IMG/VR virus record: IMGVR_UViG_3300025809_001850
Origin: a virus
Lineage: Duplodnaviria > Caudoviricetes
Length of the DNA stretch: 64,000 nucleotides
Reading direction: 5' to 3' (one strand)
This document shows positions 1 to 64,000 of this stretch, piece by piece. The position numbers were made by a program, and so were the translations under genes. Every line of letters starts with the position of its first letter. Positions within the stretch are counted from its first letter, which is position 1. The notes below the pieces were generated by a model that worked only from the letters and a program-made list of their open reading frames with translations, was not told the DNA's origin and ran no database searches.

Positions 1-1
1 T

Positions 2-439
2 GTAGAGTATAAACGAATAAACGGAAAACTTTCAAAGTTGTCCACAAAAAAGCATTTTTTATATTACTACATGGAATACATATGTCATGTATATGGTATG
101 TTCAGCTCAAACGAATCAGTTTTGTTTGCAAATGATAGTTTTTGTAAATCCCATGAGCAACTTGCTGATTTTTCGGAAAAGTTGAAACATATAAGCAACG
201 GAAATATCCTTAATTTAGATGATTCTAACTTCATGTTCGTACACGAAGAGCAGAACATAAAACAAGGTGGAACTAGCAAAAAATTCTCTCCACAGGGATG
301 CTTTTTCGTAAACACGGACTTGATTCTTAAAAAGAAATTTGATTTTTATTACAACCTATATACAAAGTTTGGGAACATGACAAACGAGCAAATTGGAGAG
401 TATACATCAAAAATTCGTTCTATTTTTCTTGACAATTAA
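2..439 (+). CDS. Hypothetical protein, 5'-truncated by the window edge
   Basis: Frame is open from position 2 (VEYKRINGKLSKLSTKKH...) through the track ORF 38..439; no recognised motif. Confidence 0.6.
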   Translation, partial: VEYKRINGKLSKLSTKKHFLYYYMEYICHVYGMFSSNESVLFANDSFCKSHEQLADFSEKLKHISNGNILNLDDSNFMFVHEEQNIKQGGTSKKFSPQGCFFVNTDLILKKKFDFYYNLYTKFGNMTNEQIGEYTSKIRSIFLDN

Positions 440-457
440 AAAAACGTTTAGTAGTAT
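429..457 (+). promoter_or_regulatory. sigma70-type early promoter
   Basis: TTGACA 429-434, 17-nt spacer, TAGTAT 452-457; in-frame GTG at 465. Confidence 0.75.
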
Positions 458-464
458 AGGTTCT

Positions 465-1133
465 GTGAAAAATTATACAGAAACTGAATTAGAACAAAAC
501 TACACGGCATTCCTTAAGTTTATTGAAGATACATTTACAGGAGACCGACAGGAAAAGTTGCTATATATGTACGGTACCGATGACAATTGCTTTGGTTTAC
601 GGGCATTAACTGCTCCTGCAAGTGGAACAATACATTATCACAACGCATATGACGGAGGTTATATTGACCATGTAATGAATGTGTGTCGTGCAGCTAGAGG
701 ACAAAAAGTTCTACTACAGAGTTTGGGAGCAAGAATTGATTTTACAGATGACGAACTAATGTTTTCGGCACTTAACCATGATTTGGGTAAGTTAGGTTCA
801 CTTGACGGTGAGCAATACCAACCGAATGATAGTGATTGGCACATCAAAAATCAGGGTAAGTTATATAAAATGAACACAGACATCCAATGGATGAGTGTAA
901 CAGATCGTTCAGTATTTATATTACAACACTTTGATATCAAGTATACCGAAAAGGAGTTTCTCGCAATAAAATTATCAGACGGAATGTACGATGATTCTAA
1001 CATTCAGTATCTAAAATCCTTTAATCCAGATAACGGACTTAGAACTGAACTTCCACGGGTGCTTCATTGGGCAGATCATATGTCATGTGTATTAGAGAAA
1101 TCACTAACAGACGAAAATTTTAAATTTGAATAG
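465..1133 (+). CDS. HD-domain metal-dependent phosphohydrolase (YhaM-like)
   Basis: Motifs APAS..YHNAYDGGYIDHV, ALNHDLGK, LHWADH. Track start is 393; GTG 465 is preferred because it follows the promoter. Confidence 0.8.
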   Translation: MKNYTETELEQNYTAFLKFIEDTFTGDRQEKLLYMYGTDDNCFGLRALTAPASGTIHYHNAYDGGYIDHVMNVCRAARGQKVLLQSLGARIDFTDDELMFSALNHDLGKLGSLDGEQYQPNDSDWHIKNQGKLYKMNTDIQWMSVTDRSVFILQHFDIKYTEKEFLAIKLSDGMYDDSNIQYLKSFNPDNGLRTELPRVLHWADHMSCVLEKSLTDENFKFE

Positions 1134-1139
1134 TGATAT

Positions 1140-1171
1140 TTGACAAATTTAACATTTTATAGTATATTTAT
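1140..1171 (+). promoter_or_regulatory. sigma70-type promoter overlapped by ATATTTAT late-type motif (hsp20)
   Basis: TTGACA 1140-1145, 17 nt, TATATT 1163-1168; ATATTTAT 1164-1171. Confidence 0.75.
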
Positions 1172-1177
1172 ACCATA

Positions 1178-1227
1178 AGACAATGCTCAACTGAGATTGT
1201 CTAACGAATGCCCACATCGGGATTTGT
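1178..1227 (+). promoter_or_regulatory. Two tandem bulged-G hairpins in hsp20 5' leader
   Basis: AGACAAT-G-CTC-aact-GAG-ATTGTCT and ACGAAT-G-CCC-acatc-GGG-ATTTGT. Confidence 0.6.
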
Positions 1228-1248
1228 AACTAAAATAGGAAACATAAA

Positions 1249-1746
1249 ATGAAAAACTACGGATTACACAAGTCCAACGGAACAGGACTTAATAAACACG
1301 TTCCAACACTAAGAGACGAATTTTTGATACCATTCGACTCGTTGTTTGATAAAGTTGTAGGTCAGGCCTTCCCAAACTTTGGACAAGAGTTTGGAGTAAA
1401 TTTCTTCGGAAATAGTTCATACCCAAGAGTAAATGTCGCGGATCATAAAAAAGAAATTCGCATAGAAGCTGAAATTGCAGGTCTTGCTAAAGATGATGTG
1501 TCGGTTGAGTATGAAGATGGTCTTCTTACCATTGCGGGAGACAAAAAATCAGAAATACTAGATCCAGATGTAACATATGTGTATAAAGAACTTAAACGAT
1601 CTTCGTTCAAACGTTCGTTTAAAGTAGATGAAACCACATTACAGGTAAACAACATATCAGCCAAGTTTGACAACGGAATACTGAATGTTATTATTCCCAA
1701 AAAGGAAGTAGTTGAAACTAAATCAAAGAAAGTCAAAATTCTTTAA
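1249..1746 (+). CDS. hsp20: Small heat-shock protein (Hsp20/alpha-crystallin)
   Basis: YPRVNV, EAEIAGLAKDDVSVEYEDGLLTIAG, RSSFKRSF, SAKFDNGILNVIIPK; AGGA SD upstream. Confidence 0.95.
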   Translation: MKNYGLHKSNGTGLNKHVPTLRDEFLIPFDSLFDKVVGQAFPNFGQEFGVNFFGNSSYPRVNVADHKKEIRIEAEIAGLAKDDVSVEYEDGLLTIAGDKKSEILDPDVTYVYKELKRSSFKRSFKVDETTLQVNNISAKFDNGILNVIIPKKEVVETKSKKVKIL

Positions 1747-1774
1747 TATTTGGTTTAAACTATTGTATTAATTT

Positions 1775-1804
1775 AAGGGGGTAATTTTTTTACCCTCTTT
1801 TTTT
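1775..1804 (+). terminator. Rho-independent terminator after hsp20
   Basis: AAGGGGGTAA/TTACCCTCTT stem (one G-U) followed by a T run. Confidence 0.8.
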
Positions 1805-1871
1805 ATAATTATATTATATTTATAGTCATTGAAGACATCACATAAAATGGAACTTGGGGATATATATTAAT

Positions 1872-2966
1872 ATGAAGGTATTTACTGCAATCATAGGAGG
1901 ACTTGCACTGGCAGTAGCAGGAACTGCAGCTTTCTTTTCGGTACGAGGTATTGGTTTATTGTTTGCAGGAGCAGCCATTGCCGTTATGATAATGGCGGGT
2001 GTTCTTGAGGCAGGTAAACTTGCTATGACTTCTTTTTTATATCGTTATTGGGAACGAATTCCGAGATTGTTAAAATGGTACTGCACGATTGCAGTTGTGG
2101 TTTTAATTGGAATAACGTCACTTGGTATTTATGGATTTTTGAGTGATGCATACGATGACACTCGTTCAAGGGTGGAAATGCACGAAAGCAACATTGAAAC
2201 TTTAAACAAAGAAATTGTTGTTATTGAAACTGAGATTAAAACCTTAAAGAACACAGATATCACAGTCGAGGGTAAGAAAACAGAAACAATCGCAGGTTTT
2301 CAAAAAATCTACGATGATTATGTTAGTGATAGAAGAAACAGACAAGAAGCTTTATCTTCACGGAACAAAGGTGATGCAGAAGTAAGAGCTAATCGTAGAC
2401 AACAATTACTTGATCGTCTTTCAACATTAGACTCTTCAAAAACTGCAATAGAGTCTAAGGGTGGTGGGTTATTTTCAAGTAACAAAAAGAAAATAGAAGA
2501 ATTAAAAGTTGCTCAACAACCAGAACGAGATTCCATTGCGTCTTCACTATCATCAATTTCAGAAGAAGAAAGTTCCGCAACAAAATCATACAATTCTGCA
2601 CTTACAAAGATAGATGACGAGATTGCAACAGAATACGATAAATTTGTGGAAAAGGTAAATGGACTTCGTGATACAACAAATGATTTAGATAATGTATCTG
2701 TTATTGAAGACAAATATACCAAGATAAAATCAAATCAAGCAGATATACTTGTAGAAAAAGAAGGAATTCGTGCAACGGATATAGGAAGTTTTCGTTTTAT
2801 TGCAGAATCATTTAATATGCCAGTTGATCAAGTTGTTAAGTGGTTTATTATTGTGATCGTTTTAGTATTCGACCCGGTGGCAGTTGCACTTGTGTTAGCA
2901 TATAACATTATGGTAGGTGGAAAAATGACTCTGGGAGAAGAGTTACCGAAAAAAAAAATTGGATAG
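1872..2966 (+). CDS. Membrane protein: N-terminal TM helices, long coiled coil, C-terminal TM; unknown function
   Basis: Hydrophobic N-terminus ([29 protein letters not shown]), heptad-rich middle, [23 protein letters not shown] 1872 preferred to TTG 1854. Ends 6 nt after an A10 run. Confidence 0.8.
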
Positions 2967-3562
2967 ATAAGTTACCATTCACCGACAAGTTACAAACAGA
3001 CGGTGACTTTGACGAAGAACAGGATGTTATATCAGAAACCCCAACTCCGTCTCCAACTCCAACTGAGACTCCGACTCCCGAGGAAACTCCCACACCAACT
3101 CCGTCACCAACTCCGTCACCAACTCCGTCTCCAACGGAGACTCCGACTCCTGAGGAAACTCCCACACCAACTCCCACACCAACTCCGTCACCAACTCCGT
3201 CTCCAACGGAGACTCCGACTCCTGAGGAAACTCCCACACCAACTCCGTCTCCAACGGAGACTCCGACTCCTGAGGAAACTCCCACACCAACTCCGTCACC
3301 AACTCCGTCTCCAACGGAGACTCCGACTCCGTCTCACATTCCAAGTTTGAAACCAACATCCCAAGAAGATGAAAATGTTATGTCAACACCGATGTATAAC
3401 ACAGATGACCCAAATATAGCAGGACCTTACTATGTTCCGTGGAAAAAAACATCAATGGAGGCACATGACAAATATTTTGCAAAGAAGATATATAGAAAAA
3501 ATTCAGGTGAATATATACCTGATAGCACTCTCGGAAATGTACCTACTAATAATGACGAATAA
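2957..3562 (+). CDS. -1-frame continuation of the membrane protein (NWIDKLPF..., Pro/Thr/Glu tract, C-terminal tail)
   Basis: Stop-free frame from the A10 run (2949-2958) to TAA 3560-3562; includes track ORF 3347..3562; no start codon before 3347. Confidence 0.7.
3035..3334 (+). repeat. Coding tandem repeat encoding ([16 protein letters not shown])n
   Basis: 48-nt unit ccaactccgtctccaacggagactccgactcctgaggaaactcccaca plus 12-nt ccaactccgtca subunits. Confidence 0.95.
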
Positions 3563-3577
3563 AATATATATATACTT

Positions 3578-3622
3578 ATATTTATTAAACACTTGACTTT
3601 TCCCACTATATTCCTATAAACT
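3578..3622 (+). promoter_or_regulatory. ATATTTAT motif followed by sigma70-type promoter
   Basis: ATATTTAT 3578-3585; TTGACT 3593-3598 with TATAAA 3615-3620 or TAAACT 3617-3622; ATG at 3628. Confidence 0.6.
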
Positions 3623-3627
3623 TCATT

Positions 3628-3891
3628 ATGTACATTAACATATATTTAGTTTTTTCTGCCATACTTCTGTTCATTATATTAATTTATATAATAGTAAATT
3701 TGTATAAAAAAAATTCAACATACGAAAATTGGGTATACGAATTAAACGAATCGTTGTCCGACGTTTTACGCAATTGGAATACAATTGACTCCAAGCAGAT
3801 GTTTGAAAAAGATGACGAAGTTGGTGTAGTGTATGAAGGAATTGATGATATCATGAAAGACATAGAAACAAGGACAACCAAAAATGGCTAA
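3628..3891 (+). CDS. Small single-TM membrane protein
   Basis: N-terminal hydrophobic helix YLVFSAILLFIILIYIIV; overlaps next start (ATGGCTAA). Confidence 0.75.
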   Translation: MYINIYLVFSAILLFIILIYIIVNLYKKNSTYENWVYELNESLSDVLRNWNTIDSKQMFEKDDEVGVVYEGIDDIMKDIETRTTKNG

Positions 3892-4660
3892 CAAACAGAA
3901 ACAAACAGAAACCAAACCAGCAGAGGTTACGGAAGTTAAACGGGTAATAAAACGCAGACGCAGAAAAAAAGGCAAAGGTAAGCAATACTTCACACAAGAA
4001 ACTGAAGATGCAATTGTAGAATACAATGGTTCTGAAGATGTAAAGATTAGAAATGATATATACAACGAACGAATACGATACGCATTTGATAAACTAGCCG
4101 AAAACATTTTAAACACATTTAAATTTTCTTATTTTCAGTGTAGTCACGAAGAAGTACAACAAGAGGTTGTCAGCAACTTGGTTGGCAACATACACAAATA
4201 CAAACAACAAAACGGAAAGGCCTTTTCATACTTTTCAATTATAGCAAAAAATTTCCTAATTTTATACAACAACGGAAACTATAAAAAATTCAAAAGACAC
4301 ATGAGTGTGGACGATGATGAAATTGTATATGAACGAAAAGAATTAACAGTAAATCCAAAAAATGAAGTCAAACTGAAAGAGATAAATGAATTCATCAGAT
4401 TAATGATAGAGTATTATGACACAAATCTGGAAAATATGTTTAAGAAACCACAAGAGTTAAAAATAGCAGCTGCAGTTGTAGAAATATTTAGACGATGTGA
4501 TTCAATTGAAAACTTCAATAAAAAGGCAATATATTTGTATATTCGTGAAATGACAGATTGTAAAACTCAAAACATTACAAAGGTTGTAAATAAAATGCGT
4601 GATGTGCAAAAGACTATAACAAAGTCTTATTTTAAAAACGGATACATTGATAAGAACTGA
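3884..4660 (+). CDS. Phage RNA polymerase sigma factor, T4 gp55-like (late transcription)
   Basis: Sigma region-2-like KLAENILNTFKFSYF...NGKAFSYFSIIAKN, resembling gp55-family xxFxYF. Confidence 0.7.
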   Translation: MANKQKQTETKPAEVTEVKRVIKRRRRKKGKGKQYFTQETEDAIVEYNGSEDVKIRNDIYNERIRYAFDKLAENILNTFKFSYFQCSHEEVQQEVVSNLVGNIHKYKQQNGKAFSYFSIIAKNFLILYNNGNYKKFKRHMSVDDDEIVYERKELTVNPKNEVKLKEINEFIRLMIEYYDTNLENMFKKPQELKIAAAVVEIFRRCDSIENFNKKAIYLYIREMTDCKTQNITKVVNKMRDVQKTITKSYFKNGYIDKN

Positions 4661-4684
4661 AGATTCTAAAAAATATATACATCC

Positions 4685-4692
4685 ATATTTAT
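4685..4692 (+). promoter_or_regulatory. Putative late promoter ATATTTAT
   Basis: Intergenic copy 7 nt before ATG 4700. Confidence 0.7.
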
Positions 4693-4699
4693 ATTTACT

Positions 4700-5119
4700 A
4701 TGGATTCAGATACAGAAATTTTTAAAGGAAAAACATTTTCCTCTTTGGTAAAGGACATTTATTTCAACTCTAGTCACAAAAAGGAGCAAATAAATCAACT
4801 TATAAAAGACCTAAGAGAAATGGTCAAAGACCTCGGGTCGGCAACAGTTATAGCTCCTATGATAAAAGACTATATTGATGTGGGTATAAAAAACGATGAT
4901 CAACTCGTTAAATTATCCGCGGTTCTACAAAGATTTATAGCTGGAACTTCGGGAGGAGGAGATGACGGAGCAACTGGTGGAGGGCTGTCCGATGCAGAAA
5001 AAGAACAACTACTTTCTACTGTTAAAAAAGAACTAGATGATCTTGAAAAGACCAACTCTGTTGTGGAAAAAACACTCGATAACGCAGACGTACCAAACGA
5101 AGAAAAACTAATTGGATAA
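4700..5119 (+). CDS. Helical hypothetical phage protein
   Basis: Clean ORF after late motif; amphipathic helices. Confidence 0.7.
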   Translation: MDSDTEIFKGKTFSSLVKDIYFNSSHKKEQINQLIKDLREMVKDLGSATVIAPMIKDYIDVGIKNDDQLVKLSAVLQRFIAGTSGGGDDGATGGGLSDAEKEQLLSTVKKELDDLEKTNSVVEKTLDNADVPNEEKLIG

Positions 5120-5128
5120 TAACGATTT

Positions 5129-8100
5129 ATGGCTTATACCAAGTACATAAAAAAATCAGTAACAAAGGAGTTGAATACCAATCATCTGGTAACTCACAGA
5201 CATCTGGTGAGTGGAACTCCTGATAATACTGAGTTTTATGAAATGGAACCTGGAGTGGTTGTGGATGTAATACGAGATGAAAACCATCCCATATTTTCTG
5301 ACGAAGAGTTAAAACCGGAGATTTCTCCTGATGAGTGGCCTGCCGGATTTAATTCCGATGGGCAGGTAGATTATTCATGGATAGGTAGAGTTAAAGTGCG
5401 TTTGTTGTATAGTCAAAACAAAGCACCATTAAACGAACTATCGTGGGCGTTACCTGTGGATGGAACAATAAAAGAATATCCACTATTAAATGAAACTATA
5501 ATTGTCACCAAATATGTAAACAACTTATATTATACACGTAGATTAAATTCAAGAAACTTTTTAAACAACTCAGCTGACTTTAGAACAGAACCAAGATTCG
5601 GTGCAAATAATCGTCTAAATTCTAAAAATTGTCCCAACTTAAAAGGTGCATTGAATTCATCTAATATCAGTAAAGCATCAAATCAATATGGTCAATATCT
5701 TGGCAAGTACTTTAAAGCAAATAACCGAGTTAGACCACTTAAAAACTTTGAAGGGGATACCATTATAGAAAGTCGGTTCGGTTCTAGTATTAGATTTGGT
5801 TGTTATGAAGATAATCCTGAAATTGATGTAGGATCTGCTACTGGTAGTGGAGATGCGTATGATTCCAATTTAGGCAATCCGATGATTATCATTCGCAATA
5901 GGCAACACCCAAGAGGGGGTGACGAGGAAATTTATTCACATACTATGTTAGAAGATATCAATAAAGATGGTTCGTCTATTCACATAACCAGTGGTAAAAC
6001 AATAAGTAAATTTGCTCCTACTTTGTCCGGTCCTTCTGATGACAGTGGTGGAGCAAAACCAAAGGGATTTGGGGGTCTTTCAAAATTAGCAAACTCTTCG
6101 GTTGGTACGGGTATAGATCCTGCCAACATGGTTGCACAGACGGGGGCAATGACATCAGCAGCTGGAGCAGTGGGGCAATCGGGTCTCAATTTAGCAGAAA
6201 CTGCCGGAAATGCATATGTCGACCAACAACTTGCTGGTCCAATGGCAGCTGCTCAGACAGGAGCTAGTGTGGCACAGGGAGCATCTTCGGCATCCGGTAG
6301 TGGAGGGGGTGGAGGAGGAACATCCACCTCGGACAGAACAGGACCAACCGCAGCTGCACAAAAAGCATCGCAGGGAGACTGGTCCGGATCAATTGGTTCA
6401 AGTATGGGAACTGCGGTAGGACAGGAAAACGGTGCAAAAGTGGGTGGTCGTTTGGGAAACATGGGAATTGAAAATGCTTCCAAGTTGGTTAAGGTTGAGG
6501 GTGTGTCAACAGGTGGAGTGGGGGTAGCATCTGCAACAGCTTCAATTGGGGGAAGTGTAGGATCAACCGGAGTTTCCGGAGCCACAACTCATTCTATCGG
6601 AACATCTGCGGGTAAAAAAACCTTTATGAAGGGTGTGGGTCTTGGAAATTTCTCACTAAACTCCACATATGAAAGTGGAATTATAGGTGCAATAAAAACT
6701 GCAAACAAAGTAGGAAAATCTACCTTATTAAAAAAGACAAAGGCAGGACGAGCTTTATCCGCTGCATCTTCCCTCGGAATTGGAATTCCGGGTGCGGGTG
6801 GTCTAGGTATAAACTCAGGTGATAGTTCTATGTTCAAAATTTTCAAATTGGCATCATTTGGTGTTCGTTCCATATGTGCAGGTTTGAAAAATAAAAATGA
6901 TTTTGGATCAGACACAGAAGAATCCCTCGGGTGGTTACTTTCGTTTGGGATCAATCTGGAATTACTTGCTCTACTTATGGCAATTTTTGATAGATTGCGA
7001 AATCTAAAATTTAATTTCGGTTCTATGTTTTCATTTGATTTAGATAGTCTTACATTTGATTTATGTGATTGGATGAATCAAGTTGAGTTCGGTTCGTCAT
7101 TAACTGACACACTAAAAGGAGAAGCAGGAAAAATGCTTGGTGGGGGTTTGACAGGAAGTGGTTCTTCCGGAGCAGGATTGTTGGGAGGAGTCGGTGCAGG
7201 ATTATTAGGAGGACTAACAGGATCAGCTTCAAACAAAGATAAAACAAATGCCCTGGGGAAAGATTTATCTGCCAAAGGAACACTTGGTGCGTTCACAAGC
7301 AGGGATTCTGACTTTGGTCAACAATTTCAATTAATAACAGACGAAGAAAAGGAACAACTAAAGGCATCCGGTATGAACTTTGGGTCAATGGGGTTATCGT
7401 TAAAAAAAGGAAATAGTCAAGTAGCCACGATGGGATTTGATCCGTTAACTGGACTGCTTAGAAAGAAATCTCCCGGAGGAGCAAGTACATTTAGTGCATC
7501 CGTTGATCCAAGTGCAGCTAGTTCATCTAAAGTGGCCAGCAACTTGGGAGCAATAAGTTATATGTCTGGTGGAGGGGGAATACAATATGGATCGTCTGTT
7601 GATGCCATTAACGAACGAGATGCAACCAAAGAAATAAAAGACCCAACAGGAACTTCACCACAAACAACAACGGGTTCAACAGATACAGCCACAGGACCTT
7701 CAACAACAGGCCCGGATTCGTCAACTGAAGAATCTGTACCAGGATCACCAACTCCATCTTTTGGTGGACCCGAATCATCACCAAGTGGAACGTCACCATC
7801 AACCGGTGGAACAACTGGTTCTGTTTCATCTCAACCAACCCAAGGTGGTTCTCAACCATCTAGTTTAGCATCTGATCCATCTACACAATCTTCTCCAGTT
7901 GCACCAACAACAACAAGTCCATCTGCATCAAACGGAGTTCAGGCTGCCCCACCTATGCCAGATTCGGTCAATTCGTTTCACACAGGTGAGAAAATAACAG
8001 CTGCTGACTTAGCAGGAACACCACTCGCAGGTGCTGACTTAAATGCAGTTGCTTGTTTAGCACCCGCTGATCTTGCTATGTTAAAAGATACAAAAGCAGT

Positions 8101-8620
8101 TGCTGATTCTATTCAACAAGCAACTGATGCAGCTAATCAAGCATTTGATGCTAAACTGGAACAAGCAGAAACTGAGGCACTTGCAGAGGGTGGGGGTGAA
8201 CTTATATTTGGTGGCCAACTTCCAAAATTAGACGGAAATCAAATAATACTAAACTCAGACCGGGTTTTAATTTCTTCAAAAGTTGGAGAGATGGTCAGTT
8301 TCTCGAAAGGAAAATACGCAGTAGCTACGGACGGAGAGTTGACAATGAATGCAGTAAGTCGAATAGTAACCGTCACAGCTGAACACACTTCGTTGGTTTC
8401 CCCTACAATTCACCTTGGAGATTATGTTACAACCAGACATCCTGTACTAAAAGGAGACGCTGCGGTTTCTTGGTTGAATTCATTGTGTGGTTGGTTGGGT
8501 TCTCATACCCACCACGATCCATACATATCAACAAGCAGCTCAGCTCAACAAGGACAATTATCCGGATTAAAAGCAACTTTGCCTACATTATTAAGTACAC
8601 GGGTATTTATAGACGGATAA
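5129..8620 (+). CDS. Baseplate hub/central spike protein (gp5/gpV-like) with large Gly/Ser-rich insertion
   Basis: N-terminal OB-like region (IGRVKVRL..WALPVDGTIKEYPLLNE, GDTIIESRFGSSIRFG); C-terminal beta-helix (GNQIILNSDRVLISSK); terminal HTH metal-tip motif 8504-8512; precedes gp25 and gp6. Confidence 0.7.
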   Translation: MAYTKYIKKSVTKELNTNHLVTHRHLVSGTPDNTEFYEMEPGVVVDVIRDENHPIFSDEELKPEISPDEWPAGFNSDGQVDYSWIGRVKVRLLYSQNKAPLNELSWALPVDGTIKEYPLLNETIIVTKYVNNLYYTRRLNSRNFLNNSADFRTEPRFGANNRLNSKNCPNLKGALNSSNISKASNQYGQYLGKYFKANNRVRPLKNFEGDTIIESRFGSSIRFGCYEDNPEIDVGSATGSGDAYDSNLGNPMIIIRNRQHPRGGDEEIYSHTMLEDINKDGSSIHITSGKTISKFAPTLSGPSDDSGGAKPKGFGGLSKLANSSVGTGIDPANMVAQTGAMTSAAGAVGQSGLNLAETAGNAYVDQQLAGPMAAAQTGASVAQGASSASGSGGGGGGTSTSDRTGPTAAAQKASQGDWSGSIGSSMGTAVGQENGAKVGGRLGNMGIENASKLVKVEGVSTGGVGVASATASIGGSVGSTGVSGATTHSIGTSAGKKTFMKGVGLGNFSLNSTYESGIIGAIKTANKVGKSTLLKKTKAGRALSAASSLGIGIPGAGGLGINSGDSSMFKIFKLASFGVRSICAGLKNKNDFGSDTEESLGWLLSFGINLELLALLMAIFDRLRNLKFNFGSMFSFDLDSLTFDLCDWMNQVEFGSSLTDTLKGEAGKMLGGGLTGSGSSGAGLLGGVGAGLLGGLTGSASNKDKTNALGKDLSAKGTLGAFTSRDSDFGQQFQLITDEEKEQLKASGMNFGSMGLSLKKGNSQVATMGFDPLTGLLRKKSPGGASTFSASVDPSAASSSKVASNLGAISYMSGGGGIQYGSSVDAINERDATKEIKDPTGTSPQTTTGSTDTATGPSTTGPDSSTEESVPGSPTPSFGGPESSPSGTSPSTGGTTGSVSSQPTQGGSQPSSLASDPSTQSSPVAPTTTSPSASNGVQAAPPMPDSVNSFHTGEKITAADLAGTPLAGADLNAVACLAPADLAMLKDTKAVADSIQQATDAANQAFDAKLEQAETEALAEGGGELIFGGQLPKLDGNQIILNSDRVLISSKVGEMVSFSKGKYAVATDGELTMNAVSRIVTVTAEHTSLVSPTIHLGDYVTTRHPVLKGDAAVSWLNSLCGWLGSHTHHDPYISTSSSAQQGQLSGLKATLPTLLSTRVFIDG

Positions 8621-8633
8621 TATGTATATAGAT

Positions 8634-8641
8634 ATATTTAT
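8634..8641 (+). promoter_or_regulatory. Putative late promoter ATATTTAT
   Basis: 4 nt before in-frame ATG 8646. Confidence 0.65.
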
Positions 8642-8645
8642 AATT

Positions 8646-9062
8646 ATGAAAAAAGAACAACTAACTAATCTAATAAGAGAAGCGGTGAGAGCAGAATTGA
8701 AATCTTTTCTACCCAATGTGCTGAAAGAACTCAATACACTCACCAAACAACCCAAGAACAATGCTGATTTAGTTGAAGTTACAAGGAAATCACTGAAGAA
8801 AGTTCGTGCAGATAAACCAATTAAATCTAACACAAACTATAAAACATATTCTAAAAACTCTGCTATAAATGATATACTGAATGAAACAGTAGGTGGAATA
8901 CCACAAGAAGGGGGTGTGTCATCTGGAATAAATGAAGTTAAAGATTTTCAAGGTCAGGTCGTTGATGTTGACGCATTACCTGATCATGTTTCCAATGCAC
9001 TAACCCGGGATTATTCGGCAGTATTAAAAGCAGTTGATAAAAAACGAGGAAACATTAAATGA
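8646..9062 (+). CDS. Hypothetical virion protein with MKKxxLxxLIRE leader
   Basis: Track start 8622; ATG 8646 follows the late motif. Confidence 0.7.
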   Translation: MKKEQLTNLIREAVRAELKSFLPNVLKELNTLTKQPKNNADLVEVTRKSLKKVRADKPIKSNTNYKTYSKNSAINDILNETVGGIPQEGGVSSGINEVKDFQGQVVDVDALPDHVSNALTRDYSAVLKAVDKKRGNIK

Positions 9063-9451
9063 GTGGAGATGGTTTAGGTATAAAACTACCCTACACACGC
9101 AGTAACAAAGAAGGGTATTTTGCTCAAGTTGAAACTGAACTTGACAAAGCAAGAACCAACTTAACGATGTTGTTGATGACATCAAAGGGTGAGCGACCGA
9201 TGATGCCCACATATGGAAGTGATTTAAAAAAAATACTATTTTCTCAAAACACAGAAGGAGCGGTTGATGTTGAATTTGAAGATGCAGTTGTTGATGCAAC
9301 ATCAACTTGGATGAATAGTGTGGTTATCACGGACGTAAAGATAAACCGAGATCCTATAAACAATCCATATCAAGCAGAAATTAAAGTGACTTTTGAACTA
9401 ACAAATCTACCTGACTCAGAACAAGAGTTGGACTTACAAATAGAGGTTTAA
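9059..9451 (+). CDS. gp25: Baseplate wedge/sheath-initiator protein, gp25/GPW family
   Basis: NLTMLLMTSKGERPMMPTYGSDLKKILF motif. Confidence 0.9.
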   Translation: MSGDGLGIKLPYTRSNKEGYFAQVETELDKARTNLTMLLMTSKGERPMMPTYGSDLKKILFSQNTEGAVDVEFEDAVVDATSTWMNSVVITDVKINRDPINNPYQAEIKVTFELTNLPDSEQELDLQIEV

Positions 9452-9453
9452 TT

Positions 9454-11427
9454 ATGACAACCGATATGGACATATTCGCAAATAAAAAAGGTAAAGATAT
9501 AAATTACCTTAGTAGAGACTTCAACTCTTTTAAATCAAGTTTGGTACAATATATAAAATCATACTTTCCTGGATCATACAAAGACTTTAGTGAAAACTCA
9601 ACAGGAATGATGTTTGTAGAATTATCTGCGTATGTTGGTGATGTTTTGTCTTATTATATAGATTATCAATTTAAAGAGGGATTTTTGCAATATGCAAGTG
9701 AACGAAATAACATAATGACACTTGCGGGTTATTTAGGATACAAACCAAAACCATCGGTTCCTGCATCCACAAATATTTCAGTTATGCACATAGTACCATC
9801 AAAACTTGATAGCATGGGAAAGAATATTCCAGACATGAAATATGCATTAAATATTGAAGCTGGTATGGAAGTTAGGTCTGGAGATAATTCTGATATTGTG
9901 TTCAGAACAACCCAACCAGTAATCTTTGCCGAAAATACCCAAGACTCTCCATTAACCATTAAAGTTTTTCAAAGAGATTCTTCTGGTCAACCTGTGTATT
10001 ACTTGCTTAAAAAACTTGCCCATGTATCAAGTGGAACTTTAAAAAGAAAAGTTGTTCAAGTAGGTGAGGCCTCTTCATTTTATGAAATAGAGTTGGGTGA
10101 TACTAATGTGCTGGAGGTGGTTTCTGTAAAGGACTCTGATGAAAATGCTTGGCACGAAGTTCCCTATCTAGCTCAAAGCACGGTGTTGATAGATGAACCA
10201 AACAACTCAAGAAATAGTCCACTTTATTCTAAATACGCAACAACGGTTCCCTATGTATTGCGATACATGAAAACCTCAAAAAGATTTGTGGTACATACAA
10301 ATACAGACAACACAACCACAATTGAGTTTGGAAAGGGTGATGATAAAATTGACGATGAACTTATAGTCCCGAGTATGAGTAATGTGGGTCGTACTATCAA
10401 TACAAATCGTTCTATTTTAGACATGGGTTACGACCCAAGCAACTTTTTGAAAAACGATTCATACGGAGAAGCACCATCCAACACAGAATTGACAATTGAT
10501 TATTATGTGGGAGGTGGTGCGAGCTCCAATGTTGCAAGTAACACACTTAACAACATCAGTCTCGTTTCATATGCCGAGTCAAATGAATTTTTAAATGCAA
10601 ACGAACGATCCACATTAGAAGGAATTAAAAATAGTTTAAAAGTAAACAACGATGAACCTGCACGTGGGGGTAAGGGTGCTGAAAGTGATGAAGAAATAAG
10701 ATTAAAAGGTTTGGCCTCTTTTCCTGCTCAACTTCGTGCAGTTACTAGAGAAGATTATGTTATTCGAGCATATTCTATGCCAGCAAAGTTTGGAAGTGTC
10801 GCGAAGTCGTTTGTAACAAAAGACGGAATTTTAGATACACAATCTCAACTTGATATAATTAAAACAAACGAAACGAACCAAGATATATCACCCGAATCAA
10901 TAAATACCGTATACGGAGAAGTGAATAATCCGTTTGCGATAAATATGTATGTACTTAGTTATGATGAAGATAAGAAACTAACACAACCCAATGAACTTGT
11001 TTTCAAAAATCTAACAAGATACATGACACAATATAGAATGTTAACTGATGGACTAAACATATCCAGTGCGTTTATCATTAACATCGGAATATATTTTGAA
11101 ATCTCTGTTCTTCATAACTTTAATCAAAAAGAGGTTCTTGATAACACTATGGTTGAACTAACAAATTATTTTGAGATAGATAATTGGCAAATTTCACAAC
11201 CAATTGAAATTAGTAGTTTAGAAATAATGATTTCAAAAATAAACGGAGTTCGTACGGTGGGCAACTTGAGGATTGTAAACCTTACATCAAATGATGGAAA
11301 TTATTCCGTAAACGAATATGACATAGAGTCGGCCACCATTGGTAAGATATTATACCCATCAATGGACCCATCAATATTTGAAGTAAAATTTCCTGGTAGA
11401 GATATAGTTGGGAGGGTTGTGTCGTGA
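9454..11427 (+). CDS. gp6: Baseplate wedge subunit gp6 / baseplate-J family
   Basis: RDFNSFKSSL..YFP..YKDFS, ELSAYVGDVLSYYID, GGKGAESDEEIR, RAVTREDY. Confidence 0.9.
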   Translation: MTTDMDIFANKKGKDINYLSRDFNSFKSSLVQYIKSYFPGSYKDFSENSTGMMFVELSAYVGDVLSYYIDYQFKEGFLQYASERNNIMTLAGYLGYKPKPSVPASTNISVMHIVPSKLDSMGKNIPDMKYALNIEAGMEVRSGDNSDIVFRTTQPVIFAENTQDSPLTIKVFQRDSSGQPVYYLLKKLAHVSSGTLKRKVVQVGEASSFYEIELGDTNVLEVVSVKDSDENAWHEVPYLAQSTVLIDEPNNSRNSPLYSKYATTVPYVLRYMKTSKRFVVHTNTDNTTTIEFGKGDDKIDDELIVPSMSNVGRTINTNRSILDMGYDPSNFLKNDSYGEAPSNTELTIDYYVGGGASSNVASNTLNNISLVSYAESNEFLNANERSTLEGIKNSLKVNNDEPARGGKGAESDEEIRLKGLASFPAQLRAVTREDYVIRAYSMPAKFGSVAKSFVTKDGILDTQSQLDIIKTNETNQDISPESINTVYGEVNNPFAINMYVLSYDEDKKLTQPNELVFKNLTRYMTQYRMLTDGLNISSAFIINIGIYFEISVLHNFNQKEVLDNTMVELTNYFEIDNWQISQPIEISSLEIMISKINGVRTVGNLRIVNLTSNDGNYSVNEYDIESATIGKILYPSMDPSIFEVKFPGRDIVGRVVS

Positions 11428-12644
11428 ATATATTTTACAACCCAGAAAAAGATTCAACGATTTATAGTCAGTCAGCAATCAGAGAACTAAACTTTGGTAA
11501 GTCCGAGATATTAGAATTAAAAAACTCATGGTCTGTGGGAAGAGGAACGGGTATATCTAGAATTTTGTTGCAATATAACATACCATTCAATTTAGAAAAC
11601 TATCAAGACTTTGAACATCTCAAGTTTTATTTGGAACTGAAAATAACTCAATCTGAAGAATTAACAGATACAACTCAAATATCTGCATTTCCTATATCTG
11701 ATTATTGGCAATCAGGAATTGGAATCGGTTTAGATGCCGATCCTGTTTATCAACCGGTCAACTGGATATACAAAACAGATTCAGAAAAATGGGAGTCTGA
11801 AGATGATGAGGGTGGGGGTTCTTATTACACACACATTGAACGATGTGGTGAAGACAAAATCCCAATTTCATGCACATATACATTTTCACAAAAAACATCG
11901 GACGTTAATTTAGATGTGACATCAATTGTAAAGTGTTGGATGCTAGGTGACATCCCAAATAATGGATTTTTAATAAAATTCACCCAAGAAGGTAGAACCG
12001 AACGAAATCAATCTATAAAGTTTTATTCTAGTGACACCAACACTATATACTCTCCACGACTAAGAGCTGCATATTTTGATTACGTAAGTCAACAACCAAA
12101 CACACCACCTTCAAGTGAATCGGGTAGTTTATCAGGAACACTACAACAACTTAGTATTTCTAACCAACCAACTTCAGAAGTTACTGATTACGATCTTGGT
12201 TGGGAACGGGTTATTGTTGGTTCGTGTGAGACTATATTGGATCATACAAATGTAATCAACAAACCAACTCCATCTTTAACTGGAGATATCGTTGCCAAAA
12301 TAAAAACTATTAGGAAAAAATACTTCAACAACGAGCAAATAAAGTTCAATTTGTCGGTTAGACACAAACACCCAATCAAAACATTTTCTGACAAAGCAAC
12401 ATACTCTGGTAAAAATATAGTAGATGCTGATATGTTTTACAGCATAAGAGATGCAGAAACTCAAGAGGTTATAGTTGGTTTTGATGAATATTCTAGAATA
12501 AGCAACGACTCTGCTGGTCACTTTTTTATACTAGATTTAAGTGGACTTCATGTGGGTAGATACTATGTGTTTCGTTTATTGGTTTCTGGTGAAAATGGAA
12601 ACGAAATTTTTGAAGACACACGAACATTTGAAATCGGAAGTTAA
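11424..12644 (+). CDS. Virion protein with DNRLRE-like beta-sandwich domain
   Basis: KDSTIY..LNFGKSEILE..SRILLQY..DVTSIVKCW..NNGFLIK..FYSSDT..PRL pattern. Confidence 0.6.
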   Translation: MNIFYNPEKDSTIYSQSAIRELNFGKSEILELKNSWSVGRGTGISRILLQYNIPFNLENYQDFEHLKFYLELKITQSEELTDTTQISAFPISDYWQSGIGIGLDADPVYQPVNWIYKTDSEKWESEDDEGGGSYYTHIERCGEDKIPISCTYTFSQKTSDVNLDVTSIVKCWMLGDIPNNGFLIKFTQEGRTERNQSIKFYSSDTNTIYSPRLRAAYFDYVSQQPNTPPSSESGSLSGTLQQLSISNQPTSEVTDYDLGWERVIVGSCETILDHTNVINKPTPSLTGDIVAKIKTIRKKYFNNEQIKFNLSVRHKHPIKTFSDKATYSGKNIVDADMFYSIRDAETQEVIVGFDEYSRISNDSAGHFFILDLSGLHVGRYYVFRLLVSGENGNEIFEDTRTFEIGS

Positions 12645-12646
12645 TA

Positions 12647-13237
12647 GTGAGAAAATTGCCAGAATATTTAAAAGAAGAAGATTTCAACCAAACTGAATTA
12701 CAAAAGTTATTAAATTCGGGTGAACTTGAGAATGATATAGATTCGTTTAATACAATAAGTTTTTCAACGGAAACCACGAACCAGGATTCTAAACTCGAAA
12801 ACTATATAATGCTTATTCCGACAGAAAAACGAAAGGCGATTCCACCACAACTTGAAACTTATGTACCAACTGTTGTAACAGATTTTGCAGGTGATATCGC
12901 ATCTAATCCGGATGAGGATGTACAATTACTTGATGAACTAGAAAACTTAGAAGAAGAAATGGACAACATGATAACATCTGAGCAAATGCTACAAGCACAA
13001 ATTGACGAACTAAGCAACAGACTAGATACAGAAATAAGCAACACTGTTAAAGAAAAAGAAACAGCGGCCGAAACATATTCAGCAGCCAAAGACATTATCG
13101 TATCACAACGAATTGCAGCTGGAGAGGGAAATTCTCCACAAGAGTTTAGTGATGTATTTCCGTTTTTACCAATAACCGCAGAAGAAAAAGCAAACCAAGT
13201 ACCTGACCCTCTTCCATTTATGGGTGGATACGAATAA
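12647..13237 (+). CDS. Hypothetical protein (acidic coiled coil)
   Basis: Clean ORF in baseplate operon. Confidence 0.7.
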   Translation: MRKLPEYLKEEDFNQTELQKLLNSGELENDIDSFNTISFSTETTNQDSKLENYIMLIPTEKRKAIPPQLETYVPTVVTDFAGDIASNPDEDVQLLDELENLEEEMDNMITSEQMLQAQIDELSNRLDTEISNTVKEKETAAETYSAAKDIIVSQRIAAGEGNSPQEFSDVFPFLPITAEEKANQVPDPLPFMGGYE

Positions 13238-13250
13238 GGATCAATAAAAT

Positions 13251-16200
13251 ATGCCTGATTTTTTACAGTATATACAGGATACTCCTTACGAGAAGAAACG
13301 ACTAACTCGGGGGTATGATGTAGATGAATCTACTTTATCTATCGGATTTGCTGAAGAACCAACTCCTTATGACTTTGGATTATCTCCAAAAGACTCAATA
13401 GAATTTTCAGTTTATTCTTCAGATGGAATAAAACTCGCATGGAAAGTCGTTGATGATGAACCTAACTATGAAATCATAAACTTAGATTACACCAATATGT
13501 CTGATGAACGTGTTGGTGGGCAGGCCAGAATATTTACTAAAAACTATCCTACCATTGACGGAAGTGTTGTAGTTTCACCCAGTATAGATGCCAAATCGGT
13601 TGGAATAGATTCTGGTTATTATTATATGAGGTATTCGTTTGTAAACGATATAATTGGGTCTTCGGCAAATAAAAGTAAGTTGTTGATAAAGGATATATCA
13701 AACTCACGAACTGAAATAAAAGTTATACCTGAGTGTTTAAAAACCTCAAACCGACCCGAGGATATTTCTCTATCATTTGAATACGAAAACTTTTCAAACA
13801 AAAGACTACCGGTTTCTCATTTGTACAACTTTACAGAAAAGTTATTAAAACCAACTAATATAATAGCAAACGAATTTGATGAGAGTTTATCTGAATTACT
13901 CACAGATTATGAAACTTCTATGGAACTGGCCATGGAAATGCTGGGCAACACCGACCGAAAACAAGTGTTTATAGAAATTGAATCGGTTAGAAAACGTGTA
14001 TTTGAACTGTATAAAAACACATTGTTATCAGAATACAATGAAGTATATTCTAGAACAGACTTTTATGTACAATATATAAATTCAATAAACTATGAGATTT
14101 CAAAGCAGAAACGATTAGCAGATTCAGAGGTATCACCACAGATTATTGATTTATATAAATCTGTTTTGATAATTTTATTTGACTCAGATTACTTGAATAC
14201 TCTATTTGTTGACCGATTTGAAATGTATTTTAATAATTACATAAACTTTGGTTCGGCCGAGAGTTACCCCATATTGTCAGTCTCTTCTGCAAATGAAAAC
14301 ATAGGAGATGTTGAAAAACACGTTCCTATGATAATAAAACTATCAGAACCATTGCCACAAACAATAACAACTGGTAATCGTCTTTATATATCAAACAAAC
14401 TATATTCAGATGATGTGGTGCAAAAAGTAAATTATTACCAAGAAATAAAATCTAATTTAACAAAACTAAGAGGACCAAACCGATCACAGGTAGTTTCAAA
14501 TTCTGGTACAAAGGAATATACAAAAGACGAACTACAAACGGAGTCGGGTACATCTGAAATAGATTCCACCACCATCGCGATGTCATCTTATTTTAATTCC
14601 AATATTAATAAAGGAATGACAAAGTTTGATGAGTTTTCCGACTTTGTAAAGTTTTCATCTGCAAAGGGTCAACTTGATGTGTTTATTCAAAAGTTCTCAA
14701 AACTATCTAAGTTGATAAATACAATTACTTCATATGAATATTCAATTGAGGTTATTGATAAAAAAATAGAAGACAACAAATTACCAGATACCCAGTCATC
14801 CCGATCATCTATTTCAATTTTACAAAGAATTGATCTTAAAGAAAAACTTACTGAACTAGACAATGAACTACTTATGTTGTCTGATTACGAACGATTTTTA
14901 TTTTACACAGAATCTGTTCGTGCATATCCACGAAGCACCGATTTATATATATCAAAAATAACAGGATCAAATAGACTTGCCAATGGTCGGTACGTATCGT
15001 ATGGATATTTTAACGATAAAACTTCGTACAAGCACTGGTTGGCTGATTGGTTTTTTTGGTGGGACTCACAAACATATCAATGGGTGTTATCAGACACACA
15101 ATACACAAAGGGTGGTGTATTCTTCGCAGTAAAAAGTGAAACATATTTTTACGAAGCTGAAGCAAAGTGGTCTGATACAAATGAGTTCGAAGATGATGTT
15201 ATTCTCAAGGTTTCAAAAGAAACTATTGAGTATGGTCCTGAAAAAGGAAAACTTGCTCCTGAATATGTAACGGAAGATGTAGCTGATTGGTCTAAAACAA
15301 GTTTGGGTTATAAGTGGTACATAGACATGGCAACCGAGGCAACTTATTACGACAAAAGCAACGATGACTATTTAGCATTAAACATACCAGAGTTTTTAAT
15401 AAGAGATGATTCCAACGAAGATTTCATAAAGTTACTTAGTGCAGTTGGTTTAACATTTGATACAATTGATAACTACATCAAAAATATGGGGAACTCACGC
15501 GAGGTCAGAAACGATCCTAACAAGGGAATTTCCGATGATCTTGTGTATTACTTTTTAAATGCATACGGAATGAGTGTGTCGGGTAAAAACACCCGTGCCG
15601 ATCCAGCTTCAAAGTTAAAACTAAAAGACGAAACCAGTTCCGAGTACAAAAGAACACAGACCTGGAGAAGAATGCTAAATAACTTAGCATACATACTAAA
15701 AACAAAAGGCACACGTGAAGCAGTAGAAGCACTTATCAAGTGCTATGATATACCAGAACAACTTTTCGTTACACGTGAGTATGGTGGCTCTTCATTAGAA
15801 GACTCGTCCACAAAGTTTTCGGAATTTTCATTTGATACATATGATTATAGATTATCAATTCAAGAAGAAGATGAGTATGTACAAGTTCCTTGGAATTACA
15901 ATGATTTAAAACCAAAAGCACTTGAATTAAAATTGCACATACAATCAACTGCATCATTGACACCCAAGTTTTATGAAGTCGAGTTTACACCTATAATTGA
16001 ATGTGGAGATTGGTCGTTTGGAATAAAACGAAACACATCAAATTCTGACGGGTGGTGGAGGTTTTACATAAACTTTGCGGGCAACATTACTTATGGTGCT
16101 GACCAAGATTCACCATTTGACGCAGTAATACCACCAAATGACAAAGACCCGTTGTATATGCACCAGGACGATGGATACGACATACTCATACAAGTTTCTG

Positions 16201-19200
16201 ACAAATACAAAGGCCTTAAAAGAAAAATGTTGTCTGTTTATGTCAAACGGCAGAATGATGGAGACCTAGTTTTAGAGGAAGTGGTGGATGTCTTAATTGA
16301 CGAGACATCATACATTAATTTTTCAAAACCAACCGATCTGTTCATCGGAAATTACACAGGAGGTGCGTTTCAGGGTGAAATCGATAGACTGAGAATTTAT
16401 ACGCACGAAATAGAAGAAGAGGATTTTAATCAGCACATAAAGTTCGGTCAGTCTTATAGTTTACGAGTTACTGATAAGTCACTGGAGGATACTCTCATAT
16501 TTAAAACTAACTTTGATTATCCACACGACGTTTCGTACTCTTCAAACTACCAATATGGGTATGGAATAATTCCCAATTCTTCTTTAAAAGATAGTCACTC
16601 TAAGCATTTAAAATGTTACAACTTTAAGAAAACAGAGTATCCATATAATTTCGTTGGTTCTTACAAAAAAGAGTTCGCAGAACTTCCTGCATTTGGTGCT
16701 CAGGTTTTCAACAACAAAAAAATTCGTATAGAGGAACAAGAAACAACTGCAAATCTAAATCCGTTTAGTCGTGTAACGAAACGTTCACTTGATCGTGTTG
16801 GTATTGATACTAATAAACTTGGTGTGTTTTTTGGAAAAAGTGTTTCATTAAACGAAGAGATTATTAAATTTTTCGGAAAAATAAAACTTGGTGATTTTAT
16901 AGGAAACCCAGAAGACTACAACAAGAAACAATATACAGAACTCACCAAACTTAGAAAGATATTTTTTAAACACGGATTTGGTAAGGTTGATTGGTATGAT
17001 TACATAAACCAACTCAAGGGATATTTTGATGAATCCTTTTTTGAAAATTTAGAAAGATTGGTTCCTGGTAGAACTACATTAACGAGTGGGTTGTTGATTG
17101 AACCACTTTTATTGGAACGACCAAAAATAAAAGGTACGGAAATAAAAACAGACATTGAATCAAATGTTGACAGATATCAAGTAATAGAACCAACTGAAAA
17201 AATAAAACCACTTAGAAATATCAGGTTGTCTGCCAAGTTAAAAAATAAGAATATTGTTCAGTTTTCAAATGCGTCTGTGTACGGAGACCGAAACACAGAC
17301 ACCAATGTTACTTGTTTGAGTTCAAAATTTTTATATAAAAAAATTAAAGGAACGAGTTATTCAACTGACCTCTTTGCTAATGTTGATTATTCTTATTTAA
17401 CTGGAATTTGTTCTAATTTTGGTCATACAACATTTGACGGAATTACATACCGGGTTGAAAACGAAGATTTCAAATTAGCACACAATAATAAGTTTTTAAG
17501 TGGGTTAGTTGATTACACAATAGCTAATAAAGTTAAATTGACTCTGACGTTCGTAGAAACCCGTACCTCAGTCGAAGCTCACTTTTCAACTGCAATGGGT
17601 GAGTATATATCAGATAAAAATGTTAATGGAGCAAGGTTGTTTATAAACTCAGCTCAAACTTGGTTTATATATTATGAACCATATATAACTCGTTGGGTTT
17701 TGGTTGATGTTGACCCACGACAAACCACAGACACCCACGAACTTCTACCAGATGGTTCGGCCAGAAGAATGTATTCAACCACCACTGGTGGAACATTTCC
17801 CACCGAGTTTACTATAAATGCGTATACAGAAGTCAACTCTGTTTTAACAGGAAATTACGAAGGGTGGCACGGGATGTTCCGGTCACAAGGAACAACCGGC
17901 ACAACACCACTTACACGAAACCGAGAATACAAAACATCCTCGGTGGTAGAAATCCTAAATGACAAATTCATTAATATATCAGGGGAAGTTCTTGGTGTAT
18001 TAGAGTGTGAGGTGACAGGAAGTTTTAACGGAAAATATAATGAAGTAACAGACGACGGTACCGTTATCTCTCATAAACATGGCAGTTATTTATTTAGAGG
18101 ATCAAAGAAAACACTAAAATTGGAAGGACACTTCACCGGAACACTTGCACACGGATTTGTTGGTTCTAAAGAAACACGTTCTGAGTTTGTGGTTAAAAAC
18201 GGATATGTAAATGCAGAAAGATTCGGTGGTTGTTATTTTTCAAACAAAAAAATGTACGGTCCGGTCAACGATGTAGTTGAAGATGATCTGCGTTATACTA
18301 ATTTAAATTTAGATATTTTTGATTCAACTAAACTGAATCAAACAACACAGAGTTTTAAAAACATAAAACTGGTACCTGTTCCATCTCGGATTAAATATGA
18401 TATAATAAACGAATCGGTTGAAATAAAGAAAAAAGTAAACATTGAACGAAATTCAACAAATAAAGTTTTTTACGAAAATGGAATACGAACAAGAAAAACC
18501 CTCGGAACATATACAAATTGTTTTTATCAAGAAACTCAAGATGACATAATACCTGCACTGTATCACAATGTTCAACTAAAACTAAAAACAAAACTAAAAA
18601 CAAATCACATCAGGAACATAAAGATTTTGGCATATACATCTGATATGGCCAAACCGAGCACTCAGCAGAACATCTCGTATGTCAGAAAATTTAAAACACA
18701 AGTAATTAAAAACGAAACCTATACTATAAATCTTGGCTTAAATTTCTATTATAAAATGGAAACTGATTCGTATAAGGTAGAACCTGTGATTTACTCACGT
18801 GGCAGAGAGTTAACAGAAAACTCATTTTATAGTATAAAGTATGATCAGTATGGTGATTCAATTTCTGAAAAAGAAAACTTTTGGGATTCTGAGATGTGGA
18901 GTGATCTTGACGATATATACAATAAGTCAGACTATGTGTTTGTTATGACACAAGAAGAAACAAAACAAGAATTCAGAACAACTCGTAGTTCTTTGTTTTC
19001 ACTTGATATAAGTGCATCACACAGAGTTTATTTTGTTGCAAACTTAAATGACCAAGAATCATCTGATATCGGATTTCATTCTCTTGACTATGTAAGTGAT
19101 GCCAAAGAAACAACCCACCGAGGAGAAACAAACACACTCAATGCACAGGACCTGTATAGTCGCATAGACAATTACATATACACAGAACAGGATGAGGGAG

Positions 19201-22200
19201 TAACATATGACAGAATTAAAATAATTCACAACCGACACTATAAAATTCATAATAACATCAAGGTCGGTGATTCAATACGACTTGATGTGTACGGAAAGAA
19301 GAAAACGAAATATTCATTGCAACTAAATCGTGAACTTACTCCCGGTGAATCTGATGATTCAGAGGCCGTCATTTTTACAAAAGAGACACTTGATTGCCAC
19401 ATAACTTATGACATAAAAGAAAAATTTCTGAGATATGAAGCAATCATAGAACCAATTAAATATCACGCATATTACACAACCGAGAGTCCGTCAACATATT
19501 TTCTGATAATGCCCAAGTCAGAGTATGCGGGTTTCTCTCTTGCAGGTTACAATGGTCGTTGGAAATCTGCAAATGGAACATATGCTCAAAGTCATCGGAT
19601 AAACGGAAAGTACACTTATTTAAATGAAAACGGAACTTGGTTGGTATTTTGGACCACCGATACTCCAAAGTGCAACAAAGAAAATTTAAACGGAGCATGG
19701 GTCTTGGTTAAAGTAAATCCTGTGGAATTTCCCTCGTTAATACAAACCGAACTAACAAATCAGACAATATCATTGTGGATGTATGGATTTATTCCAAGTG
19801 AGTTTAATTCAGAAGTTGTGTCTAATTCGAGTACGCAAATGAACGCAACGGTGTTTAGCACAGACTATGGTTCAGGAAAACCTGCAACTGATATCAAATA
19901 TGAGGCAACCGTTTCGTATACCAAAGAGTTGTGTAACGACCAGGATTATGTACAACAACAAATTAAACAAAGAAGTTCAAATTCGATTGATACCTCGTTT
20001 GTTGTAATTCCAAATAAATCTGCATTTGAATTTGCAGAAAAGCACGGTAAAAATACTCTCGGAGTTAAAGATCAAACTTTATCATGGGTATTAAGTATAA
20101 GCAGTGTTGAAAGTAAACTACCTGCCAGAGGATTATATGAAAAAATAAAACCGAGTAAAGATGTAGATGTTCAACTTGAGGTAGATTATATACAAGAGTT
20201 TGACAGAACTACTCCCGTGGTTAGGGTAATTGGTTCTGATGTTAGAACCACGGATTTTCTTATGACAGAGGGTGAATACTACCCAACCTCAGTTGAATCT
20301 AGTGGATTTCCTGTGTATAGAAATAAAAACGGATTTTTGATTCGTCGAGATAAATACATGGATGAAAGTTCCAACATGGGTTATGTTTGGTTGATTGCAC
20401 AAGATTCTCAACCAATTAACACACGAACCGATGACTTGCTAAATAAAAAACGACTGGTATTCGTATCATCTGCGGGTAGTTGTACAAGTGATGACTTTAA
20501 TTTTAGAGTTGGATATGACATGAATCCGAATATAAATACAAACCGAAGTCGGAATGATATGCTTGCAGGTGCATTTGAGGATTCAGTAAAACTAAAAAAC
20601 CCCGACACACAAATTAAATGGGGGTACAATAGAAACGAATCTGCCTGTTCCGTGTGTGAAGATATAACCACACCTGATTTTAACATTGAGATAACTCCTG
20701 ATGATATATACACATCATACGCAGGTAGGCAGAGTTATATAACAACTTATGTGGGTAGTGTTGATGCTAACATTGAATGCAACCAACTATCATGTCCTCC
20801 TGATGTGCTAAAATTCCAAGGAGACTATACAAATGCCGATTCGGTTTATTGTGATAGTTTATTGTGCTATGATCAAGTCGACGGAAACTCCAGATTCAAG
20901 AAAACCGAAGCTGGGTGGGTGATTGAAGCTTCTATGGTAGGAACTGGAGGAGATTTTTCATCTTATGTGTCTAGTAACAACTCTGACATTTCCTCTATCG
21001 GCACACAACATCAACACCCTAAGTATGGAATGTATATATCAGATGAAGGACAACATAGTTTTATTTATTATGAAAAAAATGAATATTCAGAAATTAAAAT
21101 ATGCATAAACTCAGATAACACCAAGTTGCATCCTAAGTTCACAAAAACAAATTACATAAAAAATGGAAGACCGGTTTATGAAAATGAAAACGAGTGGTTC
21201 ATATTTTACAACAAAGAAGAAATTTCAGAAAACGAATATTGGTGTATAAGTGATACCATGTCAGACAGAAATGTAAAATATAAAGCAGACGTTCGGTGGG
21301 CAGATGAAAAAAATCATAAAGAAGGAGACAGACAATTTGATGAAGAATTTGGTGTGTACTATAAAAAGACTGATATCATTGATCTAACAGAAAAAAATGC
21401 AATCGTTGTTAACATGAAAATTAATTTGAATGTTGATAGTGCTCGTAATATATTAGCACTGGACGAATACGATTTATCATCGTTATCATATAAATTAACA
21501 TATGACGGTGTCCGACAGATAGAATCAAACATTCTTGAAATACTTCCGATTATGAGTTCGTCAAAAAATCAAATTATATCAGAAATACCATTGTCAGTTA
21601 ATTACAGACCCGAGATGATGTACGGAGATTATCCTAAATTGCTGGACATCGAATTTGAAACTAAAGGAAATTACGATTACAACTCTACAGACAAAACTCC
21701 CATAACTTTAAAAATAAAGTCTCTTGGCAATGTGAAGTCGTTTAACTTTGATGTTGATCTTAAAAACTCGTACTCTCGTCTTGACAAAGTTACACATCAG
21801 TCATTTAACTTGTTAATTAAAAATAACCCAAGTAATGATGATTTAGATGCAGGATTTCTTGCGATTGATCCTGAGTTTGAAAAATATTATGTAAACGAAT
21901 TAGAATATGAATTGGATGTTGTCGTAAAAACTACACGTGAACCAATTACTGTCATTAAAAATCTAAAAAAAGTTGATCAACAAGTTAGTTTTTGTGAATT
22001 GTTTGAAGATGATGGAGATGAATCTGACCGAGATATAGTAATAAGTTTTTCCGAAAATTTAAATTATACAATTGATAAACAATATTCACTCACGGATGTT
22101 ACTAAAGTAAAAGTAAATAATGATTTAGTTGTACGTGGACGATCAAAGGAACATATATCATACAAAAGAAAAAGAACTAAACGAAACTCGGTAAATACTG

Positions 22201-22571
22201 TGAATTCAACTGTCAACCTTGACGGTGGTGTGCTTGATTTTACGTCACCGGTTGTACGAACAAGAAGTGTACTCCCACGGACAGGATATGACTCTGGTGC
22301 ACCTGATTCTTTTTGGTTTACGGATGAAACTCCAGTAACTAAACTACCGACACAAGAACCCGTTATAGTACGCAATGGTGTATATGATTTACCACACGAT
22401 GTGTTGGATAACTTGGAATTTTATTATTCATTCAACAACGAAGATTCGGAGTTTGTTGGAAATTTAGAAACACCCACCCCATCTCCATCTGCCACAGAAA
22501 CACCCACACCGTCACCCTCCCCAAGTCCATCTACCACAGAAACACACTCACCAACCCCAACCGATGACTAA
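13251..22571 (+). CDS. Giant (3106 aa) baseplate-associated protein, gp7/P2-gpI-like core with LamG-like and repeated beta modules
   Basis: LKTKGTREAVEALIKCYDIP; LFIGNYTGGAFQGEIDRLRIY (LamG-like); LVPGRTTLTSGLLIEP; C-terminal PT tract. Confidence 0.7.
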   Translation: MPDFLQYIQDTPYEKKRLTRGYDVDESTLSIGFAEEPTPYDFGLSPKDSIEFSVYSSDGIKLAWKVVDDEPNYEIINLDYTNMSDERVGGQARIFTKNYPTIDGSVVVSPSIDAKSVGIDSGYYYMRYSFVNDIIGSSANKSKLLIKDISNSRTEIKVIPECLKTSNRPEDISLSFEYENFSNKRLPVSHLYNFTEKLLKPTNIIANEFDESLSELLTDYETSMELAMEMLGNTDRKQVFIEIESVRKRVFELYKNTLLSEYNEVYSRTDFYVQYINSINYEISKQKRLADSEVSPQIIDLYKSVLIILFDSDYLNTLFVDRFEMYFNNYINFGSAESYPILSVSSANENIGDVEKHVPMIIKLSEPLPQTITTGNRLYISNKLYSDDVVQKVNYYQEIKSNLTKLRGPNRSQVVSNSGTKEYTKDELQTESGTSEIDSTTIAMSSYFNSNINKGMTKFDEFSDFVKFSSAKGQLDVFIQKFSKLSKLINTITSYEYSIEVIDKKIEDNKLPDTQSSRSSISILQRIDLKEKLTELDNELLMLSDYERFLFYTESVRAYPRSTDLYISKITGSNRLANGRYVSYGYFNDKTSYKHWLADWFFWWDSQTYQWVLSDTQYTKGGVFFAVKSETYFYEAEAKWSDTNEFEDDVILKVSKETIEYGPEKGKLAPEYVTEDVADWSKTSLGYKWYIDMATEATYYDKSNDDYLALNIPEFLIRDDSNEDFIKLLSAVGLTFDTIDNYIKNMGNSREVRNDPNKGISDDLVYYFLNAYGMSVSGKNTRADPASKLKLKDETSSEYKRTQTWRRMLNNLAYILKTKGTREAVEALIKCYDIPEQLFVTREYGGSSLEDSSTKFSEFSFDTYDYRLSIQEEDEYVQVPWNYNDLKPKALELKLHIQSTASLTPKFYEVEFTPIIECGDWSFGIKRNTSNSDGWWRFYINFAGNITYGADQDSPFDAVIPPNDKDPLYMHQDDGYDILIQVSDKYKGLKRKMLSVYVKRQNDGDLVLEEVVDVLIDETSYINFSKPTDLFIGNYTGGAFQGEIDRLRIYTHEIEEEDFNQHIKFGQSYSLRVTDKSLEDTLIFKTNFDYPHDVSYSSNYQYGYGIIPNSSLKDSHSKHLKCYNFKKTEYPYNFVGSYKKEFAELPAFGAQVFNNKKIRIEEQETTANLNPFSRVTKRSLDRVGIDTNKLGVFFGKSVSLNEEIIKFFGKIKLGDFIGNPEDYNKKQYTELTKLRKIFFKHGFGKVDWYDYINQLKGYFDESFFENLERLVPGRTTLTSGLLIEPLLLERPKIKGTEIKTDIESNVDRYQVIEPTEKIKPLRNIRLSAKLKNKNIVQFSNASVYGDRNTDTNVTCLSSKFLYKKIKGTSYSTDLFANVDYSYLTGICSNFGHTTFDGITYRVENEDFKLAHNNKFLSGLVDYTIANKVKLTLTFVETRTSVEAHFSTAMGEYISDKNVNGARLFINSAQTWFIYYEPYITRWVLVDVDPRQTTDTHELLPDGSARRMYSTTTGGTFPTEFTINAYTEVNSVLTGNYEGWHGMFRSQGTTGTTPLTRNREYKTSSVVEILNDKFINISGEVLGVLECEVTGSFNGKYNEVTDDGTVISHKHGSYLFRGSKKTLKLEGHFTGTLAHGFVGSKETRSEFVVKNGYVNAERFGGCYFSNKKMYGPVNDVVEDDLRYTNLNLDIFDSTKLNQTTQSFKNIKLVPVPSRIKYDIINESVEIKKKVNIERNSTNKVFYENGIRTRKTLGTYTNCFYQETQDDIIPALYHNVQLKLKTKLKTNHIRNIKILAYTSDMAKPSTQQNISYVRKFKTQVIKNETYTINLGLNFYYKMETDSYKVEPVIYSRGRELTENSFYSIKYDQYGDSISEKENFWDSEMWSDLDDIYNKSDYVFVMTQEETKQEFRTTRSSLFSLDISASHRVYFVANLNDQESSDIGFHSLDYVSDAKETTHRGETNTLNAQDLYSRIDNYIYTEQDEGVTYDRIKIIHNRHYKIHNNIKVGDSIRLDVYGKKKTKYSLQLNRELTPGESDDSEAVIFTKETLDCHITYDIKEKFLRYEAIIEPIKYHAYYTTESPSTYFLIMPKSEYAGFSLAGYNGRWKSANGTYAQSHRINGKYTYLNENGTWLVFWTTDTPKCNKENLNGAWVLVKVNPVEFPSLIQTELTNQTISLWMYGFIPSEFNSEVVSNSSTQMNATVFSTDYGSGKPATDIKYEATVSYTKELCNDQDYVQQQIKQRSSNSIDTSFVVIPNKSAFEFAEKHGKNTLGVKDQTLSWVLSISSVESKLPARGLYEKIKPSKDVDVQLEVDYIQEFDRTTPVVRVIGSDVRTTDFLMTEGEYYPTSVESSGFPVYRNKNGFLIRRDKYMDESSNMGYVWLIAQDSQPINTRTDDLLNKKRLVFVSSAGSCTSDDFNFRVGYDMNPNINTNRSRNDMLAGAFEDSVKLKNPDTQIKWGYNRNESACSVCEDITTPDFNIEITPDDIYTSYAGRQSYITTYVGSVDANIECNQLSCPPDVLKFQGDYTNADSVYCDSLLCYDQVDGNSRFKKTEAGWVIEASMVGTGGDFSSYVSSNNSDISSIGTQHQHPKYGMYISDEGQHSFIYYEKNEYSEIKICINSDNTKLHPKFTKTNYIKNGRPVYENENEWFIFYNKEEISENEYWCISDTMSDRNVKYKADVRWADEKNHKEGDRQFDEEFGVYYKKTDIIDLTEKNAIVVNMKINLNVDSARNILALDEYDLSSLSYKLTYDGVRQIESNILEILPIMSSSKNQIISEIPLSVNYRPEMMYGDYPKLLDIEFETKGNYDYNSTDKTPITLKIKSLGNVKSFNFDVDLKNSYSRLDKVTHQSFNLLIKNNPSNDDLDAGFLAIDPEFEKYYVNELEYELDVVVKTTREPITVIKNLKKVDQQVSFCELFEDDGDESDRDIVISFSENLNYTIDKQYSLTDVTKVKVNNDLVVRGRSKEHISYKRKRTKRNSVNTVNSTVNLDGGVLDFTSPVVRTRSVLPRTGYDSGAPDSFWFTDETPVTKLPTQEPVIVRNGVYDLPHDVLDNLEFYYSFNNEDSEFVGNLETPTPSPSATETPTPSPSPSPSTTETHSPTPTDD
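22467..22563 (+). repeat. Pro/Thr/Ser low-complexity tract (ETPTPSPS...)
   Basis: ETPTPSPSATETPTPSPSPSPSTTETHSPTPT at the extreme C-terminus of the giant ORF. Confidence 0.85.
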
Positions 22572-23559
22572 ATTATATAAAATAAAAGATATAACAGAAA
22601 AGGTTACCGATGCCACATTGTATGGTGATGTAGCGAGTTCAAAAGCAGATGACGCAGATACGAATTTTGCCATTTTAAAAAATCTAAGTGATCAAACCAA
22701 CGACACACCACCAACTGAACGTATGGAAATCAAAAACTCAGATAACTCTGAGTTATTTAATACAAACAATTTAACACTATCATGTTGGATTTATTTAACC
22801 GGTGAATCTGAAGAAAGTTGTGGGGTGATAACAAATGGAGATAATACCAACCGGTGTGGTTTGTTGATAAACGCAAATGCCGGAGTGGGAAACGATGAAG
22901 AATCTGGTATAATTGGATATACATGGAAAAACTCACAAGAGCAAAATTCAGAAGGAGATAGTGTGTGGTCACAAGAAGACAATCCGTTCGGTGAGTTGAC
23001 TATACCAAAAAAGAAGTGGACGCACATAGCAATTATGATTTATTCGTCAGGACGGGCTCGTCTTTTTATAGATAACATATACAAAGCATCTTTTGATGAG
23101 GGGGTTGTTCGTGATAGTGTTTCATTTTCTAAAATAGAACTCGGAAGATTTAATGGATATGCAGATGGATTGATGTGTTTTTCTACTACACTTGATTATG
23201 GAAATGTTGATATAGATCAAGAAGCAACCTCCGATTTCTCTTATTTATATTACACAAGTCGCACAAATCCACGAAGTCCTGTTGTAGAAACACCGATAGT
23301 TACTCCCAAACCAACGGCAGATAATATACCATTTTTTTATATGCAACCAGAAGAATACAATGAAGCAGCTGCTTTGTATGAAGAAAACACTGCTAAAAAA
23401 ATTAAAAGTGGGATGTTTAAAAAAGATGTCCTTGCAGGACAAACACAAGAAGCTTTAATGTTACAGAAACATCCTATCGCAGGTGGTCCTAATGATAAAA
23501 CACGGGTTTATGCAGATAATAAGTTCATGTCGTTCACAGGAGAACTCAGGAAACTGTAA
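22564..23559 (+). CDS. LamG/concanavalin-A-like domain virion protein
   Basis: LTLSCWIYL, KKWTHIAIMI, RARLFIDN, FNGYADGL. Confidence 0.75.
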   Translation: MTKLYKIKDITEKVTDATLYGDVASSKADDADTNFAILKNLSDQTNDTPPTERMEIKNSDNSELFNTNNLTLSCWIYLTGESEESCGVITNGDNTNRCGLLINANAGVGNDEESGIIGYTWKNSQEQNSEGDSVWSQEDNPFGELTIPKKKWTHIAIMIYSSGRARLFIDNIYKASFDEGVVRDSVSFSKIELGRFNGYADGLMCFSTTLDYGNVDIDQEATSDFSYLYYTSRTNPRSPVVETPIVTPKPTADNIPFFYMQPEEYNEAAALYEENTAKKIKSGMFKKDVLAGQTQEALMLQKHPIAGGPNDKTRVYADNKFMSFTGELRKL

Positions 23560-23597
23560 TTTGTGGGTTTATTAAAGAATAAAAACCTAATATATAA

Positions 23598-23605
23598 ATA
23601 TTTAT
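23598..23605 (+). promoter_or_regulatory. Putative late promoter ATATTTAT
   Basis: Within palindrome ATAAATATTTAT 23594-23605; ATG at 23636. Confidence 0.6.
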
Positions 23606-23635
23606 TAAAAAGGAAATCTAGATATATATATTGTT

Positions 23636-24331
23636 ATGGGTTATTTAAATAATGAAACTATTACGGTCGAGGCAACTTTGACCAAACGAGGCAGAGAATT
23701 ACTTGCATCAGACTCCGGTTTGAATATAACAAGTTTTGCACTGGCAGACGATGAAATTGATTACAAGTTATACGATCCCGAGCATCCAGGTGGTTCTCAG
23801 TATTACGATGCAGCTATAAGAAATATGCCAATATTTGAACCATTGGCAGATGAAACGCAGGCACTTAAGTATAAGTTGGTAACCCTTCCGGCCGGAACTC
23901 AATATATTCCGTTGATTAAGTTGGGTCAACAGAGTATAACATTAGATAAAAACTACAATGGAGTGGTGAGTATATCACCAACTACTGATCCGGTATATAA
24001 TACAACACTTGGATACACGGCTGTTTTATCAGATAAACGAGTGGGATCAATAACAGGATCCGGAGTAGACGGAACTGCAGCTTCTTCCTCTGCTTTATTT
24101 TTGGGAGATACTTCAAGTGATCAAGCACAAACCGTGGTGGGTCTTACATTTACATTTCGTCCTAATTCAACTATTGACAAAGATAGAACTGCAACACTAA
24201 CCATCATCGGTAATGAAAGTGGTGGTTCGGTTACAATCCCGGTGAGAGTGTTCACCGACAACTTGGCAGAAAGTGGACTTTCCGATTCATTGAGTTTAGA
24301 CTCAGGATCACCAGCTAGTTCCAATTACTAA
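23636..24331 (+). CDS. Conserved-type virion structural protein
   Basis: MGYLNNETITVEATLTKRGRELLA..ITSFALADDEIDY; C-terminal Ig-like segment. Confidence 0.7.
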   Translation: MGYLNNETITVEATLTKRGRELLASDSGLNITSFALADDEIDYKLYDPEHPGGSQYYDAAIRNMPIFEPLADETQALKYKLVTLPAGTQYIPLIKLGQQSITLDKNYNGVVSISPTTDPVYNTTLGYTAVLSDKRVGSITGSGVDGTAASSSALFLGDTSSDQAQTVVGLTFTFRPNSTIDKDRTATLTIIGNESGGSVTIPVRVFTDNLAESGLSDSLSLDSGSPASSNY

Positions 24332-24332
24332 A

Positions 24333-25829
24333 ATGATTTACAAACAAATAGAAGATTCCGATAAAGTTTTTGGTCGTTCGTTACGAATTTCCACCGGAAC
24401 TTTCAACGAAGGATTTCAATTAAAAAGTATGCACATTGATGAAGATGAAGTTACTACCAGCATGGCAAAGTATATTCAATCGGGTGCAGGAACCGAGTCA
24501 AATCAAACAGACATAGATTTAACTACCCTTGACGCAGATGAACTTGAAATATTTGCACAGGGAACAAATTATGACTCGTATGAAGATGCGTTCACATTAA
24601 ATGGGTATTCTCCACAAATTACTGCTACGCAAAATTACCAACATGGTCATTGGACAGATGTTAGTTATGGTGATTATTATGCCAATGTTTATGACGAACA
24701 AACCAAGATAGGTGAAATAGAAAATGAAAATGCACAAGTTCAATTTTCGGTTTCATATGGTCATAAAACTGGACAAGGAAGTAGAATAGGAAGTCGTTCA
24801 TCGGCAGTTACGCAGGCAATATACAATCAGTACAGAAATATATTATTAGGTCCTGGTGATGATTCGTTTACATTTACATCTGACAACTCTGCTATGTCGG
24901 GTAAAGATAGAGATTCCTTTTTTGTTATTAACTTTTCAGCAGCTGCATTAAAAGATAGACTTGACGAAGGAAATTTAGAGTTCACTTTGAGTTTAACTGC
25001 ACGATTTGAATACGACATAGACAACAACCGAACTTTCATAGAGCAAACATTTTCACAGACATTTAGAGATGATTCTAGATTTGAAACTGAAGTTCTATCT
25101 GCAACGGGTGAGAAAAAGGTAGGAAAATCATTTAACATAATTAAAGGAACTCTTGCAGATGGAGCCCCACAGACAATAGATAAGTATGCAGTTGGAACAG
25201 GTGAGGGTTCTGGTGAAGGATTTGGTTTGTTGTATCCTGATCTTGGCTTACTTCTTTTGAATCCATATGCTCTTGCGTGTGAGTTTGGTACAAAAATTGA
25301 AACTTGGTATGATGAATGGTACGCAACCAATAAAACAAATATATTCCCTGCCAGAGAAAACAACGTAGGCAGAGCAATCGCATGGCCAGGAAACATAAAT
25401 CCTGATACAAACGATATAACGGTTTCAGATGATCTCAAGATGGGTATCGAACGAAATCACCAAAACTTTTTAAAATTGTTTTATATGCTAAAAAGTGGAG
25501 GGGATTTTAAATCAAGAAGTAGTGAGTTGATTCCTTCAAAGCATTATTTCATCCGAGTTAGAAACACAGATTTTAATTTTAGCAACAATCCAAGTTATAT
25601 AATTCAAAATGCAGAAGCACGATCATTGGCAACATCAACAGGAATGCCACTAGAATACTATACAGGTAGATTAAGGTTTGATTCGTTTTCAAATGACCCA
25701 AAATCATATATCACTACAATTGGTTTGTATAATGAAAATAATGAATTATTGGCAGTTGCAAAGTTGAGTGTTCCTGTTCTAAAAAGTTTTGATAGTGAGA
25801 CTCTCATTAAAGTAAAATTAGATTTCTAA
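24333..25829 (+). CDS. Virion structural protein (baseplate/tail appendage)
   Basis: C-terminal RVRNTDFNFSNNPS...YITTIGLYN..LAVAKLSVP domain shared with the next gene. Confidence 0.7.
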   Translation: MIYKQIEDSDKVFGRSLRISTGTFNEGFQLKSMHIDEDEVTTSMAKYIQSGAGTESNQTDIDLTTLDADELEIFAQGTNYDSYEDAFTLNGYSPQITATQNYQHGHWTDVSYGDYYANVYDEQTKIGEIENENAQVQFSVSYGHKTGQGSRIGSRSSAVTQAIYNQYRNILLGPGDDSFTFTSDNSAMSGKDRDSFFVINFSAAALKDRLDEGNLEFTLSLTARFEYDIDNNRTFIEQTFSQTFRDDSRFETEVLSATGEKKVGKSFNIIKGTLADGAPQTIDKYAVGTGEGSGEGFGLLYPDLGLLLLNPYALACEFGTKIETWYDEWYATNKTNIFPARENNVGRAIAWPGNINPDTNDITVSDDLKMGIERNHQNFLKLFYMLKSGGDFKSRSSELIPSKHYFIRVRNTDFNFSNNPSYIIQNAEARSLATSTGMPLEYYTGRLRFDSFSNDPKSYITTIGLYNENNELLAVAKLSVPVLKSFDSETLIKVKLDF

Positions 25830-25847
25830 GTATTTTTAACAAAAAAT

Positions 25848-25855
25848 ATATTTAT
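25848..25855 (+). promoter_or_regulatory. Putative late promoter ATATTTAT
   Basis: 5 nt before ATG 25861. Confidence 0.7.
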
Positions 25856-25860
25856 ATTTT

Positions 25861-28800
25861 ATGATAAAGAGTTTACGTGTATCAGATAAAACCGTCAGAA
25901 AATTTAAATCAGTTAAATCATGGAGGTACTCCACAATTGACTCCATGTCTGATTTAATGCTTGAGCAAACACAAACAGACGGAACTAAAATCGCACTGAG
26001 TATAAACACAAATCAATCGATTGCGCTTGAGCAAGCATCAAATACCACAAAAGTAAAAGTAAAATTTGGTAAGAATATGCAAGATAGATTTTATCCAGAT
26101 TCACATGAGTTTCATAATCCAACAACCGAACTAAAAAACACAGACGGGTCTTACTACAGAACAGTTTATTCTTCGGTTAAGCATTTATTCTATAACAAAT
26201 ATGGAATATATGATAACGAAGATGAAATTAAAAACCCGTTGATGGTTTTTGGTTCGGAAACAGGACACTACAAAACAACAGGTGACACAGGTGATGTACT
26301 AAGAGATAGTTCAGACCGATACGAAACCAGACGATTAACTGATAATGTATTGGTAATTGAATTTGCTAAATCTCAGTTTGGTGAAAAAATAAAACCCAAC
26401 AACTTTAAGATTACCGATTATAGTTCCCCATACGGAACTATTGAAATTGTTGATGATGGTTGTACAAACCTAGTCGTTAGTAACTCTTCGTTCAATGAAA
26501 TAACAGAGATATCTCATTCTAATTCCGATAAAATTGAAAATCCTGATAAATCAACAACATTCGATTCAAGTATGTTGTCGTTCGGAAAAAATATATCAGC
26601 TGAAGGTGATTATGTATTATCGGGAAGTCCAATGGATCAAGATTCACCGTCTGACTTTTTGGCAGGAAACGCATCTTTATTCAAGTACGATGTAACACAA
26701 AAACAATTTAGGTTGATTAGAAAGTTTAAGTGTCCATTTACTCAAGAAGGTCTGTTGTATGAATCTAAACAAAACTCTGATGGATTTTTAGTCACCGAGC
26801 TTGGAAATTTGGTAGCATCTGAAGATTACTCAATGAACGATAACTTTGGAGATGCGGTTGAATTACAAAATGGAACGTGTGCAATTGGCAGTTCTCGTTC
26901 CCACATAACATCTGCTTGCAACGAGTCAAGGCAAGGTCATGTATTCATATACGATATAAACAAGGGAGGAACAGAGCATTGGGGCCTTGTAAACATTTTA
27001 GAGGGAACTCCTGCATCAGAATTCGGTGCATCTATATCCGTTAGTGGAAATTTAATGGCAATTGGTGCTCCTGGTATGTACCACTGCGAAGGAGCAATAT
27101 ATATTTTTGAAAAGACAGTTCGTGATAAAACAACCCCTTGGTACAGAATATCAGACTCACATGATGATTTTTGTTTCAATGAACGTTCTGATAATTTTCT
27201 TGGGTTTCCTGTTTGCGACAAACTAGAAGAGTTGAACAAAACGATACACAGATGGAAAGTTGAATCTGCCACACCCGATGAATATCCACTGACTTACTTT
27301 TCTAATGATGAAGATATTTGTGAAGAACAAGAAATTGTTACATTTGACAATGAATCAGTTTCATCTCATGGATACGACACAAAACTACCTGTGTCAACAT
27401 ATCACGAATTTGAAAAGGGTCGTTATAGTCCAAAATATTCAGAGGGTGATGTAACTTGGAAACTCGTTACTATTGTCCGTCTTCCTGGAAGTAATATGCT
27501 TGGTCAAAAGGTTAAACTGAAAGGAAATTTGTTGGTTTCGTCTACACCTGATACAAGAACTCAAGATGTTTATGTATTCAAGAAACGAGTTAGTGAAACA
27601 TCTGGATGTGAAATGTGGGAACATACTCAAAAAATTAATCACGACAAAATTTACAATTATGATAGAAATCAACTATCATTGGGGGATGGAATTGAAAATG
27701 TGGTGTATCAACTAAACAGAAGTTCTATAACACTTCGTGTTGTCAATAAACCAGCAAATACTTCTAGTGTTGGTTTTGTTTGGAACTTAAATAAAGTCTT
27801 CGGCCAAGGTGAGGACATATATCAAACTAAGATTATGCACGGAGGTACTGTAAATGAAACCGATGAGTTAACTTTAAAAGATTTACCTTACGGTGATCAT
27901 GTGCTATACATAGGAAGGTATGACGGTGATATGTTGGTGGGAAACCCAACTGCGTTAAAGTTCTCCATCAATCCCACACTTGTAACTCCTGCATTACGAC
28001 CAACTCAGGTTAAATATCCATTTTCATATAACGAAACTAACTCTAGAAATTTTGGAATATCACTAGACACAAATGGTAGTCACTTATTCATAGGAGATGA
28101 CCGAGACCGAGAATATTCCGATTCGGATTTCAATTCAGTATTTAAAAAGACATTCAACGCAGGTGCTGTATATTTCTATAAAATAGAAGATACTTCGGTT
28201 GAGTTTATTAAAAAAATATATGAAGATGATGACGATGAACGACGTTATTCAAGTGGGTTTGGGTGTAGTTTATCTTTGTTAGGAAAGGATATACTGATAG
28301 GATCACCTTGCATCGAGCAAACTAAAATATCTATAATTGATAACGGAGCAAGTTTTGTTATACCTGACTTTTCATACGGTGTTGACAATAATGAAGAAAC
28401 TACCTTTATAGTTGGTCAATCTTTGTTTACTAAATTTGAACATGAATTTATTGGTGATGGTTACGTTGATTTAAAAATGATAATTGATGTTGCTTCTATT
28501 GATGCATTATCTATTGACTCAATTGATGATTTTGAGGTTAAGGCTTCCTTTTTATCAAAAGAACCAAGTAGAGTAGACGGTAAGTATGGTTCTTTTACCC
28601 GTGGTATTTATCGTGACAAAACTGAATACGATGGTCGCAATATAATATTTCATTTAAAAATTATTGGTCACGACTTTAATCCGGACGAAGAAATTGAGTT
28701 TATATATTACATACACAGAAACAGCATCCAAGGAACTGCAACCTATTGCAAGATAAGTGGTGCTGATGAAATAACTAAAATTAAAAACATCAAAACTATA

Positions 28801-29967
28801 AAACAGAGAAACAATGTTATGGGTAGTTATGGAACATCTGTAGCACTTAGTTCTGAATTTATATATGTGGGAGAACCTGTCGTGGGTGACTGGCCAATTG
28901 ATCAAATTGGTGGATTTGATGCAGAAACATTTGTTTCATTTGATGGATGTTCTCATGTGTTTACCTCGGCAGGTGATATTGCATGGGGAAGTTTAGAAAA
29001 ACAAGATATATTTGTTGAAGGAAGTATCATCAGTTATGACATTCGTACTATTCGTGATAACGTAAGAATCCACGTCGGAAATATATTCTATAAAAACGGA
29101 ATTGCAGTTATCACCGAACTTGGAAATTATTTCAAACAGATGCTTACCAAAGGAGGCAACCGAGGATTTGAGGTTACCTATGATGGTGTAAATTCTATAT
29201 TTGAAAATGAAATAATATGTAAGGTTAATCCCAACGAGTTCAATGTAAGCACAAATCCAACATCAGTTACTTATTCAGATGTGCCATTTGATGTAACGGG
29301 TAGTCAAAGTTTTGATATCATAGATGTATCTTACATTTACCGATATATAATGGGTACATTCCGAAAAGTCGTAATCGAAAAAGATGAAACGGACGAAGTT
29401 TCAAATAGTTTTGTATTGGAGCAGGACTCTCACTGGCCCAATGAAGATGTATTGTTGAGTGAATCTGAAGATGTTATATTAATGAACACACTTTTGAATA
29501 TAACAAAAGACAATACTTTAAATTCTACCGAAGAACTTCAAATTCTTGAAAACATAGATAGACTGTTTAATATGGGTGCAGATGGTCTCGATGTTGATGG
29601 GGATGGTGTGGTTTCTTCAAACGATGCAAAATTACTTGCACGATATTTTGTGGGCAGAAAGGGTAGTGCATTGGTTGATGGTCTAATAAACCCACTAGAT
29701 ATGTCTATAACCCGTGCAAAACCATATGAAATAATTCAATATCTTGATACTAAAACAGGAAAAGACAGAGGCCGACGTATAATGAATGAATTTCTTGAAT
29801 ATGACGAAAAGGACCGAGATGACAAACGAGGTAGTTATCTTGCTCCCTATGTCACCACAATTGGATTATACGACGGACCAGACTTAGTTATGACTGCAAA
29901 ACTTGGTTCAGCTGTCAAAGTTGTTCCTAACTATCCCATAAATTTTTTGATAAAATACGACTCTTAA
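25861..29967 (+). CDS. Virion protein with seven FG-GAP-like repeats (beta-propeller) and dockerin/EF-hand-like motifs
   Basis: Seven FG-x-S/A-x-S..IG blades at 26578-28880; DVTGSQSFDIIDVSYIYRYIMG and DVDGDGVVSSNDAKLLARYFVG. Confidence 0.75.
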   Translation: MIKSLRVSDKTVRKFKSVKSWRYSTIDSMSDLMLEQTQTDGTKIALSINTNQSIALEQASNTTKVKVKFGKNMQDRFYPDSHEFHNPTTELKNTDGSYYRTVYSSVKHLFYNKYGIYDNEDEIKNPLMVFGSETGHYKTTGDTGDVLRDSSDRYETRRLTDNVLVIEFAKSQFGEKIKPNNFKITDYSSPYGTIEIVDDGCTNLVVSNSSFNEITEISHSNSDKIENPDKSTTFDSSMLSFGKNISAEGDYVLSGSPMDQDSPSDFLAGNASLFKYDVTQKQFRLIRKFKCPFTQEGLLYESKQNSDGFLVTELGNLVASEDYSMNDNFGDAVELQNGTCAIGSSRSHITSACNESRQGHVFIYDINKGGTEHWGLVNILEGTPASEFGASISVSGNLMAIGAPGMYHCEGAIYIFEKTVRDKTTPWYRISDSHDDFCFNERSDNFLGFPVCDKLEELNKTIHRWKVESATPDEYPLTYFSNDEDICEEQEIVTFDNESVSSHGYDTKLPVSTYHEFEKGRYSPKYSEGDVTWKLVTIVRLPGSNMLGQKVKLKGNLLVSSTPDTRTQDVYVFKKRVSETSGCEMWEHTQKINHDKIYNYDRNQLSLGDGIENVVYQLNRSSITLRVVNKPANTSSVGFVWNLNKVFGQGEDIYQTKIMHGGTVNETDELTLKDLPYGDHVLYIGRYDGDMLVGNPTALKFSINPTLVTPALRPTQVKYPFSYNETNSRNFGISLDTNGSHLFIGDDRDREYSDSDFNSVFKKTFNAGAVYFYKIEDTSVEFIKKIYEDDDDERRYSSGFGCSLSLLGKDILIGSPCIEQTKISIIDNGASFVIPDFSYGVDNNEETTFIVGQSLFTKFEHEFIGDGYVDLKMIIDVASIDALSIDSIDDFEVKASFLSKEPSRVDGKYGSFTRGIYRDKTEYDGRNIIFHLKIIGHDFNPDEEIEFIYYIHRNSIQGTATYCKISGADEITKIKNIKTIKQRNNVMGSYGTSVALSSEFIYVGEPVVGDWPIDQIGGFDAETFVSFDGCSHVFTSAGDIAWGSLEKQDIFVEGSIISYDIRTIRDNVRIHVGNIFYKNGIAVITELGNYFKQMLTKGGNRGFEVTYDGVNSIFENEIICKVNPNEFNVSTNPTSVTYSDVPFDVTGSQSFDIIDVSYIYRYIMGTFRKVVIEKDETDEVSNSFVLEQDSHWPNEDVLLSESEDVILMNTLLNITKDNTLNSTEELQILENIDRLFNMGADGLDVDGDGVVSSNDAKLLARYFVGRKGSALVDGLINPLDMSITRAKPYEIIQYLDTKTGKDRGRRIMNEFLEYDEKDRDDKRGSYLAPYVTTIGLYDGPDLVMTAKLGSAVKVVPNYPINFLIKYDS

Positions 29968-30019
29968 ACTTTTTTTTTAATATTTATTAACATACAAACC
30001 TTAAATTGGAGATTTAACT

Positions 30020-30541
30020 ATGATTACAACACCACCACCAACCGGATTCAGAGACTTTAAGACTCAAGAAGATAGAGCATCAAACAAACTTTCTTTAGAA
30101 AAACGACTACTTGATTATGATACAATGTATCGTCAATCAGCACCAAGTCCATCAGGAAAAGGTGCACCTGGTATTGATGATCAAACAAAAGGCGCAGAAG
30201 GAGAAGGAGCAAACTTTTTCGGATATGGTAGTAAAACTACTACAAATCCATTTGGTGGAGGTGACACAGGTAGTTTGGTATCAAATGCTAATGCGACTGG
30301 TTCGGTAAAAATTAAAGGTTTCACTACCAAAAAGAGTGCCGGTAACAAAGTATCTGATTATGGTCACGGAAAACCAGGTGATGCAGCTGATGCCAGTTTT
30401 TATCGTGATGGTAAGATTGATTCATCAAAAGACAAATATTCTAGTTATATATCAGGTTTCACAGGAACCCAACGACAACAAGACGGTGGTGATACTGCCG
30501 GCCGTTCTCGTTCAGGTGTTGGTAACTCCAACTCCAGATAA
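30020..30541 (+). CDS. Gly/Ser-rich hypothetical late protein
   Basis: ATATTTAT 29980-29987 and GGAG SD upstream. Confidence 0.7.
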   Translation: MITTPPPTGFRDFKTQEDRASNKLSLEKRLLDYDTMYRQSAPSPSGKGAPGIDDQTKGAEGEGANFFGYGSKTTTNPFGGGDTGSLVSNANATGSVKIKGFTTKKSAGNKVSDYGHGKPGDAADASFYRDGKIDSSKDKYSSYISGFTGTQRQQDGGDTAGRSRSGVGNSNSR

Positions 30542-30548
30542 ATTAATA

Positions 30549-30577
30549 TTGCTTTTTTTTAATATTTGGTGTACATT
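30549..30577 (+). promoter_or_regulatory. sigma70-type promoter of the recombination/replication operon
   Basis: TTGCTT 30549-30554, 17 nt, TACATT 30572-30577; ATG 30583. Confidence 0.6.
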
Positions 30578-30582
30578 AGTGT

Positions 30583-31110
30583 ATGTCAAATAATAATATC
30601 TCCCTTGGACTTGATATAAGCTCAACCACTATAGGTTATTGCTTTTCCTCTTCTAAGAACAAAATAAACCAAGCAGGTTTTATAGCCGTTCATAAAGAAA
30701 TATCCATAAGAAGCAAGGCACATAAGGTTGCAGACGAATTGAAACAGATTCAACTGCAACCTTCTGATGTAATTGTAGAAGATTCATTGAGTGGGTTTGG
30801 TGGGGGTCGGACAAGTCAACAGACTATAGTCAAACTTGCCAAGTGCAATGCCATAATAAGTTATGTGGTAGAAGAGATGTATAATCTTGAGGTACAACAC
30901 GTAAATGTGTCTACTATGCGTAAATCTGTGTTTGGTAAAAGCAGAGAAAAAGGATTGGATAGTAAAATATTCGTAAAGAACAACTTAGATAATATGCTTG
31001 ATTTATCTGAATTTACCTTCTATAATAGTAGGCAGAATTATGATAAAAAAAACTATGATATGCTTGATGCCGTGGTGGCATCGTTGCACTATTGGTATTC
31101 GTTAAAGTAG
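30583..31110 (+). CDS. ruvC: RuvC-like Holliday junction resolvase
   Basis: LGLDISSTTIG, VIVEDS, KLAKCNAII, DMLDAVV acidic catalytic set. Confidence 0.85.
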   Translation: MSNNNISLGLDISSTTIGYCFSSSKNKINQAGFIAVHKEISIRSKAHKVADELKQIQLQPSDVIVEDSLSGFGGGRTSQQTIVKLAKCNAIISYVVEEMYNLEVQHVNVSTMRKSVFGKSREKGLDSKIFVKNNLDNMLDLSEFTFYNSRQNYDKKNYDMLDAVVASLHYWYSLK

Positions 31111-32036
31111 TGGGGGTTTCTGAACAAAAACTTCTTAATCTTTTACAAAAAATATTGGGAAGTGGCAAAGTCGTCTCTAAGGACGAGGTAATGTTTGTGT
31201 GTCCGTTTTCTCATCACAGAAAACCAAAACTGGCAGTAAACCTAACAACTCAACGGTGGCAAAGTTGGATTGATACAAATGCCAAAGGACGAAGTATTTA
31301 TTCATTATTTAAACGTCTGCAAGTTCCTGGTAACTATTTCACAGAACTTTCTAAAATTGTAAAACTTCCCAAGAACATAAAACCAGAAAATGCAGAAGAA
31401 CAATTTGTATCGTTGCCATATGAGTTTAAAAAACTAACCGAAACACATACCGAATTTGCATATAAGCAGGCCTTGGCATATCTTAAAAAAAGAAACATCG
31501 GTTCATATGATATAGAACGATACGACATGGGATATTGTGCAAACGGAGATTATGCAGGAAGAATAATAGTTCCCTCGTATGACGCAGATAATAAGTTGAA
31601 TTATTTTCTTGCTAGAGATTTTACCGGCAATGCGTATTTAAAATACAAAAACCCACCAGTTAGTAAAGATGTGGTTGTGTTTGAAAATCAAATAGATTTT
31701 TCTGAACCACTTGTTTTTTGTGAAGGTGTGTTTGATGCAATGGCCATTCGTAGAAATGCAATTGCACTGTTGGGAAAAAACATACCAAGTAAATTGAAAA
31801 TGCGACTGATAGAACACGGGGTAACTGAAGTTAGCATTGTATTGGATAACGATGCGTATAAAAACGCATTGGCAATGTCCGAGTCGTTGATGAACGATAA
31901 TATTAGAGTTAAGTTGATTAAAATGGGAAACGAAGATGCAGCGGACATTGGGTTTAATAAAATTATTCAAAGAATCAAGAGTGCAACTCTTCTTGATTTT
32001 GGTGAATTGATGAAGCAAAAATTATGCATGAATTAA
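31110..32036 (+). CDS. DNA primase (DnaG/gp61-like, TOPRIM) with degenerate zinc finger
   Basis: GRIIVPSYD..NYFLAR, KYKNPP, LVFCEGVFDAM, IVLDNDA. GTG 31110 abuts the ruvC stop (track start 31092). Confidence 0.9.
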   Translation: MGVSEQKLLNLLQKILGSGKVVSKDEVMFVCPFSHHRKPKLAVNLTTQRWQSWIDTNAKGRSIYSLFKRLQVPGNYFTELSKIVKLPKNIKPENAEEQFVSLPYEFKKLTETHTEFAYKQALAYLKKRNIGSYDIERYDMGYCANGDYAGRIIVPSYDADNKLNYFLARDFTGNAYLKYKNPPVSKDVVVFENQIDFSEPLVFCEGVFDAMAIRRNAIALLGKNIPSKLKMRLIEHGVTEVSIVLDNDAYKNALAMSESLMNDNIRVKLIKMGNEDAADIGFNKIIQRIKSATLLDFGELMKQKLCMN

Positions 32037-32728
32037 AATCGGATATAAAAAATGTTGAAAAAATATATCATTTAGCAGACATTCACATACGAAATATAAA
32101 ACGACACACCGAATATTCACAGGTGTTTGAAAACTTTTACGAACAGGTTAAAAAAGATAATCTTGATAATGCACTTATTTTCATTGGTGGGGACATTGCT
32201 CATGCCAAAACTGAAATGAGTCCAGAGTTGATAAAGCAAATATCCTCATTTTTACGTAGATGTTCAAAATTACACCCAACTCTCGTAATTGCAGGAAACC
32301 ACGATTGTAATTTAAATAATCCTGATCGGTTAGATGTGTTGTCTCCTATAATGGATATGATGGATGATGATAATTTGTTCTACTTAAAAAATAGTGGGGT
32401 TTATAAAATCGGAGATGTTGCAGTTGGTGTGTTTAGTATTTTAGATGATCCGGAAAATTATGTAGCAGGTCTAGACATAACAGATCCCGACATTAAAACT
32501 AAAATAGGAGTTTATCATGGTGCAGTAAAACGAAGCATGACTGACATAGGATATGTAGTTATGGGGGGTGACATTGAGTTACCTATGTTCAACGGATATG
32601 ACATCGTTATGTTAGGAGATATACACAAATATCAGGTGTTACAAGAATATCAATCGGAACATAGATTTATACCAGAACATAAAGTAGATGAATACAAATT
32701 AAAAGGTTGGTGTTTAAGTGATGACTAA
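32024..32728 (+). CDS. Mre11/SbcD/gp47-type nuclease, N-terminal fragment
   Basis: LADIHI, GGDIAH, AGNHD, YHGAV, LGDIHK motifs; stops before the conserved Y-x-GS strand. Confidence 0.9.
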   Translation: MHELKSDIKNVEKIYHLADIHIRNIKRHTEYSQVFENFYEQVKKDNLDNALIFIGGDIAHAKTEMSPELIKQISSFLRRCSKLHPTLVIAGNHDCNLNNPDRLDVLSPIMDMMDDDNLFYLKNSGVYKIGDVAVGVFSILDDPENYVAGLDITDPDIKTKIGVYHGAVKRSMTDIGYVVMGGDIELPMFNGYDIVMLGDIHKYQVLQEYQSEHRFIPEHKVDEYKLKGWCLSDD

Positions 32729-33656
32729 AATACTCATAAAATGCAGAAACATCCACATCGGTGATACATTGTTTGCAAGTAGTGTAGCAAAAAAACTCAA
32801 AGAACAAAATTCCGAATCTACAATTCACTATGATGTTACATTTTTGCAACCAATTGAGTTGCTGATGAACAACCCATACATTGATAGAGTTTACTATCGT
32901 GAAAGTTGTGAAACAGATTATGATGTAGTTTATCAACTGATGGGTGAGGATGTATCTGTGTTAAACCCGTATGAATCAGCAGTTTCTCAATTTCAACGAA
33001 TGTGTAATATAAAAAACTTTGACGATACCTTTGAAGTTTATACAAACAAACACCTTGATTATTCAATTAAACGGAGTATGGAGGAGTTAACTGAACTTAA
33101 AGAGTGGAATTCAGATTTAATAAAAGTCGGATATCAAATGGACTGGGAACGCAAAAGTTTTTTATTTACCGAACAAGAATATGATAGTGCAGTTGGTGGA
33201 GAAGATGGAACTGGATATGGAAATGGAAGCAGACAAATTTTTGATATTATCAATTGCCTAGAATCATCTCCTAAAATAATGTTGTTTGCACTTGGTTTGG
33301 AAGAAACTATATCAAAAAACTATCCTTGTTTAAATTCAACAAGTAAATTCTCGTTTACTGCAAGTTTAATGAAAAATTGTGATTATGTAATTGGAACAGA
33401 GGGTTGTTTGACAAACATCTCATCTGCTCTTGGAACACCCACCATTATTACAACCGACTATATCCATCAACTGTTTGGACCAAAAGGAATACATTGGCAA
33501 CAGTCGGGTGGAGATTTAAGCAACTTAGAAACAAGAAAACCCTTTTTGGGTCCTAATTCATATTTTCCAACCGGAAATCATGTTCACTTGAGTCCGTTTT
33601 TGACAGACGGTGAGGTGGGTAATCAAATAGAAAAAATCATTTTTAATGGAAACTAA
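32721..33656 (+). CDS. Glycosyltransferase, GT9 (heptosyltransferase)-like GT-B fold
   Basis: MTKILIK..HIGDTLFASSVAKKLK..IHY..LLMNNPYIDRV; VIGTEGCLTNISSALGTPTI. Confidence 0.75.
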   Translation: MTKILIKCRNIHIGDTLFASSVAKKLKEQNSESTIHYDVTFLQPIELLMNNPYIDRVYYRESCETDYDVVYQLMGEDVSVLNPYESAVSQFQRMCNIKNFDDTFEVYTNKHLDYSIKRSMEELTELKEWNSDLIKVGYQMDWERKSFLFTEQEYDSAVGGEDGTGYGNGSRQIFDIINCLESSPKIMLFALGLEETISKNYPCLNSTSKFSFTASLMKNCDYVIGTEGCLTNISSALGTPTIITTDYIHQLFGPKGIHWQQSGGDLSNLETRKPFLGPNSYFPTGNHVHLSPFLTDGEVGNQIEKIIFNGN

Positions 33657-36246
33657 AGAAGTATACGTAAAAGTAAAACGGCACAACGCAAATAAACCTG
33701 TCGTGGTTTATTCGGGAAGCATGATTCAACAAAATCACGGTGAAAAACCACATGGCCATGGTTATGTTTTGTGGGACATCCCCAGTCGGAAGCACACACA
33801 CCATGATGTTCACAACGACTATGGTTATTACACAATCGAAGTCCGTGACGGAAAATGCGTTAGTGATTTAGATAAACTCCCCAACAAAGCAAGACTTCGT
33901 GTAAAAGTTTATAATACAACTGCAACCGAAACAAAAGAAATAATTGCAGACATTCGTAGACGTACAAGTATAAGTGATTTGAATGTTACCCGATGTGATG
34001 CAATATCAGAAGCAAAGAAATTCGATAGAGACAACAAATTTGATTTCGGTGATATATCGTTAGTTCAGGTTCAGAATAATCTAATTGAAGATTATCTACG
34101 GCGTAACTTTGTCGTGGATGATGAGCAAATAAAAACTGCACTTGATATCAACAAAGAAGTAAACGAAAAACTTGTAATAAAGGAGACACTTAGAAATTGT
34201 ATTTGGAAACCAAAGAAATTTGAGTTTGGAAATATGTTCAGTTACGGAGATGGTAACGTTGTTGACTTTTCTAATATGAAAAGTGTTATGGGGTTGTTTG
34301 CATCAAATGCAAGTGGAAAAAGTAGTGTAATGAGTGCATTGAGTTTTTGTCTGTTTGATAAATGTGATAGAGCATTCAAAGCAGCTCATGTATTGAATAC
34401 ACAAACAGAATCTTTTTATTGTAAATTAAACTTTGAAATATCAGGAGTAAACTATTTCATAGACCGAACTGCAACTACCAAAAAGAATGGTGATGTAACC
34501 GTTGTAGTTGACTTTTGGAAGTTAGATGAAGATGGTCAACAACTATCATTAAACGGAGAACAACGAGCAGGAACCAACGCAGCTATTCGTGACCATGTAG
34601 GTTCATATGATGATTTTGTTTTAACTGCACTTAGTTTGCAAAACAATAATGCTATTTTTATAGATAAAAGTCAAAGTGAACGAAAAGATTTACTTGCTCA
34701 GTTTATGGGTATCGATACCTTTGATCAATTACATACAACTGCATCCGAGGACATCAAAGAAATTAATGCCTTATTAAAACGATTTAATCGTGACGATTTT
34801 GATAAAACTTTATCTGAAACCCAAGAAAATCTTGATGATGTTAAGAAACGATATTCTGAACAAGATAGTAAAACTAACATGGCACTACTTGAGCAAAAAC
34901 GATCCAACAAACAATTGGCAGATAAAAACTCTCAATTTAAGAATTGTTCTTTTGACGAATCATCGGTGGACATAGACAAACTTGAGTTTACTAAAAAGAA
35001 TCTACAAGAACGTTTGGTTGTGGCCAAAGAAAACCGAGACGCAGAATCCGAGAGAAAGGCACAATTAGCAACGAACCGAAAAAATAAATCAACCGAGTTA
35101 GTTAAATTGGATGGTACAGAAGAAAAGTATGTTAAAGTTCTAGCAATCCGTGAAGAAATAACAACAGTTGAAAAAGACTTAGCAGTTCTTCGTACATCTG
35201 TAAATGCTAAATTAGACAAACTCAAACACTATGATAGTCACGCATATGATCCTAAGTGTAAGTTTTGTGTAAACAATTCCAAAAATCTTATAGAAAGTGC
35301 TTCACAAACAAAAGAAGAACTTGATAAAGATAAAGCAGCTGCTGATGATCTGGTAACACAAAAAAATGAATTGTTGACGATACTAGATGAATATAAAGAT
35401 ATTGAATCTAATTATGAAAAACTGGGTGAGTTAAAATCCACCACAACTCAACTTACTTACGAAGTTAATGAAGCAGATTCTAAAGTTCTTGCGTTGTCAA
35501 GTATGATAGAGTCGTTGGATAAAGATGTGGTATTAAATGATAAAAATATTGAAGCATACTACGAATGTAAGGATATTATAGAGTTCAATAAAAAACTACA
35601 ATTGGAGGTGGATGCAATTCAGAACAAGTTAATCAGCATAAATAATTTAGCAAATATTGAAACTGAAAAACTACAAACTTTATTCGGAGAAGTAAAAATT
35701 GTTGAAAAGGAACACGAAGATATTGTTGCATCAATTGAAGAGGCAAAGGGATATGAACGAAAAAAACGTGGATATGAACTTTATTTAGATGCAGTAAAAC
35801 GAGATGGTATTTCATATGAACTTATTTCCAAAACAATTCCAAGTATAGAAAGTGAAGTTAATAATATTCTTTCTCAAATTGTTGATTTTGGTATGCAACT
35901 TGAAATGGACGGAAAACACATCTATTCAAAGATTACATATGAAGATCGTCATTGGCCATTAGAAATGTGCAGTGGAATGGAACGATTCATCAGCAGTATC
36001 GCAATGCGGGTAGCACTTATCAACGTAAGTAGTTTACCACGTTCTAATTTCCTTGTTATTGACGAAGGGTGGGGTTCGTTGGACGGAGACAACATAAGTA
36101 GTGTATTTAACCTGTTCACCTATTTAAAGGGGCAGTTTGAGTTCGTAATGGTTATTAGTCATTTGGACGTAATGAGAGATATGGTGGACGAAATTATTGA
36201 AATTCAAAAAGAGGGTTCTTTTAGTAAGATAAATTACGGAGCATAA
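33646..36246 (+). CDS. SbcD C-terminal fragment fused to Rad50/SbcC/gp46-type SMC ATPase
   Basis: N-terminal KPVVVYSGSMIQQNHGE..HGYVLWD; Walker A ASNASGKSS; zinc hook CKFC; signature CSGMERF; Walker B FLVIDEGWGSLD. Confidence 0.92.
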   Translation: METKEVYVKVKRHNANKPVVVYSGSMIQQNHGEKPHGHGYVLWDIPSRKHTHHDVHNDYGYYTIEVRDGKCVSDLDKLPNKARLRVKVYNTTATETKEIIADIRRRTSISDLNVTRCDAISEAKKFDRDNKFDFGDISLVQVQNNLIEDYLRRNFVVDDEQIKTALDINKEVNEKLVIKETLRNCIWKPKKFEFGNMFSYGDGNVVDFSNMKSVMGLFASNASGKSSVMSALSFCLFDKCDRAFKAAHVLNTQTESFYCKLNFEISGVNYFIDRTATTKKNGDVTVVVDFWKLDEDGQQLSLNGEQRAGTNAAIRDHVGSYDDFVLTALSLQNNNAIFIDKSQSERKDLLAQFMGIDTFDQLHTTASEDIKEINALLKRFNRDDFDKTLSETQENLDDVKKRYSEQDSKTNMALLEQKRSNKQLADKNSQFKNCSFDESSVDIDKLEFTKKNLQERLVVAKENRDAESERKAQLATNRKNKSTELVKLDGTEEKYVKVLAIREEITTVEKDLAVLRTSVNAKLDKLKHYDSHAYDPKCKFCVNNSKNLIESASQTKEELDKDKAAADDLVTQKNELLTILDEYKDIESNYEKLGELKSTTTQLTYEVNEADSKVLALSSMIESLDKDVVLNDKNIEAYYECKDIIEFNKKLQLEVDAIQNKLISINNLANIETEKLQTLFGEVKIVEKEHEDIVASIEEAKGYERKKRGYELYLDAVKRDGISYELISKTIPSIESEVNNILSQIVDFGMQLEMDGKHIYSKITYEDRHWPLEMCSGMERFISSIAMRVALINVSSLPRSNFLVIDEGWGSLDGDNISSVFNLFTYLKGQFEFVMVISHLDVMRDMVDEIIEIQKEGSFSKINYGA

Positions 36247-36261
36247 AACATATTTAGATAT

Positions 36262-36269
36262 ATATTTAT
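36262..36269 (+). promoter_or_regulatory. Putative late promoter ATATTTAT
   Basis: Intergenic; a second GTATTTAT overlaps ATG 36290. Confidence 0.6.
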
Positions 36270-36289
36270 TATGTACCTGACGTGTATTT

Positions 36290-37339
36290 ATGAGCAATTC
36301 CGAAGAAAATCAAGAAGTCCAAGAAGAAAGTCTTATCAAGGCTGGTCTTCGCAAAGGATATTTTACACTCGTTGAGGGTGTATATGATCCTGGTATTTTA
36401 AAAGCAGTATTTTTGGCAGGTGGTCCTGGTGCAGGTAAATCAGCAGTTGTAGATACCGTTTTTAATACAACACCCGAAGTAAAGTCATTAACTTCAACTG
36501 GATTAAAAATAGTAAATAGTGATAGTTCATTTGAGCATTTATTGAAAAAAGCAGGACATAGTTTAGATTTAGGTTCTTTAGACGATGATGTGTTTCAACA
36601 AATAACAAGTGATGATCCAAATTCAATTCGTTCACGTGCCAAGAACATTATGCTTAAACAATACGAGAATTACAAGAACGGTAGATTGGGTGTTATTGTT
36701 GATGGAACTGGTGATGATTATGCTAAGATATCAAAACAAAAGAAAGAGTTGGAAAAACTTGGATATGATTGTTATATGGTATTTGTTAATACAACACTTG
36801 AAGTTGCACAACAAAGAAATGCGTTTCGTGCAAGAAAACTTCCACGTAAAATTGTGGATGTTATATGGAAAGATGTTCAAAAGAATATGGGGAAATTCCA
36901 AAGTTCATTCAAGCAGAATTTTACGATTATTGATAACTCAGAAGATTTAAGAAGCAAAACAAAACCAGGAAAACTTAATCTTGCTCCTTTTATATTAAAA
37001 GCAACTGCAAAATTTATCGGAAAACCAATTCGCAATCCTATTGGTAAACAATGGATTACGTTAATGATGAAACATGATAGCATGACCAAAAGTGGAGATT
37101 CTAGAAATCGCATGAATGAGGATCTAGACATGGTTGATATGGAGGGTGTAATGTTACCTATGGACTTGGAACGGCATTTAAGTCGTTCTATATTTGTTAT
37201 TAAAAAATTTAAATTAAATGAAAGAAGAAATCTTGCGGTTTTATCTCGTCTGGTGGAGAGTTTGGAGTTAAACAGAAATCAAATGGTCAAGTATTTTCAT
37301 CACATTAGAACTTTGAAATTTAAAGGAGAGAAATCTTAA
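36290..37339 (+). CDS. P-loop kinase (zeta-toxin/AAA_33/PNK-like)
   Basis: AVFLAGGPGAGKS, IVNSD, GVIVDGTG, MVFVNTTLEVAQQRNAFRAR lid. Confidence 0.85.
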   Translation: MSNSEENQEVQEESLIKAGLRKGYFTLVEGVYDPGILKAVFLAGGPGAGKSAVVDTVFNTTPEVKSLTSTGLKIVNSDSSFEHLLKKAGHSLDLGSLDDDVFQQITSDDPNSIRSRAKNIMLKQYENYKNGRLGVIVDGTGDDYAKISKQKKELEKLGYDCYMVFVNTTLEVAQQRNAFRARKLPRKIVDVIWKDVQKNMGKFQSSFKQNFTIIDNSEDLRSKTKPGKLNLAPFILKATAKFIGKPIRNPIGKQWITLMMKHDSMTKSGDSRNRMNEDLDMVDMEGVMLPMDLERHLSRSIFVIKKFKLNERRNLAVLSRLVESLELNRNQMVKYFHHIRTLKFKGEKS

Positions 37340-37689
37340 TGTTTGATAAACTACTAGACGAACTTATTACCGAAGATAAGTTAGGAGAAATGTGGAGAAT
37401 AGAAATGGCTCCAAATCATGCTCGTTATAGTTTTTCATCATCAAAATCAGGAAATGAAAATTGGGCAAGAACCGTAGCAATTAAACTTACTCAAAAAGAA
37501 AAAGATGATTTTAAGTTCATTGGAATTTTTAGTGAAGGAGATTCTTCCGAAGGACCAATCGTAGACGGATACATATTTCATTGTACAGAAGAGTATTTAA
37601 ACAACGCACCTCATATGCATCGTGATAAAAAGAAGGCCTGTAAACGATATCTTAAAACAGGAAAAATAGAAGAATATTTAGAGGATTGA
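37339..37689 (+). CDS. Hypothetical protein
   Basis: TAATG-coupled ORF. Confidence 0.65.
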   Translation: MFDKLLDELITEDKLGEMWRIEMAPNHARYSFSSSKSGNENWARTVAIKLTQKEKDDFKFIGIFSEGDSSEGPIVDGYIFHCTEEYLNNAPHMHRDKKKACKRYLKTGKIEEYLED

Positions 37690-37691
37690 TA

Positions 37692-38216
37692 ATGAGCATC
37701 AAAGAATACAAACAATATAAAGACGATCCGTTTTGGATGAAGTCAAAGTATGATGGGGTCTCCGGTGAACAAAAATTACCTGTTCAACGAAGATTGCGTA
37801 AAGGTGAAGTAAAATTTAAGAAGGGTGATGAAATACTTTATTATCCAAAAGGAAAAGTAATATTAGTCGGAAAAAAAGCAGAACAAGCATATCGTGATTT
37901 TCAAGCAGCTGCATCTGATGAAGATTTTTATATGTCTCAATACGAGGAATCAAACATGAAAACAACAAATGAAGTAAAACTAACAAGTCCTGAATACAAG
38001 AAAGCTCTGAATTTTATGTCAAATATGCATTCTAGTATTTTGAAGGCAAAAGACAAAGTAATCAAGTTCTTACAAAGAAAGGGGTTTGACGAAATGGCTG
38101 ATGAACTTACAAAAATGTCAAAAGGTGAGTTTAATAAATTCGTTACCCAAAAGGTATACGAAAATAAACTAAGAAAGCATATTCGTTCTATTTTGTCTGA
38201 ATTGTTAGAGAAGTAA
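37692..38216 (+). CDS. Hypothetical protein (modular)
   Basis: Track start 37686; ATG 37692 follows the upstream stop. Confidence 0.65.
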   Translation: MSIKEYKQYKDDPFWMKSKYDGVSGEQKLPVQRRLRKGEVKFKKGDEILYYPKGKVILVGKKAEQAYRDFQAAASDEDFYMSQYEESNMKTTNEVKLTSPEYKKALNFMSNMHSSILKAKDKVIKFLQRKGFDEMADELTKMSKGEFNKFVTQKVYENKLRKHIRSILSELLEK

Positions 38217-40754
38217 ATGACACAACCCACCACATCCTCGTATACAACCGATCTTACTGAATATATGCTTGGTGACTTGTTGACAGAAGCATCAACTATC
38301 ACAAAGGTAATCGGAATTTATCCAGGTAGATTTCAACCTGCTGGTGCTCACCACTATAAAACATACAAGTGGTTAGACAAACAATTTGATGAAGCTTGGG
38401 TTGCCACAAGCAACAAAACCGATTCTACAAAAAGTCCACTGAATTTCAAAGAAAAGAATATGATATGGAAAAAACACAAAGTAAAAAATGTTGTTCAGGT
38501 TAAAAATCCGTATGTATGTGCAGAGTTATTGGATAATTATGATCCAGAAACTACTGCGGTTGTTTATATATTTGGAGCAAAAGATGCAGGTAGACTTAAA
38601 ACTAAAAAGGTGGATGGCACTGCCGGTTATTATCAGTCATATGAAAAAAACAAAAACAACTTAGAACCATACGCCAAGCATGGATATTTTATTGTTGCTC
38701 CTCATGTAAGCATCAAGGTTCTCGGAAAAGAAGTAAACGGAACATACATCAGAGACCTTCTTGGTAGTCCAAAATACACCGACTCCCAACGGGTTGAAGC
38801 ATTTGAGGAACTCTTTGGTTGGTATGACGAAAAAATTTATGTGTATCTAAAAAAGAAATTCAGCACGTTATACGAAAACGAAGAACTATTTGAATCTTTC
38901 TTAAAAGAGTATCCTGGTTATGAAAAATCTATTCCGAAACTTTTAAATGAAGTTAGTTCAATTGCAAGATCGGGCATCCAACTTGTTGACGATGGTCCTG
39001 GTTCCTTTTTTCCAGGTGATGTTTATGAAAAAGACAGTGATGTCCGTGTAAAACAACTTGGTTATGACTTAGTCGATTATGTTGTTGGAAAAAACGACCT
39101 TGGTCGTAATATGGATTATCGTGAATGGGGAAAATATGCAGGACCGGTGCCTGCGGTAAGTTTTTATCCAGCAGGAGTTACAGACGAAACAACCGCAAAT
39201 AATCAAATTTCGATTGTTAAAAGTAAATCTGCTCATGATCAATGGGTTGAATTTATTAACGGTATTGCAGAAACTTCCGGATATAAACTCATTGACTTTG
39301 TCGGTTCGGAAGCATCCATCAGAAAAGATGATAAAACCGGTGAAGAGAATATAGACGGAAATACACTTGATATAGAAGACGAAGAAAAAGAAGATAAAAT
39401 TGATAAGGGTGTTGAGGGCCAAGCAATCAAAGAAAAAATTGAATCTATACTCAATGACTACACAGAACTTTTAATTGAAGGAGGTGCAGCTGGTCATATG
39501 AGTCATCCATTTGACGATAAGGATTTAACGTTTGCCGATTTAAAAGAAATGATTCGTAGGTCACTTGCAGGTGAACTTAATGTTGAAAAGGAAGTTACTG
39601 AAAAACTTGATGGTCAAAATTTGATGTTCTCTTGGAAAGATGGAAAGTTGGTCTCGGCGAGAAATCAAGGTCATTTGAAAAACGCAGGTGCGGCCGCACC
39701 TGATGTTACTCAGTTTGAAAACATTTTTGCGGATCGTCCTGAGAACATTCGTGATGCGTTCGTAACAGCAGTCAAAGATTTAGAATCTGCTATTTCAAGT
39801 TTAAGTGATGCACAAAAGAATAAAGTATTTAAAGAAGGTGAAAGATTTATGAACATAGAGGTGATGACACCTGCAACACAGAATGTTATTCCTCAAAATG
39901 TAGATATGTTGGTTTTCCACGGAACACAAGCATACGATTCCGCAGGAAAACCAGTTTCAGTAGACTCTGATGGAAACGACATAACAAGTGAATTAAAAGA
40001 TTCTGCTCGTATGCTAAGTGGTATGCTCAAGCAAATCAATGCGGATGTTCAAAGTCGTTATTCATTGAATGCACCAATTGTCGTGGAACTTCCTAAAAGT
40101 AAAACATTCGGAGATTCGTTTAAAAAGTATTCTGCGATGCTTGACAAACTCAAAAAAGAATTTAAATTAAAAGACAACGATAAAGTAATGAAGTATCACG
40201 ATTCTTGGTGGAGAAATCTTTTGAATAAACAACAAAGCAAATTAAAAGAAATATTTCCTGCAAAAGTATATGAAGCACTTATAGGTCGTTGGGCATACAA
40301 TGATAAATCAAATAAAATTACAACGATACGAATGGACTTATCTGAACAACCCAAGTTGAAAGATTGGGTAAACAAATTTGAAAAAGAAGATATCGTAAAA
40401 CAATTTGAAGCAAATATGTGGCCTTTCCAATTTATATTTTTGAAACTAGGAGCAGAAGTTCTTCAAAATGTAAAAGGATTTGTGGCAGCTGGTGGAAGTG
40501 ATGACATAGCAAAAGCACTCGATGCACATACCAAAACATTAGAAAACAAAAAAATTAATTCGGTGGAATCACCTGATAAGTTCAAAAAAGATATGGCCAA
40601 ACTACACAAAAATCTTGATCGTCTTACTGCAATTGGTGGAACGAAAGTAATCGCACCAAGTGAAGGAGTTGTATTTCAATATAAAGGTGGTACATATAAA
40701 CTCACCGGAACATTTGCTCCTATAAATCAAATTATGGGAATAATGAGGTTTTAG
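38217..40754 (+). CDS. Tri-modular protein: HIGH-superfamily nucleotidyltransferase + unknown VDDGP module + ligase-fold adenylyltransferase (DUF6267-like)
   Basis: IYPGRFQPAGAHH..SPLNFKEK; ligase-like motifs TEKLDGQN (I), NIEVM (III), SEGVVF (IV), YKLTG (V). Confidence 0.75.
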   Translation: MTQPTTSSYTTDLTEYMLGDLLTEASTITKVIGIYPGRFQPAGAHHYKTYKWLDKQFDEAWVATSNKTDSTKSPLNFKEKNMIWKKHKVKNVVQVKNPYVCAELLDNYDPETTAVVYIFGAKDAGRLKTKKVDGTAGYYQSYEKNKNNLEPYAKHGYFIVAPHVSIKVLGKEVNGTYIRDLLGSPKYTDSQRVEAFEELFGWYDEKIYVYLKKKFSTLYENEELFESFLKEYPGYEKSIPKLLNEVSSIARSGIQLVDDGPGSFFPGDVYEKDSDVRVKQLGYDLVDYVVGKNDLGRNMDYREWGKYAGPVPAVSFYPAGVTDETTANNQISIVKSKSAHDQWVEFINGIAETSGYKLIDFVGSEASIRKDDKTGEENIDGNTLDIEDEEKEDKIDKGVEGQAIKEKIESILNDYTELLIEGGAAGHMSHPFDDKDLTFADLKEMIRRSLAGELNVEKEVTEKLDGQNLMFSWKDGKLVSARNQGHLKNAGAAAPDVTQFENIFADRPENIRDAFVTAVKDLESAISSLSDAQKNKVFKEGERFMNIEVMTPATQNVIPQNVDMLVFHGTQAYDSAGKPVSVDSDGNDITSELKDSARMLSGMLKQINADVQSRYSLNAPIVVELPKSKTFGDSFKKYSAMLDKLKKEFKLKDNDKVMKYHDSWWRNLLNKQQSKLKEIFPAKVYEALIGRWAYNDKSNKITTIRMDLSEQPKLKDWVNKFEKEDIVKQFEANMWPFQFIFLKLGAEVLQNVKGFVAAGGSDDIAKALDAHTKTLENKKINSVESPDKFKKDMAKLHKNLDRLTAIGGTKVIAPSEGVVFQYKGGTYKLTGTFAPINQIMGIMRF

Positions 40755-40756
40755 AA

Positions 40757-41803
40757 ATGGAAGTTGATGAACGAAATTTATCTCGACAGGCCAGAAGAAA
40801 ACTCGCAATGGTTGCAAAACGAAGTGCAAAAAAACGACAAATAAAGAAAAAGATGTTTGCAAAGAGAATGAAGTCTCCTGCCAAGTTAAAAGCATCTTCT
40901 GAGAAAGCAGCCAAAAATCTTATAGTAAAGAAGATGCTTGGTGGAAAAAATTACTCTGATTTATCAATAGGTCAAAAAGAACTTATAGACAAAAAACTAT
41001 CTACCAAAAAAGGTTTAATAGCAAAGGTTGGTAAAAAACTTTTACCAAAGATTAAAAAAAAAGAAAAGGAACGACTTAAAAAGGTGAGAGCAAATAATCA
41101 AAACACAGAAGAATTATCCGAGGACACACATGGAGTTTTAACATTGAGTGTAAATGATTCACAACCAGAAGTATCTGCGAGATATGTAACTGGAAAACTA
41201 AAACCTTATGTATTTAAAACAAGAGAAGATGCAAAGCTACATTGTAAAAAAGTCGGTGGGAAACCGTTTGAATCAATTGACACGGGTCGGTTTTATGTAG
41301 AATTTACTAAACTTGATGGACCAGTAAATGAGAAGGTCGAATACAAGAACGCAAACGAAATAAAGAAACAATGGAAATTAGAATACCCAAGTGCCAAGTT
41401 TACTTTCAAAAAAGTTCGTGCAAAAGGAAACGAATTTTTGATGGTATTATCTCCAACGGGTGTTGAACTTGAGAAATATCAATTTGTACCAAAAACAGGA
41501 TGGACTGAAATGAACGAAAATAAAGATAACGAAGAAGATGTAAAAGAATTAAAAGCAATGCTTGATATTGCAAAACTGCTGAGTGATCAAAGTTCATACT
41601 TTAAAGGTCGTGGTAGTAAAAAAGAATATATCAAGATGCTCGTTCATAAAATAAGAAACTTATCAGAAGCAAAAAAGAAAAAGTTTATGTCTAAAATGGA
41701 TGCTTACGCACGGGTAAGAAAATCAACTATGCCTAAAAGCAGACCAATGAAAAGCAAAAAATCATACAACCGAGTAGATTTAAAAAAAGGTAAATACGAT
41801 TAA
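40757..41803 (+). CDS. Highly basic multi-module head-associated protein
   Basis: Lys/Arg-rich modules separated by LSE/VNE/MNE/LSE. Confidence 0.6.
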   Translation: MEVDERNLSRQARRKLAMVAKRSAKKRQIKKKMFAKRMKSPAKLKASSEKAAKNLIVKKMLGGKNYSDLSIGQKELIDKKLSTKKGLIAKVGKKLLPKIKKKEKERLKKVRANNQNTEELSEDTHGVLTLSVNDSQPEVSARYVTGKLKPYVFKTREDAKLHCKKVGGKPFESIDTGRFYVEFTKLDGPVNEKVEYKNANEIKKQWKLEYPSAKFTFKKVRAKGNEFLMVLSPTGVELEKYQFVPKTGWTEMNENKDNEEDVKELKAMLDIAKLLSDQSSYFKGRGSKKEYIKMLVHKIRNLSEAKKKKFMSKMDAYARVRKSTMPKSRPMKSKKSYNRVDLKKGKYD

Positions 41804-41820
41804 TTTCGTAGATGTAGTTA

Positions 41821-42234
41821 TTGGAACGACGTGTGATTAGGTTGAATGGCAATGTTTATTTAACGGAAGACGAAATTGATGACATCGTTCACACCACATT
41901 AAATCAATTTAGAACTTCTCATCGTGCAATACTTCCAAAAAAAATAACTTACCTTGATCGTGAATTTGTAGACGCATTGAAAGACGAAGCAAAACACGCA
42001 ATATTGAGTGTATATTATTTATATGGATACGGAGAAAAATACGCACCCGTTAAAAAAATTACAAAAGCAATTTCAGATAGATTTAAAGAAACAGATCAAT
42101 GTTGTGAAAAGCTGTATTTTATGCAATATGACTTAACAGACACTCAACGCAAAAAATATAGAACTCAGTATGAAAACTTCTTAATCAACACATTACTGGA
42201 AGAGTGTATACAAAAATTTAAAAAGTTATCATAA
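41821..42234 (+). CDS. Hypothetical protein
   Basis: ORF fills the gap; TTG start uncertain. Confidence 0.55.
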   Translation: MERRVIRLNGNVYLTEDEIDDIVHTTLNQFRTSHRAILPKKITYLDREFVDALKDEAKHAILSVYYLYGYGEKYAPVKKITKAISDRFKETDQCCEKLYFMQYDLTDTQRKKYRTQYENFLINTLLEECIQKFKKLS

Positions 42235-42237
42235 TAT

Positions 42238-42266
42238 TTGACAAAATACAAAAAGAATGGAATAAT
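42238..42266 (+). promoter_or_regulatory. sigma70-type promoter
   Basis: TTGACA 42238-42243, 17 nt, AATAAT 42261-42266; ATG 42273. Confidence 0.55.
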
Positions 42267-42272
42267 AAGGTT

Positions 42273-42899
42273 ATGGCTAAAATGGATAAAGACGATTTGA
42301 AATATGTGATCGGTCGATCACGTAAGTTGTTCAAAGGAGAAGAAATTCCCAAGGTACATGGATACGAAGGAGAAGTTGAAGAACTTGTTATTCGTCAACC
42401 CGGTGAAATCTGGACAGATAAAAACGGAAAAGAGTGGAAGCAAGTGGGTTCTAACTCAAAGGTAAGAACTGAAACTTTAATGGACAAAGTCAGAAAGACT
42501 CTACGGGAAGCACCCAAGTGTCCAAAGAAAATGTGTACTGTTGATCCAACCAAGAATTTAGATAAAAGAATGCTTGCTATGCGAGGTATGTGTTTTGATT
42601 GTGTTCAAGAGCATGAACAAAAACTAAAAGACGAAGGTAAGTATGAAGCATACGAAGCAAAGACAATGCTTGAAAATGAACTTAGTTTTTTGTCTGACAC
42701 CAAAAGTAAATTGGTTGAATCAAAAGAGCATATAACAAACGACCCTAAATTTCTGAATGAAGATGGTTCTCTTGAGCAATGGAACATTCCAAATAAAAAA
42801 GAACTTATGAAAGATTTGGAATCAGACTTGGAAGAGCTTGAAGCAAGACTTTCTGAAATTGAGGACAGGTTAACTGAGTATGCAGACATCAAGTTCTAA
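42273..42899 (+). CDS. Hypothetical Zn-binding coiled-coil protein upstream of terminase
   Basis: CPKKMC...MCFDC; C-terminal coiled coil. Confidence 0.7.
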   Translation: MAKMDKDDLKYVIGRSRKLFKGEEIPKVHGYEGEVEELVIRQPGEIWTDKNGKEWKQVGSNSKVRTETLMDKVRKTLREAPKCPKKMCTVDPTKNLDKRMLAMRGMCFDCVQEHEQKLKDEGKYEAYEAKTMLENELSFLSDTKSKLVESKEHITNDPKFLNEDGSLEQWNIPNKKELMKDLESDLEELEARLSEIEDRLTEYADIKF

Positions 42900-42952
42900 A
42901 AGTTTCAACGATACCTTGAAACTTTTTATATTATAGAAAACTAAATACATAT

Positions 42953-42960
42953 ATATTTAT
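42953..42960 (+). promoter_or_regulatory. Putative late promoter ATATTTAT
   Basis: 5 nt before terminase ATG 42966. Confidence 0.7.
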
Positions 42961-42965
42961 CCTTA

Positions 42966-44567
42966 ATGGCAGATGGACAAAAGATGCCCTTACGGGAAAT
43001 AATAAAACAAGAGTATACTGAGTGTTTGAAGTCACCTATATACTTTATGAAAAAGTATTGTAAGATTCAACATCCTACATTGGGAACTATACCGTTTCAT
43101 TTATATCCATTTCAAGAAAAAACTTTAGAAAGTTTTAAAAACGAGCAATTTAATATCGTTCTCAAAGCAAGGCAGATGGGAATTTCGACTCTTGTATCTG
43201 GATATGCGTTGTGGTTGATGACATTTTTCACAGACAAATCTATATTGTGCATTGCCATCAATCAAGAAACGGCAAAGAACATTGTTACCAAGGTAACTCA
43301 TATGGCAGATTTTCTACCTTCGTGGTTACGAAGTGAGTGTACCGAGAAGAATAAACTTAGTATGCGTTTTAAAAATGGAAGTAACATCCGTGCAGCTTCA
43401 AGTAGTGTTGACGCATCTCGTTCATCTTCATTGAGTTTACTTATCGTTGACGAGTGTGCGTTTATTACAAATATGGAAGAAATCTGGACTGCTTCACAAT
43501 CAACGATTACAACTGGTGGTCGTTCTATATTACTATCAACTCCAAATGGTATTGGTAACTTCTTTCACAAAACATGGGTTGGAACTCAAGATGCATCAAA
43601 TGAATTTAATCCTATTAATTTACATTGGTCATTGCATCCAGACAGAGATCAAACTTGGAGAGATTTACAAACTAAAAACTTAGGTGAAAAAGACGCTGCT
43701 CAAGAATGTGATTGTGACTTTATATCTAGTGGTAGGTCTGTTGTTGATGCTAGTTTACTGGATTGGTATAAAGACAATCTTGCCAGTGAACCTGTTGAAA
43801 AACGGGGAGCAAATAAAGAGTATTGGATATGGGAGTATCCAAATCATACAAAGGATTATGTAGTCGCAGCTGATGTTGCTCGTGGAGACGGCCGTGATAA
43901 AAGTGCATTTCATGTATTTGATGTGGAAAACGTAAAACAAGTGGCCGAATTTAAAGGAGAAGTCGAAACCAAAGACTTCGGAAATCTTCTTGTTGCAGTT
44001 GCAAGTGAATTCAATGGAGCATTGCTTGTAGTGGAAAATGCAAACATAGGTTGGGCGGTTTTACAGCAAATAATAGATAAAGGGTATAGCAACCTGTATT
44101 ACACTCAACGAGATTTTCAATATATAGATGAATTTACGCAACATACCAATAAATTAAATCGACAAGAGAAAAAGCAAGTTCCTGGTTTTACAACATCAAT
44201 AAAAACTCGTCCACTTATTATCAGTAAAATGGAAAGTTACATTCGTGAAAAAGAAGTTGAAATTAGATCAGAACGAACTCTTGACGAACTGTTTACATTT
44301 GTATGGAATGGTCAAAAGGCCGAAGCAATGCAAGGATACAACGATGACTTGGTTATGAGTTTGTGTATTGCTTTGTGGGTTCGTGATACTGCACTTAGAT
44401 TTCGTTCTGAAAACATTGAAACACAAAAATCTTTATTTGATTACATGGGAAGTACGACCAATATGAGCAGTGGAGCAAACTATAGACATTCTGGTTTAGC
44501 ATCAAATCCATATGAAATGAAAAATCAACATGGTCAAAGTGAAAATTTAGAATGGTTACTTGATTAA
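42966..44567 (+). CDS. terL: Terminase large subunit (T4 gp17-like)
   Basis: LHLYPFQ-like Q motif (HLYPFQ), VLKARQMGIST Walker A, LLIVDECAF Walker B, LLSTPNG, nuclease VAADVARG and DDLVMS. Confidence 0.96.
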   Translation: MADGQKMPLREIIKQEYTECLKSPIYFMKKYCKIQHPTLGTIPFHLYPFQEKTLESFKNEQFNIVLKARQMGISTLVSGYALWLMTFFTDKSILCIAINQETAKNIVTKVTHMADFLPSWLRSECTEKNKLSMRFKNGSNIRAASSSVDASRSSSLSLLIVDECAFITNMEEIWTASQSTITTGGRSILLSTPNGIGNFFHKTWVGTQDASNEFNPINLHWSLHPDRDQTWRDLQTKNLGEKDAAQECDCDFISSGRSVVDASLLDWYKDNLASEPVEKRGANKEYWIWEYPNHTKDYVVAADVARGDGRDKSAFHVFDVENVKQVAEFKGEVETKDFGNLLVAVASEFNGALLVVENANIGWAVLQQIIDKGYSNLYYTQRDFQYIDEFTQHTNKLNRQEKKQVPGFTTSIKTRPLIISKMESYIREKEVEIRSERTLDELFTFVWNGQKAEAMQGYNDDLVMSLCIALWVRDTALRFRSENIETQKSLFDYMGSTTNMSSGANYRHSGLASNPYEMKNQHGQSENLEWLLD

Positions 44568-44593
44568 TATATACTCAACCAGGATACCTCAAT

Positions 44594-45202
44594 ATGAAGA
44601 AAACGCCGATTATACTCACCCTCACGGGTCTATTATTACTAACAGGAGGTTGTGCAACACAATCGTTGCTACCTACTAGGGGAGTGTACACGGAGTCTTT
44701 GTATGATACATATAACGAAGTGGAGGTTGTTGTTAATGAGATTGTAGTGGGTAAGACATCATACTCCGATCTTGTTAAGATGGGACTTGATTTAGAAAAT
44801 ATACCAAATGTAAAACGTTTAACATATCTTGATGTTATGAGTAAGTTTAAATTGGATAGTCCATCTAGATTTACTTTGTTTAATAAAATAGAACTACCTG
44901 CGGGTGTATTAAAAATGCTTGCATCACGTGAAAACGGACTAGCATATGAAATAAATTTGGAAAGACTTAAAAACAAACGAGAAGGAAGTGTACTTTTAGA
45001 TATGCTCAATTTCAGAAAAATAGTTCACACGACTGGATGGAAAATCAGTGTACTGATTCTTATCGTAGATGATACGGTTGAATATGTTTTGTACTCAGGT
45101 GAAAAGAACATTGATCGTTTAGAAAAAGAGAAAAACCCACTTGGTCCTTTCCAAGGATTTGATGGTGGTGATATTATTGGAGCTGCAAGTGAGTTTCAGT
45201 AA
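44594..45202 (+). CDS. Putative lipoprotein (moron between terminase and portal)
   Basis: MKK + hydrophobic stretch + LTGG-C lipobox-like site; AGGA SD. Confidence 0.75.
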   Translation: MKKTPIILTLTGLLLLTGGCATQSLLPTRGVYTESLYDTYNEVEVVVNEIVVGKTSYSDLVKMGLDLENIPNVKRLTYLDVMSKFKLDSPSRFTLFNKIELPAGVLKMLASRENGLAYEINLERLKNKREGSVLLDMLNFRKIVHTTGWKISVLILIVDDTVEYVLYSGEKNIDRLEKEKNPLGPFQGFDGGDIIGAASEFQ

Positions 45203-45213
45203 TACATATAAGT

Positions 45214-45242
45214 TTGACATATACATATATATTTAATACAAT
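45214..45242 (+). promoter_or_regulatory. sigma70-type promoter upstream of portal
   Basis: TTGACA 45214-45219, 17 nt, TACAAT 45237-45242. Confidence 0.7.
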
Positions 45243-45264
45243 TATACACTTATAAACTTATATT

Positions 45265-47118
45265 ATGGCAGACGATCCAAAACAAAGCAAATTATTCGGA
45301 GCACTTAAAAAACTTTTTTCAAGTGGTGTCGTGGTTAGAAACATCGGTGGTAAAAAACTAAAAATCGCAGATACGGACAATTTACAATATTCCAAAAAAC
45401 GAGACGACAAGTACCAACGAATGCACACTTTGTATAGTGATTATGCAAATGGTTTCAATAATATTGGATTTCAATCTGCACGACTGGAATTGTTTAGTGA
45501 TTATGAAGTAATGGATACTGATCCAATTATATCAAGTGCCTTAGACATTTATGCGGATGAATCAACTACTAAAAGTGAGTTTGGTGAGATTCTTAAAATT
45601 TCAAGTCCTGATTCAAATGTTAAAGGTATCCTTGAAAATTTATTTTACGATATATTGAATGTTGAATTTAATTTATGGGGTTGGATTCGCAATATGTGTA
45701 AATACGGAGATTTTTATCTTCATTTAGAAATAGAACCTGATTATGGGGTGTTAAATGTTAAACCCATTTCAACTTATGAAATGACTCGTATAGAAGACAT
45801 GGATCCAGATAATCCTCAGTTGGTTATGTTCAAACAAGAAGGTCAGTATCGTGTAGACTATGAGAACTATGAAGTTGCACACTTTAGATTACTAGGAGAT
45901 ACAAATTATTTACCTTATGGAAAAAGTATGATAGAGGGTGGAAGACGAACATGGAAACAACTTCAGCTTATGGAGGATGCCATGCTCATTCATAGAATTA
46001 TGAGAGCACCTGAAAAACGAATGTTTTATATTGATATTGGTAACATTCCACCAAATGAAGTTGATAACTTTATGCAAAAGGTAATCAATAAAATGAAGAA
46101 AGTTCCGTTTGTTGATGAAAAAACAGGTGACTATAATCTCAAGTTCAATTTGCAAAACATGACCGAAGATTTCTTTTTACCTGTGCGTGGAGGAGATAGT
46201 GGTACACGAATTGAGAACTTAGGTGGAATGACTTACGATGGAACTGAAGATATCGAATATGTTAAAAACAAAATGATGGCTGCACTTAAAGTACCAAAAG
46301 CATTTTTAGGATACGATGAAAGCATAACAGGTAAAGCAACTCTGGCCGCAGAAGATATTAGGTTCGCACGAACAATTGAAAGATTACAAAGAATTACCGT
46401 AAGTGAACTTACTAAAATTGCTATAGTTCATCTTTATTCACAGGGATACACAGATGCCAAGTTGGTTGATTTTAGTTTAAAGTTGACTAATCCATCTACA
46501 ATTTTTGAAGAGGAACGGATACGAATTCTATCTGAAAAACTTAATACTGCCCGAGATATGGTAGACGCAAAAATGTTTTCTAAGGATTGGGTATATGATA
46601 AGATATTCGGTCTTTCTGAAGATGAAGTTAATGATATTCGGAGTAATTTTGTAGATGATGCTAAGGAATTTTTTAGATTAGAAAGTATACAAAACGAAGG
46701 AAATGATCCGGCTGATCCAACTCAATCTACCGATTCCGAAGAAGAAGGAGACGGTTGGGGTTTCGGTGATTTTGAAAATATGTCTTCTGAAGAAAAAGAA
46801 GAAGCAATAAAACAACGCAAAAAAGAGGAAAAGAAACGTAAGAATGCGGGAAAGGTATATGATCATCCTGACGACAAACCAATGGGAAGAGACCCACAAG
46901 GAGCAGATGAAAGACGAGTAAGTGGGCGTGATTGGGGAGATAGTCCATTGAAGTTGGAATCTGATTTAGCAAAACTAGACGAATTTTTGAAACAAAAACA
47001 ACAAGTTAATCCGGAAACAAAATCAAAAATAATATGTGAAGCAGAAGAAACGTCACACGAATCAAAAGCCGATCCAATCACCGACTATTTAGACGATAAA
47101 AATATAATTAAAAAATAA
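45265..47118 (+). CDS. gp20: Portal protein (T4 gp20-like)
   Basis: WKQLQLMEDAMLIHRIMRAPEKRMFYIDIGNIP, EDFFLPVRGG..GTRIENLGG, ALKVPKAFL. Confidence 0.96.
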   Translation: MADDPKQSKLFGALKKLFSSGVVVRNIGGKKLKIADTDNLQYSKKRDDKYQRMHTLYSDYANGFNNIGFQSARLELFSDYEVMDTDPIISSALDIYADESTTKSEFGEILKISSPDSNVKGILENLFYDILNVEFNLWGWIRNMCKYGDFYLHLEIEPDYGVLNVKPISTYEMTRIEDMDPDNPQLVMFKQEGQYRVDYENYEVAHFRLLGDTNYLPYGKSMIEGGRRTWKQLQLMEDAMLIHRIMRAPEKRMFYIDIGNIPPNEVDNFMQKVINKMKKVPFVDEKTGDYNLKFNLQNMTEDFFLPVRGGDSGTRIENLGGMTYDGTEDIEYVKNKMMAALKVPKAFLGYDESITGKATLAAEDIRFARTIERLQRITVSELTKIAIVHLYSQGYTDAKLVDFSLKLTNPSTIFEEERIRILSEKLNTARDMVDAKMFSKDWVYDKIFGLSEDEVNDIRSNFVDDAKEFFRLESIQNEGNDPADPTQSTDSEEEGDGWGFGDFENMSSEEKEEAIKQRKKEEKKRKNAGKVYDHPDDKPMGRDPQGADERRVSGRDWGDSPLKLESDLAKLDEFLKQKQQVNPETKSKIICEAEETSHESKADPITDYLDDKNIIKK

Positions 47119-47136
47119 TTAGTTAAAATCTATTTT

Positions 47137-47150
47137 ATATTTATATTTAT
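47137..47150 (+). promoter_or_regulatory. Tandem putative late promoters ATATTTAT
   Basis: Overlapping copies 47137-47144 and 47143-47150. Confidence 0.6.
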
Positions 47151-47179
47151 ACTCATATATATTACCACACCACAACGAT

Positions 47180-48049
47180 GTGAAAAAGTTAAAACATAGC
47201 AAATATAAGAATACCGGCATCCTGTTTGAATTACTTGTCAGACAAATAACCGCTGATATACTCGATGGCAATGCAGAATCACCTGCAAACAAATTGCTAA
47301 AGAAACATTTTTCTGAAAATACTTCGCTTGGAAAAGAGCAAAGATTATATCAGTTGTTGATAGAAGAATCTACAGGTGATTCGTCAAAAGCAGATACACT
47401 TCTCGGTGTTGTGCTTGATTCCCACAAAAAACTTCTTCAAACGGAACTTGTAAATGCTAGATACGAGTTGGTTAAGGATATTAAAGAATCGTATCCAATA
47501 AATGATTTATTTCGTTCCAAGATAAGAAACTATAAAACATACGCAAGTATTTTTAAATTGTTTGAAAGTCACAATCCAACTATATATTGTGACCCCAAGG
47601 AAATATACGAATCAAAAACAACTGTTCTACAGAATTTATGTTCTCGGGGTTCTGAAAAAAATGAGGTTGTAGATGTCAACGAATATGAAAAACAAAACGA
47701 AGATTTAAGACTAATTGCGTATAAATTGTTGGTCGATAATTTTAATAAAAAATACAGTACCCTTGACGATGCCCAGCAAAAACTTCTTAAAAATTACATA
47801 AATAATATTTCAAATACGAATAGTTTGCGTGAATACATCAACAAGCAGGTTCCTTCAATCAAAAATCAAATCAACGAATACTCAGATTCAATAGAAGATG
47901 ATGTTGTTAAAATAAAGTTAAAAGAAGTAATTTCTCAACTTGACAAAACAACCGAAGGAAAAGTTGTAAAGGATTCTCAAGTATCAACACTTTTAATGAG
48001 TTACGAGTTGATAAAGGAGTTGAAGAAACACGCAAATGAAAAAAAGTAA
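47180..48049 (+). CDS. Hypothetical head-morphogenesis protein
   Basis: KHSKYKNTGILFELLVRQIT; located between portal and protease. Confidence 0.7.
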   Translation: MKKLKHSKYKNTGILFELLVRQITADILDGNAESPANKLLKKHFSENTSLGKEQRLYQLLIEESTGDSSKADTLLGVVLDSHKKLLQTELVNARYELVKDIKESYPINDLFRSKIRNYKTYASIFKLFESHNPTIYCDPKEIYESKTTVLQNLCSRGSEKNEVVDVNEYEKQNEDLRLIAYKLLVDNFNKKYSTLDDAQQKLLKNYINNISNTNSLREYINKQVPSIKNQINEYSDSIEDDVVKIKLKEVISQLDKTTEGKVVKDSQVSTLLMSYELIKELKKHANEKK

Positions 48050-48512
48050 TCTTAAAGACATCATAAGAACAATTCTTCAAGAACTTGAAGAAGAATCTAA
48101 ATTGTCCGAAGTTAATACCACATCAAATGTAGATGGATACGAAACTCCTCATGCATTTAGTGGCAAGGATGAAGATGAACACGCAGAAGACATAAAGTCT
48201 AACGCAGAGGTGTTTGATTACAAGTCCACAGAAAATAAAAAAGCAAACACTATAAAACTAAACGAGGGCAGAAGTTTGTTTCACTTGTTCAGAGATCATC
48301 CTGATTATACACCTGAGCAAAAAGTGGGAGTCGCGGTACGAGAAATAAATAAACTTATGACTGAAGTTGAAAAATTGTTAAAAGTTTCTACACGGTATAA
48401 AGCAGAGGCAAACGTGAACAATAGTAAAATGTGGAAAACGACAAATAGATTTTTATTAAAAATAGACGAAAAGATTAAACGCATTTCTTATAAAATAAAA
48501 GAAATGAAATAG
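48036..48512 (+). CDS. Hypothetical internal head protein candidate
   Basis: MKKSNLKDIIRTILQE leader; LSE and LNE sites. Confidence 0.65.
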   Translation: MKKSNLKDIIRTILQELEEESKLSEVNTTSNVDGYETPHAFSGKDEDEHAEDIKSNAEVFDYKSTENKKANTIKLNEGRSLFHLFRDHPDYTPEQKVGVAVREINKLMTEVEKLLKVSTRYKAEANVNNSKMWKTTNRFLLKIDEKIKRISYKIKEMK

Positions 48513-48521
48513 GAAAATGTT

Positions 48522-48905
48522 ATGAAAAATTGCCAACGATTAGATAATGTAAAAACCAATATGATTCCGTTTGAAGAATCAACAACCAAGTTACTCAAGA
48601 AAAACAAAGCAGCTGTCAAACTTAAAAAAAGCAAGAAAGGTTCGCAACTTGCAAATAAATTGGGGACTGAGTGGACTGCACTCGGAAGTTCGTGTGAGAT
48701 ATCATCAACTAGCAATGAAATAACTTCGTATATTCGTGTTTCTCAAAATCCTAAAAATAACAATTATGAGTTTTCTTTAAGTTTTGATACTACTAAATTA
48801 AAAAACAAATCTTGTTCTAGTTTTGACGAATTAAGACAATCAATAAGTGATACACTTGTTGACGCAGTTAGATCACTTGCTGAGTCTGGTAACAAACTAG
48901 GATAA
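48522..48905 (+). CDS. Hypothetical protein
   Basis: ORF in head cluster with AGGA SD. Confidence 0.6.
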   Translation: MKNCQRLDNVKTNMIPFEESTTKLLKKNKAAVKLKKSKKGSQLANKLGTEWTALGSSCEISSTSNEITSYIRVSQNPKNNNYEFSLSFDTTKLKNKSCSSFDELRQSISDTLVDAVRSLAESGNKLG

Positions 48906-48909
48906 TGAA

Positions 48910-49737
48910 ATGTGTGAGTGTGGATGTGGAAGTTGTGAAGTTGTAGAATCGGAATCCAATGCCGATCCAAGTATAGACAACTATAAATTGGCACTTAAAA
49001 ATCTAGGTGGTGCAATTAAATCTGCACACAAAACGGAAGAAGGAAAAAAACTCTCTGCTGAGTATTGGCTTGATATAGTTAGTTTACTCAAAAAAGCAAA
49101 ACTTGGTGTTTCTATGATGGAACTCGGAATTGATGACGAAGAAGAAATCAAAAACACGCACGATACATCCATTAAAAAAGTAAAACCAACACCAGATGGA
49201 GAAAAAGGTGAAGGTGGTCCACGTGACGGGGAATCATCTGATTCAGATAAATCTACATCCGAAGGTATAATTGAAAAGTCTGCATCAAAATCACAACAAA
49301 GATTGTTTGGTATGGTTCATGCATATAACAAAGGTGATCTTAAAAAAAGTGATGTAGATTCTGATTTGTATGATAAAGTAAAAAAAATTGCAAGTGGGAT
49401 GACAAAAACAGACGCAGAGGATATGGCCAAAACGGATCACTCTGATTTACCTGAAACAATTCCAACTGACGAATTTTACGACACAATGAATCATCTTAAC
49501 ATTTTATTGTCAGAGTATTCATTTGATAAGATAGAAAGTGGTGGGTCACAGGTTAGCATAGATACCAATGATCGCAAATTCACTATAAAGTTTGATGATA
49601 AGTTTTATATGGTTTCTCCGGATTACAACTTTGAACTCGGAAATATATCCGATTTGAATGAAGTTGTAGAGAAATTTGTCAAATTAACAAAACAATCAGA
49701 ATTTTTGTTAAAAACAGAGTATGAAGCATCTGTTTAA
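48910..49737 (+). CDS. Modular head protein with Cys-rich N-terminus and DUF3008-like module
   Basis: MCECGCGSC; IIE|KSASKSQQRLFGMVHAY..KKIASGMTKTDAEDMAKTDHSDLPE. Confidence 0.6.
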   Translation: MCECGCGSCEVVESESNADPSIDNYKLALKNLGGAIKSAHKTEEGKKLSAEYWLDIVSLLKKAKLGVSMMELGIDDEEEIKNTHDTSIKKVKPTPDGEKGEGGPRDGESSDSDKSTSEGIIEKSASKSQQRLFGMVHAYNKGDLKKSDVDSDLYDKVKKIASGMTKTDAEDMAKTDHSDLPETIPTDEFYDTMNHLNILLSEYSFDKIESGGSQVSIDTNDRKFTIKFDDKFYMVSPDYNFELGNISDLNEVVEKFVKLTKQSEFLLKTEYEASV

Positions 49738-49795
49738 TCAGTTTGATTCATTAAACAATAATTAAATTAAGATACGTATATACTTATTTATTGAT

Positions 49796-50425
49796 ATGGC
49801 AAAAAAATTATTAGTATCCACCATGCCCTTTGAATTCAGTCCTGAGCAAATAAGTGAAAGTATTGAAAAAAACTCGGGTAAACTTCTTGTAAGGGGAATT
49901 CTACAAAAAGCAACTGAACAAAATCAAAATGGTCGTGTTTATACACGGTCACTGTTGGAACGAGAGGCGGGCAAATATAACGAACTGATAAATGATAGAC
50001 GTGCACTGGGAGAACTTGATCATCCAGAAAGCAGTGTAGTTAATTTACAGAATGTAAGTCACAATGTTAAAAAGATGTGGTGGGAAGGTGATAGTCTTCT
50101 TGGTGACGTTGAAGTTTTAGGAACTCCGTCTGGTAATATTTTAAAAGAATTGTTTAAGGCTGGTATCACACTTGGTATAAGTTCAAGGGGAATGGGAACT
50201 ACTCGTGAAAGTGAAGGAAAAACTATGGTCAATGATGATTTTGAATTGGTGGCATTTGATTTTGTTAGCAATCCATCAACCAGAGGTGCTTTTTTAGAAC
50301 CTGTGAATTTAAACGAATCAGTTTCACCTGAACTTAAAGTCATAACCGAAGACCGAGTGTGTACCAAATATTGTAAACTTGAGGGAATCGTACATGAAAT
50401 ACTCGGAGAGATTGGAGAAATGTAA
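49796..50425 (+). CDS. gp21: Prohead core protease (T4 gp21-like)
   Basis: GILQKATEQNQNGRVY, ALGELDHP, LGISSRGMG, FDFVSNPST; TTATTTAT variant 4 nt upstream. Confidence 0.95.
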   Translation: MAKKLLVSTMPFEFSPEQISESIEKNSGKLLVRGILQKATEQNQNGRVYTRSLLEREAGKYNELINDRRALGELDHPESSVVNLQNVSHNVKKMWWEGDSLLGDVEVLGTPSGNILKELFKAGITLGISSRGMGTTRESEGKTMVNDDFELVAFDFVSNPSTRGAFLEPVNLNESVSPELKVITEDRVCTKYCKLEGIVHEILGEIGEM

Positions 50426-50886
50426 TGAATAAAGAAATCTCTAAATTAATCAAGTCTACGATTTTAGAAGTTCTCAAAGAAGAACGAACTAAACAAATCA
50501 ATGAATTTAATCCAAAAACAGGTAGGTTTGAAGACGAAGGTTTGTCAGCTGACCAAAAAAAGTTAACATCTGAGAAAATTTCTAAGTTCGGAAATTATCA
50601 GTCATATATCACTCACGAAGCAAAAGATACGGACATAGCAGAAGATATATGTAATATCGTTGAAAATGCATCTAAGTATATTCTCAATGAAACAGATGAT
50701 TGGTTTGATGCAATGAGTGTAAAACGTAATCTAAAAGAAATCAAAACTCTTGCTAAAGAATTTCACAAAACTGCAAACGAAAGACAAGTATACACACAGC
50801 GTATGCAAAGTTTGTATGAAGATATGGGTAATATCTTAAACAGATATTTTGAAATAAACGGAGAAACTACCAATGAACAAACGTGA
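50425..50886 (+). CDS. Hypothetical head protein
   Basis: MNKEISKLIKSTILE leader. Confidence 0.7.
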   Translation: MNKEISKLIKSTILEVLKEERTKQINEFNPKTGRFEDEGLSADQKKLTSEKISKFGNYQSYITHEAKDTDIAEDICNIVENASKYILNETDDWFDAMSVKRNLKEIKTLAKEFHKTANERQVYTQRMQSLYEDMGNILNRYFEINGETTNEQT

Positions 50887-51601
50887 ACTTAAAAACTATA
50901 TAACGAAAGTATTGCTTGAGAAGTTAGAACAAACTCCGGTGGTTTTCGGTAAACTTGTAAAGAAAACAATTAGTTTCAGTGGAATACAACGTGAAATTGT
51001 CTGCGAAGGCAATGTTACAGATGCAAACGAATACGCAACACAAAACAAATTAACATTTACATCAGAAGAAACTGCACACTTCGGAGGTCACTTTAATAAC
51101 GAAATGACTTCATATGAATTCCACCCAAATCCAGAGTTCTACGGAGAACTCATGGAAACGTCTATGTCTGCACGTGAACAACTTGCACGTATATGTGGAA
51201 CGAACGACCAAGTACTAACTGAGGTACACGTACAAAACGCAGAAACTCTGGTTAACTTTGTTTGTACAAACGAGTTATTTCGTGAAGAACGAACAAACAT
51301 GGTGTTTGAGCAAATCAATAGTAGTATAAAAGGTTGTTTGTATGACAAAACTCAATTTACAAAATTATTTGAATATCTAGTAAAACAATCGTGTATATCA
51401 TATACAGAAGATAAAATAGAATTATCTGAATCTGAATTTGAGTATGCGACTACACTTCTTTCCAAACGTTTTTTTGAGAATCAAGAAGAACTAGAAGAAC
51501 TAGAAGAAGATAAAACCAAGTGTGGAAAAAAATCATTTAAAACAGGTAGTGCATTTGAAAATATGCAAAGAATAAAATCAGGTCACCAAATGTTCCTATA
51601 A
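50873..51601 (+). CDS. Hypothetical head protein
   Basis: MNKRELKNYITKVLLE leader. Confidence 0.7.
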   Translation: MNKRELKNYITKVLLEKLEQTPVVFGKLVKKTISFSGIQREIVCEGNVTDANEYATQNKLTFTSEETAHFGGHFNNEMTSYEFHPNPEFYGELMETSMSAREQLARICGTNDQVLTEVHVQNAETLVNFVCTNELFREERTNMVFEQINSSIKGCLYDKTQFTKLFEYLVKQSCISYTEDKIELSESEFEYATTLLSKRFFENQEELEELEEDKTKCGKKSFKTGSAFENMQRIKSGHQMFL

Positions 51602-51613
51602 GGAAATATAATT

Positions 51614-52336
51614 ATGAAAATTACAAAAAAAGAACTAAGAGAAGTTATCCAAGAAGTCGCAGAAGAACTTGGACTATTTGAAGGCTTAACAGCCGCACAA
51701 GAAAAATTACCAGAACCTTTGAAAAAAGCAATTCTTAAAAAGCAAGGTAATTCCGATTCATCTGATGATGAAACAGAAGATGTTGAAGAGGGATTAACAG
51801 CCGCACAAGAAAAATTACCAGAACCTTTAAAAAAAGCAATTCTTAAAAAGCAAGGTAATACTGAAGAATCGGATGATGATTCGGAAGAAGAGTCAATTGA
51901 AGAAGGCAATGCTTTCGGTGCGGCCGTAAAAGCTGCTCGTGAAAACGGAGACAAAGAGTTTGAAGTTGCGGGTAAGAAATACAAACTAAAAGAAAAGAAA
52001 GAAATTACCGAACAAGAAGACACCGAAGAATTTACAGGTGAAGACGAAGACGATGTAGAAGAAGGTAACGCATTTGGTGCAGCTGTAAAAAAAGCAAAAG
52101 AAGACGGAGACACAGAATTTCAAGTTGACGGAAAAACTTACAAGGTAAGTGAAGACTGGTCTAAAATAAAAGAAGTCTCTGATTGTTCGTATGAAGAAGA
52201 CGATGAAGACATCGAAGAAACGGTAGATGCAGAATTCGAAGTTGGTGGCAAAACATACAAGGTTCGTGAAAACTGGACCAAGATAACCCTTGCCGAAAAA
52301 CTAGACAGAATACTCGGAAATCGCAAAATTTTGTAA
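51614..52336 (+). CDS. Acidic repeat-containing internal head/core protein
   Basis: 2x EGLTAAQEKLPEPLKKAILKKQGN, 2x EEGNAFGAAVK..GDxEFxVxGKxYK plus one partial copy. Confidence 0.75.
   Translation: MKITKKELREVIQEVAEELGLFEGLTAAQEKLPEPLKKAILKKQGNSDSSDDETEDVEEGLTAAQEKLPEPLKKAILKKQGNTEESDDDSEEESIEEGNAFGAAVKAARENGDKEFEVAGKKYKLKEKKEITEQEDTEEFTGEDEDDVEEGNAFGAAVKKAKEDGDTEFQVDGKTYKVSEDWSKIKEVSDCSYEEDDEDIEETVDAEFEVGGKTYKVRENWTKITLAEKLDRILGNRKIL
51680..51859 (+). repeat. Near-identical 72-nt direct repeat within the internal head protein gene
   Basis: ...ttaacagccgcacaagaaaaattaccagaaccttt(g/a)aaaaaagcaattcttaaaaagcaaggtaat occurs twice. Confidence 0.9.
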
Positions 52337-52365
52337 AATAAATCAACAAAAACAACTTAAAACAC

Positions 52366-52394
52366 AAAAAAAGAGAAGAATCTTCTCTTTTTTT
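52366..52394. terminator. Bidirectional-type intrinsic terminator
   Basis: Perfect 14-bp inverted repeat AAAAAAAGAGAAGA-a-TCTTCTCTTTTTTT. Confidence 0.8.
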
Positions 52395-52426
52395 ATAAAT
52401 TTTTATATATTTTCGGATATAAGTAT

Positions 52427-52434
52427 ATATTTAT
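52427..52434 (+). promoter_or_regulatory. Putative late promoter of scaffold/capsid operon
   Basis: ATATTTAT just after the terminator; about 107-nt leader to ATG 52542. Confidence 0.65.
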
Positions 52435-52541
52435 TAATCAAAATGTTTTCACTTTATTGAAAACCAAGTTTAAGGTTTTAATTATTTGAAGTCCTATTAA
52501 AATGACTTTATCAAACTAAACACAAAAAAGGATAATTAACC

Positions 52542-53810
52542 ATGAGTAAATTACTAAAAGAAGCTATTGCAGATGCGAAAGCAGTTCGTGAAACAGCTCT
52601 TGCAAATGCAAGACTTGCCCTCGAAGAAGCTTTCGCACCACGTTTGCAAAGTATGCTTACAAAAAAACTCAAGGAAGAAGAATTAGAAGACGAAGAATCA
52701 GAAGTTGAAGTTTCTGATGAAGTTGAAGAAGGTTCTTACTCCGAAGAGGACGAAGAAGTCGCAGTTGAAGACGATGAAATAGAAGTTGCCGATGAAGCAC
52801 CAGTTGAAGAACCGGCTGCTGAAGAAGCACCTGCTGAAGAAGCACCTGCTGAAGACGAAATTGACGTTGAACCAGAAGTCGAAGGTGACTATTCTGAAGA
52901 AGACGAAGATGCAGTTGAAGAAGATGCGTTCGATTTAGATTCCATCATCAAGGAACTTGAAGATGAAATGGCAGTCGAAGACGATGAAGAAGAGTTGGAA
53001 GAACAATCCGACTCATCTGAATTAGGCACAGGTGGAGAAGAACACGTAAACGTTGCTGATAGTGACGATGAAGAACTTCCTGCTGAAACTGAAACTGTTG
53101 CTGGTGATCCAGGAACTGAAGGCGAAGAAGAAAAAGTTGCTGATATTGACGAAGATATTGATATTGAAATCGTAGAAGAATCCGAAGAAGAATCCGAAGA
53201 AGAATCCGAAGAAGATTCTGACGAAGATTCTGACGAAGATTCTGACGAAGTTGAATCAATTGACGAGTCTGAAGAAGATGAATCTGAAGAAGATGATGAA
53301 GAAATCAACTTAGAAGAAATCCTCAAGGAACTTGAAGACGAGTCGGCAGACGTGGAATCTGAAGAAGACGAGTCCTCTGAAGAACTAGCAGAACTTAAAA
53401 CTGCAAATACTAAACTTCAACAAGAAAATGATGAATACCGCAAAGTTTACAAATTTTTGCGAGGTAAGTTAAATGAAGTTAATCTTCTTAATGCAAAATT
53501 GCTTTACACAAATAAGTTGTTTAAGGCACACGTATTAAATGAAGATCAAAAACTAAAGGTTGTAGAAAGTTTTGACCTTACGAAGAATGTTCGTGAAGCA
53601 AAATTAGTATATGCCACACTTGGAGAGAGTTTCAGAACTCAAACACCAGAAGTAAAGGTAAAATCAAAACCTGTAAAGGCTGAGAAAAACCCTTTGACTG
53701 AAGGAATTGCATCCAAGGCAATCAAATCAACAAAACCTTCCAAGAAGATTTTATCTGAGGGCAACGAACTTGCTAACAGATTCAAGAAACTTGCAGGTAT
53801 AAAATCATAA
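52542..53810 (+). CDS. Prohead scaffolding protein (gp22 analogue)
   Basis: LLKEAIADAKAVRETALANARLALEEAF; very acidic middle with 12- and 15-nt tandem repeats; LNEVNLLNAKLLY; directly before MCP. Confidence 0.85.
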   Translation: MSKLLKEAIADAKAVRETALANARLALEEAFAPRLQSMLTKKLKEEELEDEESEVEVSDEVEEGSYSEEDEEVAVEDDEIEVADEAPVEEPAAEEAPAEEAPAEDEIDVEPEVEGDYSEEDEDAVEEDAFDLDSIIKELEDEMAVEDDEEELEEQSDSSELGTGGEEHVNVADSDDEELPAETETVAGDPGTEGEEEKVADIDEDIDIEIVEESEEESEEESEEDSDEDSDEDSDEVESIDESEEDESEEDDEEINLEEILKELEDESADVESEEDESSEELAELKTANTKLQQENDEYRKVYKFLRGKLNEVNLLNAKLLYTNKLFKAHVLNEDQKLKVVESFDLTKNVREAKLVYATLGESFRTQTPEVKVKSKPVKAEKNPLTEGIASKAIKSTKPSKKILSEGNELANRFKKLAGIKS

Positions 53811-53843
53811 CAAAAACAAAATCTAATATATAGGAAAATTATA

Positions 53844-55268
53844 ATGAGTGAAATAGGCAAATTATTAAAAGAAAGTCAGAATCCTCAAGAACGTCTTATG
53901 TCCGAAACCCGTGGTTTAGTAACTAAATGGGAAAAGACAGGACTTCTCGAAGGAATTTCTACTGACACAGAAAAGAGTGGTATGTCCATTCTTTTAGAAA
54001 ATCAAGCAAAGCAGTTGATCGATGAATCATCACGCACCGGTACAGGTGGAGGCAACGAAGAGTGGAGTGGAGTAGCACTTCCTTTAGTACGTCGTGTGTT
54101 CGCAGAAATCGCATCAAAGGAATTCGTTTCCGTTCAACCAATGAATCTTCCCTCCGGATTGATCTTTTACTTAGACTTTAAGTATGGAACAGGTCAATCA
54201 CTTCAAGGTGGTGGAAGTCTTTTCGGTGGATCATCAGACGCAAAACTCGGTTCAACCGATGAAGCAACAGGTGGTCTTTACGGAGCAGGTCGTCACGGTT
54301 ACTCACTCAATGACAAGCAAATCGCTGTCGAGGTAGGTGCGGCTATCCCAGCTGATGCAGACTTAGAAGGTGTTCGTGCGTTTAAAGTTGTTGCAGCTGA
54401 CGGAAGTGAATCTCAACTTGACGGTGAAAACAAAGCAATCGCAGCCGGAACATTACATTACCATGCGGCTACAACCGCAGAAAATCGTGGTGATTTTGAA
54501 GACAATCTTGGTAATTCCGAAGACGCAGCTGACACAGGAATTCAAAAAGATGTCGGTATCCCCGAAGTTAACTTGGAACTCAAAAGTGAACCAATCGTTG
54601 CAAAGACACGTAAGTTGAAAGCAGTTTGGACACCCGAGTTGGCACAAGACCTTAACGCATATCATAGTATTGATGCAGAAGCAGAATTGACTTCTCTTCT
54701 TTCCGAGTACGTTTCAATGGAAATTGATTTGGAAATTCTCGATATGCTTATCGTTAACGCACATACTGTAGGTACTGAATTTGATGCGACTACTGCTCTT
54801 ACGGGTGGTGAGACTCAAGGAACATTGTTCCAGAAACTCGGCACAAGTATTCAAAAGGTGAGTAACACAATTCATCAATTGACACTTCGTGGTGGTGCAA
54901 ACTTCTTGGTTTGTTCTCCAACGGTTGCTACAATTCTTGAAAGTATCCCAGGATACGCAGCTGACACAGACGGAAATCAGTCTCAGTTCGCAATGGGTGT
55001 TACTAAAGTAGGTGCGTTAAACAATCGTTTCCAGGTTTACAAGAATCCATACATGACGAGTGGTGACATTCTCATCGGATTCCGTGGAACAAACTTCCTC
55101 GAAACTGGTGCAGTTTATGCTCCGTACATTCCGTTAATCCAAACTCCATTGGTATACGATCCGGTCAACTTTACTCCACGTCGTGGTGTAATGACCCGTT
55201 ATGCCAAGAAGATGGTTCGTCCTGAATTCTACGGTAAACTTACCGTTAAGAATGCAGAGAATCTGTAA
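53844..55268 (+). CDS. gp23: Major capsid protein (T4 gp23-like)
   Basis: LPLVRRVF..VSVQPMNLPSGLIFYL, AKTRKLKAVWTPELAQDL.AYH.IDAEAEL, YAPYIPL, PRRGVMTRY. Confidence 0.97.
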   Translation: MSEIGKLLKESQNPQERLMSETRGLVTKWEKTGLLEGISTDTEKSGMSILLENQAKQLIDESSRTGTGGGNEEWSGVALPLVRRVFAEIASKEFVSVQPMNLPSGLIFYLDFKYGTGQSLQGGGSLFGGSSDAKLGSTDEATGGLYGAGRHGYSLNDKQIAVEVGAAIPADADLEGVRAFKVVAADGSESQLDGENKAIAAGTLHYHAATTAENRGDFEDNLGNSEDAADTGIQKDVGIPEVNLELKSEPIVAKTRKLKAVWTPELAQDLNAYHSIDAEAELTSLLSEYVSMEIDLEILDMLIVNAHTVGTEFDATTALTGGETQGTLFQKLGTSIQKVSNTIHQLTLRGGANFLVCSPTVATILESIPGYAADTDGNQSQFAMGVTKVGALNNRFQVYKNPYMTSGDILIGFRGTNFLETGAVYAPYIPLIQTPLVYDPVNFTPRRGVMTRYAKKMVRPEFYGKLTVKNAENL

Positions 55269-55293
55269 TTCTGATCGGAATAACACAAAATTT

Positions 55294-55321
55294 AAGAGGG
55301 GTTCGTTTGAACCCCTCTTTT
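55294..55321 (+). terminator. Rho-independent terminator after MCP
   Basis: AAGAGGGGTTC-gttt-GAACCCCTCTT followed by T. Confidence 0.9.
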
Positions 55322-55348
55322 ATTTATAACGATTACCATAAGTAATGT

Positions 55349-55356
55349 ATATTTAT
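55349..55356 (+). promoter_or_regulatory. Putative late promoter ATATTTAT
   Basis: 4 nt before ATG 55361. Confidence 0.7.
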
Positions 55357-55360
55357 AGAC

Positions 55361-56707
55361 ATGGACGACAATGACAACGTAGAAGAGAATACAGAACTAG
55401 AAAGAATCAGGTGGGAGGGTGTTGTTACATCACCTGTAGGAAAAACACCGTTTGGATTCTTCGACGCAGATCCAGCGTTCGTTGAATTTGCTCCAAGGGC
55501 AGCTGATTGGGCAGCTAAAAGATTAGGTTATCCAATTGTAGATGTAGAAATGATCGATGTTCAATTTTATACTTGCTTTGAAGAAGCAGTAACCGAATAC
55601 AGTGCACAAATAAATCAATTTTCAATCAAGCAAAATTTATATAGTTTAAAAGGAACTTCGACTAGTGTAAATCTAACAACGTCAGTTTTACGCACACAAC
55701 CACTTCCATTTTATTTAAAATTGTCAGAGGCATACGGAGCAGAGGTTGGTGTGGGTGGTAATGTTGACTGGAGAAAACAAAGTTTAAGTGTAAAGGCGGG
55801 AGTTCAAACCTATGATTTACAAGGATTGTTTAATCAATACTATATTGATCCAAAAACAGGTGAAAAGAAAATTGAAAGAATTGAAGTTAAACGAATATTT
55901 CACCATCCACCACCTGCATTAAATAAAATATACGATCCAATGTCAAACTCGGGTATGTCTGTTTCTAATATGTTAAGTGAGTTTGGTTGGAGTGGTATGT
56001 CTCCGGTAGGTACTCAATTTTTGCTCAGGCCGGTAAATGAAGACTTGATGAGATTGCAAGCAATTGAGTTCAACGAACAGATACGAAGAAGTGCGTATGG
56101 ATTTGAGTTGGTAAATAACAAACTAACTGTATTTCCAATACCAACAAAAGATTTCACACTATGGTTTGATTATATATTCAAACGAGAACGAGATATCGCA
56201 GCTGTACAAGGATATGTTGATGCAGATGAATTCAATACAATGCCAAAGACTCAGACACAAGTGACTGAGGAAACTACTCAACAAGTTGTAGCAGATAACA
56301 CACAAACAGGATTACCACCCGAGTCGACCAGGCCTTCACGTCAATTGGCATCATCACCTGACTCAATAACCGACGTTAGTAATGCACCTTATGAATTTCA
56401 TAGTTTTTCTGCTATAAACGATGTTGGTAAACGATGGATAATGAAATATTATCTATCAACTTGTAAAGAATTACTCGGTGCGATCCGTGCAAAATATCAA
56501 AGTATTCCGATACCTGGTGGAGAAACATCACTAGATGGTGACGCACTAAGAGCAGAAGCACAAACAGAAAAAGAACAACTGATAACTGAACTTCGAGAAG
56601 ATTTGGAAGTAACAAGCAAAAGCACTACAAGTGAACAACTAAATCAGGTATCTGATAACTTGCAAGAAAACCTTAAAAAAGTTCCAAACTTTTTATACAT
56701 AGGATAA
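55361..56707 (+). CDS. Neck/head-adaptor protein (gp13-like)
   Basis: KRLGYPIVDVEM, WIMKYYLSTCKELLG..R.KY..IP.PGG..LDG.ALRAEA. Confidence 0.8.
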   Translation: MDDNDNVEENTELERIRWEGVVTSPVGKTPFGFFDADPAFVEFAPRAADWAAKRLGYPIVDVEMIDVQFYTCFEEAVTEYSAQINQFSIKQNLYSLKGTSTSVNLTTSVLRTQPLPFYLKLSEAYGAEVGVGGNVDWRKQSLSVKAGVQTYDLQGLFNQYYIDPKTGEKKIERIEVKRIFHHPPPALNKIYDPMSNSGMSVSNMLSEFGWSGMSPVGTQFLLRPVNEDLMRLQAIEFNEQIRRSAYGFELVNNKLTVFPIPTKDFTLWFDYIFKRERDIAAVQGYVDADEFNTMPKTQTQVTEETTQQVVADNTQTGLPPESTRPSRQLASSPDSITDVSNAPYEFHSFSAINDVGKRWIMKYYLSTCKELLGAIRAKYQSIPIPGGETSLDGDALRAEAQTEKEQLITELREDLEVTSKSTTSEQLNQVSDNLQENLKKVPNFLYIG

Positions 56708-56711
56708 CCCA

Positions 56712-57173
56712 ATGTCACGAGGAAGATATTTCACACGAAGAGATGTCCGACTGATGAACAGTTTGAATGGAGAACTTCTTACTGACATTGTAGAACAGAA
56801 GGTTATTGTGTATAAAATTAGTCCTGATGAAACTGAATCAAATATTTATGGGGAAAGTTTAGATAAAGTTTATTATCCTGGTATAGAAATAAGTTGCTTA
56901 GTTGAAACTGATCCACAAAGTACATTGTACGAAGGGTTCGGACCAGATGTTAAAAAAGGAACATTGTTTAGATTTCACCAAAAATTATGCGAGCTAAAGG
57001 AATTGTATCCACAAATTTCTGATATAGTTGAATGGGAAAATGCTCATTTTGAAATAAGTAATGTGGTTGAAAATCAATTTCTCGGTGGCCAGCCAGAAAA
57101 AAATTATAGTCTCGTGTGCAATGCTCACATGAGTAGAAAAAGTCGATTAAATATTTTGGATAGAGAAGTGTAA
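56712..57173 (+). CDS. Neck/head-closure protein (gp14-like)
   Basis: SNIYGES, LYPQISDIVEWENAHFEI; position after gp13-like gene. Confidence 0.65.
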   Translation: MSRGRYFTRRDVRLMNSLNGELLTDIVEQKVIVYKISPDETESNIYGESLDKVYYPGIEISCLVETDPQSTLYEGFGPDVKKGTLFRFHQKLCELKELYPQISDIVEWENAHFEISNVVENQFLGGQPEKNYSLVCNAHMSRKSRLNILDREV

Positions 57174-58399
57174 TGAATTACGATGGAGTAAATAATCCGT
57201 TTATCACTCTGAAGAAGTTATCAGGAGACGATTCAACTGAGTTTAAGGCTAAATTAAATACCAGTCCTCCTTCATTGGCAAACGACACATATATGTCAAA
57301 TAAGAAGAAATCAGAACACGCATTATACTCTGACAATCGTTCCGACAAAATGCGTTCTGATGATGATGAAATTTCATTTGAAAATTATGCAATAACCTTG
57401 ATGGACATTGACAATATTCTATACGAGTATTTTGTTAATGTAATCAATCCACAGGTTGATGATACCGGAGGTGGTATTCTAACCGTTCCAGTTCGTCATG
57501 CTTCACCTGAACGATGGAGTTCAATTTTAAACGATGGAGTTTATCGTGACGATAAAGGACAGGTACAAAAACCTATGATAATTTTTACAAGAACGAGTGT
57601 ATCAAAAGATGATTCGTTTGTGTATTTTAATCGTTATTTATCTGTTCCGTTTGTCAAGAAGTTTGATAAAAAGAATATGTACGACAAGTTTAGTTCGTTG
57701 ACCAACTCAAATCGTCAAGTAGAAGTTCATAATATTACTTTTCCTGATCATGTTATATTGAATTACGATTTCACAATGTCAACTGAGTATGTTCAGCAAA
57801 TGAATTCGTTGGTAGAACGAATAAATTGGGTTAGCAATGATTATTGGGGTGATCCTGCACGATTTAAATTTCGTGCATCGGTTGATTCATTTTCAAATAG
57901 TGTGGAAGTGCCTACGGACGATGACAGAATTGTATCAACCACATTCTCATTAACAGTAAATGCGTATTTGTTACCAGAGGTATTTGATAATACCAAAACA
58001 TCAAAACGAAATCTTACCAATAGAAAAGTTGTATTCGGAACAGAGATTATCTCCGATAAAGCAGTAAACGGATTAGAGTCATCTGGTGACCGAACAAAGT
58101 TCGTATTAAACAGAAAAACACGTGAGTTGTATATTGCAGGAGATATTGGAGATGAAACTGAAATTCGTATATGGAATGATGAAGAATATTATGCGATTTA
58201 TATAAATGATAAAAAGTTTGAAATTGGAATAGATGTAGACGATGACGCAAATGATTTCTTGATGTGGAATAAATCATCCGAGAATGAAATTAAACTGTTT
58301 AAAAATGAAACGGTACACGTGGAAGTTGGTAACAAGAAAGTACTTATAGAAACACACGAACATACTGTTGAAATAATTAAAATAAAATATATAACTTGA
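57173..58399 (+). CDS. Tail terminator/sheath stabiliser (gp15-like) with C-terminal extension
   Basis: VPVRHASPERW, PMIIFTRT, PDHVILNYDF, STTFSLTVNAYLLP. Confidence 0.7.
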   Translation: MNYDGVNNPFITLKKLSGDDSTEFKAKLNTSPPSLANDTYMSNKKKSEHALYSDNRSDKMRSDDDEISFENYAITLMDIDNILYEYFVNVINPQVDDTGGGILTVPVRHASPERWSSILNDGVYRDDKGQVQKPMIIFTRTSVSKDDSFVYFNRYLSVPFVKKFDKKNMYDKFSSLTNSNRQVEVHNITFPDHVILNYDFTMSTEYVQQMNSLVERINWVSNDYWGDPARFKFRASVDSFSNSVEVPTDDDRIVSTTFSLTVNAYLLPEVFDNTKTSKRNLTNRKVVFGTEIISDKAVNGLESSGDRTKFVLNRKTRELYIAGDIGDETEIRIWNDEEYYAIYINDKKFEIGIDVDDDANDFLMWNKSSENEIKLFKNETVHVEVGNKKVLIETHEHTVEIIKIKYIT

Positions 58400-58424
58400 T
58401 TTTTTACTTTTATTAGTGTATTAT
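58396..58424 (+). promoter_or_regulatory. sigma70-type promoter
   Basis: TTGATT 58396-58401, 17 nt, TATTAT 58419-58424; ATG 58432. Confidence 0.6.
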
Positions 58425-58431
58425 TATTTTA

Positions 58432-58713
58432 ATGAAAAATAATCAAGTAGAATTAACTAGTGATGAACTAGCTGAGATTTTATCATTGAACAACGAGTAT
58501 CAAGAAATATTAATAAGTCTTGGCCAAATCAATTTAAGACGAGATTCTATTGAAAAAGAAGAGGCGGCATTAAAAATCACAGAATCAGAACATTACAATT
58601 CGTATGATGAAACTCAAAAGAAAGAAGCAAACTTCAAACAACGTATAGTGCGTAAATACGGAGAAGGTGAAATTAATCTGGAATCAGGTGTTTACACTAA
58701 ATCAAAAAAATAA
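58432..58713 (+). CDS. Small coiled-coil hypothetical protein
   Basis: 93-aa ORF ending KYGEGEINLESGVYT. Confidence 0.75.
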   Translation: MKNNQVELTSDELAEILSLNNEYQEILISLGQINLRRDSIEKEEAALKITESEHYNSYDETQKKEANFKQRIVRKYGEGEINLESGVYTKSKK

Positions 58714-58746
58714 TCATTAAATATACAATTTTCAAATTTTCAAAAC

Positions 58747-58754
58747 ATATTTAT
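58747..58754 (+). promoter_or_regulatory. Putative late promoter of tail sheath
   Basis: ATATTTAT; AAAGGAG SD upstream of ATG 58812. Confidence 0.65.
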
Positions 58755-58811
58755 GATAAAAGTCAAACATTTCCAAAATTCAACCCATAACAACAAAGGA
58801 GACTATATAAG

Positions 58812-61463
58812 ATGGCAGAAAGAATTGTAAGCCCAGCAGTTTTCACCAACGAAATCGATCAAACATTCCTGACACAAGGTATCTCACAAATAGGTGGAGC
58901 AGTTGTTGGACCATTCAAAAAAGGTCCGGCATATGCACCAACGATTGTAAGAACTCACGCAGAACTTGAAGATTTATTTGGTGTTCCCCAAGGAAACTAT
59001 TATCAACCATTCACCGCACGTGAATACTTAACGCACCAAGGTGTTGTTACAATCGTTCGTGTCGGTGCTTTAGGTGGATATAAACAAGACAACGCACTTG
59101 TCATTAAAGCAAAGGTAACAGATGTACCTGCAGATTTAAGTGGATCACTAGGAAGTGGTTCTCTTGGAGTTGCAGTTGGTAACGAAGTTGTTATCGGTGT
59201 TTTGGCAAATACACTTTACGAAGGAGTCACAGATGATTCCGGATTTGAAGGTTCGTCAATCGATAACGACACATCTGTTTTGTATCACGATACAGAAAGT
59301 GTTGATCCAGAAACAGGTGAAACTGTTTCAGTAGGTAATCTCGAAACTACTTTGTATCTTAGAAAAACAGTAAGACTTGCAGATGAGTTCACAGGTGACA
59401 TTATTGAAACTGTTCAAAGTTTGAAAGACGATTATGATTCTGATTATGTTTTTAACATTGATCCTAAAGAACCAGATAGTCTTCAAAACATATTCGGAAG
59501 AGCACCCAAGAAAAACTTGGAACCTGCATATTTCTATACATACTTTGAAAACTCACAAGAAGAAGTTTTCAATAACATCATGAGTGGTGTTAAGTATAAA
59601 ATAGAAGTTGATACTTCAAGTGAAGCAATGGTATTTGAAACACGTGATAGTGTTACAGGTGAACTTGATGATGATCCTTGGAAACCAGGTGAGGCTGCAT
59701 TCAGTTGCAGACCTGCAGAAACTCCTTATATTAAGTCACAAGAAATAAGTGGCAGACGATATGATTTGTTTAAAGTATGGACACGCAACATGGGATCAGA
59801 TGCAAATCGTGAAATTAAGATTGCGATCTATAATGTTAGAACTCCTGGTTCAATCCAAGATTCCGATTACGCAACATTTAGTTTGATGGTTCGTTCGTTT
59901 AACGACAACGATAAATCTCCCGAGATTGTTGAAAATTATGATGGAGTTACACTTGACCCATTAAGTCCTCGTTATCTTCCACGTGTTATCGGTGATCGTT
60001 TTACTACCATCGATTCTAAAGGAAAGATCATTGACTATGGTGATTATGTAAACTCAAGTAACTGGATTCGTATTGAAATGCCAGCAGAAAGTACTGCACC
60101 TGCAAATGCTATGCCTTATGGTCATGCTCCTTATCGTTCACCACTTGGTGGAATTGATGTAGGAACACCTGAGTATAGTTATGCTTCTCAGTATGCACGT
60201 TCACTTGGTAGATTCTTCAATGGTGCAGTTTTCAATCAAACATCACCTGATGGAATTCTTGAACTTCCAAATTCAGGAAGAGATACTTCGGAACTTTTCC
60301 GACCACTTCCTGCGAATCCTGGAGATGCCGGCCGTGGTTTTTACATGGACAGTTCTAAAAATGTAGAATGGAATGCAACTTATGTAGAAGAAGTGGATGG
60401 TGCAACTGATGTATTTGATGTTGATCCAATTCCAACTAATCCATCAACTGCTGACGAATTGCTTGTTGCAAAACTTCGTAGATTTGTTGTTGGATTCCAA
60501 GGTGGATTTGACGGACAATCTCCTGCACATCCAATCGCACTCGGAAAAGACATCACAGAGAATAATGCTCAAGGTCTTGATTGTAGTAGAGAATTCAGTT
60601 CAGGTACAAAGGGATACAAACGTGCGTTTGCAGCTCTTAGTAACCAAGACGAATTTGATATCAATCTTCTTGTAACACCCGGTTTGAGTCTTGATCTTCA
60701 TAGATCAGTTATCAATCGTGGTGTTGATTTGTGCGAACAACGTGAAGATTGTTTCTACATTCTTGATTGTGTAAGTGCAAATAACCAACCCGGTCGTGTA
60801 GATGATGCAGTTCAGCAAGTTGCTACTATTGATAGTAACTATGCCGCTACATACTACCCTTGGGTTAAGATTATTGATCCTGCAACAAACGTATTGCAAC
60901 CATATCCACCATCATCACTTATGATGGCAGTATATGCGGCCAACGATAAAAGTGCGGCTGAATGGTTTGCTCCTGCTGGTTTGAATCGTGGTGGAATTGA
61001 ATCTGCGGTTGCGGTCATGGATCGTCTTAACTTCGCAGAAAGAGATACACTTTACGAAGGTAAGGTTAATCCAATTGCGGCTTTCCCTGGTCAAGGTATT
61101 GTTGCTTTCGGTCAAAAGACCTTACAACGTCGTGCAAGTGCATTAGACAGAGTTAACGTACGTCGTTTGCTTATCACACTTAAAAAGTTCATTGCGAGTT
61201 CTGCAAGATTCTTGCTTTTCGAACAAAATGTGGCATCAACACGTAACCGTTTCCTTAGTATCGTTAATCCATACTTAGAAAACGTTCAACAACGTCATGG
61301 TCTGTATGCATTCCGTGTTATCATGGATGAGTCTAACAACACACCTGATCTCATTGATAGAAATATCCTGTATGGTCAGATATTCCTACAACCTGCACGT
61401 GCAGTTGAATTTATCATTCTTGACTTTAATCTTACACCAACTGGTGCAAGTTTCGAAGCATAA
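58812..61463 (+). CDS. gp18: Tail sheath protein (T4 gp18-like)
   Basis: SPAVFTNEIDQT, AVVGPFKKGP, WFAPAGLNRG, LYEGKVNPI..FPGQG..FGQKTL, RVNVRRL, FEQN. Confidence 0.96.
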   Translation: MAERIVSPAVFTNEIDQTFLTQGISQIGGAVVGPFKKGPAYAPTIVRTHAELEDLFGVPQGNYYQPFTAREYLTHQGVVTIVRVGALGGYKQDNALVIKAKVTDVPADLSGSLGSGSLGVAVGNEVVIGVLANTLYEGVTDDSGFEGSSIDNDTSVLYHDTESVDPETGETVSVGNLETTLYLRKTVRLADEFTGDIIETVQSLKDDYDSDYVFNIDPKEPDSLQNIFGRAPKKNLEPAYFYTYFENSQEEVFNNIMSGVKYKIEVDTSSEAMVFETRDSVTGELDDDPWKPGEAAFSCRPAETPYIKSQEISGRRYDLFKVWTRNMGSDANREIKIAIYNVRTPGSIQDSDYATFSLMVRSFNDNDKSPEIVENYDGVTLDPLSPRYLPRVIGDRFTTIDSKGKIIDYGDYVNSSNWIRIEMPAESTAPANAMPYGHAPYRSPLGGIDVGTPEYSYASQYARSLGRFFNGAVFNQTSPDGILELPNSGRDTSELFRPLPANPGDAGRGFYMDSSKNVEWNATYVEEVDGATDVFDVDPIPTNPSTADELLVAKLRRFVVGFQGGFDGQSPAHPIALGKDITENNAQGLDCSREFSSGTKGYKRAFAALSNQDEFDINLLVTPGLSLDLHRSVINRGVDLCEQREDCFYILDCVSANNQPGRVDDAVQQVATIDSNYAATYYPWVKIIDPATNVLQPYPPSSLMMAVYAANDKSAAEWFAPAGLNRGGIESAVAVMDRLNFAERDTLYEGKVNPIAAFPGQGIVAFGQKTLQRRASALDRVNVRRLLITLKKFIASSARFLLFEQNVASTRNRFLSIVNPYLENVQQRHGLYAFRVIMDESNNTPDLIDRNILYGQIFLQPARAVEFIILDFNLTPTGASFEA

Positions 61464-61485
61464 GAATAATTTAATTCTAAACTTT

Positions 61486-61520
61486 AAAGACCTCTCTGTT
61501 CGCAGAGAGGTCTTTTTTTT
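61486..61520 (+). terminator. Rho-independent terminator after sheath
   Basis: AAAGACCTCTCTG-TTCG-CAGAGAGGTCTTT plus T run. Confidence 0.92.
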
Positions 61521-61530
61521 GTGTTGATAT

Positions 61531-61538
61531 ATATTTAT
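61531..61538 (+). promoter_or_regulatory. Putative late promoter ATATTTAT
   Basis: 5 nt before ATG 61544. Confidence 0.7.
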
Positions 61539-61543
61539 TTAAA

Positions 61544-62248
61544 ATGGAAATCTCACTTACTGATATATTACATGAATTACAATATGAAGAATTTTGTAAA
61601 TTTGTAAAAGAAAATAAACTTGACTCTGATGTATGTACATTGAATGAGTTTGCAATACCTGGTAGATTAAAAAAGATTTGGTCATTTTTGAAAGAATTAA
61701 AAGATATAATCAAGGTTAAGATCATGGACTTGGCAAAATTATTTATGAACAAACTTGTATTTAAGTTCTTCGCAAAAATAAAATTCAGTATGAAGTATTT
61801 ATTTGATCTGGTTAAAAAAGGATTCAAGGCATATAAAGAGGTGATAAAGGCAATAGGAGACTACTTATCCAAAACTAAAGTAGGACGATGGACTGAAGAC
61901 AAACTAAAAGATTTGGATGCGTTCTTGGCAACGCATCCGAAGACTAAAAGAATTGCAGGTATGGCAGTTGCCGGTATATTGATTTATATTTGGTTAAACA
62001 TGACATTCACAGGAAATGCAGATTATGATTTTGATATGGGTGATATGATTCTTGCACTTGGTGGTGGGTTCACATTATCTACTTTATTTGCCGGACCAGA
62101 AGGAATGGCACTATTAACATTATTTGTAACTGGTGTCATCGGATTGTCGTTTCCATGGCCAGGTCCTCAACACTTTCAATTCATAGGAGCCATTGTATAT
62201 GGTTCTGCAAAACTAGTTGGTCAGAAACTAAGAAAAGACAAAACATAA
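61544..62248 (+). CDS. Hypothetical amphipathic/membrane protein between sheath and tube
   Basis: Acidic leader ending TLNE, basic amphipathic helices, then 2-3 hydrophobic segments. Confidence 0.75.
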   Translation: MEISLTDILHELQYEEFCKFVKENKLDSDVCTLNEFAIPGRLKKIWSFLKELKDIIKVKIMDLAKLFMNKLVFKFFAKIKFSMKYLFDLVKKGFKAYKEVIKAIGDYLSKTKVGRWTEDKLKDLDAFLATHPKTKRIAGMAVAGILIYIWLNMTFTGNADYDFDMGDMILALGGGFTLSTLFAGPEGMALLTLFVTGVIGLSFPWPGPQHFQFIGAIVYGSAKLVGQKLRKDKT

Positions 62249-62321
62249 ATAAATATATTTTTTAATTTGGTAACTATTTATACTTGTTGATTGAAAAAAC
62301 AAGTTTTTGAATTTTTAATCA

Positions 62322-62329
62322 ATATTTAT
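62322..62329 (+). promoter_or_regulatory. Putative late promoter of tail tube
   Basis: ATATTTAT; GGAG SD upstream of ATG 62367. Confidence 0.65.
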
Positions 62330-62366
62330 TACTAAAAGTTAATCATTAAACTGGAGAACAACAAAA

Positions 62367-62858
62367 ATGGCACAAGTTATTTCAACCGAAGAAATGTTTT
62401 TTACGGCATTTGAACCGAAAACAGCAAATCGTTTTATCATGTATATGGACGGAGTTCCTGCATATCTTATCAAGAGTGTTACTCGTCCGAATCTTAACAT
62501 TGAAGTTCAGACCCTCGACCACATCAACATCAAAAGAAAATTGAGAGGTGGTAAAGCAGAGTGGCAGGACATTACAATGACACTTTATGATCCAATCGTA
62601 CCAAGTGGCGCACAGGTTGCTATGGAATGGGTACGTCTTTCTCACGAATCAGTTACAGGTAGAAATGGTTATGCCGACTTCTACAAAAAAGACCTTGTTA
62701 TTAATACTCTCGGTCCTGTAGGTGATTTAGTTGAAGAATGGACAATCAAGGGTGCTTGGTGTCAAGCAACCAACATGGGAACACTTGATTGGTCAACCAG
62801 TGAATTTATGACTGTTGAACTTACCGTGTCTTACGACTACGCAATTCTTCAATACTAA
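62367..62858 (+). CDS. gp19: Tail tube protein (T4 gp19-like)
   Basis: FEPKTANRF, AEWQDITMTLYDP, LGPVGDLVEEWTIKGAW..LDWS..ELTVSYD. Confidence 0.93.
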   Translation: MAQVISTEEMFFTAFEPKTANRFIMYMDGVPAYLIKSVTRPNLNIEVQTLDHINIKRKLRGGKAEWQDITMTLYDPIVPSGAQVAMEWVRLSHESVTGRNGYADFYKKDLVINTLGPVGDLVEEWTIKGAWCQATNMGTLDWSTSEFMTVELTVSYDYAILQY

Positions 62859-62884
62859 TTTTTACATAATATTCAGTTTAATTT

Positions 62885-62918
62885 AAAAAAAACTCCCTTC
62901 TCGGGAGTTTTTTTTTTT
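62885..62918 (+). terminator. Rho-independent terminator after tube
   Basis: AAAAAAAACTCCC-ttctc-GGGAGTTTTTTTT. Confidence 0.9.
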
Positions 62919-62926
62919 CGACATAT

Positions 62927-62934
62927 ATATTTAT
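62927..62934 (+). promoter_or_regulatory. Putative late promoter ATATTTAT
   Basis: 7 nt before ATG 62942. Confidence 0.7.
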
Positions 62935-62941
62935 TGATACA

Positions 62942-63283
62942 ATGAATTCTGAAAAACTAAAAACACAAGTCCTTGATATATTTGAGGAAATTAAACACGA
63001 TAGGCAAGGTGAACTCCAACTTGAGGGATTAAGTGGTGCGTATTCTAAACTAGCAAAGTTTCTGTTAAATCAAGTAAAGGCAGGTAAATTTCTAAGAAAT
63101 TATGATATTGATACGGATAGTGGAAGATTTATGTTTCAAACAGGAAGTGGAAAAAAGATTGTGTTTAACGACATGAAACTTGGTGTTACACTAAATAAGA
63201 CATGGAAGGGTAAAAAGGATAGTGAGTTTTTCAGTTACGGTGATCATAAGAAAATATTAAGTTTTGCTTTAGCAGACATTTAA
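62942..63283 (+). CDS. Hypothetical protein with capsid-leader-like N-terminus
   Basis: MNSEKLKTQVLDIFEE...LQLE|G. Confidence 0.7.
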   Translation: MNSEKLKTQVLDIFEEIKHDRQGELQLEGLSGAYSKLAKFLLNQVKAGKFLRNYDIDTDSGRFMFQTGSGKKIVFNDMKLGVTLNKTWKGKKDSEFFSYGDHKKILSFALADI

Positions 63284-63383
63284 TATACTGAAAAACATTC
63301 TATTTTCCCCAAAAAGTTTTTTCTTGTATATGTATATATATTAGTATATATTATTACTAATATCTTAATTAAAGGTTACAATT

Positions 63384-64000
63384 ATGAATGAAAATGAATC
63401 AGTAGATATGCCTCCTGAGGTAAAACAAGCATTACAACGTGATGCAAACGAACAACGTGCGACTAATCAAAGTGTTAAAAACGAAACAAGTACGCAATCA
63501 ACGCAGTCGCAACCAAATCCTGCGTTTTCTCAAGCAACAGATACTCCCAAGAAATTTGAGTTTCCAAGTGAGGTAGTTGATCTACCGAGTCAAGGTCACT
63601 TTTACGATCCAACCTCTCCGTTGGCAAATGGAAAAATTGATATTAAATACATGACTGCACGTGAGGAAGATATTCTTACAAGTCAAAATCTTATCAAAAA
63701 GGGTGTAGTTTTAGACAAGTTGCTTGAAGCACTTATCGTTACTCCTGGTGCACAACTTGATGATATTTTGGTCGGAGATAAAAATGCTATTTTTGTGGCA
63801 GCTCGTATTCTTGCGTATGGAAAAGACTATAAAGTAAAATTTAAAGACCCATCAAACAATGAAGATGTTGAAGACACTATTGATTTGTCACAAATAGAAC
63901 CAAAAGAATTTGATTTTGAAAAGTATGATCGTGGAAGCAATATGTTTTCGTTTGAACTTCCTTTTAGTAAAAAGAATATTCATTGGAGTTTGCTAACACA
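63384..64000 (+). CDS. Baseplate hub assembly protein (gp26-like), 3'-truncated
   Basis: Read manually: FPSEVVDLPSQGHFY..IKYMTAREEDIL..DKLLEAL..LVGDKNAIFVAARILAYG; runs off the window. Confidence 0.8.
   Translation, partial: MNENESVDMPPEVKQALQRDANEQRATNQSVKNETSTQSTQSQPNPAFSQATDTPKKFEFPSEVVDLPSQGHFYDPTSPLANGKIDIKYMTAREEDILTSQNLIKKGVVLDKLLEALIVTPGAQLDDILVGDKNAIFVAARILAYGKDYKVKFKDPSNNEDVEDTIDLSQIEPKEFDFEKYDRGSNMFSFELPFSKKNIHWSLLT

Follow-up and report, generated by a model that had tools for sequence, protein, structure and literature searches.

Several unrelated proteins of an uncultured marine T4-like phage open with one shared short helix ending in Glu, which raises the question of what a common leader does on otherwise unrelated proteins. 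We addressed this question in a 64,000-nucleotide stretch of the phage genome (hereafter, the window). In T4, proteins bound for the core carry propeptides of 10–19 residues that direct them there and that gp21 cleaves off (PMC9026906); among these are the propeptides of gp24 and Alt and the capsid-targeting sequences (CTS) of IPI, IPII, and IPIII (Mullaney and Black, 1996; reviewed in PMC9026906, PMC5694885, and PMC3012670). In gp21 and Alt of T4, propeptides also occur at the C-terminus, and the internal proteins of T-even phages are polymorphic (PMC9026906). Our analysis suggests that the shared helix is probably this lineage's version of the T4 CTS, which would direct proteins to the core and be cleaved by a gp21-family protease.

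Conservation of a Glu-terminated leader helix

The six N-termini quoted in the initial annotation translate as reported (8646, 48036, 50425, 50873, 51614, and 62942), and both the KLLKE starts of the scaffold and capsid proteins and the helix that closes the 37692 ORF, which ends ...KLRKHIRSILSELLEK, were confirmed (Table 1). The six leaders in the window are amphipathic helices of 15–18 residues with [ILV]-x-Glu at their end, and a seventh carrier, the genome-23010 protein, is encoded outside the window, far from the head genes. Two lengths can be read for the genome-23010 protein (16 or 21 residues) and for p8646 (17 or 28). In AlphaFold2 models the leader helix spans residues 3–18 or 3–21 and is followed by a loop. 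The [ILV]-x-E signature lies at or near the leader end in 7/7 leaders (IRE, LQE, ILE, LLE, VAE, IFE, and ISE); for p8646, a Glu-terminated site is present as initially annotated, with [ILV]-x-E at IRE12 and LKE28, but the end first chosen, VRAE17, has no hydrophobic residue at −2. Once 20 residues were removed, the carriers gave no mutual BLASTP match below E = 0.06, and their mature parts matched no Pfam or PHROG family above threshold.

In this lineage, the leader core reads ELKxIIRxVLxE. Its terminal Glu is retained in 12/14 (E16 of p48036), 14/15, 17/17, and 15/15 (E18 of p51614) sequences of four families, window protein counted, and variation at the other leader positions stays within residue class. 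In p50873, L15 and E16 are invariant across 17 sequences with identities to the window protein down to 31%. Leader identity among orthologues is not above that of the remaining protein. Since pairwise DNA identity between leader-coding regions is just 42–60%, the likeness exists at the peptide level and does not reflect recent duplication.

Ranked by helical hydrophobic moment among 142 N-termini, the leaders occupy positions 1, 4, 8, 10, 12, 27, and 38 (Mann-Whitney P = 7e-6). Such high moments would also be expected of generic amphipathic segments serving coiled-coil oligomerization or membrane association during assembly, and uninvolved in capsid targeting or proteolysis; amphipathic helices occur widely, and pairwise scores taken singly are not much above background. 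This explanation is nevertheless quite improbable, as it accounts neither for the near-invariant terminal Glu, nor for the hydrophobic-x-Glu junction that precedes the mature domain in 58/62 members of the genome-23010 family, nor for the preference for protein termini and the clustering around the protease gene.

A 12-mer position-specific scoring matrix (PSSM; consensus ELKEIIREVLLE), whose training set consisted solely of orthologues, from relatives, of the four head-module families, was used to scan the genome, and the leader model called for in the initial annotation picked out p8646, p62942, and the genome-23010 protein. Two C-termini matched as well: that of the 37692 ORF, with its helix, and, at a lower score, that of the protease. 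Outside the training families, there were four matches of ≥10 bits within the first 17 positions, compared with 0.27 expected from the internal match rate of the PSSM (Poisson P = 1.8e-4), and the reversed proteome gave five matches in 47,570 positions. These figures bear on whether the likeness arose by chance from the composition of an AT-rich genome, which favours Lys, Asn, Ile, and Glu and in which MKK and MNK starts are common, the first examples having been chosen by eye. The recovery of additional members by a PSSM trained on other genomes, the few reversed-proteome matches, and the retention of the pattern in hundreds of orthologues all count against chance, which is disfavoured and which we regard as extremely improbable. 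Separately, a 234 amino acid protein with hydrophobic Gly-rich segments (61544..62248, + strand) starts MEISLTDILHE and matches a loose regular expression from position 1, with TATATTTAT 5 nt upstream; this weak candidate falls below the PSSM threshold.

Table 1. Head-module genes and proteins with leader or leader-like motifs in the window.
Feature	Coordinates	Strand	Leader or motif	Remarks
p8646, 138 aa	8646..9062	+	8646–8696 (17 aa, VRAE) or to 8729 (28 aa, LKE)	Between spike (gp5-like) and gp25-like genes
37692 ORF, 174 aa	37692..38216	+	Leader-like C-terminal helix KLRKHIRSILSE, 38166–38201, 4 residues from end	PSSM 21.6 bits, rank 4 of 47,570 positions
Portal protein (gp20-like)	45265..47118	+		Upstream edge of head module; immuto orthologue annotated T4-like gp20; 83 homologues in fetched loci
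p48036, 158 aa	48036..48512	+	48036–48083, 16 aa ending LQE	Position of T4 genes 67/68
Prohead protease, T4 gp21 family	49796..50425	+	Weaker C-terminal copy KLEGIVHEILGE, 50375–50410, 4 residues before end	Pfam Peptidase_S77 6e-27, 94.8 bits (cut-off 27); PHROG 207 head maturation protease 5e-52
p50425, 153 aa	50425..50886	+	50425–50469 (ILE) or to 50481 (LKE)	Start overlaps protease stop codon by 1 nt
p50873, 242 aa	50873..51601	+	50873–50920, 16 aa ending LLE	Leader end conserved in relatives
p51614, 240 aa	51614..52336	+	51614–51667, 18 aa ending AEE, then LGLFE/G	Acidic, internal repeats; E18 conserved
Scaffold (gp22-like)	52542..53810	+	Starts MSKLLKE; internal motifs 52932–52967 and 53304–53342	Alignment of 18 sequences; both ends conserved across 18 relatives
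Major capsid protein (gp23-like)	53844..55268	+	Starts MSEIGKLLKE	29% identity to T4 gp23, E = 9e-37; 52–54% to immuto capsid protein
p62942, 113 aa	62942..63283	+	62942–62989, 16 aa ending IFEE	Separate cassette after tail-tube gene; PSSM 10.1 bits here, 12.0 bits in relative G002

Carriers in the head module and beyond it

Four carriers sit between the portal, protease, and scaffold genes. Of about 80 related loci, 79 encode the first carrier, p48036, among them those of the distant group B and of phages immuto and Mel-JY01, and its homologues have a long amphipathic leader with a final Glu in every case; p48036 has no PHROG or Pfam match and probably belongs to the prohead core. About 100 homologues of p50425 retain the core IKxxILEVLKEE after a prefix that varies. 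The AlphaFold2 model of p50873 has a helix at residues 3–18, a loop, and then a beta domain, for which structural comparison gave no match. Finally, p51614 contains 16 [ILV]xE sites (7.8 expected), and one of its orthologues has an acidic stretch in common with the scaffold.

The initial annotation had cast all carriers as loaded cargo, but p48036 and the repeat-rich p51614 look more like degraded prohead core components. The leaders could even all be no more than propeptides that serve the cleavage or assembly of prohead core proteins comparable to T4 gp67/gp68, which are degraded and expelled with no cargo retained or delivered. The gp67/gp68-like position of p48036 and its presence in nearly every relative are consistent with this, as are the acidic composition of p51614, its [ILV]xE sites at double the expected number, and a carrier set that is fixed in three genomes, unlike the polymorphic internal proteins of T-even phages (PMC9026906). 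We consider this explanation unlikely. Both p50873 and the genome-23010 protein have predicted folded domains, and the latter is encoded far from the head genes with leaders swapped in many lineages; retained proteins therefore fit better than a sacrificial scaffold.

Leader-like motifs also occur in the structural proteins themselves. The two internal motifs of the scaffold are conserved inside an otherwise hypervariable acidic region (PSSM 10.0 bits at residue 131), and the capsid protein has a candidate maturation site, LIDE/SS, at about residue 61; its N-terminal Glu is not conserved in some relatives. At the protease C-terminus, the PSSM gives the motif 8.2 bits in this phage and 12.4 bits in relative G002. 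In the 37692 ORF, a V-Y-E site directly precedes the C-terminal helix, and 37 related loci keep the motif at an unchanged distance from the end. A cut after the Glu of these C-terminal motifs would take off just four residues, which is a poor fit to the model.

Two carriers lie in baseplate/tail gene blocks. The p8646 start is an internal ATG within a longer ORF; two features identify it as the true start, namely that every positional orthologue begins MKK and that 4 nt upstream there is a promoter-like TATATTTAT. The segment MKKxELIxIIRxAVRAELxxSLPxxLSE is the best-conserved part of these orthologues (about 30 relatives), and the PSSM gives 15.1 bits at position 17. The p62942 leader is conserved in 64 homologues, all from this clade, and the gene is preceded by a hairpin, a T-run, and then TATATTTAT. 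Each outlying carrier has its own promoter-like motif, common to TerL and other structural genes; since TATATTTAT also precedes some non-structural genes, it is no proof of late expression. Membership of p8646 and p62942 in the leader family is moderately supported, and both could be tail proteins. The proposal that the leader reaches beyond the head cluster is supported, and the genome-23010 carrier is the best case for it.

Leader exchange in the genome-23010 family

The genome-23010 protein belongs to a family with at least 277 metagenomic homologues from many lineages. In 62 diverse homologues, a common domain starting GGFKLN follows N-terminal extensions that place 12–38 residues ahead of an invariant Asn and differ by lineage; a Glu lies 2–7 residues before this Asn in 58/62, exactly at −6 in 40. 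In a 230-kb phage, for example, the homologue starts MRLKNYLLEE, and two unrelated small neighbours start MKFKDYIKE and MKFKNYLAEE. At the level of sequence, the family therefore shows exchange of leaders matched to the lineage. The p50425 family has a long leader in this clade and MSKKIKLKDLLEE in the sister clade (group B orthologues), where MSKKIKLKDLLEE fits the MIKLKxLLxE leaders carried by 1–6 neighbouring genes per locus.

The genome-23010 protein is modelled as a confidently folded domain (mean pLDDT 82.6), and a DGHHR motif is invariant in the 62 sequences; both features argue against a protein destined only for degradation in the core. It is possibly ParB/sulfiredoxin-like: in a Foldseek search of the PDB, 21 of the top 23 matches were ParB, Noc, or sulfiredoxin, all weak (E = 0.4–1.4, TM 0.2–0.5), and the Atlas leads pointed to ParB_N in one cluster (14%) and to ParBc_2 in a second (57%). 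Pfam ParB_N had no match anywhere in the genome, and no Pfam family matched the protein.

The initial annotation had envisaged a portable zip-code for diverse cargo. Portability is supported by the lineage-matched leaders of this family; such natural exchange, here and in the p50425 family, is the closest computational stand-in for a leader able to package a foreign protein. The carrier set is small and identical in two other near-complete relatives, so that in this clade it is a fixed kit and is not freely shuffled.

Comparison with T4 and other phages, and a proposed mechanism

The resemblance to T4 is one of organization. In both phages, otherwise unrelated proteins start with a short segment (10–19 residues in T4; 15–21, perhaps 28, here), a propeptide in T4 and a putative one here, that has a terminal Glu and Leu, Ile, or Val two residues earlier. 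Its carriers are encoded inside and outside the head gene block, and both phages have a protease of the gp21 family together with gp22-like scaffold and gp23-like capsid proteins. In NC_000866, the corresponding T4 N-termini end in FIAE (ipII and ipIII), LLRE (gp24), LIAE (gp22), and LIE (gp21). The C-terminal propeptides of T4 gp21 and Alt parallel the C-terminal motifs of the protease and the 37692 ORF, and T4 gp67 and gp68, small proteins that are incorporated in the core and cleaved by gp21, are encoded between portal gene 20 and protease gene 21, the same position as p48036. In contrast, p48036 has no detectable homology to them, and the interval from protease to scaffold holds three more leader-bearing genes, whereas that of T4 holds none. 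The leaders bear no evident likeness to MKTYQEFIAE (ipI, ipII, and ipIII N-termini, NC_000866), their core is a longer, regular amphipathic helix, and the carrier set is conserved rather than polymorphic. T4 gp68, gp21, gp22, and gp24 reached at most 4.5 bits with the clade PSSM (ip leaders were unscored). Given this lack of sequence similarity and these low scores, the leader is either analogous or very distantly related to the T4 tag, whose function, unlike that considered here, was demonstrated experimentally.

The giant phages phiKZ, 201phi2-1, and SPN3US, whose head and ejection proteins carry propeptides, offer a second comparison (PMC5694885): many of their head proteins are cut after Glu by a diverged gp21-like protease that is processed at its own C-terminus, and paralogues share N-termini thought to be CTS-like. 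Unlike the present leaders, their propeptides mostly exceed 100 residues and use an A/S/G-x-E motif, no gp22 scaffold is recognizable, and cleavage has been shown by mass spectrometry; for the present clade and for its nearest cultured phages, immuto and Mel-JY01, we found no virion mass-spectrometry data in the literature. Closer still is the MIKLKxLLxE lineage of uncultured marine T4-like phages (loci L023–L082), a sister clade whose protease is 62–66% identical. It shares the head gene order, leaders on the small protease-to-scaffold genes, and an orthologous p50425 cargo, but uses a 10-residue tag of T4 length on many small genes per genome, whereas the present clade has a helix about one turn longer on few fixed genes.

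We propose that the leader is an amphipathic propeptide through which a protein gains affinity for the scaffolding core during prohead building, and that the gp21-family protease would cut it after the terminal Glu, two residues past a hydrophobic one. Proteins p48036 and p51614 would then probably belong to the core and be fragmented and expelled; p50425, p50873, the genome-23010 protein, and perhaps p8646 and p62942 would probably remain in the head and exit together with the DNA. Placed C-terminally, as in the protease and the 37692 ORF, this helix may serve an equivalent function from the opposite end. We infer core binding, cleavage, packaging, and ejection of the carriers from sequence comparison. 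Shared leaders can also serve other enzymes, and with the leader-binding protein only putative, the helix might be a recognition tag for a modifying enzyme, a chaperone, or a secretion route. We judge this very improbable: an unsystematic look beside the carriers revealed no candidate partner enzyme, the gp21-type protease is the sole neighbour that is conserved, and the cleavage signature of its family closes the motif.

A more specific version of the capsid-targeting model, which we put forward as a doubtful possibility, is that the leader imitates the two conserved scaffold segments DLDSIIKELEDE and INLEEILKELEDE, so that cargo enters the core by mimicking the elements of scaffold self-association and cleavage and the tag works from either protein end. 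If so, the leader type of a lineage could be read from its scaffold sequence. That would in turn make the head-packaged proteome of uncultured T4-like phages predictable from sequence alone, including a widespread family of leader-changing ParB/sulfiredoxin-like enzymes.

The head module and its terminal leaders

The window covers bases 54,466-118,465 of a single 151.8-kb IMG/VR record (CheckV completeness, 75%), and its large genes all lie on the + strand. Searching the phage collection for near-identical DNA returned no close relatives; with the protease as query, IMG/VR yielded more than 580 related loci. The major capsid protein shares 29% identity with T4 gp23 (E = 9e-37), and the head module matches the T4 head order 20-67-68-21-22-23, except that here extra genes flank the protease on both sides. 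The DUF3008 homologue of the sister clade (loci L023-L082) lies downstream of the protease and measures 249 to 658 aa. Sister-clade head modules also contain a ribosomal protein S21-like gene, which follows the p50425 homologue and precedes the scaffold, a place where the window phage does not carry it.

Features of the phage and of related loci (window positions unless marked genome, for the full record, or L, for related IMG/VR loci; p-names denote leader-bearing proteins by window start; bits refer to the leader PSSM described in the text unless another model is named)
Feature	Position	Strand	Remarks
p8646	8646-9062		Match at position 17, 15.1 bits
Zeta-toxin-like P-loop kinase	36290-37339
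37692 ORF (174 aa)	37692		C-terminal match 4 residues from end, 21.6 bits; rank 4 of 47,570 positions
845-aa protein	38217-40754
Portal	45265	+	Head module
Conserved 289-aa gene	47180	+	After portal, before p48036
p48036	48036	+	Between 289-aa gene and gene 48522
Gene 48522	48522	+	Between p48036 and DUF3008 gene
DUF3008 protein	48910-49737	+	PF11450, 25.1 bits; upstream of protease
Prohead protease	49796-50425	+	Peptidase_S77, 94.8 bits; PHROG head maturation protease, 5e-52; leader match at C-terminus, 8.2 bits
p50425, p50873	50425, 50873	+	Between protease and scaffold
p51614	51614-52336	+	Between protease and scaffold
Scaffold	52542	+	Precedes capsid protein; internal match at residue 131, 10.0 bits
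Scaffold motifs DLDSIIKELEDE and INLEEILKELEDE	52932-52967, 53304-53342
Major capsid protein	53844-55268	+	52-54% identity to Flavobacterium phage immuto, Microcystis phage Mel-JY01 and an uncultured 484-kb phage
p62942	62942		Match at position 5, 10.1 bits
TATATTTAT copies in window	8633, 25847, 36261, 42952, 47136/47142, 55348, 61530, 62926
Genome-23010 protein	genome 23010-23741 (L115:3011-3742)		Outside window; starts MEIPQLKKLIQTCISE; match at position 5, 12.8 bits
Two paralogous proteins (~520-540 aa)	genome 27051-28607, 28637-30265		Outside window; start MDVVEHYLSE, MDIVEHYLNK
S21-like gene	L030, L031, L034, L036, L038, L039, L042, L044, L061		Example L034:10554-10739
S21-like gene, Mel-JY01	L002:9188-9415		Annotated RpsU

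The initial annotation had proposed that six otherwise unrelated proteins of the window begin with a common amphipathic leader ending in Glu. Each of these N-termini was recovered at its position, and [ILV]-x-E stands at or close to the leader end in 7/7 carriers once the genome-23010 protein, encoded outside the window, is included. The carriers were indeed otherwise unrelated: with the first 20 residues removed, BLASTP gave no match at E < 0.06, and PHROG and Pfam searches placed no carrier above threshold. In amphipathicity the leaders rank 1, 4, 8, 10, 12, 27 and 38 among the 142 N-termini of the genome (P = 7e-6), and an unbiased all-against-all comparison of N-termini groups them as a clique within its top pairs. 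Since the DNA coding for them is just 42-60% identical between genes, the likeness is one selected at the peptide level. The proposed KLLKE starts were also found, as MSKLLKE in the scaffold and MSEIGKLLKE in the capsid protein. For p8646 the internal ATG is the correct start, because every positional orthologue begins MKK and the promoter-like motif TATATTTAT lies 4 nt upstream. Its leader had been drawn as ending in VRAE; the Glu is present, but VRAE has no hydrophobic residue two positions earlier, and IRE12 or LKE28 fits better.

We then scanned the 142 ORFs of the phage itself with a 12-column leader PSSM (consensus ELKEIIREVLLE). Its training set consisted solely of orthologues of four head-module families (p48036, p50425, p50873 and p51614) in relatives, taken from 80 related IMG/VR loci fetched with the protease as query. 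Among proteins outside these families, four matches of at least 10 bits started within the first 17 residues, where the internal rate predicts 0.27 (P = 1.8e-4). The scan of genome and relatives thus bore out a real, terminus-preferring motif. A PSSM search for further cargo families in two near-complete relatives (170 and 161 kb) returned the same families and no new ones, so that the motif marks a small, stable protein set, and the notion that this clade carries a rapidly changing cassette was dropped.

Conservation of the individual carriers was then considered. Counting the window protein, the terminal Glu is kept in 12/14 (p48036), 14/15 (p50425), 17/17 (p50873) and 15/15 (p51614) members, and substitutions at hydrophobic leader positions stay within class in all four families. 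L15 and E16 are invariant in the p50873 family, down to 31% identity to the window protein. The leader is seen in cultured relatives as well: a 73-aa gene of immuto at the p48036 position starts MKKSQIVKAVQEVLEE, and the Mel-JY01 homologues of p48036 and p50425 have amphipathic N-termini. The p62942 leader is kept in 64 homologues, all from this clade, and the C-terminal motif of the 37692 ORF lies at the same distance from the end in 37 loci. A pattern-based search found no relatives of p8646, whose orthologues came solely via synteny with the gp25-like gene; the gene is conserved and lies between those for the spike and the gp25-like protein, and the first 28 residues of its product are the best conserved. 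In a distant relative (loci L171 and L172) the spike-like and gp25-like genes are direct neighbours, the former ~45 nt upstream of the latter, suggesting that p8646 is probably an insertion specific to this clade.

Leader types in the genome-23010 family and the p50425 family

The genome-23010 protein has at least 277 metagenomic homologues and a single, weak match among cultured phages, in Mel-JY01. Its gene adjoins an HNH endonuclease gene and comes just after a stretch whose translation resembles the end of a tRNA gene. Members of the family have in common a domain starting GGFKLN, preceded by N-terminal extensions of 12-38 residues before an invariant Asn. The extensions differ in type: this clade's own long helix, a 17-residue relative (MYKSELKEIIRTIITEE), a tag of T4 length (MRFKNYLTE), an Arg-rich form of 25-30 residues and several others. 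Glu occurs 2-7 residues before the invariant Asn in 58/62 diverse members (exactly at -6 in 40), commonly with hydrophobic residues two to four positions ahead of the Glu.

The 23010-family leader was compared with the lineage's own head-module leaders in two lineages. The homologue of a 230-kb phage starts MRLKNYLLEE, and two neighbouring, unrelated small genes start MKFKDYIKE and MKFKNYLAEE. Likewise, the p50425 family has a long leader here and MSKKIKLKDLLEE in the sister clade, whose protease is 62-66% identical and where each locus has, between protease and scaffold, 1-6 small genes that start MIKLKxLLxE. Judged from these sequences, the type of tag goes with the phage lineage rather than with the cargo, as predicted if each lineage's scaffold and protease read it as a signal. 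This leader exchange is the strongest new evidence, and the 23010 family, a natural experiment with one cargo domain behind different leaders, gives the clearest comparative sign of what would be an exchangeable tag.

The modeled genome-23010 protein (pLDDT 82.6) has a leader helix at residues 3-21. Pfam holds no family for this protein, in which DGHHR is invariant across homologues. Its C-terminal half gave ParB N-terminal/sulfiredoxin folds in 21/23 top structural matches, all weak (E = 0.4-1.4), so that a ParB/sulfiredoxin-like domain is possible, as a lead only.

Candidate cargo and the promoter-like motif

The TATATTTAT motif occurs in 38 copies in the 151.8 kb versus about 11 in shuffles, most of them 4-8 nt and some 20-45 nt upstream of ATG, a spacing that suggests leaderless transcripts or very short 5' UTRs. 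It precedes TerL, the start of the head operon and all outlying leader genes. However, copies also stand ahead of some non-structural genes on the minus strand, and we therefore rejected the motif as proof of late expression.

Downstream of the 23010 gene and of a gene for a GDPD/hydrolase fusion come two further genes, at genome 27051 and 28637, each with TATATTTAT 4-5 nt before it. Residues 8-10 of the first product read L-S-E, as in a tag of T4 length, and the second product reaches 10.8 bits against the leader PSSM; the two are possible additional packaged proteins. The 845-aa protein adjoining the 37692 ORF has weak cytidylyltransferase-like and ligase-adenylation-like matches, and its first 24 residues end LLTE|AS. 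The zeta-toxin-like kinase upstream has TLVE|G near residue 29.

Two carriers look like core components: p48036, which occupies the T4 gp67/68 position and is nearly universal among relatives, and p51614, which is acidic and repeat-rich, with [ILV]xE sites at twice the expected number. The p51614 repeats comprise two GLTAAQEKLPEPLKKAILKKQG units, two EEGNAFGAAVK and three G-K-x-Y-K-[LV], set apart by acidic stretches ending [VI]-E-E|G. An AlphaFold2 model of p50873 (pLDDT 70) shows a helix at residues 3-18, a loop, a beta domain and a helical domain; it had no PDB match at E <= 0.001, and its Atlas matches were all below TM 0.3. Atlas feature searches with p8646 and p48036 gave unnamed viral clusters only.

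The leader as a candidate capsid-targeting propeptide

Tags like the capsid targeting sequence (CTS) of T4 are known from T-even relatives. T4 internal proteins owe their scaffolding-core affinity to propeptides of 10-19 residues, which gp21 cuts after a Glu placed two residues behind Leu or Ile; the tag is common to otherwise unrelated proteins, and C-terminal pieces are also lost from gp21 and Alt (PMC9026906, PMC5694885, PMC3012670). An Asp in place of this Glu prevents processing in T4 but leaves targeting intact (PMC9026906). The CTS has already been suggested as a general loading route in T4-like phages (PMC9026906). Among the literature matches listed, the term 'capsid targeting sequence' was not joined to marine or metagenomic phages. 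In the T4 record, ipII and ipIII start MKTYQEFIAE, gp24 MAKINELLRE, gp22 MLKEQLIAE and gp21 MNEPQLLIE. By sequence, the leaders described here are not the T4 tag; they resemble it in logic, length, protease family and gene context, four carriers flanking the protease. The best reading, drawn from sequence and from analogy with T4, is that the leader is a capsid-targeting member of the CTS/gp21-propeptide kind. On this reading, cuts are predicted behind LQE16 in p48036, behind LLE16 in p50873 and ahead of GGFK in the 23010 family.

The genes around p8646 and p62942 are baseplate and tail genes, and these two might themselves be tail proteins with merely tag-like N-termini; each forms a separate cassette with its own promoter-like motif, p62942 behind a hairpin with a T-run. 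Under the capsid-targeting reading, cleavage behind the Glu in the C-terminal motifs would take off just four residues. In the 37692 ORF, the better candidate release site is a conserved V-[YHF]-E that directly precedes the helix; a comparable site was not found before the protease C-terminal motif. The acidic middle of the scaffold is hypervariable between relatives, save for the two short motifs listed in the table. Both resemble the cargo leaders and contain I/L-K-E sites. This likeness, the C-terminal motif and the leader exchange on common cargo families are what our analysis adds to the initial annotation.

Any protein delivered along with the DNA is a prime candidate for a role in early takeover of the host or in anti-defence; the putative ones described here belong to no known families. 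By analogy with T4, use of the leader as a tag for protein packaging would be a reasonable idea. If the capsid-targeting reading is true, head-packed proteins would follow a sequence rule, namely a terminal amphipathic helix with a hydrophobic-x-Glu end that matches the lineage's other head proteins, and the T4 capsid-targeting principle would reach an abundant, uncultured marine branch of T4-like phages.

Follow-up and report, generated by a model that had tools for sequence, protein, structure and literature searches.

In phage T4, the prohead protease gp21 cuts after L/I-X-E, and processing is determined by positions 8 and 10 of a 10-residue capsid-targeting sequence (PMC9026906). The internal proteins of T4, whose cargo includes an enzyme (Alt), carry a short N-terminal leader ending L/I-x-E followed by a small residue, are processed by gp21 and enter the host along with the ejected DNA, and their genes adjoin the head module. 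In cyanophage S-CREM2, the cytidylyltransferase gp154 and its neighbors gp155, gp156 and gp160 were detected in virions by mass spectrometry, although the authors warn that virion preparations may carry along proteins that are merely abundant (PMC10665884). Virion-associated cytidylyltransferase/NMNAT-like proteins are also reported for the cyanophages S-CBWM1, S-SZBM1 and S-SCSM1. The polyvalent proteins of phages and conjugative elements, surveyed by Iyer et al. 2017 (PMC5512222), have 2 to >5 shuffled enzymatic modules per chain and are predicted to travel with the DNA.

A locus with similarities to all of these is present in a 64,000-nt window (the whole stretch of DNA analysed) of the 152-kb record IMGVR_UViG_3300025809_001850 (Caudoviricetes). 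The source is a marine T4-like phage. The locus encodes a Zeta/PNK-type kinase, an NMNAT/PPAT-like HIGH transferase, an RNA-ligase-fold lysine nucleotidyltransferase and a VDDGP module. These are read here, tentatively and with somewhat less than an even chance that the reading is right as a whole, as one enzyme set conserved in marine T4-like phages and set up as capsid cargo in the lineage of the open reading frame P0004. The sequences and models show the enzyme folds with their catalytic motifs, linked modules, conserved and specific sites ahead of these, and a prohead protease gene; late expression, packaging, cleavage, ejection and the substrate are inferred.

The kinase and its gene run

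P0001 (36290..37339, + strand, 349 aa) is a P-loop kinase of the Zeta-toxin/AAA_33 type. Its matches to Zeta_toxin (2.1e-10) and AAA_33 (3.3e-7) both pass the cut-off, and it also matches phrog_12810 (1.9e-35). Weak matches are seen to PSTK and polynucleotide kinase; family searches gave no match to the NadR ribosylnicotinamide kinase family. A comparison of invariant residues marks the Walker A sequence GGPGAGKS (residues 44–51), Asp78 and an RNxxRxR lid (residues 176–182). The C-terminal extension is conserved and is without an assigned function.

The first 29 residues (36290..36376, +) form a candidate propeptide or capsid-targeting leader that ends TLVE29/GVYDP (the slash marks the cleavage-type position). 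E29 and G30 are invariant among homologues and L27 is nearly so; [LI]xE lies directly 5′ to the kinase core in 115 of 116 homologues. Leader lengths in these homologues peak at 10, 29 and 51 aa. The 10-residue leaders, which form a mode, resemble the T4 capsid-targeting sequence.

An ATATTTAT motif at 36262..36269 (+), 28 nt 5′ of the kinase ATG, is a candidate late-type promoter element, and the next copy is found only at 42953, before TerL. There are 22 copies in the window versus 7.5 expected, a number reached in 0 of 100 shuffles. Copies on the + strand are mostly 12–115 nt 5′ of starts, including those of the TerL, neck and sheath genes. Because copies also stand ahead of a DnaK-like gene and numerous unannotated open reading frames, the motif may not be specific to late genes. 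The only basis for regarding the kinase and P0004 genes as late-made, as a preliminary description did, is this motif common to structural genes, and their late expression is a possibility.

Two small open reading frames separate the kinase from P0004. P0002 (37339..37689, +, 116 aa) starts MFDKLLDELITE/D, and its counterpart in the relative P0170 is joined to the kinase after an ELLAE/G junction. P0003 (37686..38216, +, 176 aa) gave no significant match in family searches. Directly 3′ of P0004 is P0006 (40757..41803, +), a Lys-rich basic protein of 348 aa whose sole match is phrog_23027, of unassigned function; its membership in the enzyme set is uncertain. In the window, the kinase/P0004 gene run directly follows primase and SbcCD.

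The three modules of P0004

P0004 (38217–40754, 845 aa) displays three modules: a HIGH-fold nucleotidyltransferase, the VDDGP module and a C-terminal RNA-ligase-fold domain. The preliminary description had named these domains along with the P-loop kinase, and its domain calls hold. Both open reading frames are as it described them, and every motif it listed is present at the position given.

The leader of P0004 (38217..38288, +) has 24 residues with a predicted helix at 6–22 and ends LLTE24/A; distant homologues begin MNKLVEEIIKPILE/A. The transferase domain (residues ~25–230; 38289..38906, +) is modelled with pLDDT >90. It has GRFQPAGAHH where HxGH is expected, and GTxxR (G175, T176, R179) as the second ATP motif. 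Its relatives show the canonical GRFQPFH[AKS]GH, and the P0004 clade is without the first His of HxGH. The S-CREM2-type virion transferases are likewise HIGH-type, with a GR[FY]xPxxxxH plus TS..K.P.xF..K signature and an N-terminal leader ending LTE/A. Unlike P0004, gp154 is a single-domain protein of 286 aa; the S-CREM2 authors did not suggest that it has a targeting leader or is processed by a protease, and its similarity to the P0004 transferase is distant (hhalign E 8.6e-4, probability 23%).

Foldseek matches of the transferase model include NadD, NadM and PPAT (E about 1e-3, probability 1.0). The preliminary description offered restoration of NAD+ or nucleotide cofactors as a second option. 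Here the kinase would phosphorylate a riboside (e.g. nicotinamide riboside), the HIGH domain would adenylylate the product to NAD+, as in NadR, and the ligase-fold domain would use that NAD+ or adenylylate another target, so offsetting poor host pools or defences that deplete NAD. In structural and profile comparisons, the HIGH domain is best matched by NaMN/NMN adenylyltransferases (the NCBIfam NMNAT matches are weak), kinase-HIGH transferase fusions occur in relatives, as in NadR, and the cyanophage virion cytidyltransferases are treated as NMNAT-like in the literature (PMC10665884). The PPAT matches are however equally good, and therefore the modelled fold does not identify the substrate. 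The kinase family matches listed above, the altered HxGH and the lack of a role for the most conserved module, the ligase-fold domain, also argue against this option, which is judged improbable. In the sequences and models, no result points to NMN or ADP-ribose as substrate, and the set could have any of several functions, of which repairing RNA or rebuilding NAD is just one.

The VDDGP module (residues 246–421; 38952..39479, +) is flanked by LLNE245/ and LLIE421/. D258, G260 and P261 are invariant among homologues, and the module is conserved with no assignable fold (pLDDT mostly <70); family and Atlas searches gave no family and no Atlas match.

The ligase-fold domain (residues 422–845; 39480..40754, +) is assigned as a covalent nucleotidyltransferase by its motifs, its model and structural matches. 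It has an GGAAGHMSHPFDD motif, motif I EKLDG (39600–39614), motif III NIE546–548 (39852–39860), motif IV EGVV816–819 (40662–40673) and motif V K823..K828, with YKL827–829. Homologues show no variation at the KxDG, E, EG and K..K positions. A helical insert of about 250 aa lies ahead of motifs IV and V. The best 45 PDB matches of the model (pLDDT 89.8) are all ligases or capping enzymes. A structural comparison gave NgrRnl Z 7.9, T4 Rnl2 7.3 and T4 Rnl1 7.1; RNA ligases that have no OB domain are thus nearest in fold. Pfam RNA-ligase families gave no match, and the domain does not belong to the Rnl1 family. The domain superimposes on DUF6267 (PF19782) with TM 0.69/0.77 over 348 residues; HMM and profile-profile comparisons of the two gave no match. 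DUF6267 shares the motif order HxxHxxDD, KxDG, long helical insert and C-terminal EGxV..K.

[LI]xE sites at the module borders

The sites in P0004 are LLTE24/AST (ending at 38288), LLNE245/VSS (38951) and LLIE421/GGAAGH (39479). All three Glu residues are invariant in 17 homologues (43–85% identity), and the full [LI]xE triplet is conserved in 17/17, 16/17 and 17/17, respectively. In the predicted model, the E24 and E421 sites are at helix ends beside low-confidence linkers. Across relatives, [LI]xE precedes five unrelated modules in shuffled orders. It is found ≤20 aa upstream of 57–93% of modules (about 150 cluster representatives) versus 14.6% of random 20-aa windows, and is enriched 4–6 fold over background upstream of the four module types tested; the control tripeptides [LI]xD, [LI]xQ and [ST]xE showed no enrichment there. 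Stand-alone forms begin MRNIGPYLIE/GG, MTELLTE/GG, MIPFILKE/G and MKTLKE/L, with leaders of 6–10 residues.

The pattern might be a coincidence in ordinary multidomain enzymes with Leu/Glu-rich helical linkers. [LI]xE is short and present in 15% of random windows, and the 12 triplets in P0004 are an average density for this phage. The other nine are mostly unconserved, however, and the sites at the borders are fixed in position relative to each module and retained at 43% identity while nearby linker residues vary. Coincidence is already disfavoured by this conservation, the background comparison and the control tripeptides, and is considered very improbable.

A T4 gp21-type prohead serine protease is encoded at 49796..50425 (+; Peptidase_S77 6.2e-27, phrog_207 4.7e-52) and would be responsible for cleavage at the [LI]xE sites. 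With sites so strongly and specifically conserved, a Peptidase_S77 gene and T4-like leaders, the earlier claim that each enzyme module starts after a gp21-type site is borne out. As in T4, the genes adjoin the head module. Unlike T4, where the leader has 10 residues (as in many relatives), the leaders here have 24–29, and the putative cargo would be a polyprotein of several enzymes whose internal junctions are cut as well. In S-CREM2, all four virion proteins (gp154, gp155, gp156 and gp160) have [LI]xE within the first 18 residues, e.g. MKNFSSFLTE/A in gp154; three undetected neighbors do not.

Judging from the sequences, the kinase and the P0004 modules are likely to be packaged and processed. 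In the capsid-cargo reading, the proteins would be synthesised together with the structural gene products, targeted to the prohead core through their leaders, split into separate enzymes by the prohead protease and ejected into the host with the DNA. There they may act jointly on one substrate. The likeliest action is phosphorylation and sealing of broken ends, of RNA in the first place and possibly of DNA; an adenylylated donor or intermediate would be produced or renewed by the HIGH-fold domain.

Linkage in relatives and possible roles

P0254, P0248 and P0249 are single chains with kinase, HIGH transferase, VDDGP and ligase-like modules. A 45%-identical relative retains the order SbcCD .. 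kinase .. 907-aa homologue .. TerL-portal. Pelagibacter phage HTVC008M has consecutive genes for DUF6267, an SH3-like protein, the kinase and the HIGH transferase. The functional linkage of these genes, as in the preliminary description, is supported by the fusions and by the conserved neighborhood.

The parallel it drew with T4 Pnk and Rnl1 stands in part: the P-loop kinase and the ligase fold are present, but the kinase is without the Pnk phosphatase half and the ligase is not of the Rnl1 family. Like T4 Pnk/Rnl1, fungal/plant Trl1 and bacterial Pnkp, the set couples a PNK/Zeta/AAA_33-class kinase to an RNA-ligase-fold lysine nucleotidyltransferase without an OB domain, and the two are fused in some relatives. 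Unlike them, it has no phosphatase or cyclic-phosphodiesterase end-healing domain, its helical region is ahead of motifs IV and V rather than after them, and it has an extra N-terminal HxxHxxDD motif and the added HIGH transferase. With no domain found for healing cyclic phosphates, a pathway of RNA repair would lack a step.

A serious rival, though on balance unlikely, is that these are unpackaged cytoplasmic replication/repair enzymes, the ligase-fold domain (with DUF6267 in cyanophages and HTVC008M) being the otherwise missing nick-sealing ligase of these phages. The kinase and HIGH transferase would assist, either through phosphorylation of ends or as the source of an adenylyl donor, e.g. 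NAD+, and [LI]xE would be a conserved linker or N-cap feature that is never cut. PF01068 is without a match in the 152-kb record and PF01653 without a genuine one, and the region near motif I is weakly similar to the NAD-dependent ligase adenylation domain. The position directly after primase and SbcCD fits this role. T4-like cyanophages and HTVC008M have a transferase ("cytitidyltransferase") gene as a neighbor of the ligase-like DUF6267 gene; in cyanophages, unlike in P0004, each is a gene of its own and both lie in the replication module. In S-CAM3 and HTVC008M, the pair is between gp41 helicase and nrd/primase genes, and the S-CAM3 pair, the one cyanophage pair examined, is without LxE leaders; packaging is therefore not universal for the family. 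In addition, Met or Cys replaces Glu before GGAxGH, at the ligase junction, in some clades (23/136 representatives), and therefore LLx[E/M/C]GG may in part belong to the domain itself. Invariance also extends to the residues that follow the kinase and ligase sites.

The cytoplasmic role leaves unexplained why five unrelated modules, in shuffled orders, all have [LI]xE ahead of them and none of the control tripeptides, and why stand-alone forms have short leaders ending LxE. That the nearest folds are RNA ligases lacking an OB domain also counts against it, as does the detection of a transferase homologue in purified virions (PMC10665884). Nor does it account for the toxin-type modules (Tox-ART-HYD1 and a C45 hydrolase) fused in relatives. 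The set resembles the polyvalent proteins in this respect: relatives include Zeta-like kinase, ART and peptidase modules. The combination of HIGH transferase and ligase fold is absent from that survey (PMC5512222), and whereas polyvalent proteins use built-in peptidases, here the prohead protease would release the modules by acting at L/I-x-E sites.

Genome setting and the kinase gene

Judged from its genes for baseplate wedge, TerL, T4-type portal and major head protein, the source phage is a T4-like myovirus. The source record is 151.8 kb; the window is AT-rich (~34% G+C) and nearly all of its genes are on the + strand. The gene run under study begins with P0001, a kinase of 349 aa (36290–37339, +), and includes P0004, a protein of 845 aa (38217–40754, +), with P0002 (37339–37689) and P0003 (37686–38216) between them. 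Recombination genes are found on one side of this run, with the SbcC gene directly 5′ of it, and the terminase and head module is on the other. The head module includes an open reading frame for a gp21-type prohead protease at 49796–50425 (+) (Peptidase_S77, 6.2e-27; phrog_207, 4.7e-52). The open reading frames P0001 and P0004, together with every motif named in the preliminary description, were found where that description had placed them. A megablast search of phages yielded no DNA near-identical to the region, and a tblastn search of cultured phages for P0004 found three records only.

The motif ATATTTAT (36262–36269) lies 28 nt 5′ of the P0001 start. It is present in 22 copies in the window, with 7.5 expected, a number reached in none of 100 shuffles. 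Copies on the + strand of the window are mostly situated 12–115 nt 5′ of a start codon (genes for TerL, a putative scaffold, neck and sheath are among them), and in the whole record 31 out of 38 + strand copies are close 5′ of an open reading frame (e.g. record C1 positions 16, 22994–28625, 49234 and 126585, +). As the motif also precedes a DnaK-like Hsp70 gene (record positions 106–2037) and many unannotated open reading frames, its reading as a late promoter is reasonable but tentative. A check of late specificity by PHROGs annotation of the open reading frames preceded by the motif outside the window gave no informative matches. After P0001 the next copy is only at 42953; thus 36290–42899 may constitute one transcription unit. 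Among the open reading frames preceded by the motif in the record are two paralogs of ~520–540 aa that start with M/VD[VI]VEHYL.

P0001 is, by profile and motif, a Zeta-toxin/AAA_33 P-loop kinase. It scores 40.8 bits with Zeta_toxin (Pfam cut-off 22.3) and 31.2 bits with AAA_33 (cut-off 27), and its homologs show an invariant Walker A (G44–K50), D78 and the lid residues R176, N177, R180 and R182 (RNxxRxR). Hints to its substrate are weak, i.e. PSTK and “polynucleotide kinase” (phrog_505, E = 0.001). A parallel with T4 Pnk had been drawn in the preliminary description, but T4 Pnk is a kinase joined to a 3′-phosphatase domain, and profile searches of P0001, P0002, P0003 and P0004 detected no phosphatase domain. 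The phrog_505 match is the sole tie to Pnk, and P0001 is thus not assigned to the kinase-phosphatase type.

P0170, a relative of 484 aa, has the kinase and a P0002-like protein as one polypeptide with the junction ELLAE/G (here and below, a slash marks a candidate cleavage site); P0002 therefore belongs to the same functional set. Directly 3′ of P0004 is P0006 (40757–41803, +), an extremely Lys-rich, basic protein of 348 aa whose likeness to DNA-associated internal proteins is one of composition only. P0006 was considered as the fusion partner in 1152-aa relatives of P0004 and was rejected; the added part there is an N-terminal module described below.

Domains of P0004 and the relation to DUF6267

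In a model of P0004 built on a 90-sequence alignment (mean pLDDT 83), residues 28–230 form a confident HIGH-fold nucleotidyltransferase. The best PDB matches by Foldseek are NadD, NadM and PPAT (probability 1.0, E ~1e-3, TM by target 0.5–0.65), and the modelled domain displays the PF01467-type Rossmann-like fold of NMNAT, PPAT and CCT. The Pfam score with PF01467 is 19.0 bits, below the cut-off of 21. The HIGH signature of P0004 is GRFQPAGAHH, where the first His is missing and the last His is invariant; other clades have the canonical GRFQPFH[AKS]GH. No variation is seen at G175, T176 or R179 of the second ATP motif. Restoration of NAD-type cofactors, a role which had been suggested from NMNATs of the HIGH family, is considered improbable: the likeness to NMNAT is at the fold level with a weak profile similarity, and the domain resembles PPAT equally well. 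The segment that follows, the VDDGP module (residues 246–421), is conserved; no Pfam family, confident model or Atlas match was found for it.

The C-terminal segment (residues 422–845) was remodelled alone, with a pLDDT of 89.8. A Foldseek search of the PDB with this segment gave RNA/DNA ligases or capping enzymes as all of the top 45 matches (E = 0.02–1). VIA alignments, each of ~185 residues, gave Z scores of 7.9 for NgrRnl, 7.3 for T4 Rnl2, 7.2 for REL1 and 7.1 for T4 Rnl1; these span model residues 10–428, so the C-terminal strands complete the core. In 59 domain sequences the motif I residues E462, K463, D465 and G466 are invariant, K463 being the predicted nucleotide-accepting lysine, as are E548, E816, G817, V819, F820 and K828 of motifs III, IV and V, which occur in that order; K823 is nearly so. 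The fold scores are modest by themselves and gain weight because E-K-x-D-G, E548, P-x-E-G-x-V-F and K823/K828 are conserved. By modelled fold and conserved residues the domain is a member of the covalent nucleotidyltransferase superfamily, nearest to the OB-less RNA ligases, and its activity is a predicted one. PDB profile searches by sequence, with two alignments (A1 and A2), yielded spurious or sub-threshold hits only (ribosomal eS6, PSTK).

Two traits of the domain are unusual: a helical region of ~250 residues precedes motifs IV and V, and an invariant GGxxGHxxHP(F)DD motif is found ~35 residues before K463. No Pfam family covering the domain was found. T4 Rnl1 had been named as a parallel, and membership of its family is not borne out: the domain has no match to PF09511 at E up to 1, and comparison with RnlA clusters gives an Atlas TM of 0.35. 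In T4 Rnl1 the helical tRNA-binding domain comes after motif V, whereas the helical part of P0004 precedes motif IV and the chain ends 17 residues past motif V.

The C-domain of P0004 shares a fold with DUF6267 (TM 0.69/0.77 over 348 residues; language-model feature score 0.96), and the motif order in DUF6267 is the same: HLEHLEDD .. VKWDG .. helical insert .. PEGYV..K..KL. A search of the phage record with the DUF6267 profile (PF19782) yielded nothing at E up to 1, while hhalign of the ligase-domain profile gives a probability of 0.5% against the DUF6267 alignment and no link to DUF6267 of Pelagibacter phage HTVC008M. The relationship is drawn from fold and motifs only, since the profile comparisons fail to link the two families. 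DUF6267 is present in 469 phage records, mostly of T4-like cyanophages, and adjoins a gene annotated “cytitidyltransferase” wherever the annotation is shown. Literature searches for DUF6267, “cytitidyltransferase” or Microcystis phage Mel-JY01 found nothing, and these genes are not mentioned in a survey of pelagimyophages (PMC7029224). In Synechococcus phage S-CAM3 (L004, ~4989–5012) the annotated start of DUF6267 is an internal Leu. Read from an in-frame ATG 5′ of it, the sequence is MSNIKQLKHLEHLEDE and regains the conserved HLEHLED motif. The true start probably lies 5′ of the deposited one.

The record of the source phage (152 kb) shows no canonical ATP- or NAD-dependent DNA ligase: PF01068 has no match, and PF01653 has only a sub-threshold match inside P0004. 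In cyanophages and HTVC008M the pair of DUF6267 and transferase sits in the replication module. These two observations make the sealing of replicative nicks, i.e. the role of a cytoplasmic “missing ligase”, a serious rival to an injected enzyme, albeit one that is rather unlikely to be correct. To our knowledge, marine T4-like phages are notable for having no recognisable ligase. Assignment of ligase activity to the ligase-fold/DUF6267 family would fill this long-standing gap in their gene inventory.

A family of linked modules

A profile search yielded 4015 family clusters at 50% identity, 1376 of them with E = 1e-30 or better. What they have in common is the ligase-fold module, which may stand alone or be C-terminal, N-terminal or in the middle of proteins of 417–1985 aa. 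Three relatives (P0254, P0248 and P0249) carry SH3-like, Zeta kinase, HIGH transferase, VDDGP and ligase-fold modules in a single chain, and others add a Tox-ART-HYD1, DUF6782 or C45 hydrolase-like module. A relative with 45% identity keeps the order SbcCD .. kinase .. P0004 homolog .. TerL-portal, and phage Mel-JY01 has a transferase-plus-ligase version 5′ of TerL. HTVC008M has an unbroken row of four genes, for DUF6267, an SH3-like protein, a kinase with 46% identity to P0001 and a HIGH transferase. Thus the kinase and ligase-like genes do co-occur in relatives, as fusions and as neighbors, and the modules which the preliminary description took for one kit are linked. Polyvalent proteins (Iyer et al. 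2017, PMC5512222) have many unrelated effector-type domains in an order that varies among relatives, a trait also seen in the relatives of P0004.

Two relatives of 1152–1156 aa (P0008 and P0011, 84%–88% identical to P0004) have an added N-terminal module of ~310 aa. It resembles C45 autoproteolytic acyltransferase/hydrolases (NF040521, 8.9e-9), and its junction to the transferase is YLTE/EIETIFE/N. A small SH3/KOW-like module, GDTxxxG[KR]FKNK..ING, recurs as an insert in P0004 homologs, fused to the kinase or as a separate gene (P0111, P0254, P0196 and others; HTVC008M, L003:7480–7992). It has no Pfam family; DUF3008 was compared with it and rejected as not the same.

Judged from the fusions, the three enzyme modules (kinase, transferase and ligase-fold) must work in a single pathway. 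The combination of a kinase and an OB-less ligase is the point of likeness to the end-healing and sealing systems T4 Pnk/Rnl1, Trl1 and Pnkp; a cyclic-phosphate healing domain was not found. Nucleic-acid end repair could be the main chemistry, though with clearly less than even odds.

Junction sites and proposed packaging

T4 gp21 cuts after L/I-X-E, and the capsid-targeting sequence of T4 has 10 residues, of which those at positions 8 and 10 determine processing (PMC9026906). The leader of P0001 ends in TLVE29/G and that of P0004 in LLTE24/A; leaders of relatives have 6–10 residues. Stand-alone proteins start with MRNIGPYLIE/GG, MTELLTE/GG, MIPFILKE/G, MYNDLLVE/D or MKTLKE/L. P0001 and P0004 share two features with the capsid-targeted, gp21-processed head proteins of T4: their leaders end in L/I-x-E, and the phage also encodes a gp21-family protease.

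P0004 has 12 [LI]xE triplets. Those at E24, E245 (LLNE) and E421 (LLIE/G) are kept in 16–17 out of 17 homologs down to 43% identity while their surroundings vary; E220 is also kept in 16 of the 17. In the model E24 and E421 each close a helix that borders a low-confidence segment. In the 20 residues N-terminal to a module, [LI]xE is found for 57% of SH3-like, 63% of transferase, 93% of VDDGP and 84% of ligase-fold modules against a background of 14.6%, and its distance to the module is near-fixed across representatives. Control tripeptides ([LI]xD, [LI]xQ, [ST]xE and others) are at or near background. In the kinase family 115 out of 116 homologs have [LI]xE immediately before the core, and leader lengths cluster at 10, 29 and 51 residues. 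The proposal that the modules begin after T4 gp21-type sites is thus upheld, with cleavage itself predicted. Met or Cys replaces Glu at the ligase junction in 23 of 136 representatives. Residues after the kinase and ligase sites are invariant, and the domains themselves may thus account for some of the signal. In the one cyanophage pair examined, DUF6267 and transferase of S-CAM3, no such [LI]xE leaders are present.

In a study of phage S-CREM2 the cytidylyltransferase gp154 and its neighbors gp155, gp156 and gp160 were detected in CsCl-purified virions; its authors note that kinases and proteins of the NMNAT-like or cytidyltransferase kind turn up repeatedly among the virion proteins of cyanophages, and they warn of possible contamination (PMC10665884). 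The gp154 sequence starts with MKNFSSFLTE/A, and [LI]xE is found in the first 18 residues of all four of these proteins but of none of the three neighbors that were not detected. The homology of gp154 to the HTVC008M transferase is clear (E = 8e-36); its relation to the transferase domain of P0004 is only a distant one (hhalign E = 8.6e-4). Packaging and processing in this lineage, as suggested by these sequences, have about an even chance of being real.

A wider proposal, offered tentatively and with the odds somewhat against it, is that the prohead protease of marine T4-like phages acts as a polyprotein processor. An unnamed modular family (>4000 clusters at 50% identity, DUF6267 included), centered on an RNA-ligase-fold enzyme that had gone unrecognised and whose helical insert is permuted, would be loaded into the capsid by T4-like leaders, cut at L/I-x-E and injected as a ready-made set that repairs or modifies nucleic-acid ends or cofactors at the onset of infection. 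Capsid-targeted cargo (PMC9026906), virion-associated cytidyltransferases (PMC10665884) and polyvalent proteins (PMC5512222) are already known singly. Three points are apparently undescribed: the existence of the ligase-fold family and its relation to DUF6267, the constant partnership of kinase, transferase and ligase, and the view of the junctions as sites where the prohead protease would split a polyprotein into single enzymes for injection. Should the proteins indeed be packaged and cleaved, phages that abound in the ocean and infect SAR11-type and related hosts would inject a kit of several enzymes, and the T4 capsid-targeting/gp21 system would be a general device for cargo loading and polyprotein processing instead of a peculiarity of T-even internal proteins. 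Packaging aside, the ligase-fold domain and DUF6267 would form a very large enzyme family with the HIGH-fold transferase as a steady partner. The predicted cleavage sites define exact N-termini that can be checked in virion proteomes.

Several other open reading frames of the head module have features of note. Between the portal and major head protein genes there are small acidic open reading frames at 48036–48512, 50425–50886, 50873–51601 and 51614–52336 (+). They show an amphipathic leader followed by [LI]xE, e.g. MKITKKELREVIQEVAEELGLFE/G, at an [LI]xE density 3–5 times that of other genes, and are likely, by sequence features, to encode core or internal head proteins. The open reading frame at 48910–49737 (+, 275 aa) is rich in Cys at its start (MCECGCGSCE) and includes a segment that matches DUF3008 (E = 2e-5); in a distant relative a DUF3008 protein is also found 5′ of TerL. 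Between TerL and the portal, an open reading frame of 202 aa (44594–45202, +) starts with MKKTPIILTLTGLLLLTGGC, which resembles the signal peptide and lipobox of a lipoprotein and is unexpected within a packaging and head module.
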